Origin: Paraspadella gotoi | Taxonomy: Eukaryota; Animalia; Chaetognatha | Direction: 5' to 3' | Assembly (NCBI GenBank): GCA_051294375.1 | Contig: CM119271.1 | Location: 2,308,677-2,372,676 of the forward strand | DNA: 64,000 bases | In this document: in pieces, positions 1 to 64,000 of the stretch | Numbering within the stretch: position 1 is the stretch's first letter | Layout of the letters: every line of letters begins with the position of its first letter | Notes under the pieces: model-generated | The model's database searches: none | What the model was told of the DNA's origin: nothing | What the model saw: the letters and a program-made list of their open reading frames with translations, nothing else | Made by a program: the position numbers and the translations under genes

Positions 1-38
1 AATTTGTAAGATTCCTTCAAATTTTCCAAGCCCCCAAC

Positions 39-537
39 CTCGTATTGAGATATTCCCTAAACTTTGGCGAGTTGGGCGCCGAGGCGCCGGAGACGAAAAG
101 ATGGTCGGGTTCCAGTTTATGGCGCCGTTTTAAATACAACGCCGTCTCGACCGCTATGATTGAACCGAGAGAGTGACCGAAGAACGCTACGCGGCACCCG
201 TCGAAGAAACCGCGCGAAACGATTCCTTGAAAGTTATGATGCGATCCGTTGAAAATTTATAAAGTGAGATTTGTTAATAGTATCCCCTACCATCTCCCTT
301 TTACTCACCCTCCGCCACCTCCTCCACCAACTCGGCCCTCTCCGCGTAGTAGTCTTCCCCGAACCGATTTTCTCGCCCGCGGAGTCGAACGGCGAGGACT
401 TCGAGGAATTCGGGCACGAGGCGGCCCCACCTCGCGTAGGCCGCCGTCCCGCCGCCGCTCCACGGGAAACAGATGAGGCGGCAAGTGGCGGCAGAGCCGC
501 GCCGCGCTAGGCAACTGAATAAGGCTTCGTTGGACAT
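39..537 (-). CDS. Type II thioesterase (OLAH/TEII-like alpha/beta hydrolase), 5' part; exons 309-537 and 39-225, continues off the window edge
   Basis: Exon 1 gives MSNEALF...[11 protein letters not shown]...[10 protein letters not shown], the typical TEII N-terminus. A GT-AG splice gives exon 2 [29 protein letters not shown]...[10 protein letters not shown], containing the GxSxG nucleophile motif. Confidence 0.85.
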
Positions 538-1073
538 TATGGATTTCGTCAGTTGCTGACGGCAAGTTTTATTTATATTTATATTTTTTTATTTTATTAA
601 ATACCAAACTCAAGTGTTTGTTTGTTTATATGTTTACTTGAAGTACCAACGTTTTTCTTCTTATCTTATCTTAAAAAAAGACGTCGATAATATCGGTGAC
701 GTCTTTTTTTTTTTACATTTCGCTTTAGAAAAAAAAATCGAAGCAAAAAACATTTTTAAGTTAATTCGTCTTCGAATTAAAAATAAATAAAGAATAAAGT
801 TGCAAAAAAATGTCGAGTATGTAACTGAGGAATACAACTAATAACTACAACGATGTGGAAAGACGAGAGAGCGGACAAAAAAATTAACAGCACTTTTTTT
901 TTAGGAGAATGTATTAACGCCGATGAGATCATTGGAAATGTAATTTAAAAACTAGGGGAGAAAAAGGGTGGTGTTAAAGAGGTTAAGATCGATAACGTTT
1001 TTAAGAAGTCCAGGAAAATAAATAAAGCAAGTCATTTCATGTCACATTTATTTTTACGTCTAACTTCCGTCGT

Positions 1074-4000
1074 TCAGCTTTTCCCTTTGCGACTCTTCGG
1101 CCTGACCGCTTGGTTCTCCTCGATAGCGCCCTCTTCGACGGGCGCCGGCGCCGTCGGAAGATCCTCGGGCGTCACCCCTTGGGCCGACAGTTCCATCAGT
1201 ACGTTGTCCAAGTAGTTGGAATCGGGGTAGCCGTGGCCGGTCCGGTTCGAGCCCCACTCGGTCTTGTGGTGGATCTCGTTCCAAGTGACGGTGTTGTCGA
1301 CGCCCGTGGTGGCGGACACGCCCACCGTGAAGGTCAAGCGACGCTCCCAGGAGAGGACGAGAAGTTTAAGGACGAGGCGCCCCTTGGCGTTGTTCGGGAG
1401 ATAACACTCGCGAGGGAAGCCGGTGGCTGTAAAAAGAGGGATTTAATTGTCGGTTCCTTGGTTTTTAGGCGATTAATATTAATATTAATATTAAAATAAT
1501 TGTTTCTTATCTTTTATTCTACGAATCGCGAGTGCGGGATGCAAACCTGCATAAGGCGTTCCTGGATTGGGATGCTCGGGACCCTGTATCCCCGGTTTAA
1601 TGTGGTAAACTATCGTGATTGTCCCATCGGAATCGTCGAAACTGAAAATAAGGGTGAATATCTAAAAATGATATTCTATGGTATAAGAACAACAACCCCT
1701 TCAGGCTCACCCGGGCACCGGATGCTTGGGATCAAGCCAGTAGTCCATGAATCCGAGCGGGCAATTGCCCCGCTTCTCTCCGTGGATGGTCTTGCAGGAT
1801 GGGCACTGGAGACTGGCGTCGAGGGTCCCGCTGCGGTACATTGCCACGAGGCATGCGCGGTGGAAGGCGTGACCGCATTTGGACAGACGGCTGACGGTCT
1901 CCCCGTCGAAGTCGTCCGAGAAGGACGAGAGAGACGCCAGGCGTTCCATGCAGATTGAGCATTCCGACTAAAGAGTGATAGGGCAAAAAAATTGAAGATA
2001 AATTAAAAGATTAATAAATTATCAGAACATGTAATTTCGGTTCTGGAGAGGTATGACAATCGATTATGATATCGTTAACTAGATAACAACGAAACATCCA
2101 CGAACCACTTGGAACCGCACCTCTCCAAAAGTCTCCTCGACAACGCTGGTGACGACGTCTTTGGTATACTTGGCCAGGACGTCTTCGACGGGAAACTGCA
2201 TCATCTTCGCTCGACGAAAGAGTTGCTTTTGCGCCTTGCGCGAGGGTTCGGGCACGCCGGGAACGGGCAACAGATCGAAAGGGTCTACCGGAGGCGGAGA
2301 AAAGATAGGAGCGGGCACAACAACCATGCGGAAGCTAAGGGGCACGAGGAGGGCATTGGTCATGTCCAGCACGGCCGAGGAGGTGTTGGTGAGCGAGTTG
2401 AAGGCCTTGGTGAAAGTGGCGAAGAAAGGGAGGTGTCGCGGGCGGGAGGAGGAAGTCTTCTTGCGGACGCCAGTAGGTCGATCGGGGGCGCGGAGCGGAG
2501 GAGGCGGAGATGAAGAGAGTGGGTGGGAGTTGGTTGCGGTGGGGGCGGCGGCGGCGAAGGAGGAGGAAGTCTCGTCGGTGGAGGATCGAAGGCAGACGGG
2601 GGCCGATTTGGAGAAAAGAACCGGCGAACGGGGCTGCGATTTTTCAGACTCTGGACGGACTACGGTACGAAAATTGAAATATGTAAGTTTAAAATTTTTT
2701 GTTTCATATCATTTAAGTCAGTTAGGAGGCGTGGGTTCGAATCCCACCGCTGCCACCACATTTAAGGAAAAACTCATGGATTTCTTGGTTTAAATCAGAA
2801 CGAGATTTATTCTGAGAATAATAAAGTGATGGTGAGACACACGCAAGAGTCCAGATCAATTATACTGAAACTAAAGAAAGCTAGGTCTATTTATATCTAG
2901 AGAAGAGGATCAGAGGCAAGAATTATTTTGACAATTCCATTGATTCTGCAAGCTGATTGGTCGATTCCATTTTCTCCCTGACCAATCACAATCCGATGAT
3001 TCAAATTCTGCGGATTTTATCCGAGCCTCCGATCCGATTTTGATTTCGCTTCTGCTTTATATTTGATTTCACTTTAGGTGAGGTTGAGTCTCCTGCGATG
3101 ATATGTTTATTAAAATCCATAACTCACCGGGATTGTACGAGACAGAGGAAGGCATCTTAAGCGCGCCGCCTTTGGAGAGGTCTTCCGCGGCGACGGTGGA
3201 AGATCGCCGAGGATGTTGCGAGGCGGCGGTTTGGCTCGAGTGGATCGTCGACGGCGTTGTCGTGGAACCAGTCTTTACGAGTATTCGTTTGAAAAAGGAA
3301 GATCGCGAAGGCTCGGCGCCTTCTGCGCCAAGAGGCGGCGTCACAGGCGCCGACGCGCGATTTGAAGAATCTTCATCGGTTCTTTCTTCTGGCGCAACAG
3401 CCTCAGCGGCTCCAGAGTCATCCGCTTCAAGGCAGTCAACGGCTTTACCGCATTCCGGTAAAGTTCCCACGACTTCATCCGTCGACGGAATTTTTTCTAG
3501 GTCGTCGTCGAGACGCTGGTTTATATCGGCATCAGTGCAGCAGCCGTCTACGCAGGGAAATCGGAGGTCGGTGGTGCGGAGAATTCGACGCTCGAATCCC
3601 GTCGAGTTTCGGCGCTGGACCAACTGATTACAAAAGTTGATTAAAAAGGGGATGAAATTAATCCATAGTTTTTCTACTATTCCCTTAATAGCATTATTCT
3701 TAACCGTCCAAACAAAAAACCTTGGCAACGTCGACCGAGTAAGGGCAGTCGGCGAAGATGTCCTGCAAATCCACTATTGCCTGGCCCCCTTCCGCCGCGC
3801 GTCGCCTGATTCCCTCGATGGCGTCGGAAATGTCCGCCGAGTAATTGTGCCAGGCGAAACCGGGGGCGTCGCCTTGCCATCGCCAGAGGACGCCGTCCGC
3901 GACTCCGGGTCCAACCGGAAGTGGGCGACGTCGCACTGGGCGACGTTTGCCGGTGGAGACGTTACGCTGAAACGCCGATGAGTCCGAACTGGGAGGGGGA

Positions 4001-4802
4001 AGACATGAGAATTTTAGTAATAAAACTCAATGAAGTATTTTTGTAAGCGATTGATTCTTAGAATATTACTAAATGAAATCTAATTCATCAATCTCATTTG
4101 CATATAGTAGTAGATTATTTCAAGTCTCATTTCTTTATGTTCCGTTTCAATAAAATGCCCATTTTTATATTTCACGATAATTATAATTATATTTATATTT
4201 ATATAAATGGTTCAGAAGCCTAAATGATTCATAGAGAAATTTTTAATATCTGGTTAGAATAATTACGACTTTGACGACAGAGTTAATCTCCAAACTGGCT
4301 AAAATTTTCATAACTCCCATATCTCTATATTTAATAGTTTTATTGATAATGGGAACTAAATGAGTTACGGTTTGTTGATACTGTTTTTGGTATTAATTAA
4401 AAAAAATGAGTAAAGCATAAAGGCAGAGCGAACACTACCAAAAAATTAATAAAAATCTATAGGTTGTCTTATGACTTGAGCCCCGCTCCGATAGTAGTGC
4501 ATCTTATTTATAACTGAAAACATCGAACTATGTGTCGCGGGATCACTTTCACCTCATGAAAAATCGATATAATCTTCATCCACTTACCAAATCTGCACCT
4601 CGTAATCGGCCAGGGAGACTCCGAACTTTTGAAGGGAAACTTTCCTTCCCCCGCTGCACCCCTCCCCGCCGCCTTCGCCCGCCCCTGCCGCCACTTCCGC
4701 GTACTCTGACTCGAGGAGACGAGCCACTTCTGGATCGTAAGGGATCCAGAGATCGAGATCGTTCTCCCACTCCCAGAGGGCGACGACGCCTTGGGAGCTC
4801 AT
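1074..4802 (-). CDS. dtx: Deltex-family E3 ubiquitin ligase (tandem WWE, RING, DTC domain), multi-exon
   Basis: WWE domains ([19 protein letters not shown]; VLWRWQGD...WHNYSAD), a RING finger (CSICMERL...[11 protein letters not shown]...[17 protein letters not shown]) and a DTC C-terminus ([10 protein letters not shown]...[35 protein letters not shown]). Confidence 0.93.
2725..2990 (-). mobile_element. LTR-retrotransposon remnant (LTR-like segment plus tRNA-Leu primer-binding site) in a Deltex intron
   Basis: On the minus strand the order is CCAAT boxes (2954-2988), TATAAATA (2888-2895), AATAAA (2806-2811), then TGGTGGCAGCGGTGGGATTCGAACCCACGCCTCC (2725-2758), which is complementary to the 3' end of tRNA-Leu including CCA. 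Confidence 0.6.
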
Positions 4803-4925
4803 GACTCGATCGAGTGGGCGTGGCGATTATCGAAAGACGTCTCCATCAGGGTTCTTTAGGAGTCTAACCTCTTACGCGAGAGTCAAAGGTCAACGTCGTT
4901 AAACATCAGTCCCGAGTATTTTTGT

Positions 4926-4957
4926 GATCGATAATCTCGTCGGTATCGATAATCTCT
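4926..4957. promoter_or_regulatory. Duplicated ATCGATAATCTC motif including a DRE-type palindrome TATCGATA, about 140 bp upstream of the Deltex ATG
   Basis: The sequence gatcgataatctcgtcggtatcgataatctc is visible directly; TATCGATA is the known DREF/BEAF-type housekeeping promoter element. Confidence 0.35.
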
Positions 4958-5574
4958 TCGCCTCATGTTTTTGGTTAATTTTGTTTAAATTTAAAAAAAA
5001 AGGTAATAAGAATAACGATAATATTATCAAACGGTGAATTTATGATTGGGGTGGCAACGTGAAAACGCCATCAGCACAAACAGCCTTTTTCTTTTTTTTC
5101 CAAAGGACTCAACTGGTTTGTTTACCCTGTAAAATTGAAACGGCTCCTCAAGCAAATAAATGGCCTTATGTTTCTTAACGAACAGTATTAACGTAACAAT
5201 CATCGTAAAACTATGGTTGCCGATTTTACTTTGTCTTAGACGGAGCCAGTTTATGTTTCGTAAAACTGTATTAAAATATTAGTTAAATTTTATTAGTTTC
5301 GTTATAATTTTAATTCTAGAGGTCTCTTACTTTAATTCTTCAAAGCAAAGGGGATGCCTCGATAAACTATTTTGACAAGTGAACAATCGAGTTTAATATT
5401 AGGTGCTTTGTATTTACCATCTTAATTAAACAATGAAAATGGTGCAACGAATTTATATAAAATATATACTATATTAATATATTCAGTCGATAAATATATA
5501 TATATATAATATTATATATACTTTTGGAAAGACTAGGGTGTGTTTAGGTCTCCATACCTTACATGCAGATTACA

Positions 5575-5670
5575 TAGAGGGATGGAGGCTTGAACCGACC
5601 AAGGCTTGTCCTCAGGCAGGAGGCAAGATCGCTCGTTAATTGTAATTTTATATTGTTTGTACCAATTTCA
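5575..5670 (-). mobile_element. Diverged partial copy of the TIR-bearing interspersed repeat
   Basis: The reverse complement reads tgaaattggtacaaacaatataaaatt...gatcttgcc...ggacaagccttggtcggttcaagcctccatccctct, matching the element start at 28321 and 60162. Confidence 0.6.
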
Positions 5671-6576
5671 AAGCAATATCCTGTAAGTTTTCGCTAGATA
5701 CTTTCATTCGAGAAAATTTGACTTCTTCATCAATGAAGTTGTGTTTTGTGTTGAGTTTTCAATTGTTTTTTATAAAATTTAACTTAATTTATCAAAATTT
5801 AGAACTGTAATCCGATCATTACAAAAGTATATCGTTTAAAATTATGTACAATGGCAAAGCCAAAGATTTATCCCATATCTTGCTAACTAACATGCATAGC
5901 TAATTTGCTAACCTTACTTTTTTTAAAAATAACTAATCTTCCTAACTTAATTCTTCGTCGATTTAAGTCAATTTTTTTTCGAAATAATAATGTAAGTTTA
6001 ATAGAAATGAATAATTCTCATAAACACAATGAGTATTGAGTAAACAGTAAATACTGGTTATTTAATCTCTAATATGCAATATCAACATTCGGTATAATAG
6101 TAAATACGTCATAACAGTGAAGAACATTTTTTCTATTAAAAAAAATGCTTTTAAGGATATAAAAAAAAGAAAAACTACCAACGAAAGAGAACTGTCGACT
6201 GAGAAAAAATGTCAGCTAGTAAAGTGCAATAAAAATGAGTAGATTAATAATAAGGCTCGCGCGAAAAAAATAAACATATTGCTTTTTTTCCTTTTCGGGA
6301 AGATGAGATCAGTTAAGTTAGGCCCTGTGCTATTATTACTCTTACGACTAATACTAGTACTACTTGAGTACGATTTACTAGAACGATAGGCAGGTTTTAC
6401 TCGTCGGAAGTAAAACAGATTTAAGATAAGGAATAAAAATATTTCCTTTTTCCTTCTAACGACGCCAAACCCGCCACGCGCAGCGTAGTACATATCAACG
6501 AACCTCTACCCTAATATAAATATATAACGAGTAATAAATATCTAACGCGTGCCGGAATTTTCCCCATTCCCCGCGG

Positions 6577-8582
6577 TCAACACAACAAAAAATCCCTGAC
6601 CACGACATAGCCCCTCTCGAGGCCCTTCTCCATCCAGCCCGTTCGAGTCACGAGAAGCTTGTACTTTTTGTAAGGCTTTGTGTCGGGTACGCCTCCGGCT
6701 CCGGTCGCCCAGACGAGGTCGTGCTTCCGCCTGGAAATGTCGGTGTTGAAGGCTTCGCCGTCGTCAGTCTCGAAGAGGGTGTCCCATTCGAGGTAGTCGT
6801 TGGTGGCCTCGAGTCGGTAGGCGGTCGGTCCGTCGCCGAACCGCTCGCTCTCGTCGGGGCCAAGGAAGGAAAAGCGGGAGATGGTCTTAGGCTGCGGATA
6901 CTCGAACGAGACCCACTGGGGCTGGAAGGAGTCGAGGCGTTGGAGGGCGCTGGCCCACATGTAAGTCGTGCCTGAAGGGGGAATGTGGGTACCTTTCAGA
7001 AGTTGGTAAAAAGCTGTGCAAAAGCTAGTAACTTAATTGGATCATACCAAAGAACAAAAAAAATCGTTTCTCAAAAAGAAAACCCGAAAGAATCAGCCAC
7101 AACTAAAAAGCTACAATTTTAAACCAAATCCTCGTTTCCCCACCGTCACTTTACCATTAAACGCCCGTTTCCCCGCCCACTCATCGCTCCACATGGAACT
7201 TTCTTCGATTCGATACTCTTCGATCTCTCGGAGTTTGTGAGTCTTTAACTGAAGAGAATACAAAAGATCCATCCATAATACCATATCTAACTTAAAATAA
7301 GTTAAGACTGATTCCTTAAATCTTCATTCGTCACACAAAATCTCACCTGCTGGTAACACAATTGCAGGTCGCCTAAAACGACCTCGCCGACTTCTCGACC
7401 GTATTGTTTCCACAGCGTGGCGGTAAAGACCAAGCGATACTTGAGGAAATGACCGCGTCGGCGAAACGGGATGGAGTGGGTGGCTCTTTGTCCAGGATAC
7501 AGAGATATCACTGGGATACAAAATGAATGAGTGTAATAAATTTTACATTGTTAATATTTTGACAAATCAAAGTTTTATTGAGTCGCAGCGACTCAGTTTT
7601 AGTAAATCGAGATATATTTACCTTGAAATCTGTGGATGAAGCTCCACTTGTTCTCCTCAACTCCGTCGCGCCCGTAGCCCCACAATTGATAAGCCGTGGG
7701 CGAGGTGGTGGCGTTGATGGTCGGCCGGCTGAAGAAGAACTTGTGCACCATGACGGCGCGAGGACGGAAGTCGTACTGGACCCAGACGTCGCCCACGTCC
7801 AGCTCCTTGATGGACACCTGACGAAAATCGATTGCAAGGGATGTTTGTTTAAACAATGCATTAGAATAACAAGGAACGGTTATTCCAAGGTGTTGCGCCG
7901 CATTATTTTTCTTTTTACTTATCATGTCATTTATTCCTTATAAATTATAAGATTTTTTTAAAAACAAAAGGCGGCGCCAGTAGTCGCTTAGATTTGCTTT
8001 TTAACAAATAAACAACTATAGGCAAGTTATAATCGTTTTATAAATGGGACATACCGACCGACCAAAAAGTGACTTATAGAGTTGCTCCGCGAGTACTCGC
8101 GACGCAACTAAAAATATGTAAACTTTATTCATGTAATGCATCTAAAATTTTTACTCACGGGGCTGCTCCTTTCCATGGAGTTTTCTCGAAATATCTTTTT
8201 CGGTTTGTTATGGCCGCTGAGTGCTCGGCATCCTTTCGCCCTTCCCCCTTCAACGCTGCACATGAAGTTTCTGGAATGATGGGATAAAAAATATGTACGT
8301 ATTAAGTATAGTCTGCATTATACCACGTGGTTCAAAAATTCGCTCTCACCTTCTTTCGTCGATATCCATCTCGGGACATGTGGCGTCGGCGATAATACGC
8401 TTGATGGCGCTCTGAGAGCATGGTCTAAGATCGGGGGCGTTCTCAGAACTGGCGCTCTCGGCATTTTCGGCGTCTAGATCGTCGCAGATCAAAGTACCGT
8501 TGAGTTGATCCTCGGCCCGGACATCGCCGATCATAGAAGCAACGACGAAAAGCGCCAATAGACGTAAGGCGACGGCCGCCAT
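6577..8582 (-). CDS. Secreted protein with two F5/8 type C (discoidin/galactose-binding)-like domains, multi-exon
   Basis: Signal peptide MAAVALRLLALFVVASMIGDVRA. Two repeats of W-v-x-y/f-d/e...f-s-f...SPT/GPT-AY-x-L...W...KY-R/K-L: VWVQYDFRPRAVMVHKFFF..SPTAYQLWG and PQWVSFEYPQPKTISRFSF..GPTAYRLEATND..WDTL..YKKYKLLV. Confidence 0.7.
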
Positions 8583-9014
8583 GGGGTGGGCAGAGTTCCG
8601 GCGGCGGAGAGCGAAAGTCCCGCATGAATCATCTCGCGAGAGATGGGCGAGCGCGGCCGGTTTCCATGGGAGACGAAATAAATAAAGGAGTGGGAAAGGA
8701 CGGCTTCGATAAAGGAAGGAAAACAAATATACCGAGAATAAAATTAAAAATGACTAAAAATGAGCTAAAGTTAATTATTTGGGAAACGGGTCGGGGCGCA
8801 ACACTTCGTCGCCGAATAAAAGAAAGTAAAAGAAAAAATAAGATTCAAGACTAGACAAACACTGGAAACTAGTTCAAACGCTGGAGCCTGGGGTAGAGAG
8901 AAAGATAGAAAAAAGAGAAGGAATGAGAGAGAGAAAGAAACAGAGCGAGAGGGTCAGTCGCGATGTCAAGTTAAGGAGCTTCTTAAACCTCGAACATAAT
9001 TCCGACATTCTCCT

Positions 9015-10425
9015 TCACCCAAAAGCCTTCTTCAGTCTCCGCCTCAATATCGATCTAAAACTGTCGTTGCACGACTTCTTCATGAACCGAAAGGGCAGAA
9101 CGTTCTTGCCATTGTTGACGCTGATTCGCCAGTCGGTCGGCAGCCGCGAGAGATAATCGCCGAAGTGGGCGTCGACGAAGCGATCGAAAGAGGCGTTGAA
9201 GAAGCGATTGGCGGCGCCGGGATCGGGACAGCGCCGGAGATCGACGCTTTCGGCGAGGTGTTTGCCGAAGTCGTAGAGGAGAGAGACGAGGATCTTTTGC
9301 TCGAGGGTGGCGTAGGTGAAGGCCACGCGAGGCTCGGATCCCAAAAGGGTGCTCAGCTTTTCTCGAAAGAGGTGGTTGACGTCGGCGAGGACGTCGGCGA
9401 CGGGAGGGATGCCGGAGGAGGAGGAGGAAGCCGCGTCGAGGGAGACCATGGCCGAGGAAGAGGTGGAGGGGTGAAAGCCGAAGAGGAAGTTGCCGTCGGG
9501 TTCGCAGCGGGACTCGTCGTCGCCGAGTCCGTCGTCCTCGATAAAGATGCCGCCGGGGTTGTCGTCTACCTCTACGGGGTGGTGGGAGGGGTCGTCGACT
9601 GGTGGGTAAAGAGGGGGAGACGAAAAAGTGGCTGTGAATAAGAGATGTAAAGAATGATCTAAGGACAATTGGTTGTCTTTTTAATATTTATCTATCTTTC
9701 AGTCAATCAATTATTAACACCTATTAAAAGTATTGCTAAAATCGTAAAATAAGACTACTATGAAAACCGTGTCAAAAGATATGAGGAAGGACCTAAAATG
9801 CTACAATATGTAAATGAGATTGAAGAACTCAATTTGAAATGAACTACAAATTATTCTGCTACATTTCGCTTTCGCTCTCGCACACACACAATTTCGAATA
9901 ACTAACCGACGTCAATCTCACGTTTCAGAGAAACGGACGAGGACTCGCTGGGTCGTTTTCGTTTCCCGCCGTCGACCGAGGATTTGGCATCGCACTTGCG
10001 CTTTCGCTTACGGTCGACGAAGGAAGAACAAAAGGCGTTCTCGGGAGAGGGCAGGGCATCGTGGACGATCAAGTTCATGCTCATGTCGGGAACTGGAGAA
10101 CGTAAGAAGTTAATAAAGTCAATCTCTCTATCTCTCTCGGGCTCTCTAACCAACCTTGATGTTTTTCCGTCACCGATGACGCCGTCACGTCCACCTCCAG
10201 CTCCACATCCGTCCCCAGCGGGTGAAACTCTCCGCCAGCATAGGCGTCGCAAAGATGGCGACTTCCGCAAAACTTGCGTCCCTCCTGGGTCTCTACGAGA
10301 ACGAAGATGTTGGATTCGGTGAGCGAGCTCAACTTGACGGCCGCTTCCATGAGCACGGCCACGAAAGTTTTTTCCATCGCGTGGAGTTGATTGAGAAGGG
10401 TCAGGAGACTCTCCTGGGACGACAT
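9015..10425 (-). CDS. MADS-like family member F; exons 10155-10425, 9907-10092, 9015-9631
   Basis: N-terminus MSSQESLLTLLNQLHAMEKTFVAVLMEAAVKLSSLTESNIFVLVETQEGRKFCGSRHLCDAY. GT-AG junctions keep frame. C-domain ...QKILVSLLYDFGKHLA...FDRFVD...FMKKSCNDSFRSILRRR. Confidence 0.85.
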
Positions 10426-10598
10426 GGTCCAAGGGAAGAGACGGTCTTTCTAGATGATCATTAAATAACTGAGTAATATTTTTAAAAATGTACGTAGATT
10501 ATGCAAATATGCATACAAATAAATTAATCGATTGAAAAAAATAATAATTAAAAGCGAAAAATAGAGATTCGGAATTCAAAACCCGGAAAAGCGCGACG

Positions 10599-11648
10599 TC
10601 ACTCGAGCCCGATCTCCAGCGTTCCCACCATACCGCCTTTCGTCTCTTTCTTGACCCGCCGTCTGAGTATCACCCGAAAGTAATCGTTGCAAGTTTTCTT
10701 GATGAAGAGCGAGGGTTTCCCCGTTCTCTTGTTGCCGAACTTAACCTTCGTGTTTCTCGGCACTTTGGCCAAAAATCCGGCAAAGTAAGTCTCGGCGAAC
10801 CTGTCGAAGCAGCGATGGTAGAAGGCGTTGATGTAGGGGGCGGTGACGCCGAACTCCAGCGTCACGTGATGGGCCAGGTGCTTGGCGTAGTCGTAGAGCA
10901 CAGAGAGGAGTAGCTTTTGCTCCCCGGAGGCGTGGGTGAACGCGAGCACGGGATCCTGCTCCAGCACGGCGCGAAGTTTCTCCTGAAAGACAGGGCCGAT
11001 CTCCGCGGGAAGTTTAGAGGCGAGCGCGACCTCGTGGGAGAGTTGGCCGAGGAGCTCTTCCTCGACGAGGGACTCGCGGTGGTCGAGACGGGTCCCCATT
11101 ACTTCACCGGCCGCGGTAGAAGGGTCCGTACCGACTGCCACTGCGGTGAAGGCGTCGAATCCCCCATAGACGGCGGCGAGGTCTTCGACGTCGTCGGGGA
11201 CCGACCCGAAGTCCGTGTCGTCAAAGCCTCGAATCTCGACGACGGGTTCCATCTTAACCGAAGACGCCGAGGATTTCTTGGCAACCACGTCGCCTTCACC
11301 GTCGTATCCGAGTTTTCGTTTCCGTCGAGACCGAGAGGAGGCGGTGGAGGAAGCGACGACAGATTCGTATCCCATCTCACAATCACGAGGCAACTCTTCC
11401 TCCTCCTCCTCTCCGTCAAAGATCTTTTCCCGGACGACGACGCCGGGATCAACTTCGAGCTGGACGTCGTCGCCACGAGGGCGGAGGACGCCGCTCAAGT
11501 AGGCGTCGCACAACTCGGCGCTTCCGACGAACCGACGCCCGGCCGAAGTGTCGATCAGGAGAAAGAGGCCGGCGTCGGTGAGGGAGAGGAGTTTGACGAC
11601 CGTTTCCACGGCGATGGAGAGGATGGAAGACTCGAACGAAGGTTCCAT
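10599..11648 (-). CDS. MADS-like family member E; intronless, 349 aa
   Basis: Single ORF. N-terminus ETVVKLLSLTDAGLFLLIDTSAGRRFVGSAELCDAY. The C-domain closely resembles member F (EQKLLLSVLYDYAKHLA...FDRFAE...FIKKTCNDYFRVILRRR). Confidence 0.85.
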   Translation of the reverse strand: MEPSFESSILSIAVETVVKLLSLTDAGLFLLIDTSAGRRFVGSAELCDAYLSGVLRPRGDDVQLEVDPGVVVREKIFDGEEEEEELPRDCEMGYESVVASSTASSRSRRKRKLGYDGEGDVVAKKSSASSVKMEPVVEIRGFDDTDFGSVPDDVEDLAAVYGGFDAFTAVAVGTDPSTAAGEVMGTRLDHRESLVEEELLGQLSHEVALASKLPAEIGPVFQEKLRAVLEQDPVLAFTHASGEQKLLLSVLYDYAKHLAHHVTLEFGVTAPYINAFYHRCFDRFAETYFAGFLAKVPRNTKVKFGNKRTGKPSLFIKKTCNDYFRVILRRRVKKETKGGMVGTLEIGLE

Positions 11649-11955
11649 GACTGAAAAAGGTGGAAAGAGAAGAGAAGAGAAGAGAAGAGAAGAGAAGGGA
11701 AGACAAGAGAATCAAGCAAAAAGTTTGGAATTTTAAATAAATTGAAATTATTTCAAAATCACAAAATTAAGTAATCCATATTCAAAAGTTTTCAATAGAA
11801 TAATATTCATCATTTCACAGTATATCTTTTAGCAAGTTTTAAACCAAGTCAATGAGCTCAATTCCGCATAAATACCCTATAAATTCATGCCGAAATATTA
11901 GGAATACAAAAAACATGCGAGACGCCTAAAAAAATCTGGAGAGAGAAACTCAGGG

Positions 11956-13253
11956 TCAAGTTTTTCTGCCTTTAAAAGAACTGTACAAGTATTTCCTAGC
12001 TATGCTCTTCATGTAAGCCACGGCCGAGCTGTTGTCCCGGCCGGTCTTGACGGTGATGGGGCTGGTGACGATGTGGCGCAAGTTGACGGAGAACCACTTG
12101 TCGAAATTGTCCATGAGCAGCTGTTTGGAGCGAAAGTCCTTGGGCGAGTCGATTCCGAGCCCCAGACAAAGTTGGAGCGTCTCTTTGGACAGATCGTAGA
12201 TGACGCTGTTGAGAACTTTGGAGCCGACGCCGTCCTTTTGGAGGACGTCGTCGGGACTCATGGCGCCGAGGGCCTTCATCTTCTCGACCGTCTTGGGCGG
12301 AATGGGAATGAACTTGGGGGGGGAAACGTTTTATTAATTAATTCATTTCAAATATATTTTAGGTTAGGTTTTCACCTATTAATAATTTAATAGCTCTATT
12401 AATTGTGAGGTTTTTTGGTGCATTGGGGTTTGGGGAGAGCGATATAGATTTGTAACACTGAGAATTTTTAAAAAAAGCTGATCTTAAAAATCATCCCGCT
12501 CAGCCCCTCCCATTAACTCACCCTGCTCCCCGCGAGTCCGTCCTCAGGTTGCTGCACGGGGCTAATCCGACACCCGTCCTCGATCATCCCCGGAAAGAGC
12601 GTCCCGAATGAGAAGGAGGCGTCGTCGTCCAAAGGCCCGACGACTCCCTCTCCGGCCAGCGGCTCGTGTCTCGCGTCGACGGAGGAGTCGAGGGGAGTCT
12701 GCATGTAGACGACGCCGACGTCGTCGTCGTCGTCTATCGCCTCGACGATCTCTTCCTTGAGACGATGATCGACGGCGGAAGACGAAGAAAATTCGACGCC
12801 GGGATCCCCGCTTTCTTTTCGCCGTTTGGCTTTGGACGGCGCTGGAAAGTCAGAGTCGAGACTGGAGCGCTTTCCGGATCCGCCGGGAAGGCGGCGGGCG
12901 GGAGGGTAATTTTGGATGCAAAGAGCCGAGCTTATCGGAGAGTCGTCGTCGTCGTCGATCGCGACGGCGGCGCCAACGTCGACGCCGCCGACTTGTTGAC
13001 GGAGAGCGCTGACGCCGAGATCGACTTGGCACTCGATGTCGGTCGGCGCGGGGGCGAGGCCGGCCGTCTTGAAGCGTTCGCAAAGGTGGCGCTTGCCAGA
13101 ATATTTTCGGCCCTGAGGAGTCTCGACGAGGATGAAGATGCCGACGTCCGTGAGGGCGGAAATCTTCGTCGCCGCCTCCAGCAGGATGTCGGAGAAAGCC
13201 GTCTCCAAGTGCTGGAGGTGGTTGACGAGGCCGAAGAGGTTGTGAGAGGACAT
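11956..13253 (-). CDS. MADS-like family member D; exons 12522-13253 and 11956-12312
   Basis: N-terminus MSSHNLFGLVNHLQHLETAFSDILLEAATKISALTDVGIFILVETPQGRKYSGKRHLCERF. Phase-0 GT-AG intron. C-domain KVLNSVIYDLSKE...LGIDSPKDFRSK...FDKWFSVNL...YMKSIARK. Confidence 0.85.
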
Positions 13254-14796
13254 TTTCTCTGTTTCGTTATTTTTCGTATTTATTAACTAAATAAAGAAAA
13301 AAATAGTGATGGGCAGTTAGAAAAATATTTTTCGGATTTCATTTTTTATATTAATTACGAATAAAAGTGTAAAAACGATTGAATGTTTTAAAAAATAAAT
13401 TAAGCTAGACTCGATTGCGGAGAAAAACTAAACTAATACTGATTCTAGATTCTAGGCTATGATTGATAATGGTATAACAGAGTGGACTCATTTCCTCAGG
13501 GGCAAAAATGAATCGGTTTGCATACCATGCAATTTTCATCGCGCGCCAAATATGAGTATTGGCAATGCGGTCGATTTAAATAATTGAAAATTGTAAACAT
13601 TAATTCTAAGTTCTAAGTATGGCACAGATAATAGCCCGTAAAACAATGATAGAGCTAGAGACAGTTAAGATTTGAATATGTAATTACAAAATATAAATAA
13701 ACCAACAATTGCAGTTACAGCAAATTTAGCTTATGTTCTTCACTTGACAGCTCGAGGCCACGCGAAAAGGGTGTTAGAGGGAGAATGTTGTGGGCGATGC
13801 CGGCGGGCGCAGGACGGGCTTGAGAAGCACGAGACCCTCTAACGCGTTGACCACAAATAATATGCATCGGTAAACACTAAACAATGAGTCCTTTAGATGA
13901 TCTTCTTCACAAAAGGGAACTGCATTCAGTTGGGTTATGAACAAATATTAGTCATCAACTGATTAATGATCTATATTTCTATGTTCTACATTCTATTCCA
14001 CCTTTGTAAAAGTAAGGAAGCCATCTACGTAAACAGTATTTAAAATATCAGGCATTGTTTATTGTGTTTAAGAATTTGTAAACTTATGTTAAATACTAAA
14101 TAAGCGAAATCATCATTCGTCTTTAACCGAAAAACTGAATGTGTGTTTAAGAATTTATTTGAAGTGAATAAAACCCGATACAGTATTTAAGTAACTTAAA
14201 TCTCGAAAATAAATTATAATAAAATATTGAATCTGCTACACTAATGCAAATAATAAAAAATTTAAGCAGTACATATATATTTTTTTAATAGTTTCGCTCG
14301 GATTAGTAAGTTTAACCTACATTATATTTTAACATACAATTCTAATTTCTTTTTAAAAGACTAGTCGGGAAAAGCACGATTGTTTGAGCAAATCTTTTTA
14401 TAATTAGTTAACACTGATTATTAACGGTCTGAGTCACGAAAAACAGTTGTAACTGTTCACAGATTAAAATTACAAAGCTTCACTAAAAACAGATGCAAGT
14501 TGCAACTGTTTACAGAGTAAAATTGCAAAGCTGCATTCGTACGTATTATCTTTTATCTTTCAAGTCCAACAATTTGGTTGACCGTGCAGAGTTTAACAAG
14601 TGAAAATAATAAAATTAAGATTCAAGCAAAATGGCTTGGATACACAACTCATAAAACGGTACAAAAGGTGTAAAAATGTAAATCAAATAAAAAGACAATG
14701 AGATCAAACAGTATACGTAATTGCGAGTATTCTAAAAAAAAGCTCTATAAATGTAAAAAAAGCACTTGAGTACTAATAAATTAAATTCAAATTGAC

Positions 14797-17492
14797 TTAG
14801 AGAGGAAGTTCCCATCGATGTTTCGATTCCATTTCTGAAAGGATAGGAACAAAAATCCCTAATCAGTTTTTTTTTTAATCAGCCAAGTTTTCCAGAATGC
14901 TTTGCCTTACCGCAAGATTTATGGACGACCTCGCTTCTCCCGTTGCTCGTTTCCTCTTCCCAAAATCCGGTATCGAAACGTTCCAATTCGTTCATTTCCG
15001 GTTCTTAGGCAAAACAAAAAAAATAATCATCATCATCATCATCGTCACCATCTTTGCTGAAATCTTGAACTCCAACATCTCTAACCTTTATCGTCTTCAG
15101 AAGAAGTGGAAGAAAATAACAAAACTTCCGCTCCGTTTTCTTCCTCGATGCCGTTTTCAAAGACGCCTTCATTGCGCGACGCCGCCGGTACTGGTTCCAT
15201 GCGTCCAGAGTCCACGCGTTCGACCACACGCGACACAGGCTTGCTGGTGTTTGGGCGAAAACGCCCAGTTCGACGAACTTCCGTCGTCGAAACGTCATCT
15301 TCTTCCAAGTTGTCTGCGACGTCCGGACTTCGTTCGGAAGTCCCACGCTCCATGGCGCGCGTCTCATTCGATGGCGGGGGCGAAGTGCCTCTTTCGACGG
15401 AAGTGCGACGCGGCGACACAGAGACCGCGGCTTCCGATGCGCTGTCTTCGTCAGCGGCGGCAGTGAAGGTGGTCATGATGGCGCTGTGGGAGGTAATACC
15501 CGATCGAGAACATTGAGAATGAGGTAAAGGTGCGCGGGGATGGCGAGTCGATCGTGGGTGAGCGGGTTGAGGATGAGCGCGGGAACAAGAGTTCGATGGC
15601 GGCGTGCGAGAACTTTGGGAGTGAGATTTAAGATCAAGAGATTTCAAATGAGGGGTTTGACGCCGAGTTTGAGCAGGTGGATGACGATCAACGCGGGATC
15701 GTGGATCAGAACGTTTTTCGACAGAAAGCTCATTTGAGACGGGCACCGACAACGCCCCGCCAAAACGTTCCGGGCCACGAATAAGGGAACGTTCTGGCTG
15801 TAGGGGAGGTCGGCACGAGCGCCGTTCAGGATCTGGAAAAGACCGTGTCTTCACTATTTTCCTCCTTCCGGCCCCAGGGGACGCGATCGCCGAACCGGCC
15901 GAGGCAAAGTTCGTGGCGCTGTCAAATCGATATCTGGGTTCAGACGGGGTTAATAAGTTCGAAGGCCGAGATGTCGCAATTTGGGCACGGTCGCGTCGGC
16001 GATCCCGACGGAAAGGGACGGTGCCGTCAAAATCGGCGTCGATCGTGAAGGATCGAGTCAATGATGTCGCCCTATCCGCCCGTCGCGCCGAGGAATTCCG
16101 CGGAAGGGAGCATGGATCAAGCCGTCGGCCCTCGCCCATACCAACACTTTTATCTTTCCGCGTTGAGCTAAACGATTGAGGCGACGGGCGTTCCATGAAC
16201 CCATCGAGCAGGGACGCGTCATCATCATGTCGTCGGGTTCCGGAGTGGATCGGCATGACGCCACGTCGATCTCCTTTAGTTCCCTCGGGAGTGACGGCGG
16301 GAGTCGCGGGCGCTGAGAGGGAAGGCGGATATGGACGCGGAGCCTCTTTACCGGAACGATGACGGTATCTCCTCGAACTGTCGTCCTCGTCATCATCGCC
16401 GAGAAAGAAAAGCGTGGAAGGGCGGGATCTCGCCGCGACCTCCTCGGTCGGCTCCAATTCCTCCGGCCACGGGGACGACGCCGCGCGATTTCGACCGCGT
16501 CGCGGAAAAACGGCGACGTCGCTTTGATCTCGTCGGTCCGACCGACAACAGACGTCGGTAATTTCAGTAGGGGAGGGAACTCGGCGTCGATCGTCGGGCA
16601 CGCGGGTCAAGGGCGCTTTGACGAGAGTGACGTCGGCGTCGTCGGGAAATGGGACGCGATGAAATCCGCGGGGGAGAGAGTGGAAAGAGGAGAAGGATTG
16701 AGAATTGGGAAAAGTGAGAGATGATATGACTGTTGCTGGAGTTACGGGGCTGAGGTCGTCGCGGTTGTCACCTTTCTCTCCCGACTCTCTCTCCATCCTA
16801 CACCAATTCCTCGCCTCTTTCGCCAACAACTTTTCTCCTTTCGACAACACCGCCTCCACGTCCTCTCCCCTACCCCTCCACCCCAAACGACACGCCAGCA
16901 ACGCCCGGTCGACGACCACGCCGACTCGGTCGTCCACGTCTCCCGCCTCAGAGGAAGCGACTTCCTCGATATCGCCTAAAAACAGAAAGATCATTTGTTT
17001 TCCACAAGCCTCATTTCAAAACTCATTCGCATAATACGTTATACATGACTACCCTGTTATGTAACCCGTCTCCAACACATATATATGAACTCCAACGCCT
17101 CACCATTTTTTAAGCGCTTTCAAACATACTAAGTGGGACAGAAAAACTTTCCGCCAACCAAGTGACTTGGTTGCTGCGCGAGCAAACGCACTAAAAAGTT
17201 CCTTTAAGAATGATAACATTGTATGAGTGGAATTCGTGTCAACGGTCACTTAGAAACTCATTATGATAATTGATAATTGATTCTCGGCTATTTTTCGATT
17301 CTTCCTCACAAAAGATCCTCCTCAGTCCTCACCTTGATCCGCATCGTCGCCGGCGCCGCCGTAATGACGACAAAGGCAACAGAGGAAGGTGAGCAGAATT
17401 CCGAGAAATGAGAAGACGATGACGGAGACGATGAGGATCTCGATGGCGCCGAAACCCGGCTGGCAGTCGACGGCGTCCGAGGCGCAGACCAT
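14797..17492 (-). CDS. Single-pass (type III-like) membrane protein with a long disordered Arg/Ser/Pro-rich cytoplasmic tail; exons 17333-17492, 15086-16975, about 14911-15003 and about 14797-14834
   Basis: Exon 1, which is not in the ORF track, reads MVCASDAVDCQPGFGAIEILIVSVIVFSFLGILLTFLCCLCRHYGG. It splices in frame into the 637-aa ORF, and two small terminal exons end ...EMESKHRWELPL*. Confidence 0.7.
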
Positions 17493-17792
17493 GACAAGGG
17501 CGGGACGGTCATGTCATGAGGTTGAAGTAAGAATAAGATGTCCGTTTTGTTTGTTTTTTTTTGCGGGGGCGGCGCCGGATAGGGTTGCGCGGAGGCAAAT
17601 CGAGGATTAATATTTTTTTTTCGGCTTAAGGCAAAAAAATGTTTTTAATTGTTAAAGAGATCACTTGAGGCGAGGCAGCCTGACCTGATATTTAATATTG
17701 GTATCAGGTCTCCGACTCTGAAAAATTAAAAATCCAAGAGCGGAAACGGGTTTAACTGATTTAAATACTGTATGAATGGATTAAAGGCGTAT

Positions 17793-20700
17793 TTAAGCAG
17801 GCAACGTACATTCCAACAATTTCGACCAAATCTTAAAAATCTCTCCAATCGCTCGCGATTCGTCGCCCTTTTCCTCCAACTCGCGCTCGATTTCTTTCGC
17901 TTTTCTCTCCACTTCGTCCAAAGTTTTCATCCTCGATTCGACGATGACGCCGCTCGACGGAGGAGCGCCCTCTTCGCTCTCCAAGGTCATCAAGCGGCGA
18001 TGGAATAAGTTTCTTGCCGCCGCCGCGAAAGTTGGTGATGCCGACGAGAACTTCAAAGCGTTAGAGGAAGAGTTTCCGTCGGGCGATTCGGCCGTCACCA
18101 CGCAGCGCTGCCCACGAAAAGGTTCTTGAATCACCCCGCAGCTAGCTGACGCTCGATCTGCGAGCGATTTTAACCCGAAAAAGGCAAAGGCAGCGCGGAT
18201 TCTTTCCTCCTCTCCGGATGTCCATCCCAACCGCCTCGTCGTCGATTCGCTCAACTCTAGACAACACGAAAAACTGTCCGAGGGCTGTTCGTTCGATCGA
18301 CACGCATTGCCTGCGGAGGTTATTCCGGGAAAAGCGTGAATTTCGGGTTTGGCGCGGGCGATCTCGTCAACGACCCCGTCGGCGAAGACGCGGAGTCGGA
18401 AGGCGGAGTCGTCGGGAAGAGGATCGTCAAAAGTTGTTCGAAAAAGAGATGTCTCTTCGAAGTAACGGCGAGGTCGTCCATGATCATCTTCGACGGCTCG
18501 AGTGATATCCAAAAAGTCCAGCGTTTTATCGAAAGCGAAAAAGGAGAGGCGCTCGGCCGGAGACGGGATGAGGCGGCGTCCATAGAGTGAAGAGACTCGT
18601 CGGCGTCGGTCGGAAGACTCGAGGAAAGTATCGAGACAGAAGTCGAGATAGACGACGGCGGAGAGGGTTGCGACAAGGGCGTTGGAGTAATCGAGGCCGA
18701 GATCCTGCCACGAATACATGTATTAAATTATACAATATACAATTTATACATTATACAATTATATATCTTTATAGATACATAGGTATTTACCCACCTGCAA
18801 GGGAACCGCGAACCGCCTCGTCTCTCCCCGACCGAAATTCCTAAGCACGTCTGACCTCTGAGCAGAGAATATAGTCGGCGAAAGACGATGTTCCTTCTCA
18901 TCGATGGAGACGACTGCAACAAGGTTCATTCACATGTTGTATTACATTTTCCGAGACAAAAAGAAACCACTCGTAAAGTCCTCACCCAAATGCCAGGACC
19001 ACCCGCGACCGAAAACAAAGTCCGATTCATTTCTCAGTAGAAACACCGCGTCGACGCTCGACGCTTCGCTCTCTCCATCGTCGTCCCTCCACTCGGTGTA
19101 GAATTGAAGATCAACCATCCTCCCTCCTCTTCCCTTCAAATGGCCGCAGACGACGAGATTCTCGAGCGTCTCGTTTAGCGCCGCCGAAGTCTCCCGAATC
19201 TCGCGTCGCCTCTCGGCCATCGTTTCGGCGGAAGATAGAATGTCCTGGAGGCGGCGCGAAGGATCTCCGACGAGGATATCGGCCGGGGATGGTCCGGCGG
19301 GAGAAAGGAGGCGGCGGGAGAAGAGGTTACCGGAGGAATCGATGAAAAAGAGGAGATCGGGGGAGAAGATGGAGGAGGAAAAGGAGAAAAGGGCGAGAGC
19401 AAGAATGTCGCGATGGGAAAAAAGGCGGGAGGAGAAATGATCGGCTTCGTCCTAAATGAAAAGGACTTAATTTGGTTTCTTAGTCTAGTTTACAAATGGT
19501 TAGTCAATAGTCATAAACCACCAGTGATAATCACACGATAATCAGTAAATCTTAGGAAAAGAGCATTAAGTTTCACCTTGAAAACTCCCTCAACTCACCA
19601 TCGGAAACTTCTCCGTCACCAGTTGATCCAACGACACCCGGTAAACGAAGGAGCGCGAAGAAAATATCAGCGAGGAAAAACCGAAAGAAGCGACGACTGA
19701 CGGGTAATCCGGCAGCGAAAATCGCCGAACTGTCGCTTCAGCCGACGCTGATCCTGCATCATCCAGTGATCCGACTTTCGTTCCGGATATTCCCCCCAAC
19801 GTCAACTCGGCGACACTGCCGGATTTTTCCACGCAAATCAATCTCGTGTCCTTTCGCCCGTCCGGATGGTTCAACTCCGTCGCGGACAATCGAAAGACGG
19901 CTCGACAAAAGTCGAAGACAGGGACCACGGATGGCGCCGTCTTCGTCGTCGGCCTTGTAGAGGCGTGGAACGACAAGTGAAACGTCTGACCGGTGTTGCA
20001 AGTCAACAGAACGGACTCGGCATCGTCGAAAGGTCCACTCTTATCGTCGATGCGGTGCAGTGTCGTGAAAGAGTTCCACAGCCGATCGGAGACGCGACGA
20101 ACGCAATTCGGACAGGGAGCTTCTTCCCGCGCGCTCGAGCTTTGTCGGGCGATGAAGGCGACATCGACGAAAGCGACAGAGGAGGAAATCATGGAAGGGA
20201 GAGCTAACGACGTTTCCGTCGATTCATTGTAGTCGGGCGCCGACAAGACGACGACTACGACTCCGCCGATCTCATCCTTGGTGACGAGGACCACGCGCGA
20301 GGGGGAGGCACCGAAACCGAGGACGAGGCCTATGGCGGTGTGGATCCTGTGGGCGTGGTCAGATTCGACGATGGTTGACGGAGTCTTGGGAACATCTTCC
20401 TTGTGGGGAATCGAGTGGGACAAATTTAAGAATTTTGTCTTATTCAGAAATTTTCCAACATTTATCACAATTATTTATAATAAACCTACTCGGCTTTAAT
20501 ACTTTATCACGGACAGTTTTGGGGAATATTGCCAACTTTTTTTAATTGAATTTGAGAGATTTTAACAATTCAACCTCGACCTTCCACCAACTCCGCCAAA
20601 TCCTCTAAAGGGTGAAAACATAAAATTTCTCACGGCCACGATTCCCTGCCAGAACAACTGCACCCCTCCCACGGCTCCAAAACCGAACTTAATACAGACT

Positions 20701-21084
20701 CCGACGCACCTTGCTCTTTCCCTTCCTCGCTCTCTTCCTAGAGTCTCTCGTCCCATTTAACCGCGAGGAGACAAAGACCGAGACCCGCCCCGATTTTGAG
20801 AGGACGAAGAGTCTCCGCTCGTCGTCGTTCTTCCGCGGACAAGAGACTCGAGCGTCGGCGACGGCGCCGACGCAGCGCAGGCTGAGCGCGTGATCGAGTT
20901 CGGCGTCGTCGCCGCCGCCGGGTCGAAGTTCGAAGACGTTGACGAAGCGGGAAGAAGCGGCGAGGAGAAAGCGGTTGGAATGGGAGGAAAGGACGGGAGA
21001 TTGTAAGGGATTGTCGTCGTCGTCATCGTCGTCCTCGACGGGCAGTTGCGCGATAAAGCGAGAGTCTGTTCCGGTCGGAAGCAT
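17793..21084 (-). CDS. FAAP100-like (Fanconi anaemia core complex-associated protein 100), divergent, multi-exon
   Basis: Beta-rich N-terminal region, then a coiled segment (LQDILSSAETMAERRREIRETSAALNETLENLVVC), then LLRNESDFVFGRGWSWHL and ...TLDFLDITR. This order parallels my recollection of FAAP100 (LTSLNEAMNV, LENSSSFSLDQGWTLC, TVDMLQCLR). Confidence 0.55.
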
Positions 21085-21511
21085 CTCGTTATCACTGTCA
21101 AACAAAAATTAACTTGCTGACTATAAATACGAAAACCTCCCGAGATTTGTAACAAAATAAATCAACCGTCGACCCTTCAATGGTAAAACATCAGGGCTAA
21201 AAGATGGGAAGTCGAATAAATCTAAATAAATCGGCATATATCCTAAATTAAACTGCATATCGAAGCATTAACTGGTCTAGAATGTCATTGACAAAGATAA
21301 TTCGTGGTAAACATATTTATTCATTTATAAAATTTAAAGAATGGAAAACTAAATAAAATAAATTTATGCAGGAGATAATTGACTTCGGCTAAATAATTCG
21401 ACAGTTCAATTCTAAAAAGAGCACCTTTGGAGAAAAATTATTTCACATGAAAGTAGCAAGAAAAGCATCGTCGGAGTTTTTCCGTCTCGTCAATTTCGTC
21501 GTCTCCAAAGG

Positions 21512-24500
21512 TCAAAAAAGCAAAGCTTCGTCCATCAAATCGTCCTCGACCGCCTTCGTTCCGCCGAACCGATGATTGAGGGAATCCAGCGCCGAATCCA
21601 CTTCGCTCGACGCCGCTTCGACCACGAAACCGGAAGCCGCGCCGCTCGTCGGCTGCGTCGCGACGGCGTCCTTTGCCGGTGGCGCCGAAGGCGGCGTCTT
21701 AACCCCGGTCGCGGCGCAGTCGATGATTAGCGAGTCTTTTTCCTCGTCGTCGTCCTCATCCTCCGAAGTTGGAATCGGAGGCGGAGTTTTCAGCTTCGAC
21801 GTCGGCTTAATCGGCGACGCCGGAGATTTGGCCGATTTCTCGTGGAGGCTGATCTCCTTCACGGGTCCTCCGGTCATGTTGAAGCGATCGTGCAGGGCTT
21901 CTGGGGAGGCAATCTCGTCAATCTCATCCAGCGGAGCGGCGGCGGCGGCTGCAGAGGAGGAAGATGAGCCACGATCGTCTTTGGAAGAGAGAAAGCTAAG
22001 GAAGCTGCTCTCGAAAGAGTCACCGCTGGTGGGAGCGGTCGAGGCGCTGCCTCCACTACTGACTCTACTTTCCTTCTTGCCGCATGTCTCGTCGTCCTTG
22101 GTCGGACATTCGGGGGCTCGGCTCGGCTCCATATGTCTAAACTCAGTGGTAGAGGTCTTTAAAATACTCTTTAAAACTTTCTCTTCGGGTTTGGAGACGA
22201 TGGCTGGGGGCGCGGACTTAAGGATCGCGTTCGCCGTGCTCGTCGGCGGTTCGGACGAAGCAGCCGCTGCCGTCGAGTTAGCGCCTTCCTTCGACAATCC
22301 TCCGCTCTCATCGTCAAAGACATCGGAAAAGGCGGAGAAGACGTTCGGGCTCTTGAGGCCTTGACTCAGCTTGTCCACGATATTGGATAGGTGATTGGCG
22401 GCGGCTCCGCTGCCTGCCGCCCCGTACAGCTTGGCCTTGTTCGGCTTAGACTTTACAGAGGTTCCCGGCGTGATGGGAGTCGGCAAGGGAGGCGGGAGCG
22501 GCTGCATCGACGCTGCCGCCGCAGCCGTCGGACCGAAAGGCTTGCTGGGCTGAGAAGAGTTGTGAGAGGATTTGAGGATCCCCGTGGGCGCTGACGTCGA
22601 CGATGTCGAAATCGAGGAAGTCGGCGCGGAGGAGCTCGAAGCAGCGGACGAAGTGGTTGAAGGAGGCTTGATCTTTGTAAATTTGAGCCCAGCGGGTAGA
22701 CTGGGCTGAAATGTTGGCAGACCCAGCAGCGGCGGTTGAGGATTAGCGCCTTTTTTTCCGCCGCCGCCGGCCATGGAGTTTGGGGAAGAGATTCTTCCCT
22801 GTGAGGAGGAAGAAGTCGACTTTTGTAAGGCGGGCGCAGAAGCGCTGCCCTTAACGAGCGGAGAGGATCGCGGCAAAGAGGGTGACGAAGACTTGGACCC
22901 GACTTTAGAGGACATCGTAGGAGGGATGTTCAAGGGCTTTAATTTAACGGTCGGCGTTTTTTTGAGTGCGCCGCTCAGATCAGACTTGGCGGGAATCTTG
23001 ACGCCGGTAGAAGCGGATGGCGTCGACCGCGAGGCCGACGATCCAGCTTTGTTACTGACGCCGGAAGTGTTCGGCGAAGAGGAGCGCCCGGTCGAGAAGG
23101 ACAGAGAGGATTTGCTAATAGTCGTCGACCCCTGCTTTTGATGCGGCGGAACCGGCGTCGCCGTGATGATGCCGTCGGGCGTCGTGCGAATTTTAATAGG
23201 CGACACTGTCTTAATCTTATTGCGGACAAGCGATGAGGCTGTCGCACCTCCGCCAGAAACCCCTTTGTTCGAGTTTGAGACTTTGAGCGGGTGGTAAGGG
23301 GGCGTGCGAGACCCTGGGTCAGAGGCTGAATAGATAGCGGTCACGCCTCCCGTCTCTTTGTTCCATTCGATGGGGATGTCGCGTTCCACACTTCCGGATC
23401 GCACCTGCGTGATATTGAAGATTACATCTTCGTCTTTTTTGTCATATTTTTGTCATCAGTATATATATTTACCGTGTTCTACCTATTAATTTATATTTAG
23501 CTTTCACTATAATAGCCACCGCCCGACCCAATCACCTTTTTCTTCTTCTCCGCGACGACGCCCTTCTTCGCCTCCATTTGCGCCACCTCTTTCTTCTTCT
23601 TTACTTTGCGCATTGCCTCGTCAATGTCGGAGAGGCTGCGCTTGAGAGACGCCGAGGCCGACTTTTTGAGGCCAGAATCCGAAGAGGACGACGACGCCGT
23701 AAGTCGAGCGCCGACGCCGGCCTCGTCGATGACGACGTCGTCGTCCGCGTCCTCCGTCAAATCGATAAAGTCGCCGCCTCCACCAGCCTTTTTAGAAGAA
23801 GCCGCCGACGAAGCCGCGCCGATCTGACCGCCGACGCCCGATTTGGCGCCGGTGGTTTTGACCGACTCGGACATAGACGCTGGGTCCGTTTTGGCGCCGC
23901 CCGCCGACGGAGCGGCGTCCTTTTTGGCCGCGAGCTGGGCGAGGAAGGAAGCCGCCGAAGGCGTGGAGGCCGCGGGGCCCGAGACGTTACCGTCACCGGA
24001 AGACGAGAAGCCGGTCTTGGAGCGGTTGATCAACGGCGAATTGCGAAACACGTTAGGAGTCGTCGAGAGGGTAGACGAGACGAACTCCTTGCTGTTGTTG
24101 TTGCCACCTTTGGTTTGAGCGAGATCCCGATCGACATCCGACGAGAGAGTCGTAGCGGCGGCAGAGGGCGCTACGGATGATGCCGATCGTCCATCACCTG
24201 ATAAACAAAAACCGAAGCAAAATAAAAACAAATCGAATCAAAAACCTCAAATCCTCATGTACCTAAAAAATGGTCCGATGGAAAATTTTGGGAGTTGGGA
24301 TTGGTTCGGCTCATGTTGCCCATGGGTTGTTGGTTCATTCCTTGACCTAAACCTTGATTCATGGCCGGGTTCATGGGATTCATTCCTCCCATCCCTTGAT
24401 TCATAGGATTCATTCCGTGATTCATAGGCGCGTTCATGCCTTGATTCATTGCGTGATTAATACCAGAGTTCCCAGTCTGGTTCATTCCTTGATTCATTCC

Positions 24501-27500
24501 TTGATTCATTCCTTGATTCATTCCTTGATTCATTCCTTGATTCATTCCTGGGTTCATCCCTTGATTCATTCCTGGGTTCATCCCTTGATTCATTCCTGGG
24601 TTCATCCCTTGATTCATCCCTTGATTCAATCCCTGATTCATATGAGCCATTCCCGTCATTCCCGAATTAATTCCCGGGTGAGAATTTCCGGCGAACTTCT
24701 GGCCCGGCCCCCAAGACATTTGTCCAGGGATTCCCCCGGATCCGTCGGAGGAAAACCCGCCCATGTTGTTTAAAGACTGTTGTCCCGGCGCCATTGATTG
24801 ATTCATGGAATTGGCGGCGCCGCCGGCTCCCTCGCTACCGAAGGAAGAAGCGGATGATGGTCTGGAAGAACCTTGAGCGCCTCTGAAGGCGGCGTTTGGC
24901 GTGGGCCCGCCCTGGAAACCGCCACCGCCGGTTCCGCCTTCCGGAAAGTCGTAAGGAGACAAGGAGGCGCTGCCGGCGCTAAATGGCGATTCGTCGGCTT
25001 CATCTATCCGGCGTTGTTTGGAGTTTTTACCGGATAGGAGACCTCCAGGTGCTGGTCCTCCACCCGGCGGTTCCTCCTGAGCGCCTATCGAACCTGGCGG
25101 CATCCCCATGTCCGACGGAAGGGCCTTTCTTTTCTTGCCACTCTTGATCGGCATCCTGCCCCGGTTTCCCGAATTAGGACTGTTGTTGCTGTTAAGCAGG
25201 TTCAGCAAGAGCTGGTCGCTAGATTTCGTCGGCTGTGGACCGGATGACTGCTGCTGCGACGCTTGCATGGTCATGGGCCGTGATGGTTGGCTCATGGGAA
25301 CTTTGGACCCGAAGACGGAAGATCCGGCGTTACTCCCGGGGGAAGACGTCGCTGCCGAGGCCGCCGGCCCTGTTGATGTAGGAGGTCCCGTTATCATAAC
25401 GTCGTTGTCTTGACCAATATTCGACTTCGCTTGAGACGTCGTCGGCTTTCTTGACATCTCCTTTTGCTGCTGCTGCTGTTGTTGCTGTTGAATTTGCTGC
25501 TGACGCATCGCCTGAGCGGCGGCTACTGCAGCTTTAGCGGCGGCCTCGGCCCGCGCGCGTAAGATGTCGGCGATTTTGCCCATTTTCTTCTGCTTTCGCT
25601 CTTTCTGAAGTTCAAAGCACCGCTTGACAACAGTCCTCATAGTAACGGGAATGGAAAGAGTTTTGTTCAACACTTTGGTGGCCAACTCGTTTGAGGGAAG
25701 AAGGGAGGAGTCCACTCCGCCTCGTAAGATGCAAGTGGCTTGGCCCACGTCCTGTCGTCGGCGAAAAAGGAAAAGAAGTTAAAAACTCTCTCCACAAGCA
25801 GGTCACAAACGTTTTCTCTCGCCCTAACCTTCAAACTGATCTCGACGGCCACCATTCCACCGGGATCTCCGCCCATGGGCTCCATCTCCGCGTCCAGCTG
25901 CCCTAACAGCTCGTCGTCCACTTCGACGTCCTCGAAGTCGTTGTCCTCTTCAATTTCGAAGTAGACGCAGATCTTGTTGACGCTGTGTGCCTCAACTTCG
26001 AACGCGTGATGTTTGGAAGGCTGCGTCTCGGCCGGTGGAGTTCCTGAGGGGAAAGAAAAAAAAAACATTTGATTAACTTAATAAATATTGTCTAAGTCAA
26101 TGTCTAATGTGAGGATTTTTATTCTGAAATACCCGCTTTAGGATGCCGGACGCAGCTGGCGACGACCGTATTGAACACCATCTGGGTCCTCAGAAGAGAG
26201 AGGATCTGAGGGACGGCGGTCGGGTGAGTGAAGCCGACGCCGCCGACGAGAAAACCGCTCATCGCCAACTTCTTTCTACCCTCCTCCAAGAGGGTCTTGC
26301 GCGGGAATGACTCGAGTGGGTGGAAGTCGGAAATGTTGTTGAAAATGTAGCTGAATAAAAGGATGGAAGAGAAGTCACTAACACATTTCAAATCTACATA
26401 TTCCATAAAATAGGCAAAAAATATAGTTTAATTTTTTTTACCCCGGTTATCATCCCGATCCACTTACGAGTGAGTCTGATTTGGCAACCGGACAGTGAGA
26501 GGGAACGGAGTCTGCACCTTCCAGTCGCCCATTTTTTCGCCAAACAAGCGGACGGTCAACGAGGTGGACGTCTCGGCCGCGGTCTGCTTGGCGGCTGTGG
26601 CAACGTTGGCGGAGCCCTTCGAGCAGGAGTCGAGCAGCCGCTGCTGCTTGCGCAGTTCCTGCTCCACGATGAGAGGAATGAGGTCGTGGGCGGCGACCGA
26701 GGAGGCGGCGGAAGAGACGTCGGGAGCAGAGGAAGAGGAGTCGAAGAGTCTGGGTGGAAAAAAGAAGTAATAATAAATTAATAATAGATTGAAATTTAAC
26801 TCATTCCAAACTAATTCGACACGACCTGATGCTAGAATATCCCGCCTTGGTGATATCGAGCACGGTCTTAATAAGCTCCTCCGACATAGGCACCGCCATC
26901 AACGGATTGACGGCGCCGATCGAAGATGGTCGCCCGGCGGCGTCGGTCATTGGCGTCGCCTTGGAAATCGGCGCGGTTCCGGGATGAAGGTCGTCGAGAC
27001 GAAGGGCGAATCGGGCGGTCATGACCGTGGAATTCGCCGCCGTGAGTGAAGCGAAGGAGGGAATCTTTTTGCCTGAATAGAAGCGGAAAATGGAAAGAAG
27101 CGGAAAATGGAAAGAAGCGGAAAATGGAAAGAAGCGGAAAATGGAAAGAAGCGGAAAATGGAAAGAAGCGGAAAATGGAAAGGCAACTCACTCAACTCAC
27201 CCCCTTTTTCACTCACCCTCGGCGTTGATCTTTAAAGTAAGCAGAGGCATATGCTGAAGTCGATGGCAAGGCGGATCGCCCCGGGCGGCGTTGGCCGGGC
27301 TCGGGCTCGGCACGGCCTCGATGACGACGGCGGCGCGGCGACCCAACTTCCGGTCGGCCAGCGTGTCGAGAGTCCACGGGATGAACTCTCGCTTCTCGGC
27401 GTCGAGCAGATCGTAGGGAGCGACGAAGAAGGTGAGGGAAAGGGGACGTCCGCCCACGCGGGGGGAGAGAACGCCCACCGGGGCGCGGAGGACTAAAGAG

Positions 27501-29668
27501 GAGACGTCGTGTTTGAGGAGGGAGGATGTGCCTGGGAAGGAAATGTGAGGGCGAAGATTAAAACAGAATGAGGTTTGGAATTTGATTTTTAAACTCATTT
27601 GCATGTTGCAGTAACGAGTTAAAACTAAAGGGCAAATTTTAATTCAATTTGAATTTTAGTAATATTATATCGTTTAATCGTTAAAAAAGAATGGAAGGAC
27701 AAGTCAACAATTAGCATGTGATTTTACCCTCATAAAAACGTTACACCAGCACATTTTAAAATCAATGATTCGTCTCCTTATAAATACATACCAGTTGGTA
27801 TATTTTACGTGACTAAAATGCTCATTTTTTTAAATATCATTATATTATCATTATATATTTTTAATATCATTATAAAAAAAAATATATATCATTCATTAAA
27901 ATTGGTCACTTATATATAATAAAAGTTTTTCTTCACGAGACATTTTTCCAACCTAAATAAGGATAGAGAAATGATTTTCAAAGCCAACGACTTTCGACTC
28001 ACCCTGAATGTGCGCCAAGACGTCGAGGTCTTCCTCCAACGCCCTTAACGACAACCAGATCTTGCTCCGGTTGACGTTCTCCCCCTGGAAGTTGTCGTAG
28101 ATGGCCATGAGGCCGCGGAGGTGGCGGACGAACTCGTCGAAGCGGCGCTCGTTGAGCAGGAGCGCCATCTCGGCGCAGGAGATGGGGTCGCTCGTGTGGT
28201 AGATCTTCACGTCGGAGACGAGATCCGGCGGAGGCGGGCAAGAGGAGTCCGGAGGAAAGAGGGAAGACGAGGCTACGGGTCGAGGGGATGAAGGGATGAA
28301 GGGAAAAATCTAATGGTTATTATGTAATTGGTACAACCAATATAAAAATTATCCATTCTATTAATAAATAAGCTATCTTGCCCCTGACTTTGGACAGGCT
28401 TGAGTTGGTTAAGGCCTCCATCCCTCTGACAAGATAATAACATACCAGGACCCTGCAAGCTTTCAATCAAGACTCTCTCACTGTCTCGTTTATTCACTCC
28501 CAGAGTACCTCGCTTCCTTATCGATGAAGTGGTATCACGTTTTAAAAAAATGTTTTAATTGTATATATCGTTGACGGTAAGTCAAGGAATGAGGGTAATT
28601 AATAAGTGAAGGCAAATATTTGGTTGACAATAGTTTTATTAACGACAAAGGTAATGACGACACGATGACAAAGGTTACGACAAAGGTGATGACAATAAAT
28701 TGATAATTCAAATATAATTTGAAGAAAAATTCTTTAACGCAACGAAATTTATTATAACTATTAACCAGACATGTTTCCAATTCCAATAGTCGTTCTGTCG
28801 TTCTGTTCGTTGCATTAATCAAATAATTTTAGAATTTAAACCACCAACGAAAAGAAAGGAAAACCAACAAATTGTATATAATATATTGGTTGTACCAATT
28901 TCATATATATATATATATATATAAAAGGACTACTCCTTATTTATTACAATTAAATCTAATACCTTATAAATATTTTTTAGGTTGATTTGAATTCGTACAT
29001 TAGTTTCCAAGTATAATTAATTGCGGAGTAAACCAACGAATTCTACCATACCTAAGACTTAGGCTAAGTAAAAAAATCCAAATTTTTAAACGCCTTTTCG
29101 ATTTTTACCCGGCTCGTTGTTCGACTTGGCCAAGGGATTCAGTTTGATCTCCACGTAGAAAGTGTCAGAGGAAAGGAAGACGTCGAAACCGTGTTGGACG
29201 GTGAACTGCATGCACGTGTTTGTGTCCGCGTTGACCACGTTACGCGCGCAATCCTCCAGCTTTTCCAGCATCAATTCCAAAGTCGTAACGGGCACGTGCT
29301 TGGAGAGAGTCTCCACCGACTTTTTCGTAGTCTTAATTGGAAATACAAAATATTATTGAATCTGTAAAAGAGCTAAATGGTCCTAAAAAAACAGTAAACA
29401 TAGCTCTAGTAGTATGTAAATTAATATAAAACCACAAAATTAATACCTGCATTTGATCGTCGACGCTTCTCTGAACGACGGTCGAAGCCGCGGCCATGTT
29501 ATTGGCCACGCCCCCGCTGGAAACGCCGACGCGGAAGAGCGCGTTCTTGACTTCGGTCCATTTGACCGCGGAGCCGCGTTTGGCGTCGAGGAGACGAAGC
29601 TTCTCCAAGAGCTTGTTGCGTTTGATTACGGCGGCGTCGCCGGTCGAGATCGACTCGGTCGTCGCCAT
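21512..29668 (-). CDS. MED1: Mediator complex subunit 1, multi-exon
   Basis: N-terminal MED1 domain (LLEKLR...KWTEV; VTTLELMLEKLE...FLSSDTFYVEIKL; ISCAEM...FDEFVRHLRGL..IWLSLRALEEDL; VGFTHPTAVPQILSLLRTQMVFNTVVASCVR; KVLNKTLSIPVTMRTV), an LxxLL motif (LLNLL) and a long Ser-rich tail. Confidence 0.93.
24330..24645 (-). repeat. Coding 12-bp tandem repeat (GMNQ/GMNP)n within MED1
   Basis: ttcattccttga/ttcatcccttga/ttcattcctggg units translate to MNQGMNPGMNQG... Confidence 0.9.
27080..27181. repeat. Intronic minisatellite, 6 x 17 bp (gaagcggaaaatggaaa)
   Basis: Perfect tandem units inside a MED1 intron, next to the 3' splice site. Confidence 0.95.
28321..28905. mobile_element. Non-autonomous DNA transposon/MITE-like element with about 24-bp terminal inverted repeats, in a MED1 intron
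   Basis: Left end tatgtaattggtacaaccaatata (28321-28344) and right end tatattggttgtaccaatttcata (28882-28905) differ by one mismatch. The left about 210 bp recurs at 58561-58757 (reverse), 59839-60449 and 5575-5670. Confidence 0.7.
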
Positions 29669-31207
29669 TTTAAACTATTTTCTTTATTTTTATTTTTATA
29701 TCAAGGGAAAGGGAAGCGTCTTAAAGTTTTCATCTCTTGTCAAGGCGCTCATTTTCTCCCCCTGATACAAGTTTTATCACTAGAAAGTGTAAAAAGAGTA
29801 AAGGAATGTGATGAGATTCATTAACTCTTGTCTAAAAAATATACTCGAAATAAAAAATAAAAATCCCAGAGATTCTATCGGCTACTGAGTGGTAGAGAAG
29901 AGAGAAGCTCGTCATGTCAACTGCCTCGGTGTTAAAAGATCTTGGAAATGATGTAAACTAGAATCTAACTCTATTCGTAGGAAAATGATATGTTTTAATG
30001 TTTATGAATAATACTATCGCTTAGCAATTTGCACTAAATGCTGCCTAAATAGTAAATGTGGGATCCTCTCAATCGCTCTTAAACATTACATGATAATAAT
30101 ACATTTTTGTTCATTCAAATTACTGGTAAAACTTTTTTTCATCCGGCTTTTGCAATCCAGACCCGGTATATTACAAATTGGCATCGTATAAAATATGGCT
30201 TCCCGTGACTGGCATAATGAGTATCGATTGCAGTTAGGCGATTATCGAGAAAAATGATAATATATATTATGTAGAATGTAGATACATACACAAAGATCCC
30301 AGGTTTTTCGAAAGACTAGACAGAGAACAGGTGCCGATTAAAATTTCTTACGAAAAAAAAAAAGATCTCGTGAATTGTGAATGCAATTAATAGATTGCTA
30401 ATTGCTTATTAGTAGTAGTTCTTCATGCGCTCCGAGATAGGAATCGTACAATACCAACAGTAAAGGCCATAAACCAAACAAAAAATTAGTGCGGATTAAT
30501 TCCGAAAACTATTTGAAAATAGGTTAAAGATGATTGCTTCATCCAGTGCGATAACAAGTAAATAGTACAAGATTATAAACGAAGGCTATCCCAGAATAGT
30601 TCCTGTATGTATAGTCAATATCTTTATAAAAAGTATTCTCATCAAGATACAACGAATAATTAAAATATCGACATAAAACATTAAATTATAATGAAACCCT
30701 TCCGGCTGCAGGTAATATCAACCACGAAATAATGTATATAACTAATGAATATATATATATATATATAAAAAATCTTATCAATGCGTTTTGTTTTGGTCTC
30801 ATTTTGATTTGGGGAAAAACGAACACAATATAAATGAATACTAGTAAATGTAATATTGTAGGGAAACTAAAGAGGTGATGAATCAACAAACGGAACAAAC
30901 TGCGAGTGAGAGACGAACATATCGTCCATGCAAAAAAAAAAAAAAACAAAAAACAAAACAAACAAAAAAAACAACCAAAAAAACCGCAACACCGTTTTAA
31001 ACATTTATCTGCAAGAAATACCCCGAAAAAAATACTACGCAAATTTAAATAGTTTTAAATGCGTGTCATACTGTCATAGTCATACATTCCTTCAAAATTC
31101 CACGTCAGCGCAACGTTAAAATGTTGTCCTTTTATTCTTTTCGTCAAAAGATATATAAATAAAACTAACCCCAATTAAACATAAGGAAAGAAAAAGGAGA
31201 ATCGAGG

Positions 31208-34200
31208 CTACAAGGCGGCGATTTCTCCCGATCCCTGGCTCGTCCTTCCGTCCTCTCCGGCTTCTCTGATCACCACCTTTCCGTTTTCCAGTTCGGCGAC
31301 GCTCTCTTTGACTCCGGGATCGACTTTCTCCTCGTTCTCAATCCCCGCCTCTTCCTCCTTCCCCTCCCCAGTTTCTCCTCCTCCTCCCCCGCAAATCCTC
31401 AGAGAGCACCCCTTCATCTCCGTCGAGGCCAAAATGTCCAACAGCATGAGCACCCCGGTCAAGGAGTTACCGCACACAAACGCCGTCCACAGGGCGTAAA
31501 GATCGACGACCACGGCGGCCAAGCAGAGACCCCAAAGGGCCGCGAGGATGAGCACCACACGGACGAGGCGATTAGCCCAGGAGCGGACGAGCAGCGTCGC
31601 CGGGTAGACGGCGCTGGCGGAGCGAACTGCGTGGGCCGAGACGGTGGCCAGCAGCAGCAAGGAGAGAAAGAGGGCGGCGCCGGCGGGGACGGCGAAGTAA
31701 GTGAGGAAGGAATCGCGGGAGGAGGGCCAGCAGAGGTTGAGGCCGATGCGTTCCACGACCTGTGTCGGAGACGATATCGTGAACAATCTCAAAGTCATTA
31801 AACTTACCGATGCGCAATATTTATTTGATTCGTGTTTGATTATATTTATTGTTTCCATTTCTCCTTTTCCTATTTTTGTTTCCATTTCTGTTTCTTTGTT
31901 TATTATCTTATGTACATTTTTAATGATATAAGAGTTCTTCAATCTCATTTACATATTGTAGCAGACTAGATTAATATTCATATATTTTGAATCGGTTTAC
32001 GTAGATGTTTATTTTACTATTTTAATAGGGTTTAATAATGATTTAGGAATAATACAAGTCAAGTACAATAGAAAGACTGCAGAGCGAGTTTCTGCCTTCA
32101 ACTTTATTCCCTCACCTCGTGATCCAGCGAATATGGCGGAAGTGATTCGTGCTTCTTCAGGATATAGATCGCCGTCAGAGGAAAGGGCATCAGCCAGCTA
32201 AAAATCGATGCCAGGCTGAACCTCAAACAGTTTCGTCGATGTCCCTGCGGCGAGGCCCGCGGATCGCGCAGGAACAGCTCCTGACAGTAAAGCGGCGACC
32301 TCGTCCCCGAATAGGCGAAGATAGGAAACAGCAGCGCCGCCGTGGCCACGATCCACGTCAGAGTGGTCAGCGCTGTGAAGTGAGTGCCCGCCAGCAGCAG
32401 CACGCAGGTCAGGTCCTCGTGATGAAAGGCCGGCGTGCTCACCACCATGGCCACCTGGCAGAGGGCCAACGAGAGATAAATACAAGCCAGGCAAGAGGAG
32501 AGCAGGCTATGTCGCAAGTCCTCCAGTGTCAGGCAGAGAAGGATGCAGACGAGCAAGGCGAGAACAGAGACTCCCTGGCCAAGAGCGGCGAAGAAAGAAT
32601 GAAGCGGGAGGCCGCCCATGTCGAATGGTGCGGGGAGATCCTCGCCGGCCACAGTCTCCGCCTCATGCGATTGATAGCAGTGAACGAAGGGGCTGTCGCG
32701 TTTCTCGTTGTAGAGAAAGTCTTCGTCGTCGGCGTGGGTGTCGAAGAGATGACGGATCTTGGAATAAAAATCCAGGACACGAAAGATCTTGGGGAAGGGA
32801 AGGTCGTTGCTATCGTCCTTGTGAACGTCGAAGAGAAGGCCGTCGCAGGGAGTGAGAGAAGAGTCGTTCGCCATTGACGACCCGTTGCGGGCGTTCGAAG
32901 TCGTCTCGTTCTTCTCTTTGGGTTGGCACAGCGTGTCATTGACGATGACGCCGTCCACGCAGGTCAAGAGACGGCAACGATCGTGGAAGACGTCGTAAAT
33001 CTGGTTCGGTGGGCAGACGAGGGTTTCCTTGAAGGAGAGTCCATTTCGAGAATGTTTCCGGCCACGCTTCCGACTTCCGCCCTTCTTTCCGGCGCTCTTT
33101 TTTTCCGGCGGAGTGTGCCGCAAGAGGACGCTTAACGTCTGCTCGGCGCCCTCGACGTCGACGGCGCGCGGCGCCGAAAGGTCAACGCGAGCGGCCAAGG
33201 GCGGCAGCTTGGCACCGCCTTTCCCGCCCTTTTTACGTCGAGTCTTGGCGAAGCACCAGAGTTTGTCGACGAAGGAACACTGGGCGCAGAACTCGTTGCG
33301 GTAGGCGAGCGAGGAGGCGTCGAAGGCGAAGTTGGTGTCGCCGTTGAGGCAGCGAAGTTTGACTTCGACGTCCCCGACCCAGGATGCATCGCATTCCGAT
33401 TTGAATGGGAGACAGGAGCGGGAAGAGTGCGTCTGAATTGGGTGAGGGGAGGAAGAGTAAAATAATTTAATCAAAATATTAAATTATAAAAACAAATCTT
33501 CACAGCTTAAACAATTCAAACAATGGCGACGATCGATATGCGACCGACCTGAACCGGGGTGAACTGCAGAGAACACTCGGCGTTGAGCGAGGAGTCGATC
33601 CGCTTCAACGTCGCCTCCGCTAAAATCCTCTCGACTTCGTCGGTCGTGTTGACGGCGTTGACGCGAATGTCCTGGCCACCATCCGCTCCAGGTTCGTTCG
33701 TTCGTCTTAATTACGCAGTATAATATTAGTTGGTTAAGGTTATATTATCAGTACTAATATCAAAACTCAATACTGTATTAAAATATTATTTGAATTTTAA
33801 ACATTAAATTTAAAACATTTGCATAAATATCATGATGGAAACGAGAACGTCTCTCTTTTAGCTATTTCTTTCCTTCATTACCATACTTAGATATTATTTT
33901 AGATACTATTTTAAGGGACCATTTCGATGGTTTGACCTTTTGAAAAGTGCAATTAGCCAATTCAAGTAAGGCAAAAACTCAACACACCCCTTTCCAGCCA
34001 CTTACCCTTCCCGTTTCCCCGCCTTCGGCATCTCTTTTCCCAACGTCTCGCTCTCATAATCCAGTTTGATCTTGAAGGCGGTGACGTTGGCTTTGCTCGA
34101 CGGAAGGGAATCCCGCCGCCGGAACTTGAAATAGTCTTCGACGCAATGGAGACTGGCCGACCAGAAGACAAAGCTCTTGACGCCGTTGCAGGTGGCGCAG

Positions 34201-34823
34201 TAGACGTTCTTGAAGAGAGCGCCGGTCGCGGCGTCGTGGACCGGCCAGTTGAGCAACCGGTCGTAAAGGTTGTAGTGACGGCAGAGTCTTTCGGTGTATG
34301 GGTCCTGCCAAGAGCCCGGACAGTAGGACACCATGAGGTAGTGCGGGGAGGGGATTTCTGTGGCCACCTTGCGGCACGACCACCAGTACGAACGCCAACG
34401 GACGAACACGGGGTCTCGTTCCAGGGAAGTAACGGAAGAAGCGTCGCCGCAGCAGTCGCCGTAGACGTGGCAGAGGCGGTCGCAGGAGCACCCAAAAGGC
34501 GTCCCGCCCGAGGAGCACAGCGCCGCCGCGGTGCGGTTGAGCGCGCAGCGAACGTGCGGCGCGGCCGCGGCGCGGCGCTGAGTGGCGGGCGACGGCGAGG
34601 CGGCGCCGGCGGTGGGAGGTTCGTCGATGGATACGTAGACGGGGGAGGAACGAAAGTCAGGGACGTTTGTGGGAGTGGAGAGTTTGGCGCGGGCGGTATT
34701 GTGTTGGGAGGGAGAGACGAGAGGGGAATCTGCGAGGGGGAGATCTGCCGCGCGGGGGACGAGGGGGTCGCCTTGACCGGTAAGGCACCGTAGGAGGAGG
34801 AGGAAGAGAAGAGAAAAACCCAT
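31208..34823 (-). CDS. Class B/adhesion-type GPCR with a somatomedin-B-like Cys-rich ectodomain, multi-exon
   Basis: Signal peptide, then CSCDRLCHVYGDCC (SMB-like), repeated Cys motifs (FKNVYCATCN; YRNEFCAQCS) and seven hydrophobic segments (LGQGVSVLALLVCILLC...THFTALTTLTW..SWLMPFPL..CW..YFAVP..LAALWGL..GNSLTGVLML). Confidence 0.85.
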
Positions 34824-35204
34824 GGCGCTTTTTTGAAGAACTTAGTTTCAACTCGGGGGCCATCTGCAGAGACAACTACGGACTAGGATTTCTTTTTACT
34901 TCTTTTTATATGACTATAAAAAAAATTAAAAAAAAAAATGCAATCAGCTACAAATAATTAAAATAATATAATCGAGTCAATGAAATAAAATAACACATTT
35001 CGATATAAATACGTAAAAGATGCGTTGTTTGCCCTGAAAATTAAATGAAAACTGACAATGTAATTATAAATAACTAAAGTAAACTGATTTTGTTATTTCT
35101 TAAATTGCGTAACCAGCAAATAGAAATGTCCGAATAAAATATGATGCAAAACAACAATAGTGGCGGCACATGATCTGCTTTCTTATAGTAATCTCCGAAA
35201 AATA

Positions 35205-36680
35205 CTAAGTTGTACATCCGACCGACCATTCCAAACACTTGGCGACTTCCGTCCCGTTAGTCTTTCGGGACGACAACGATGCCGTCGCCGCCGGCGAAGC
35301 GGAATATCTCGCCAGCGCCGCCTCCACCTCGGCCGGCGTCAGGCGCTTGACCTTGAGGATCCGCTTGGCGACGCAGACGAAATTGGTCCTCGAGTAATCC
35401 CACGGCTTGAAGTCGGGATAGGAGTCGGCGTAGACGCTTTCGAGTTCGGGATGGTCGCGGAAGATGGCGGAGAGGCGAGCGCGGAGGAACTGCTTGGTGT
35501 CGCTGTGTACGGAAAGGCAGCCGGCGCGAAGAAGAGTCACGTATTCGGTGGCAATGAGTTTGGAGACGTCGTAGAAAGTGCTGTGCAGTCAAAGTTTTAA
35601 ATTTTGTAGGTCTTAACAACTTCAAACATTTCCTTTTATCAGTCGCTCATTAATATTATTATTTCCATTATGTCATATCACATGGAGATCGAAGCAGCAT
35701 CCCAGGATAAAAAAAACGTCAATAATATAAATGTTAAATTTAAATTTTAAAGATCCTTAATTCTTCACCTCTTAATAATTTTCCTCGCGATTTCATTTTC
35801 GGTGACGGGAAAAACGGAATCGTTTTTGTAGTGAACGCAGACGTCGATCTTGGCCTTGAGCGACGGCGGCGCCGGAAAAGGCGCCTCTGCGATTTCTGCT
35901 ATTGAGGCGTCGACCTCCCCCGCCGCTCCGATCGCGAACGGATTGGAGTAAGAGTCCATCCGGCGAGAGGAGGAGCGTCCCAAAGGCGCCGGGGGCCCCA
36001 TTGACGCCGCTGCGGCGATCGTATCTACAGTTGGAGGGAGGACATGGTTTAAGAAGGGGGCGTCGCGGTCACCGGCGATCGAGTCGTCGACGAAACAATC
36101 GCCGTTCTCGAGGATGACGGCGTCGTCTTCCTCGTCCTCACGTCCATCGTTTTCTGGAAGTTCGATCACGACGGAAGAATTGTCCCCGACGAAGGGTTTG
36201 ACGTCGTCGTCGGCGGGGAGAGGCGGTGCCACGCGCGCAATCTTGACCGCCGAATCGAGGGCGTGATCGCGGCGGCGCTTGCGCGGAGAGGGTGCCGGAG
36301 GTTGAGGAGGGGCGACCAAACCGATTGGTTGGCCGTAACCGCTACGGAACGGGCGGAGGGAAGTGACGTTGGGATCGACCTGGAGTTCGAGTTCGAGTCC
36401 GGAGGGAACTGAAAAGGGGTGGACCAAAGTTATGGGCGAGTACATAGGTAAATCTGAACCATTTTAATATAAATTTACCCAATCGCCCGTCAATGTAGGC
36501 GTCGCACAGTTGCCTCTTTCCTGCGAATCTCCGCCCCTCCTGCGTGTCGACGATCATGAAGAAACCGGCGTCGGTGACGAGAGCCAGCTTTGACGCCGCC
36601 TCCATCAAGATGGTCGTGATCGAAGCCTCCAGTGCCTGGAGTTGATTCATCAGGGAATGCAACGGCTGACCCGTTGCCAT
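35205..36680 (-). CDS. MADS-like family member C; exons 36479-36680, 35769-36408, 35205-35580
   Basis: N-terminus MATGQPLHSLMNQLQALEASITTILMEAASKLALVTDAGFFMIVDTQEGRRFAGKRQLCDAY. Junctions keep frame (RL|VPSG; IIKS|TFYDVSK). The C-domain is more divergent. Confidence 0.8.
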
Positions 36681-36966
36681 TTTGTCGTTTCGATCGCGGC
36701 GGACAACGATGATTAGTTTGTAATTTATTAGAAAAGCCTCAGCTATAACAATACGACTAGAAGAGAAGGAAAAAAATAAAAGAATCAAGCGAGCAACAAC
36801 TCGGCGTTTGTTCGGATCAAGTCTACTTGAAATCCAGAACGACCGATTCAAATGTAGAATTTGATTGCACGAGATGATATAAATTATAGTGTCTTCGTAA
36901 TCGGATAACTAAATAATAACTGGATGAGAGGAACCGTTTCCTCCCGAAACGACCCTTCATCTAACA

Positions 36967-38294
36967 TCATTTCCCCTTGTCCTTTAAAATGGAGCTCATA
37001 ACTTTGTAGAAATGCACGCGGGCATTTTGCTTCATGAATCCCAAGGGCGATCTGGAGAGGTTCTCGAGCCGCTTGTCTGAATTGGCCAAGTGAGCCAGGT
37101 TGTCGGCGATCCACTTGTCGAAGCAAGCGGAGAAGATTATCTTGGACTCGTGATCTTTGGGACTGGCCAGACCGAGACCGGCGCAGGTCTGGGCGATCGA
37201 CCTACCGATCTCGTACATGACTGAATTGAGAAGGCGGTGCCCGACGGTTCCTTTCTCGAAAATCTCGCGCGGCGGGAGAGTCTGCAAGGCCTCCAGCTTG
37301 TCGGCGGAGACGTGCATCAAGAGCGCGTCGTCGAGTTTGCTCAGATCGAGGGTGGATGGAGCGGAGGCGCCGGAGGCTGCGTCGGGAGGTAGGCGGGAAA
37401 GGCAAAGTTCTGAGGCGAAAGAGGCGAGGCCGTTGTGAGATTCGTCCGGTCGGCCTTCCAACGGTTGGTTCATCCACGGAATGATGTCCATGGAGACGTC
37501 GTTCGGAATGTCGAACCCATTGCAGGAGCGGTTGGCGACTGCGTCTAGGAGGAAATTAAACAATTTTTAAACAATTTAAACAATTTTCACTTAAAAAATA
37601 AATCCTTTAATAATGCAAAAACACTTTTTACATCATTAGTCTCACCATTAGGCACGATCCCCCCATCCGCGCCCACATCCGCGACGCTCTTTTCGAATCC
37701 CGATCGTCTCGATCGATTTTCCTCGTTCTCCGCGGCAATCGGCGCTCTTTCCTTTTTCACGTCAATCTCGGAAAACGGCGTCGACGCGAACACCGGCGCT
37801 TCCTGCAGCAGGGGCGCCTCGAGTCCCGGCCGAGCGGAACGCCCTCTCTCCGGCGACGGCCACCACCGCGCCCGTTTCCCGCCGTCAAAGCGGGCAAGGC
37901 CGAGACTCCGTCCCCGCTTCCGATGACCGCCCAACATGGGCGGGGCGAAAAAGTCGTTGGCGAGAGGGTCCTGCGGTGAAGGGTGATGAGCAGGCGTCGC
38001 GGGACGCCGCAGCGGATCCGCGGGCTCCCGTCGCTCTTGCAAGGCGCTAACGGACGGGTTGATTTCGAACTCGACGTCGCTTCCTGTCGGCGCCAAGAGG
38101 CCGGCGGCGTAGGCGTCGCAGAGATGGCGCTTTCCGGAGAACTTGCGTCCTTCTCCTGTTTCGACGAGGACGAAGATGTTGGCGTCGGTAAGGGCGGAGA
38201 GCTTCATTGCCGCCTCCATGAGGATCGAGGTGAAGGAAAGTTCCATGCTTTGCAATTGCGAGACGAGGCCGAGCAGACTGTGGGACGATGCCAT
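36967..38294 (-). CDS. MADS-like family member B; exons 37646-38294 and 36967-37544
   Basis: N-terminus MASSHSLLGLVSQLQSMELSFTSILMEAAMKLSALTDANIFVLVETGEGRKFSGKRHLCDAY. C-domain HRLLNSVMYEIGRSIA...LGLASPKDHESK...FDKWIADNL...LGFMKQNARVHF. Confidence 0.87.
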
Positions 38295-38575
38295 CGGGGA
38301 ATCTTCCCTGGTGATTTTTTTTTTAATGTCTGAATTGTTTTGTTTTTTTATTTAGGGGGAAAAAGGCTGCGAGAAAAAGATTTTGGAAAAATGGAACAAA
38401 ACGAATAAATTAAATGGCTAAACTGGGAGAAAATGAATCGATAGTTAAGACTAAATTCGAGAAATGATTATTTTGTTGGTCTTCGAGTAAGAGACAAAAA
38501 ATAATAATAAAAAAAAAAGAGTTTCCCAAACATAGACGACGCTCTCAACAAATTCAATCCATTTATCTTTCTCGT

Positions 38576-41500
38576 TCAAATCGCCTCCAAATTCTTCGTC
38601 GAACGTTCGGCGAACATGTTGAGAGCATCGGTCGCTTTGCCCAAACTCGTCTCTCCCAACTCTGGAAATATCTGTCCCATCTTCAGGACGCAGTCGACGG
38701 CCGGTTCGTAGATCATCTCCGCGTCGCCGGTCGTATCCTCCGGCTCCGCCGCCACCGTCGCCGGCGACGCCGAAAACAGCGAAGGCGCGTGGGTGCGCCG
38801 CAAAAAGACCCTCGTCACTGCGCCGACCTTGTGCAGCACTGATAAGAGCTCCCGGACGGCGATGGGCTGCACGGTGGGCGAGAACTTATCGGCCACGGCG
38901 TCCAGAGAAGAACCAGGATACGACATGACAAACATGAGGACGGAACGAAGCATCATATGGAGAACGGGACGGTTGAGCGTTCCGTCTGGTTTGCGCCATG
39001 GACGCGGAATGAGCTGAACTCGGACAAAGGATCCGTTAGTAGAGGAAGACGCGGTCTGGATGGCGACGTCCTTGCCGCGATTGCGGGCCGAACGACGGCC
39101 GAGTTCCGGTTCCTGTCCGCGACGGCCAGGGATGGCCACCACGTTATAGGGTTGCCGCTCTTCGTTATCGCCCTCGCCGGCGAGTTCGGATTGAGCGGCT
39201 TCTCGGTCTTCGGCCTCTTTCTCGAAGGGATCGATCCAGGTGCCTCGGCCTTTTAAGTTTTTATATGAATGAATGATCCACGGCCTTCGGAAATCGTGAT
39301 GCACGAAGCGAGGTTCGGTGATCCCCGCCTGGAGAATAAAATTTTACAATTTTACAAAGCTTTACAATATTCAAAATAAATCATTTTTCAATCTTATTCA
39401 TACTTTTCATTGGTAAGTGACTACGTATATCAAATCTAAACTTATAAATACGTTCCCCTTACTACCTGGAGGACCAAGTCGCTCTTTGCAAGACGATAGA
39501 GGGCCGCGCGCGTCTCCGTGGCCGGGGACTGAGAAAACCGCGCCAGAATCTCGCCCCAGGTGGCGCCCAAATGCTCTTTTTGCTTGAGAAAGTCCGCCAC
39601 GCCCAACGACAGCGCCACTTCTGTTTCCTTGGCGCCTTCGTGGAAGGATCGGCTGCGGAAGACATCGATCCCGCAAACCAGCGAGGGAATAGTAGAGAGT
39701 TGAGCCTGAAGGACGTAATTGCGGACAGTGTGCTTGAGGAAGATTTCGTCCCTCGAGTGGCTCAAAGGCGCCGATGTCAGCACGGGAGGGCCGGACTTGC
39801 CCTCCTTGCTTTTCTTCTTCTGCTGCAAACGGCAGTTAAGAACTTCGCAGGAGCGTAGGTCCTCCAGGTCGAAGGTAGCCCGGTTGGGCGTGATCCGCAC
39901 GGTGCAGGCGTTGACGACGACGTTATCCTGAGGATTCATCTCGCGCACGTTGATGTCTCTAAAAGACATGTTCCGAGCGATGGCCAGATTGATGCGGGAG
40001 GCCTGGCGTGCCGGAACTTCGCGGGACAGATGATTCTCCGGAGGAAAAGCGGCATATTCAGTAACATCGTTCGCGAAACGAACTTTGGTCAGTCGTCGAC
40101 GGGGAGATTCTCCGTCCGAGGTGGAAACCCTTCGGGAAGATCCCCCAAAGCCGATTCCCTCCGCGCCTTCGATCTCTCTCCCCAGGTGCTTCTCTAACAG
40201 CTCCTCGTCTTCATCGTCACTGGCCGTCTTCCGACCCATCATCATAGGCTTGAGCAGCTTTCCTCTTCTGACAATGTCCATGTTCATGGTCTTTGTGTCG
40301 ATTACGATGATCTGATCCGGGATTTCTAGTTCGAAGTCGATCTTCCCCAGCGCCATCAGCGTCACTGCCAAAGCGCAAGAGCCGCCCGTGTCCCATGCTG
40401 TCGGTGATCCACGGTCGTCGCCCGGAGTTGTGCGCATCTGGGGGATGAACAAAAAACTGTCTATAGATATTGATTATGGAGTAAATAAGAGAAAAGGAAG
40501 AGAGAGAGAGAGAGAGAGAGAGACACAGTTTAGTTATGATATATCTGGAGCCAGAGGAGAGGCGCTTGGTAATTTACTTTTATGGGTCACACCAGGTTTA
40601 AAAACATCTTAAAAGTTACAAACCTGTAAAAGAAGGTTGTAAGCCTGATAGAAAATGTCCACCGGGTAACGAGAAAGAAAAGTGTAGATGTATCGTTGGG
40701 AAAAGTGATAGTTGAGAGCCGTGAAAGGAAGCGAAAGGGAATGGCGACGACGTTTTCCCGATCCGACAGACGCCGTCGCCGGGGACGGCGCCTTCATTTT
40801 GGAGATGATCTGGTCGCGCCGCATCGCATTGAGCACCGATTGCAGCATCTGCTCCGGGTATTGACTAAAGACCTTGAAGAGTTCGTAGCTGCGACCGGCC
40901 TTGTCGTCCAGGGAAAGAGTAGAGTGGACAAGATTGTGGAGAACTCCGAAGTAGACGTCGGCGAGGGAGTCGACGTCGGCGTGGCGAGACTTTTCATAGA
41001 GTTTCCCGCTGGAGACTTTGATGTGGTAGTCGGCGAGGAGTTGATCCTTGTCGCCAGGGAGTTCAGTTTGCTCGTTCCCCACCGAAATGGCAGTCTCTTG
41101 AAGGAGAGAGTTATTCATAAACTTGAGCCTCATGGCCTCAAGGCAGGAGACAAAATTGGAGATGACGTCGTCCTGATCTGAGATCTTGTATTTGCGGTTT
41201 CGGAATGAGTTGACCAGGTCAGAGTCTTGCATGGCTTCGCCTATGAAAATAATTTATCCTTCTGTCAATGGCATACATTTATTTCAACATCTCCTAAAAA
41301 ACGAGGATAAGGAATAAAACCTTACCTAAAAATACGGCAACGTTGAGCGCGGTCTGCGCGTTTTTCAGCACGTAGTTGAGCCTCCTCTGACACGCCTTGG
41401 ACGTCTTATCCTTAGAGAGCGGTACGTGCTCGTGTAGCACATCGCGCACGCACGACCACGGCACGATCATTTGCTTACGATCGTCCATGAAGGAGGATGC

Positions 41501-44500
41501 GACGCGGCAGAGAAGGAGGAGGCTGTCCTCGGGCGTGCTCCAGTCCACGCGCTCTTTAGTCATCCGCTTCAACGCCGCCAAATCCTCGTCGTCGTAGTAA
41601 GGAGTCTTTTCACGCTTGTGACGAATCCGGCGACTCTTGATCGTGGGGACTGACGCAACGGTGGAATTTTTCTTTAATCCTTTGCCCCCCTTTCTCGCCG
41701 CTTTAAACTCGGTGGCGTTGTCGATCACGAAGGTTTTGCAAGGGAGGTCATCGTCGATGGGAGCGGAGGCATCCTTTGCTGGACCGTCGATTCCCTCCGT
41801 CACCGCTTCGGCGACTGCGTCCCCGTCGAACTTTAACTTAGCCCGGCGCTTCGCCGAGGTGAGCGTGAACGGCTTTCCGTTCGCATCTGAGACCAACGCC
41901 CTTCCGTTACGCGATCCCCCCGACGAGACACCGTCGTTGGTGCTATCGTTTCCGTCCTCGATCGCTTCGAGCTTTTTAGGCTGTTCCGATTTCTCCGCCT
42001 TCTCTACTTTGTCCGTTTTTCGTTTTTCTCCGCCGTCGAGACTCAGCCAAGTCCAGTTCCTCTTCATGTGACCGTAAAAGCTGGAGTCTAGGCCACCGGC
42101 GCCGAGACCGTCGCCCGGCAGGATGGGCGTGGCCGCCTCGTCGACGACCGGGTTGAAGGTCGATGGATCCAACGGGCGGAGGCAGTCCTTGAGGACTCTC
42201 TTGACGTCTAGAGTTTCGAGAATAGGCCACTCGTTGCCGTCGGTCGCGCCGCGAAGGCCGCGTCCTACGCCCAACGGGGTGTTGAGGCAGACGCACTGGA
42301 GATCGAACCAAAACTTTTCCACGGAGCGCTGATTGTCGAATTCGTAGATCTCGGAAGAATAGTCTTTATCGGCGGAGACGAGATTGTAATGAGGATCGGA
42401 GATGGTCGTATCCACGACCATGCTGCGACGGTGGACGAAGACAAACACTTGGTCCTTTTCTTTAAACTGCAATTATAGGGAGGGAGGAAAAGTAGAGAAG
42501 GCGATTTGTAAGACATTATAAAATTAAAATTTTGTATTATCAAAAGTTACGAAGACTCGCCTGATGCGGCCCGAACGACATCAGGCCCATATAACACAGC
42601 CGGGTACACAACTCGTGAAAGTTGTAAATGTACTTGCGCCCGTGCAGCAGCTGCCAACGCATCGTCAATGGTAGATGCCTCAGGAGCAGGTGGCGCTTCG
42701 TCGGATGAGCCAGGTAGTCAGATAGCCGGTCCACCTTGTAGCTGATGGTGATGATTTGACAAAAGATGGAGAGAGGCATGGATAGCAAGGCGTCGGAGAT
42801 AAGGACCCAGCCGGGCGCGTAGCCAGAGTGTCGTGGCAAAGGGGGCACGTACATGCGCCAATCAGCTTGATTGCGATATCGTTTGGGAGGACGGCGCCGT
42901 TTGCCCGCCGTGGGACGGGAATCGACGGATGATAAGGCGGAGTTTCCGTCGTAACCGTAGGTGAGATACCAGAGGTACTCGAAGACCACCTACAGGGAAA
43001 AGCGGCATGGATGTTTGTGGTAATCATAAGTAAAGTTTCAAAAAAATGTCACTATCACAAGAGTATCAAAAACAAGAATTATATAACCATCAGGGTCATT
43101 ACCTGCAATCTCATCATCTTCGGCATGATGCCGTACTTTCTCGCGATTCCCGGCGAATACTCTAAAACCTTCTTTTTCCTCTCTTCTCCTCCTCCTCCTC
43201 CCTCGTTCTCTTCCTCGAAATCCTCCTCTCCCGAATCGATCGCCGCGTCGTCTTCCGCTCCTTCTCGATCGAGCGATTTCGTTTTGGCCGGCACCAGCGC
43301 CATCGACTCGGCTTCGCCGTTGCGCCACGCCCCCTCCGCGGAGTCTTCGTCTCCGGCCTCGTCTTCGGACCGGAGATCCTCTTGACCAGACAAATCGGCC
43401 ATCTTGATCCGCTTCGGCGGAGAAGCATTGCCGACGGCGTTGTCGGAGCCGCGCCGCTTGCGCCGCTCCACCGACTCGACCAGGTCGACGACGGCGCGTT
43501 TCTGGGAGACGGCCTTGTCGCGCCAATCGAGGCCAAAGGAGGGCGAGGAAGGCGGGGAAGTCTTGAGGACGGCTTTGGCGGAAGACGGCGTCGTCGCGGA
43601 AGCGGGCGTCGTCGTGGAAGACGAGGACGACGAGGACGAAGAGTTGGCCCGAGCCGTCGGCATTGAAAAGTATTTGACCTTGGCCTGCTCGATGGCGGAG
43701 GCGACGACGGAATCGCCGGCGCCGAGGTTGGGTTCGCAGATGAAGTGGAGGTTCTTGGAGGCGGATCCGTGTTTGAGGACGGTCTTGATCGACTTGACGT
43801 GACCATCCTTTGCGAGACGGTCGATTAGGCGGAGCATAGTTTTTTTGTCGATTTTGTTCGAGTAGCCTTGGTATTGGGTATACGTAATAACCAAAAGGAG
43901 ATCAAGTCACAACGATAAACTGAAAGTTATTGTTGACCCTCACCTTCCTTTTCCTCTTCGTCGATAATCATCTTCTGCAGATGGAAAACGTTGTCGATAA
44001 TTTGGTGATCTCGAACGGCAGCAATGATCAAATTGGCACGTTTCAAAAGCCTGGAATGATAATAAAAGGGTAGAAAAATTCATCCATTAGCTATTTTTTT
44101 TAAACGACCAAAAAGGAGTAAGCAAAAAATACCTAAACTAAGTCTAATAAGCAAATAAAAATTTTAAAAACCAAATAATAATTAACTACCCCGCACCTGT
44201 AAGTCACGTGAGGGTTATCCCTCCTCTGATGGTGATAGGCCTTCCGCTGCTCAATGTAATTGGCCCGCTGTCGCAGACGTTTGTCGTTGGGCACGCCCAG
44301 CGTCGTCGGCACAGGTCTCCCCTCTCCGACGCCCACGCATTCTTCATCCTCGTGGCCATCGACTTCGTCGTCGCTTCGCTGCTTCTTCTTTCTCTTTCTT
44401 TTTTTTAGTGTCGAAGACTCCATCGCTTTTTTTTCTTTTTCATCTTTTCGCCCGGGTGTTTTGGGTTTCGGCGCGGGACTGGAGCGCGCGGGTTCGATGG

Positions 44501-46451
44501 CTTTGAGGCCATTGCGAGATCCACCCCCGTCGTTGATGAGCGGGGCGTTGGCGACGTTGTATCGGTCAGTCAGTTCGAGGATCTTCCGTCGTTCCTCCTC
44601 GAACTTTTGGCTCAGCTCAGACTGGGCTTCGAACTCTTTGGCGACGTACTTGGTGACGCGTTGGCGGCCTTCGTCCTCCATGATGCACTTTACGACAGCG
44701 TGGCGCTGGAGGTTGCGGCAGAGGGATCGAGCCTCCAGCTTAGGGGTGCCTACGCACGTGGCCAGCTCGGATTGAGACGTACCCTGTAGAGGAAAGATGT
44801 GGAGGTTAGCGACGTGAAAAACTATTAGTTTACAAAAGAAAAAATAGGAAATAAAACTAACTTGCGCGCCTCTCTTGCAGATCATAGAAAAGGCTTGAGA
44901 GAGGAGAGGCCTCTCGACGACGATGGCCTCTCGACGACAGGGCCCATTGACCCCCTCCTCCTCATCATCTTCTTCGTCCCCGGCGTCGTGGGCGTTGTAC
45001 ACGTACATCTTGATGAGGCGCATAAACCTGATTTTGGAGGGAGAGAGTAAAACGTAAAATTCGGTTAAAATTTATACGAAATTTAACCTTTTTGAATTTG
45101 AATATAAATTAAAACTAGAACCGTTCCCCCCAACGACTTTTTTTACCGTACGGTCTTCTCCTTGCCGGCCTTTGTGTGCGCTTCGGCATCGGTGCAATCT
45201 GGGTGCGCTTCTCGATAAGGCAGTTGGACGACCCGCACGTTTTGACTTCCGTAGTGATAGAGTTTTTTAAAGGTCTTGTCGTCCAATTCCATTTCTCTGG
45301 CGAGGAAGATAACAAAAATGATAACGAAAACCTTAACGTGAATAGCAAAGCAGCGATGGGCTCACCTTCTGAGAGACTCTAAGGTGCCCTGCTGCGAGGG
45401 TCGTCGATGCAGGATTTCGCAGAGTCGCTCGAGTAAATTCGAGTATTTCGATTGTCGATCTAAGTGGAATCTGGAATAAGATCGTCGGGAATTTAGATTT
45501 ATTAATTACACAATTTGTACATCATTCACATTTTCATGGATTCCCCATCATCCAATACCAATAGTTACCTTTTCAACATTAGCAAAGATCCCTGATACAA
45601 CTGATTGTTCAATCCTTTTTGAGTGTGTAGTTGCTTGGTGATCAAATTCAACTTGAGCAAGTACTGACGATGATAATACATAGTCTTAACCGATTCCCCG
45701 AAAACGGCTAAACTAGTTTCTCCTTGCGTAACCTCTCCGTGAAATCTGGACGAAATATTAATAATTGCAAATTAGAAATTTCCGATATTTATTCATTATT
45801 AATATTATTAATTTACATTCACCGCACCTCGACCGCCCAATCCGTTCCATGATGCAATACTGAATATCTGACAGGCGCTCCGACAGCTGCGGGTCCGCCT
45901 CGGCCCCGAACAGTGCCTCCCAGCGCCGGTTATCGCTTGCTACGATCACCAGTTGGTCGAACCCCATCTCCGCCTCGACCTGATGTCAGGACACAATTCC
46001 AATTTTCAAGCCCAAGATAATTATTCTCACGATAGTCTCCCCCACCAATCCGACCTACCTGTTCCAAAGAAATCCCGTCCCTCACTCGCTCCGTCACGTC
46101 CCGCCGCGTATGGTAAGTCGAGGAGGAACCCCGAACTCCGTTGCCCAAAATGCTGATGGGATACAAGTCGGGCAAAGGCGGCTTCTCAACGACGACTCCC
46201 GTATCGGGGTCCATGTTGTCGTAGCGGCTGTAGACAACGACGGGCGGACGGGGATCGGGCAGGAGGAAGAAGGCGAGGTCCTCCAGGCGGGTAAGTCGCG
46301 ACCACACAAAGTTTTTCCCGTCGTCGTCGAGGGCGATGGGGAAAGACCGCGGGCGTATGCGATGGGTAAGTCTCGTCCAGAGGGATCGGACGGTGAGACC
46401 GTCGAGACCCTCGAGAGAGATCTCGTCCAGGGCGTCGTGGACGTAATCCAT
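38576..46451 (-). CDS. GTF3C1: General transcription factor IIIC subunit 1 (B-block binding subunit), multi-exon
   Basis: MDYVHDALDEISLEGLDGLTVRSLWTRL; QYCIMERIGRSR; YSNKIDKKTMLRLIDRL; YGIMPKMMRL; GDGLGAGGLDSSFYGHMKRNW; RMTKERVDWSTPEDSLLLLC; PRPWRKPDGTLNRP. Confidence 0.93.
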
Positions 46452-46939
46452 TTTTGATAAGGTGGTCGAAAGAATGGGGTTTTAAGAAAAAAGGGGGATT
46501 GGTCTAAACCAGATGGGGGTTTAAAGATTTTTGTTTTTCCCCAAACGAAGTTTTTCACGTTGGGTAATAAGAAAGGCGGCGATTTGCCGGATTTTCGGTC
46601 ATTTCGTCTTTATGGCGGCGACAACGATGAGCGCCGAATTGCACTAAAAAAAAAAACAAAGAACAAGTGGATGAAGACAACGAAGCAGCGGATGGAAAAT
46701 TTCGAGTGCATTTAATGATTTTCTGAGGCAACGGTCTCCTCTCAATGTGGATGGAAAAGTGGCTGTCCGATCAAAATTACTTTCCGCTATAAAGAATAAT
46801 TCGTTAAATTGTTAAAACGAAAAACTGGTATAACTAAGATTAAAAAGATGTATAGAATTCGCCGAGTCGGGTGAGGAGGGGAATAACGGGAATGAACGGT
46901 TTTCTCTTTTTTCTTTGCTCTTTCTTCAAAAATTTCCGT

Positions 46940-49346
46940 CTAGAACGCAAAACGCGTTCGAATGTCTTCGAGCTTCTTCGACACCTCCGCCGGCGTCCGG
47001 TCGAGATCCTCGGCGATGCTCTTCTGTTTGGCCAGCTCGAGCGAGTTGTACTGTTCGCAGAGGTCACCGTCGATGACGTTCTTGACGGGGAAATAGCAGG
47101 ACCGGTAGGAGAGGTGATCCCGACCGCAGAGCGGAGGATGGTCGCCGCGCAAGTGCATCTCCAGGTGTTGGAAGAAGTCGTGGTCCTCGTGAGACGTGAA
47201 GGGGACGAGCATGCCGACGCTGCCGGAGAAGGTGGTGTAGACGAGGGATTCGGAGCCGCCGGGGATGAGGGTGGCCTTTTGTAGGGAGGAGATGACTTCG
47301 CCCACGTGGAAGTTGACCATCACTTCAGACTTTTGAGAGGCCCCGCTGAGGACGCCTTTTTCCCAGAAGGCCTGGAGAAAAGAATAATGGTTTAAAGCTT
47401 CGCGTTATAGCCAATTTACCAAAGAGATGATAATTGAACAAAACTAACAAAACCTCCGTTCACTCACCTTATTTCCCGAAGGATCCTCCGATTCCACGTC
47501 GTCGTTGCAATCAGACGGCAGACGAACCAAACACACGTTGCCGAACTTGTCGGCCCCGGCGACGGTGTCGTAGTCCATAACCGCCGAGGTGGTCAGCCAG
47601 CGAGGGTTGGTGTCGTCGGCGAAGATAGAAAGCTGGTTTTCTTTGGGCCGGTAGCGCATAAAGTGGAATGACTCTTGGACGTCGGAGACGAAGACTCGAA
47701 GGCCGATCGTGTCGATCTTGACGATGAAGTTGGGGATCGATTTGGACTCGCACTTGCGGAGGAGCTTCTTCTTGCCCAGCTCATAGAGGCGGAGGAGGTT
47801 GCCGACGCCGACGAGGAGCTTCCCGTTGAAAGGAGCCATGGCGCCGGGGATGTCGTCGATGGCCGTCTTGTGGAGAAACTCGAGTCGCTCGCCCGAGTCT
47901 CCAGAGACCAAGTAGACGTGGAGGAAACCGCCGGAGCAGAGACGCGTCTGGAGCTGGTAGTCCTTGGCCGTGCCGACGATGAGGAACTTGAGGTCGCCGC
48001 GAGAGGCGAAGCGACAGAAAGTCGCTGAGAGCGCAGCCTCGTTCTGCTCCAGCTCGAGGGTTTGGAGAGTGCGGCCCGTGATGGGATCCTAGAACGGTTC
48101 GAAAAAAAGAGTCAATTACACAAATGAAAAAATATATTTATAGTGAACGGATTAAAAACACTGAAGCCTATATAAGCGCTCACCTGCAGTCTAACTTGCG
48201 AGGCCCACATGCCCCAGCCGGCTTTGGGAGCGCCGAAGACCTCTTCCGGCAGCTTCTCGTTAAGGAAGGCTGCGGCCATCTCCGCCGCCAACTCTTGCTC
48301 TTCCTCACCCGCCGCCTCCACCATCTCCTCCGCCATCTGTTGCTTCCTTTGCTCCTTGGTGGCGTCGGTGTAGGCGTTGTGATCCGTCTCAATGACGGCA
48401 ATGTTGTTGGTGTCTTGGTCGATGACAAATCTGGATTAATGAAATAACAGATGAAAAATCCGCTGGAGAACGGACCAATGGGATGTTTGAATCACTGACC
48501 GTCTGGGCGTGAATTTCAAAGGATGCGCGATCTGATTAAAGACGGCACCCAACTTCTCCAGCGCGAGAATCCTCAACGTGTTGGTCGAAATGGCGACGAT
48601 GCCTTCCGGACACTGTTCCGAGGCGAAGCCGGAGGCGTACTCGAGCGACTCGTATGAGAGGGGCGTCAAGTGGAAACGGTTCTGGTAAGTGTAAGAGAGC
48701 CAGGTCCGACTTGACATGGCCAGAACGGAGTCGTTGCCCTGCATGCGGACGCGGAAGAGTTTGACCGGCTTGGATCCCAAATAACGGGTGCGAGTGTCCG
48801 AGAGATCGCCGGTCACCGTGTCTGGAAGCAAAAAAAAAAATTTTAGTAAGATTCTTGTGATAATCAAATCATCTCCTTTATCCATCGATATCCTCACCCA
48901 AAACAGTTCTGAGAAGGACTCCGTTTTGCAGGCCGATGTTGAGATTGAGGCCTCCTTTGGTGTAGCCGCTGGTGACTTCGTTGGTGGAGGTGTCAGCGCT
49001 GCCCATCTCCACAATACAGAGGGACTCGGCCACGGCCGGCAAAGCCTTGGAGCAAGGAGTTATTATTTCTCAATAATGTGACTCGAATAAAGTCAACATT
49101 AAACAAGATCCGTCGTCATGGAAACTCTTCCCACCTGCATGGAGAGCGGCGACAAGCAGTCGTTAGGATCGAGGGAAATGATTCTGACGGTGTTGTCGGC
49201 CAAACCGACGGCGAGGAAGCGCGAACGCTGCTCGCCCGAAGGAACCGAGGCGAGGCCCATGCAGATCACCTAAGTGAGAATAGAATTCATTAACTGACGA
49301 ACGAAATTTGTTACAAACAGCAATAGCGACTTGATTAGTAATCATA

Positions 49347-49385
<39 letters not shown>

Positions 49386-49870
49386 GATTACCTCGGCCGT
49401 CATTTCTTTCCTCTCCGTGTACTCGTTGAGTTGTCCAGTAGGATCCATCTCAAAATAGACGAGTTCTCCTCCAGAGAGAGCGATGACCACTTGGCGCTGG
49501 TTCACCGCGCAGCGATTGATCGTTTTCTTTCCCGGGGTTTTCCATTCGTTTACTCGCTGGGTGAAAAATATCGTGATCCTCGATGGAACTGCTAGTAAAA
49601 TATATAGTAAAATATCTTTTAATTAACCCCCTCACCTTGTCCGCCCGAATGTGACGAATTCCATCGGGGTAGATTTGAATGAGAGCGTCGTCGCCCAACT
49701 GGGAGCAAGACAAAGTGGGCGTGGTTCCGAGGAAACCGGAATCCGTCACTTCCTCGACCGTCTCACCGATGGACAAAACCTGTAAGAAGTCAATAGTATT
49801 TTGATTATTACAAATATATAATTATATGAAAATTAATGCGATTCAAAACGAGATTTTTTAAAATAAAATT

Positions 49871-49924
<54 letters not shown>

Positions 49925-50224
49925 CTTCCAGTTCGAACAAGGGTTTTGAAAAAGGACAATGTTTAATATTTTAATATTTTAAGACACTTTACCAGCGTGG
50001 CGTTGACGAAAGACACGATGATGTAGGCGTCGAACTCGTCGTCCATTCGCCGCTTAACTGTCCAGACGGCGTTGGGGTTACCGGGAAGTTCGGAGACGGC
50101 CATCTCGGAGACTTCGAGACCGTGGCGGAGAACGCGGAGGGAAGAGCGGGGACCGCGGCCGCAGACAGCGTAGAGCTTAAAGATAGGATGAAGCAAAATT
50201 GTTGATTGACAAAATCTTCACACA

Positions 50225-50265
<41 letters not shown>

Positions 50266-51862
50266 CCTCCACCTGCGGAGTATCCTCGTTCGCCAGATCG
50301 GCGATCTGACAATGCATGATGGGCGAGAGCGAGTCGAGCTCGTCCACGAGGACCAAGTTCTTGAGCGGACGCGGGGCGAAGAAAAAGGTGTCTCCTTCTT
50401 CCAGCGGCATGGCGGAGGAGAACTCGGGCTCGTCGTCGTCGTCACCCAGGTGGGCGATTTGGTAGAGATAGTGGTTGCCGAACTCGCAGGCGACAAAGAG
50501 GAAGCCTGAGATAAATTCACATTATGCACATACTTAAATACTTGATTTATTCTTGTAGACTCGGAACCAAATCATAAAAAAAAAAACCTCACCCCAAACT
50601 CACCCGTCTTCAGCACGCACATCGACGTGGCCACTGGCACCGTATCGAAGTATTTCAGCCTGATCTCCGTCACCATGTCCTCGTCCGTCTCCAGGGTGAT
50701 CTTAAAGATGTCGCCCTGTTCCGTCTGCGCCAAGAAAAAGAACATGGACTTGGTCTTGTGGGTGGCGGAACAGACGAATATCATTCCCCGCTCGGGGTCG
50801 TCGAGATCGTTGCGCCGGCGCGGAATAGGCGACCGGATGTCCGGTTGATCGCCAAAGTTCTTGTAGGTGACGTAGTTTTCCGAGCAGATGAGAACGCCGG
50901 AGGGACCGTCGTTTCCACCTTTTTTAAAAGAGGATTGAAATATTAAGGAACCACGTAAGAGGGGGAAAAAAAACAGTTTCAATGGAAAACGTCACGAGCG
51001 TTGGCCAGCTTAATTTTTATCAAAAGTACGATATTTTCGATTTTTTTTTTTTACTCGCAGAGTTGCCCTATAATTTGAATTGATTCGCCTGATGCCAGAC
51101 CACAGAGCCCTCACTCACCTGGAACCGAAATCAAAAAGTTGCCATGTTCCTCCAGCGGCTCCGAGTATTTCCTGACGACGTGATTCAGGCCGAGATCGAG
51201 TTCGTAGAAGGTGAGCGCCTGCGAGGTGTTGGCCGCGGCTTCGCCCGACGGGTCGGCGTCGGAGTCTTCGTAGTCGATCTCGAGGCAGGCGAAGGTGGGG
51301 TTCTCGAAGCCCACATCTACGCCCACGATGTGGTAGACGATCGTGTTGGACTTGTGCGCCTCGAGCGGCGAGGAGATGGTGAGGCGAGCGGTCGCGTCGC
51401 GGTTCAGGATGTAGACCTTGTAGTAAGTTTACAATGTTTTTTCTAAAAAATCGTAATGATGATTCGGCTTGTATTACAGTTAAGTCTATCGAAGGTAGAA
51501 CTACAGAATTAATTAAAAAGAAATTCCTAAGTTACCAGCTTTTGTTTTTCTGAGGCGGCGATCATGAGCGCTCGGCCTTTGGGATCTGTGCAGAGGAACT
51601 GTCCGGGGACGATTCGGCGACATCCCGATTTCCCAAAAGTCTCTTGATGAATCTTTAAAAAATAGGGACAAATTAACAAAATTTATTTGATTAAATTATT
51701 GTAAAGAAACCAAGGTAAACAATATTAATTAAGGAGGAACCTTATCAAATGAATTTTTCGCCCCCAAATATTCGAGGATAGATATTCGTCCCGAATCCGT
51801 TCCGACGATGATGAAGTCTTTGTTTCCTCCTGTCAGGAATATGATGGAAGTCTCAGGATCAG

Positions 51863-51910
<48 letters not shown>

Positions 51911-52126
51911 ACCAGTCAGCCTGAATCCCTGCAAGGATCTGATCACGCCGAAAATCTCCACGGAGAGAACAGTGTAAACCTTGCCGGTGTTGGGGTCGGG
52001 TCGCAGCAGCTCCAGTAGCTTGCCGCGCGAGACGACGATCTCCTGCTGCTTGGAGCCGCTGAAGTTGCCGTGGATGGCGTGGGTGATGCCAGTGGCTCGT
52101 TGGAGCGTCAAGTGGTAGAGATACAT
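46940..52126 (-). CDS. SF3B3: Splicing factor 3B subunit 3 (SAP130), multi-exon
   Basis: Near-identical to the conserved SF3B3 sequence: [24 protein letters not shown]...; [31 protein letters not shown]; ...[22 protein letters not shown]. Confidence 0.98.
49346..49385. repeat. (CAT)n microsatellite in an SF3B3 intron
   Basis: Direct observation. Confidence 0.9.
49875..49922. repeat. (GA)n microsatellite in an SF3B3 intron; further (GA/TC)n tracts at about 40500-40522, 50228-50262, 51865-51905 and 59290-59312
   Basis: Direct observation. Confidence 0.9.
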
Positions 52127-53759
52127 GACTGCAGTATTGTTTTCTGATAGTTTTTTTTTCTGTTGAAAATCTTACATGTGAAAAAAAACGAGGAAAAAAA
52201 ATAAATAGCCTAATAGGGCATTAAAACATTGATAAAAATAAAAGAAAAACTGGCGAAGTCATAAAGGCTGGAATGTTGTTGTTGTTGTTATTCGTTTTTA
52301 GTTGTGTGTAAAACCATTTAAACAATGGCTAAAAAAAATGCCACGAAGTAATGACCCATGAATATCTCTTTAACCCATCCACAACACCCCATTAACCCCC
52401 CCCCCCAAAAAAAAAAATCCCTTTTCAAAGTCGCCAACGAAACGGCCAAAGTAAAAAAGCCGAGTTTCCCATCGAAAGACGGAAAAGGAAGAAGACATCG
52501 AGAAAAAAAAGGCGAAACCCGCGGGCAGAGATAATATCAATAAAATGTCGTGACCTCGATTCTCATGTGAAAAGGCTCCCCCCGCGAGCAAATAACCGGC
52601 GGAGACAGTTTCTTGGCAACGGGACTTTTCGTCATTCTCGTCGTCGTCGTCGTTGTGGCTTAACGAGGGAGGAAGGGCTTATTATGTTTTATTTCGGAAG
52701 AGGGGGAGAGAAGTCGGGAATTGGGGGGGGGGTGTCGGTGGTGAAAGATAATTCTCAATGTCGTAAAAGTCGCAAAGCGTCGCCGACTGTCGCCGGATTA
52801 ATTTAAAGAGTTCGCATAACTGGGTCCCTAGAGAAATCAAATGTAAATGTCTGGAAAAAAGGAAAGAGACTAAATGAGGTATGACTATGACAAATAAAAG
52901 TAGTTCATGCGTTTCAAAATTAAACAAAAAAAAACCAGTACTCCAATAACTTTGATTAGAAAATAATCAAGGACAAGAACAAAACACAATCGATGTAAAT
53001 ATAAATATATTGCATATAACCAGATATTGTTTTGCAGGAATGAAAAAAACAAAAACCGCCTCTGGAGACAGAAGCACGAGAGATAAGAGTCCTGATTGGG
53101 ATACATATTTCCTGCTGTGTTAGCTTGCTAACTTGACACGTAAAAACATTGAAAGTAAATCCTGAGGTTTTTCTTTTTTTGCAAGAAAAGCAAAAGGTAT
53201 GCTATGATGGAGTTTCAAGTTTTAGAAAAAAAATATACGGCATCAATCAACAGTTAGATCGAAATGAATCCTGATTGCAGAATAATAAAAAAAAACAAAA
53301 CAAAACGAAAATGTACAGAACATGTTGGATAGAAAGGCTGGTAAATTCCTGGTTCTTGCATTCAAAGCTAACTATATTTACACGATCCACAAAGGAATGT
53401 TAAGTTGCGGTTTATAAATAGCTAAACAGAAATAAGTTCACTGAATCGCAATAACGTAGTCAACAACTAAACTACTGGAAAAAGAAAAATGAGGATAGTT
53501 CGATAAAAAAAACCGCAGGTCGCTATGAGAATAATAACGCGAGGTTATTAATATTAATAATAATACTCCAGACGTTGAAAGAGGATAATTCCGCGAGAGA
53601 TCCGAAAGAGCCATTCTTCTGCCATCGTCACGGCTTTCTGATCTTCTCGGATTTCTAGGCAGAGTTTTTTTTTTTTGTTATTCTTCCCTTATGCTTCAGT
53701 TTTGTTTCGTTTCGTTTGTTTTTTTTTTTACTGGGAAATTGGTTGTTTTTTTTTTTCTT

Positions 53760-55758
53760 TCACCACGACAGCACCCCGCCAGCCAGCCCGGCGCCGCCGC
53801 CGCCGTTCCCATGAAGGAACGCCTCGGCCATTCTCCGCTGATGCTCGTTCTGCCTTAGCTGTTTGAGTCTCTTGCTGCGCTGGGCGAACCCTGACCTCGC
53901 GGACATGCGCATGAAGCCAAGGAGGGTGAGCGTTTGCCCGCTCTCCGGCCGCCCGTGAGGCAGGGCCTTGTGGAAGACTCGTTTCAGGTTTTCGAACTGG
54001 GAGACCCAGATCTCGAAGTTTTTGAAGAAAAATTCGCGGGACTGGAGTTCGTCCATGTCCTCGGGTTTGGCCTCGGCCAAGGCTGGAAGGAGATAAGGGG
54101 GAGAGAAAAAGTCAAGGAAAATTATTAGGATAGGGAAAGTGAAATGTGAAGATGAAAAAAAAAATAATGAAAAATGCAGTCCATTTGTTTAATAACGGGA
54201 CTCAAGTTTTATTCAGATTCGAGAGCATTTAAGCTCTCTTTTTCCCAGCAGCAATCAGCCTTTCATATAAATAAAGAGACTGTTGACTGTTAAGTGACAT
54301 TAATATACTATAATAATATACTCACAAGTATAAATCGTTTGATTGGGAAAAAGCAAAAAGCAAAAACGAAACTAACATTCTTTTCAACCTCCCTAAGTCC
54401 CAATTTAACCTTTTCCGAAATCGTAGCACAACGAAGTGGAGAGCCGATTCTCCGGAGTTCCCTTGACGCAGGCGTTTTCGCCGGCGATGCACTTGAGGGT
54501 CTGGATTTTCTGGGCCGAGAGGTTTTGGTTGAGCAGGGCCATGAGTTCGGCGTCGACAACGCCGCCGCCGACGCCGAGGCCGTTGTCGATGAGATCGGCG
54601 CCGGAAAGGTTGTAGGCGTCGAAGGCGCCGGCGCTGGTTTCATCGATGGAGGCGGCGGCGGCGTCGAAGGCCGATTCCCATCCCAGGATCTCCATGGGGC
54701 CGGCGGTGCTGGAATGAGGTGGAGGGGGCGCGACGGAGGATGAAGATGAGGTTGATGCGAGAGGAGGGGCGTTGCCGGCGCCGCCAATGCCGTTGCACTT
54801 AGAGGCGGGAAGATCGTTGATGATCTCCGCGATGTCGCTGTCGATTTCGCCCTCTTCCTCAGAGGACTTGATCGGCTAATGTAAAGAGGAGGAAAGGGAT
54901 TATTAACATTAACAAAGTTAACAGAAACAAAAAGCGTTAATATTTCTCTAGACGAAAATACTAAAAGGCATATTAAATTTCGAAAAAAATGGGAAAAGCA
55001 ACAGGGAGCTGGGAGCTTGTTTTATTAAAACTTCGGCGCATAACTTTAGAACAGTAGTTCTATATTTGTTGACATATCTTCCTTACCTCTGTTCTCTCTT
55101 TCTTGATCTCCGTCTCGTCCTTGACGACGACCTCGTCGTCCGCGGAGGCGGAACCGGCGGCGCCCGCCGTGTCGTCTTCGGCTTCCGGCAATTTGGCCAT
55201 TTTCGGAGGCGTCGACGACGACGATTCGGGTATCGAGGGGTTGAGAAGGCGTTTCCTTGTAGGCGGCGAAGGGAAAGGGAAGGCCTGGCGAGCCGTCGAC
55301 GCAGCTGCGGCGGCTACGGCGGCGACGACCGCGCTGCTTCCGCCGTTGTTGTTGTTGTTATTGGTCGAGGAGGAGGTAAAGGAGGTAGAAAAGTTTCTTT
55401 GTGGCTGAGACGATGCCTGATGATGATTGTTGCGTCCCTGAAGATGGTAAGCGTCCGGCGCGGTCGGCATGGCGCCGGGATGATGATGATGCCGTCGGAG
55501 TTGCAACGACGACACGGCCGGATTGACCTCGTACTCGACGTCGTTTCCCGTCGGCGTCAATTGCGCTCGTAGGTAGGCGTCGCAGAGATGGCGTTTGCCG
55601 GAGAACTTGCGTCCTTCTCCGGTCTCGACGAGGACGAATATGTTAGCGTCGGTGAGGGCCGAGAGCTTCATGGCCGCCTCCATGAGGATGGCCGAGAACG
55701 AGGTCTCCATGCTCTGGAGTTGAGAGACGAGACCCAAGAGGCTCTGGGCGGATGCCAT
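53760..55758 (-). CDS. MADS-like family member A; exons 55087-55758, 54410-54875, 53760-54082
   Basis: N-terminus MASAQSLLGLVSQLQSMETSFSAILMEAAMKLSALTDANIFVLVETGEGRKFSGKRHLCDAY. In-frame GT-AG junctions. C-domain KGTPENRLSTSLCYDFGK|ALAE...FFKNFEIWV...LLGFMRMSARSGF. Confidence 0.87.
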
Positions 55759-56266
55759 CGGAGGAATTGTTGTTGTTGTCCTGAGGTTTTTTTACGTGAT
55801 GCGTTTTCTCTCTGTGGACGAGAGATGCTTCATGACCCGATTGAGCACCCGGCAGTGTTGTTCCTTTTTTCGTTTGTTTGTTTGTCCTTTTTAACCTTTA
55901 CTGGCAATGAAATATATACGAAACGAAATAAAATATGAATAATTAAAACGAGGCAACAGGCAAAGCTTAAATGGAGGATGAGGCAAAAACGAAACATTTA
56001 CGTAGACGGTAGAGTAGTCAAAGCTTTATTCGATTGCTCCGACCGAATATGGCTTTCGCTTTTAAAACATTCCTTTCGTTTCTGCCGTTAAAAAAACCAC
56101 TAATATGCAGATATAGATAGGAACGTGTTATGTATACTAATATGATGATTCTAGTTATATCGGTAAGAGACAAATGGAGAATTAAATGGTGGAAGGAAAT
56201 CGATTACGGAATAGAAACTAAATAGATTGAAAAAGGAAGGGTGAGGGAGAGAGCGTGTCATGAAAG

Positions 56267-59255
56267 TTATGTTTTCTTGACCAAAGCGGCGGGCAAAGGT
56301 CCTTCCGTCCAATTGATGAGAGAGTGTTCAGCCCGCTGCGACGCGCTGAAGTGATCCTTCAACAACTGTTGCGAGAACGCCGTGTGACTTTGGTACGCCT
56401 CCTGTTGAAGGTGTGAGACGGAGGATAGAAATGAGAATAAGGACAGGTACCAACAGAATTTATGCTGAAACAAATCCTTGATAAACCAACATTTATCATC
56501 ACCTGAGCTTTCGGCCCATCGCCGCAAACATTGTACAGATCCCGCAGCAGAGCAGTCGCCCAAAGTTGGACGTTGATGTCGGGGATTTTGTGAGCCAGCT
56601 GCATCGCCGGCGTCACCATATTTTGACTTTCTTTCGTGTTGCCTGGCGACGAAGAAACAGAATTGTTATCCATGAACAATGGAAGAAAAATACGAGAATA
56701 GAATTTATTTTTATTTTTGATCCATATTTTTTTTGGTTAAACCTCAACCGACGAAACCAGCAAGACCCGTCCTCACCCGTGGACATGAAAATGTGTCCGA
56801 GGAGGACCAGGGAGCAGGAAGTGAGTCGATTGAGATCCTCAGTGTTGGACATTTTAAGAGTTTCTCTCAAGTAGCGTTTGGCTTCGGGGTAGTGCTCCTG
56901 GAAGAAGCACCGCAGCCCTTGGACGTAGTAGGCGGCGGCGCGGGTGGCGAACGATTTGGTCTCGATTGTCTTTGGGTCGATGGTTGCGCTCAGATCCTCC
57001 ACGTCCTGAATGGGGAGGTGAGACGAAGAGTATGGCGGGTTTATCAGTCATGGAACAAAAAAAACCTACAAGTCGACGCCCTTTGTTCGATTAAATGTGA
57101 CAAAATAAACCTGGTGACGACCCGTCCGCATGTAAACGATAGCGAGATTCAGATTGACGAAAGGTACGAGTTCAGGGGAGCTTTCGTCCCTGGTCTGTAG
57201 AGCCCGTCGAAACTACGAGGAAAAGAAATTTAACAATCAGTTCCTTCATCTTTAAAATTTAATTTAATCGTCGCAAATTGAAATCTAACGAACCTGCAGC
57301 TCAGCCGAGTCCATGCAGTTCATGCTCATGGCGTATAGACCGAGGAGAGAGTGAAGTTGAGCCGAGTGGAGCCACTGAAGTCGCGAGTCCGACGACAGCA
57401 TCGAGGCGATCTGCGACATCTCCCCCAACGCCTCCGTCTTCTTGCCCATGATCAGACGGCACATGATCACGTGTTCGAGAAGCATCACCTGCATCAATTT
57501 GTCTTCAATAAAAAGCTAATCAACCAACGACTCATTTCCGAGAAATGAAAGGAAACCTGGAAGGTCCTCAGAATCGGATGGGCGTCGACTGTGCGCAGCT
57601 TTTCGATTTGCGTGAGCGCCTTCTCCGTGTACTTTTGCGCTTTGTCCATGAAGCCGGCCTGCATGGAATGCATGACGGTGACAAGGTAGACGAGGACACA
57701 GAGCTGCTCCTTTGGCAGCCAGTGGAACTGCTCCACGGGCTTATTGGAGGGCTTGTCGTCCTCCTCGGGTAGGGTAGAGATGCTTTGGATGGTCTGCTGC
57801 AGCTGCTTCAAGGGACTCTTGACTTCCTTCACCTGGCCCAACATCAGGAGGCGGGAAACCTGGCGGAAAATGGGTATCATAAATGACTAATCTACTAGTA
57901 CTAATCCCAATGAAAAAAAAATTTAATGGACCAAAAAATACGGGCTTTGCACAACCAACACCAACTCGGAGAGAAAATAAATAAATTTCGAATTGCCATC
58001 ATCAGCCATGTCAATGATTATTGATTAGAAAACTCGACAACTCAAATACGCAGTCGCTACCTTGAGGACGAGCTCGAAGACTCTCAGACTCTCGGTGAGG
58101 GTAGAGGTGCCGATCCAAGAGTCGAGAATCGGCGTCGTCGTCGACAAAATCTCCGCGGCTTCCTCCATGTCTCGTTTTTCGATTAGAAGGATCATCGCTT
58201 TCGACAGTAGGAACAACACCTTTTAAAATTGGATGAAAATTTCATTGGGGAAAATGGGGAAAATGATCAAAATGATTGAAATGTCATTTGGTCACAATAT
58301 AAATTGCTTGAAACTTTCTCGCCTTTCCACTTCTAACCTTGGTGTACTTGGTTCGTTCTTTCCCGCAAAAATTTATCCCGCGGTTGACATATTCGATGGC
58401 GAATGAATAATTGCGAATGTCCAGGTAAAGTTGCGCCGTTTGAAACAGCAACCTAAACGAAAAGCCTCGGTACATAATTGTATTTGTATTCTGTTGTAAA
58501 TTGTATTTTGTGCGGAGTACAATATAGTATTCCACTATATAATACTACTTACAATTATGCCACTTCATTGATAGGGAAGCCAGGTACTCTGGTAGTGAAT
58601 AAACGAGACTGTGAGAGAGTCTTGAATGAAAGATTGCAGGGACTTGCTATGTTATTGTGCTATATGCTATATGCTATTATCTTGTAAGAGTGATGAGGCC
58701 TTAAATCACCAAAGCCTGTCCAATGAATGGTTAATTTTTTTATTGGTTGTACCAATTATTGTGAACAGTTTTACGTGGATCTAGGTCCTTAGTTGTTACA
58801 GTAGTATTCCATATTCTCTCAAATATCTCCCACAATCACAATAACCACCTGCAATGCCAGTAGGGAGCCTTTTGCGACTGCTCCACGGCGGCTGCGGCGA
58901 TCGGAACAGCTGCTTCCGGATTCCCGGTCCTACGTGAGGCAGCGGCCAGCAAGTCGGCGCACTCGAACCGCAGATCGTCGAAAGAGAGGTGCGCACTTTC
59001 GCAGATGTTGTGACAGCGCTCGAGGTGCTCCTTGGCGTCGGCGGGGTCGGCACCGAACTGCATCAACAGTTTTCCGATTTGTAACTGGGTCCGCGCGGCG
59101 ACGCGTGGCGGCGGCTGCGCGGTGATCACGGCCTGAAGGCAGTGGATGGCCAGGCGGATGTTGGCAGGCTTGGCCGTGCGGAACTGTTCGGCCAGGCCCA
59201 GGAGGACCACGTAGCGGGGATCGTTCTCGCTCGTCTGCGGCCGGATGGTCGTCAT
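56267..59255 (-). CDS. MAU2: MAU2 (Scc4) cohesin loader subunit, multi-exon
   Basis: [24 protein letters not shown]; PYWHC; [40 protein letters not shown]; [28 protein letters not shown]; [21 protein letters not shown]. Confidence 0.96.
58501..58757 (-). mobile_element. Inverted, diverged copy of the TIR-bearing repeat in a MAU2 intron
   Basis: ccacttcattgatagggaagccaggtactctgg...tattggttgtaccaatt is the reverse complement of the 59839/60162 element. Confidence 0.8.
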
Positions 59256-59706
59256 GATGGAAGTTGGGGGAGGGGAGAGAAGAGAGGAGGAGAGAGAGAG
59301 AGAGAGAGAGAGGAAAGTACGGTTTTTCGCTTTCGACGTAAAAGGTCACATTTTGCGTCTGCGTTGAGAAAGAAAGATGGATTTTAGATCATTACTGGAG
59401 CTGACACAAACTGCCTCCTGGTGGTCTTTCTTAGGCTTAGACTTAACGTACTACCGTTATTTTTAAACATAAATTAATTCATCAGACATAGGGCCAGAAC
59501 AAAACGATAAAAACAAGAAAAACAGGAAAAACAAAAAGACGAGCCCGTTGAAGAGCTTCCCTTTGATTGGATAGTTCTCTTTTTTTGGTTTCTGGTTTTA
59601 AGTCTTTTCCACAAGAGGCGCAGTCGGACGATCATAAGAAACAAATTAACAGAAAGTTAATAAATTGATTGATTGATCGATTGGCACATCAGTTATACCG
59701 TGTTAC

Positions 59707-60449
59707 GAAATTGATACAACCAATACAAAAATTATCCATTCATTTAATAAATAACCTATCTTGTCCCTGACAGGCTTTGAGGCTACGAGTTTCTTTCTTT
59801 TAAATGATTTTTTTTATTATTATATTTTGTTTATATTATATGGAAATGGACAACCAATATAAAAATTATCCATTCATTTAATAAATAAGCTATCTTGCCC
59901 CTGACTTTGGACAGGCTTTGGTGGTTTAAGGCCTCCATCACTCTTACAAGATAATGACATAGCAGGTCCCTGCAAGCTTTCAATCAAGACTCTCTCACAG
60001 ACTCGTTTATTCACTCCCAGAGTACCTGGCTTCCCTATCAATGAAGTGGAAAATATTTCAAAGAATGTTTCAATTGTATGAAAAGACCACTCCCTTAAGT
60101 ATTAGATCGGGGAATAATTATTGTACTCCGCACTAGCATCAAAATACAAGGAGCTGAATTTTATGAAATTGGTACAACCAATATAAAAATTATCCATTCA
60201 TTTAATAAATAGCTATCTTGCCCCTGACTTTGGACAGGCTTTGGTGGTTTAAGGCCTCCATCACTCTTACAAGATAATGACATAGCAGGTCCTGCAAGCT
60301 TTCAATCAAGACTCTCTCACAGACTCGTTTATTTCACTCCCAGAGTACCTGGCTTCCCTATCAATGAAGTGGAAAATATTTCAAAGAATGTTTCAATTGT
60401 ATGAAAAGACACTCCCTTAAGTATTAGATCGGGGAATAATTATTGTACT
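59707..60449 (+). mobile_element. Cluster of TIR-repeat copies: a partial copy (59707-59781) and two near-identical head-to-tail copies (about 59839-60161 and 60162-60449)
   Basis: Repeated caaccaatataaaaattatccattcatttaataaata..cttgcccctgactttggacaggc... sequence. Confidence 0.85.
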
Positions 60450-60867
60450 ATTATTGTATATATTATAACAACAAATTTAGCCGATGAAGCTGTTCCATTT
60501 CAGAACAAGATATAGATCATTGCGTTTTATATTATCCTCGCAATAATTGCTTTTCTCTCTTGTTTATGATAAAAACTAATTGAATTCCCCCTCCCCTCTT
60601 TTTTCTATGAGGCGAGAAATCAGTCCACGCATCTCATTTTGGATTCATGTCTGAACTTGATATCACAAAATTAGCTCTTTCTGTTATCTCGTTTGAAAAT
60701 TATCTAGTTCATATAATTTGTTCATAACATTATTATAGTTTTTAAATATTTTGTGTAAAGCTTTATAAACTCTTCCCAATGACCAAAAAGGCCACAAATA
60801 GTTAAAAAAAATTAAATTCTTTGAGCTGATGTAACAGGGTAGTTTTTATAATGGCATTGCCTTGAAA

Positions 60868-61052
60868 CACGGCGCAGACACCGTCGCCGGCGCCGTAAAC
60901 TCTCGAAGGGCGTCGCGCGGCGCGTTGTTTTCGCTCGCGCCGTTCGGAGCAGAAACGCGAGGAGACGCGTGAATATGGCGCCGTCGCGTCGCTTTGAATG
61001 CAGCGTAGCGCGGGTTCTCGCGCGAGTAAGGTCATTCGCGCAAACTTTTTTA
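60868..61052. promoter_or_regulatory. Isolated CpG/CGCG-rich non-coding island about 1.6 kb upstream of MAU2; candidate promoter
   Basis: Dense CGCG repeats and a YY1-like ATATGGCGCC in otherwise very AT-rich DNA; no recognisable coding frame. Confidence 0.35.
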
Positions 61053-62015
61053 AATCGATTTGGGTTTCTCGGACGAAAGAATTAAATTCATTATAATTAG
61101 TTCGGTTAATAAACTTTCAGTCGTGAGGTTGCTTTGTGAGTTACTATGATTTCTATTTATGCAATGTTTTACTTCAAAATCTTCGTTTCCTTCTTCGCCA
61201 ACGAAATATTTCTTTTTATTTTGCAGTTCGAAAATTTTATACTAACAATTTTAACCTCCTGTCTTTCTCGTCTTTCTCATCGGAATGACACAAACTTGTG
61301 GTTACGGAATCAAGTTGCAAAAAAAGTAAGTAAAGAAAACTAAAAACTAAAAATGATTGACTGATCATTAAATCGTAGTAAAAATTCTAAATTTAACTTT
61401 AATTAAAATTCTAAAATCGAGGAATGAACAGCATTGTACTAATGAACATTAATGTATAAAAAGAGTTTTTTATAAATTTTACAATTTACCCAGTAGGCTT
61501 TTTACGAACTACTAACCCTATAAATGTTAAAATTTAAAAGTGGTTTTTTGTAAGATTTCTTTATAGATTTGGATTCGTCATGAAAAGTTGATTGAAAGAA
61601 ATATTACTCTTTTTTAAAATTATCTCATTAAGTTGGTAAAAAATTAGAAAAACTTATATTTTAAACTAAAAATTAATTTTATAAATATATATACATGAAA
61701 ATTTGCAAATTACTTGTTTCACTATTTTCTATTTTTATATTTTATGAAGGATTTAGTATTTAATCTTATTATTTAATCAAATATATATTGCTTTCTTTCT
61801 TAAAAATGTTTTATATATCTAATAATTCAATTTGGGAAGGGGAAGTCAGTGTTGTCTTCTGGAAATAGAGGGAGCATCTATACAACACAAGGTTAGATTA
61901 CTATCTGTCCTAGTTTTCTAATAGATATCACACATCATTTCTGTTAGAAAGTCATTAATGAAAAATCATAATATCTAAGAGGCTGAACAGAAAGGGGTGG
62001 GAATGGATAATTTTT

Positions 62016-62167
62016 TTTTCTTTACCAACTTTTGGCGAGGAATTTAAATCTGCCATCAAAATTAAGAAAAGCCCATTTTAAAATTTTACGATTTGATATC
62101 TTATAAAAATGTTTTTCTTAATTTTGATGGCAGATTTAAATTCCTCGCCAAAAGTTGATAAAGAAAA
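62016..62167. repeat. Foldback/MITE-like inverted repeat: 55-bp arms with 1 mismatch and a 42-bp spacer
   Basis: ttttctttaccaacttttggcgaggaatttaaatctgccatcaaaattaagaaaa (62016-62070) versus ttttcttaattttgatggcagatttaaattcctcgccaaaagttgataaagaaaa (62113-62167). Confidence 0.9.
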
Positions 62168-62704
62168 TATAAGGATAGTACTTTATACGACAATATAACC
62201 TACTACGGAAATTCAAAAAAATATAAAATTAATTTTTTTTATAAATTGATGCTTACTGGTGATACGTTGTTTAAAATTGACTTTTAAAATTTTCATACGT
62301 AACTTTCACTACGCTCGATTGATCATATTGCTTCACCGTGACTCCATTTACTCCTTGTACTTTCTCACATAACCGAATAATTCATTCTCACTGACGCCCC
62401 GAGTGAAACATGAAACTCTCCACCTTCCCATGGACCCGTCGACCCAGTGCCCTTTTGACCCAGGTCCCCTCCTCGATGCATATACATCGCGTATATTCTC
62501 GGATCCGCGGGCGAAGAGCAGTTCATTCCCTTTTCACTTTTTCAAGTTCGCTCGTTCGCGCGGTCGCACGTTAGCACGTTCGCACGTTCGCACGTTCGAG
62601 GGTAAGACCGGCACGTCCTACTTTCGCCTGGTTCTATCGCCCCTATAAATCGAGTAATTATAGCTTAATCAGATCAGAGGCTATATACGAAAGTATTTAC
62701 TGAC

Positions 62705-62709
<5 letters not shown>

Positions 62710-62765
<56 letters not shown>

Positions 62766-62769
62766 GAGT

Positions 62770-62805
<36 letters not shown>

Positions 62806-62820
62806 GAGAGAGAAGAGACT

Positions 62821-62860
<40 letters not shown>
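62710..62860. repeat. Long imperfect (GA)n tract; a complementary (TC)n tract lies at 63644-63690
   Basis: Direct observation. Confidence 0.9.
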
Positions 62861-62864
<4 letters not shown>

Positions 62865-63641
62865 GATAACCGATTGAGTTATGAATGACTGTAAACGAAA
62901 CCCGAAATCAGATATCTCATTCAGTGATGGGCTGATGGCGTCGTCGTCGTCATTCTCGTCGTCGTCGAGAAATCGGCGACCGGAGAAAACTGATGTCGCT
63001 TCGCATTAACTCGTCGCCATGGAGACGAAAGGCAAAACGTGAAGAGTGAGGAAAGGAAAGATGGCCGGCGGGAGGAAAGGGCTGAGGGAGAGAATGGTAG
63101 AAGTTGAAGTGGTTACAGGGAGTGGGGAAAGGGAGCGGAAGTCGGTGGAGCTGGAAAGAGTCGGGATGGTCGGGGGGAAGAGGGAAAAGGAGCGAGAGTC
63201 GAAGGGCGGAAAGGCCAGAGGAAAATTGGTGAGAGTGATATAAGGGGTAAAAGGAGCAGAGATCGTTGGAGCTGAAAGGAGCCCGGGGGGAGCGGGATCG
63301 CGGGCAGCGGTGGGTTAAAGGAGTAGGAGTCGAAGGCGGAAATGCCTGAGGAAAGATGGTAGGTGGAGTGATCGAAAGCAATAAAGTCGTTGGAGCTAGA
63401 AGAAGCCGAGAGGGGAAGGAAGCAAGAAGGCCGGGTGAGAGGAGCAGGTCAAGCTGTAAGAAGGAGAGCGGTAGAAATCTAGGTCAAAGTTTTGAAGTTT
63501 GAAGAGTCAATTTGCGGAGAAAGTCGCTGAGGGGAAAGAGTGGAGGTTTATTGAGGCAAAGGGAGGAGGAAGAGGAAGAGGATTTTGGAAAGTATCTTTT
63601 AAAGAAGGGTGAAATAACATACACGATGTGCTGAATTAGAC

Positions 63642-63690
<49 letters not shown>

Positions 63691-64000
63691 ATTTCCCTTT
63701 CAGTAGCGAGCCAATGACCCATCATTCTCTCGACCTTCTTCGGTGCCCAATTTATTTGCAAAGCTTGCCAGAAAGGGCGCTGCTTCTAACCTGTCGAAAT
63801 ATTGGCAAAGGTCCCTTGTTCAATGGTGCTTAACTAAAGTCTACATGTAGACATATAAATATCCGATGATATTTGGTCGTTTTTTTCCGCGGTCGTTGAA
63901 CAACTTGATGGTTTTCTTATTGAGGAAAGCGAAGCCAAATAAAGAATCCCATCCCATCCCATAAACGCTTTGACCATTTAGTTTGACTTCCCGACTTCGA

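What the first reader, a model, noticed from the sequence alone, without database searches (positions are those of the whole stretch)
9015..55758. Six-member family with a 'disarmed' MADS-box-like N-terminal domain and a shared unknown C-terminal helical domain
Seen in sequence: six genes (A 53760-55758, B 36967-38294, C 35205-36680, D 11956-13253, E 10599-11648, F 9015-10425) share an about 85-aa N-terminus, consensus SLLxLVxQLQxMExSFxxILMEAAxKLSALTDxxIFVLVETxEGRKFSGKRHLCDAY..L.P.G.DVExEVxP.V. Established knowledge: the SRF core IMKKAYELSTLTGTQVLLLVASETG aligns without gaps to LMEAAMKLSALTDANIFVLVETGEG (9/25 identities by hand), with the alpha-I helix and beta-hairpin hydrophobic pattern kept. 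The basic N-terminal arm (GRVKI) and the RRxTFSKRKxGxxKK residues that contact DNA in SRF/MEF2 are replaced by neutral or acidic residues. Animals normally have only SRF and MEF2 MADS genes. Inference: this is a lineage-specific expansion that reuses the MADS fold purely for homo- or heterodimerisation, much as insects use BTB or ZAD domains. DNA or partner specificity would come from the variable C-terminal domain, or the proteins could act as dominant-negative SRF/MEF2 partners. I do not recognise this architecture as a described family.
Basis: partly seen in the sequence, partly recalled or inferred. Interest (0 to 1): 0.9.

Follow-up and report, generated by a model that had tools for sequence, protein, structure and literature searches.

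The report
MADS-like dimer hub, swappable DNA readers
Six genes in this animal genome belong to a large unnamed protein family whose front end is predicted to be a MADS-type pairing domain without the usual DNA-gripping charges, and whose back end is an unknown helical domain or, in some relatives, a known DNA-binding domain, so the family likely supplies this lineage with its own set of gene regulators.

Summary
Six intact minus-strand paralogs share an ~88-aa N-domain and a ~105-aa helical C-domain; six of eight predicted introns appear as spliced joints in one run. The family is far larger: 396 clusters at 50% identity; none of the relatives looked up has an informative name. A MADS fold is likely but not proven. 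Pfam SRF-TF is the most frequent weak hit (12 of 44, below cutoff). The model has MADS topology and ranks SRF first and NRF1 second among 48,161 chains, at low Z. A homodimer with MADS-like central strand pairing is supported (0.42 against 0.03). Helix I is nearly free of basic residues. New here: seven relatives carry a homeodomain, FLYWCH, MBD, CENP-B/Tc5 or BED domain instead of the helical C-domain, as in BTB- or ZAD-type families. The helical domain is basic, has no fold match, and is probably a new DNA-binding domain (inferred). NRF1 is the precedent for the mechanism. The host lineage is unidentified. Verdict: new variant of a known kind.

The parts
53760..55758 (-). Gene A, 486 aa; exons 55758-55087, 54875-54410, 54082-53760; N-domain 55758-55498, C-domain 54518-53847 (split by intron 2)
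   Evidence: Spliced model; HMM hits; introns predicted only (not among the joints listed)
36967..38294 (-). Gene B, 408 aa; exons 38294-37646, 37544-36967
   Evidence: joint 37544-37646 in X9, not X7
38031..38294 (-). N-domain of B, the copy that was folded: helix 4-35, strands 41-46 and 49-54, helix 56-63, strands 74-79 and 84-87; predicted MADS-like homodimer
36982..37308 (-). Helical C-domain of B, the copy that was folded; basic last helix; no fold or Pfam match; likely DNA-binding (inferred)
35205..36680 (-). Gene C, 405 aa; exons 36680-36479, 36408-35769, 35580-35205; most divergent C-domain (35851-35349, spliced)
   Evidence: both joints in X9, not X7
11956..13253 (-). Gene D, 362 aa; exons 13253-12522, 12312-11956; N-domain 13250-12996, C-domain 12285-11965
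   Evidence: joint 12312-12522 in X9, not X7
10599..11648 (-). Gene E, 349 aa, single exon; N-domain 11639-11439 lacks the first third of helix I; C-domain 10982-10641
   Evidence: one X9 contig covers 10543-11645
9015..10425 (-). Gene F, 346 aa; exons 10425-10155, 10092-9907, 9598-9015; N-domain 10425-10162, C-domain 9362-9027
   Evidence: both joints in X9, not X7

Best explanation
These six genes belong to a large family that likely encodes modular nuclear transcription factors, in which a predicted MADS-fold N-domain lacking basic residues would serve only to pair two subunits and a separate C-terminal domain would read the DNA. Shown: the shared two-domain layout, splicing, purifying selection, the near absence of Lys/Arg in helix I, and known DNA-binding domains in the C-terminal slot of seven relatives. 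Predicted: MADS topology and a homodimer whose first beta-strands pair antiparallel at the two-fold axis. Inferred: nuclear import through the basic linker cluster, SUMO-type control through the psi-K-x-E motif, DNA binding by the basic last helix of the helical C-domain, and heterodimers between paralogs that combine two DNA readers on flexible linkers, as NRF1 does with two copies of one reader.
For: Fold: AlphaFold2 model pLDDT 86 with helix, beta-hairpin, helix in MADS order (SEP3 layout in PMC8346517). Among 48,161 chains SRF ranks 1 (Z 4.7, rmsd 3.9, 63 aligned), NRF1 2 (Z 3.7, rmsd 3.8, 60), MEF2A 6 (Z 3.4, rmsd 3.6, 56), MEF2D 17; 9 of 11 entries in the second look at Foldseek's matches are MEF2. 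Pfam SRF-TF is hit by 12 of 44 and 8 of 55 members (overlapping sets), next family 1 and 3. Dimer: score 0.42, best of 3 controls 0.03, runs agree in at least 77% of contacts, pLDDT at least 59; best pairs 42-42, 40-44, 39-45 (the mark was reached by 21 of 30 solved pairs and 0 of 23 single chains in microbes, 17 of 29 pairs and 0 of 30 single chains in eukaryotes). Two relatives carry the N-domain twice in tandem (P0104, P0139). Disarming: 149 of 162 members have at most 2 Lys/Arg in positions 1-36, mean net charge -1.2; E27 in 188 of 188. Modularity: of 123 proteins scanned, P0125 homeodomain (E 8.9e-11), P0149 MBD (3.7e-11), P0205 Tc5/CENP-B (2.2e-26), P0119 FLYWCH (2e-4), P0214 BED (1.1e-4), P0147 and P0181 BED/C2H2-like (weak, 0.023 and 0.032); none has the helical domain, and their nearest N-domains include different helical-type subfamilies. 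Nuclear features: basic cluster in the linker in 102 of 110 long members against 19.5 in shuffles; psi-K-x-E in 71 of 110 against 11.7; C-domain net positive in 82 of 85, mean +6, last 25 columns +4.4.
Against: No single MADS test is significant: best Pfam E 0.0061-0.011, far below the cutoff; only 1 of 123 further members hits SRF-TF at E 0.3; family profiles find no MADS protein among PDB sequences at E 10; Foldseek has no hit at E 0.001 and puts MEF2D at rank 36, E 4; Z 4.7 lies below the 7-8 that models without a clear match typically reach. Members are related, so repeated weak hits are not independent. The dimer pass may come from memory of solved MADS dimers (only 1 of 7 eukaryotic pairs without an older solved relative passed), and pLDDT is about 60. 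The helical C-domain resembles no known DNA-binding fold (best Z 7.1, rmsd 4.1, 105 aligned, a translocon subunit). Three of the fusions rest on one contig each and P0149 on two, so assembly chimeras are possible. P0104 and P0139 end in Gly/Tyr/Arg-rich tails, which points to other uses. Nothing was tested in the laboratory.
Confidence: 0.6

Rival explanations
1. The N-domain is a MADS-fold dimer module, but the helical C-domain binds proteins or RNA rather than DNA, and most members act as cofactors or as dominant-negative partners of SRF/MEF2.
For: No DNA-binding fold matches the C-domain; its most conserved residues are mainly hydrophobic or a short K-L...S..Y-D..K patch; helix I and the first strand keep the MADS hydrophobic pattern.
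Against: The same slot holds five kinds of known DNA-binding domain in relatives; the C-domain is basic; the MADS Glu34-Arg24 salt bridge (PMC8346517) cannot form, since those positions are Lys/Arg in 191 of 193 and hydrophobic, never basic, in 186 (register by hand and Pfam match).
Confidence: 0.17
2. Same mechanism, different origin: the family descends from NRF1/Ewg (or a common NRF1-like ancestor), whose MADS-like dimerisation domain already left sequence recognition to a second domain.
For: NRF1 ranks second for the N-domain, within 1 Z unit of SRF; the layout dimer domain, linker, DNA-binding domain is NRF1's.
Against: No NRF1 Pfam family is listed for any of 44, 55 or 123 members scanned, whereas SRF-TF recurs; the nearest Atlas clusters carry SRF-TF on 43-53% of members (scores 0.79-0.80, a lead only).
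Confidence: 0.1
3. The N-domain is an independent alpha/beta dimer module that resembles MADS only by convergence; the BTB/ZAD-like role stands but the MADS link is false.
For: All MADS scores are sub-threshold; the invariant residues (E18, E27, K31, F41, R50, G54, L58) are not the MADS signature; two extra strands follow helix II.
Against: Sequence profile, monomer fold ranking and dimer geometry each point to the same family, over the same residues.
Confidence: 0.1
4. The genes are transposon cargo or active mobile elements.
For: FLYWCH, BED and Tc5/CENP-B domains are typically transposase-derived (established knowledge); the family is multicopy.
Against: No transposase catalytic family in any Pfam scan; no terminal inverted repeats other than low-complexity matches around the genes; dN/dS 0.17 for A vs B; each window gene or gene pair groups with outside relatives; no relative among viral contigs.
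Confidence: 0.03

Closest known systems
SRF / MEF2 / MCM1 MADS-box factors (Pfam PF00319)
   Same: Predicted order helix, beta-hairpin, helix; top fold rank; dimer through the central beta-strands; leucines at the positions matching Leu28 and Leu35.
   Different: No basic N-terminal arm or basic helix I; below the Pfam cutoff; charge pattern of the Glu34-Arg24 pair changed; a separate C-terminal domain; many paralogs rather than about two genes (an acoel genome lists 2, PMC6451197).
NRF1 / Ewg / P3A2
   Same: MADS-like dimerisation domain joined by a flexible linker to a separate DNA-binding domain (PMC10810270); second-ranked fold.
   Different: NRF1's dimer domain still touches the DNA backbone and has extra helices; NRF1 is usually one conserved gene (recalled); no sequence match; here the C-terminal domain is different and exchangeable.
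Insect BTB (tramtrack-type) and ZAD factors, vertebrate SCAN factors (recalled)
   Same: Lineage-expanded N-terminal oligomerisation domain, low-complexity linker with a basic cluster, interchangeable C-terminal DNA-binding domains including FLYWCH, BED and CENP-B-type helix-turn-helix.
   Different: Unrelated N-terminal fold; the commonest partner here is an unclassified helical domain (82 of 104 long relatives), not zinc fingers.

Membership tests
MADS-box (SRF/MEF2) | Match to PF00319 above the curated cutoff | tested here: not met
   B scores 11.5-13.5 bits against 26; best member E 0.0061
MADS-box (SRF/MEF2) | Long helix, beta-hairpin, second helix | tested here: met
   In a predicted model, pLDDT 86; SRF ranks first at Z 4.7, rmsd 3.9, 63 aligned, a low score
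MADS-box (SRF/MEF2) | Dimer with intermolecular four-stranded antiparallel sheet | tested here: inconclusive
   Model supports it, 0.42 against 0.03, strand 39-45 pairs with its mate, but may be from memory and is not a measurement
MADS-box (SRF/MEF2) | Basic N-terminal extension and helix I residues that contact DNA (R3, K4, K5, R15, K23; PMC10178880) | tested here: not met
   The proteins start at about MADS position 4; Lys/Arg in 0 of 123, 4 of 171, 25 of 186, 0 of 186 and 0 of 188 at positions matching 5, 15, 23, 24 and 30
MADS-box (SRF/MEF2) | CArG-box binding | not testable with these tools
   Needs EMSA or SELEX; expected to be absent
NRF1/Ewg | MADS-like dimerisation domain followed by a linker and a separate domain | tested here: met
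NRF1/Ewg | Sequence match to the NRF1 family profile | tested here: not met
   Not listed in Pfam scans of 13, 44, 55, 123 and 13 proteins
NRF1/Ewg | NRF1-type DNA-binding domain fold | tested here: inconclusive
   Not among the 50 rows listed for the C-domain model
BTB/ZAD/SCAN-type modular factors | One N-terminal module joined to several unrelated DNA-binding domains | tested here: met
   Five kinds in 7 of 123 proteins scanned, two of them weak
BTB/ZAD/SCAN-type modular factors | BTB, ZAD or SCAN domain itself | tested here: not met
   No such Pfam hit; a different topology is predicted
DNA transposon | Transposase catalytic domain and terminal inverted repeats | tested here: not met

The most novel reading that the evidence does not exclude
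An unannotated animal lineage has turned a MADS box into a pure dimerisation hub and built on it a repertoire of dozens of transcription factors, most with a DNA-binding fold not yet described and some with captured homeodomain, FLYWCH, BED, MBD or CENP-B readers, so that paralog heterodimers form a combinatorial code: a counterpart of BTB, ZAD and SCAN that arose from a transcription factor's own DNA-binding domain.
Probability: 0.4. Interest if true: 0.85.

Novelty: new variant of a known kind. Interest (0 to 1): 0.68.

Why it matters
Animal MADS genes are regarded as two conserved DNA-binding lineages. A family of hundreds of sequence clusters that keeps the fold, drops the DNA contacts and swaps DNA readers would add a new example of how lineages build private regulator repertoires, supply a candidate new DNA-binding fold, and show a route by which an NRF1-like layout can arise from a MADS box. 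It sits below the Pfam cutoff, so standard transcription-factor inventories would miss it. Each claim can be tested cheaply with two small soluble domains.

Tried and rejected
No whole genome is held, so no genome-wide count was possible. PDB sequence searches with one sequence or four alignments gave no MADS or other meaningful hit. Foldseek gave nothing at E 0.001 for either domain. The C-domain's fold list holds only common helical arrangements; NRF1, BEN or MADF chains are not among the 50 rows, which does not exclude them. Atlas hits for the C-domain are unnamed bacterial clusters with few shared features, rejected as chance. Two metagenome scans and one viral scan found no locus, so synteny and the fusions could not be checked in DNA. 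Twenty cluster look-ups gave no accession and one uninformative name; two short members of the P0104 cluster look unrelated. No run is on record as RNA; X9 is a guess backed by its spliced joints; X10 and X11 gave only short matches. Host placement with MAU2 failed: two unnamed relatives at 91-92%, named animals at 71% or less, and a long branch joining at an unresolved fork in a tree of 38 rows chosen from the 120 listed, with no crustacean, nematode, flatworm or gnathiferan in it. Arrow worms were considered because of operons and many lineage-specific genes; the passages read hold no MADS or SRF mention and nothing ties the window to them. In alignment A8 the first 14 query residues were misaligned to N-domain columns; the rest of the C-domain model is not affected by that stretch. 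The structural aligner placed helix I in a different register from the sequence match, so residue-by-residue equivalences there are uncertain. Three look-ups of earlier findings returned nothing.
Full report
Setting. The window is compact animal DNA with short AT-rich introns. Neighbours with Pfam hits are Deltex, an F5/8 domain gene, MED1 (weak), a somatomedin-B gene, GTF3C1, an RSE1/SF3B3-type gene and MAU2 (9 of 25 segments hit; gene names partly recalled). No genome is held. The MAU2 exon has two unnamed relatives at 91-92% and named animals at 71% or less. In a tree of 38 of the 120 listed rows the two unnamed relatives form a long branch at an unresolved fork. The host is an animal whose lineage I could not name.

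The observation. Six stop-free GT-AG models were built. HMMs made only from outside relatives find exactly six N-domains in the window (E 1e-21 or better; next 1.5) and score all six C-domains (E 2.2e-06 or better). Six of eight introns appear as joints in contigs of run X9 and not in DNA run X7; A's two are unconfirmed (one study; RNA status is a guess). A vs B gives dN 0.139 and dS 0.816. E lacks the start of helix I. The genes are old paralogs: N-domains 32-82% identical, best outside C-domain identities 36-59% for A-E.

Family size. Word-based searches gave 38 longer and 25 short relatives, all from ENA, JGI, Logan or MERC and none from NCBI or UniRef. A profile search of 1.84 billion representatives gave 396 clusters at E 0.001, 244 at 1e-10; only the best 150 were shown, so the weaker 246 are unseen and might include annotated proteins or true MADS factors. 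Of 186 outside proteins, 104 are 280 aa or longer and 82 of these carry the helical C-domain. The 85 proteins with both domains complete fall into 38 groups at 40% C-domain identity. This suggests dozens of subfamilies, but species are mixed and no per-genome count was possible.

Is the N-domain MADS-like? Pfam SRF-TF is hit by B at residues 25-50 and by 12 of 44 and 8 of 55 aligned members, best E 0.011 and 0.0061, never near the cutoff; only 1 of 123 further proteins hits at E 0.3. PDB sequence searches found no MADS protein. The AlphaFold2 model (pLDDT 86) has helix 4-35, strands 41-46 and 49-54, helix 56-63 and two further strands, the order described for SEP3 (PMC8346517, passages). Foldseek finds nothing significant. 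Full alignment to 48,161 chains ranks SRF first (Z 4.7, rmsd 3.9, 63 residues), NRF1 second (3.7, 3.8, 60) tied with an unrelated coiled coil, MEF2A sixth; these Z values are below what unmatched models often reach. In the second look 9 of 11 entries are MEF2. The Atlas lists SRF-TF-bearing clusters first at 0.79-0.80, a level a third of shuffled proteins reach. Two copies fold as a dimer at 0.42 against a best control of 0.03, with runs agreeing in at least 77% of contacts and pLDDT at least 59. Strand 39-45 pairs antiparallel with its mate about residue 42, with contacts also from 25, 28-29 and 55-78. The mark was reached by 21 of 30 solved pairs and 0 of 23 single chains in microbes, and by 17 of 29 pairs (animals 7 of 16; 1 of 7 without an older relative) and 0 of 30 single chains in eukaryotes, so the pass may show likeness to solved MADS dimers rather than binding. 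NRF1 and SRF dimerise through the same kind of sheet (PMC10810270, passages). I put MADS-fold homology near 80%.

Disarming. In 149 of 162 members positions 1-36 hold at most two Lys/Arg, mean net charge -1.2; E18, E27, K31, F41, R50, G54 and L58 are nearly invariant. This does not depend on the register. In the +3 register (Pfam match plus recalled MADS numbering), positions matching the DNA contacts named in PMC10178880 (passages) are almost never basic, Leu28 and Leu35 stay hydrophobic, Glu34 becomes Lys/Arg in 191 of 193 and Arg24 is never basic. Inference: no CArG binding, and an altered interface that should favour pairing within the family over pairing with SRF/MEF2.

The C-terminal slot. 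The helical domain folds confidently (pLDDT 91; helices 18-26, 29-33, 38-60, 69-86, 104-128) and matches nothing in Pfam, PDB or BFVD beyond common bundles. It is net positive in 82 of 85 complete copies, mostly in the last helix. Seven of 123 scanned relatives carry a known DNA-binding domain instead: homeodomain, MBD and Tc5/CENP-B strongly, FLYWCH and BED moderately, two BED/C2H2-like weakly. Their N-domains lie in different parts of the tree; P0149's is 77% identical to that of a helical-type member. The Tc5 fusion has four cluster members from two sources and the P0147 fusion three; P0125, P0119 and P0214 rest on one contig and P0149 on two. The linker holds a basic cluster in 102 of 110 long members (shuffles 19.5, maximum 30) and psi-K-x-E in 71 of 110 (11.7, maximum 24). 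Positional equivalence and charge make DNA binding by the helical domain likely (about 65%), not shown.

Mechanism. Most likely the N-domains pair and present two DNA readers on flexible linkers, and paralogs mix. Layout, splicing, selection, charge loss and domain exchange are shown in sequence; fold and dimer are predicted; nuclear location, DNA binding and heterodimers are inferred. Mobile-element origin is unlikely: no transposase core, no terminal repeats, no viral relatives.

Known or new. It works like NRF1 in layout and like BTB/ZAD/SCAN factors in modularity (the latter recalled). It fails membership of MADS-box, NRF1 and BTB/ZAD on tested features. Nine literature searches listed no paper describing such a family; I saw listings for all and passages of five papers (PMC10810270, PMC12460157, PMC8346517, PMC10178880, PMC6451197), no supplements, where orphan gene families might be tabulated. 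The library lacks most subscription journals. Verdict: real, probably undescribed, a new variant of a known kind; interest 0.68.

Noticed in passing
window:1077-59345: Every gene identified lies on the minus strand, with short gaps between reading frames (E to F 173, GTF3C1 to B 284, B to C 286, D to E 307 bases). All 18 canonical joints listed are minus-strand introns, and one X9 contig runs through B and C. This suggests operon-like transcription with trans-splicing; not shown.
   Followed up: partly
window:11649-11680 and 13287-13310: Strong 3' splice-acceptor-like sites lie 2 bases before E's ATG and about 33 bases before D's, with no upstream coding exon found; candidate trans-splice or 5' UTR intron sites.
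   Followed up: partly
window:9710-9833: A short high-copy repeat inside intron 2 of F: high depth and many loose ends in both runs.
   Followed up: no
window:1-64000: CpG observed/expected is 1.32: no sign of methylation-driven CpG loss, although one family relative carries an MBD.
   Followed up: no
P0104 and P0139 (no locus): Two tandem N-domains followed by repeated short motifs and a Gly/Tyr/Arg-rich tail, with no helical C-domain; possibly an RNA-granule type offshoot.
   Followed up: no
P0207, P0126, P0210 (no locus): Further C-terminal variants without Pfam hits: P0207 ends in a stretch that recalls an RFX-type winged helix (recalled), P0126 has a Cys/His-rich region, P0210 has two helical C-domains.
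   Followed up: partly
window:32107-34841: A gene with a somatomedin-B domain and several hydrophobic segments, probably an adhesion or Methuselah-type receptor (name recalled).
   Followed up: no
window:15008-17015: A 644-codon minus-strand open frame without any Pfam hit.
   Followed up: no
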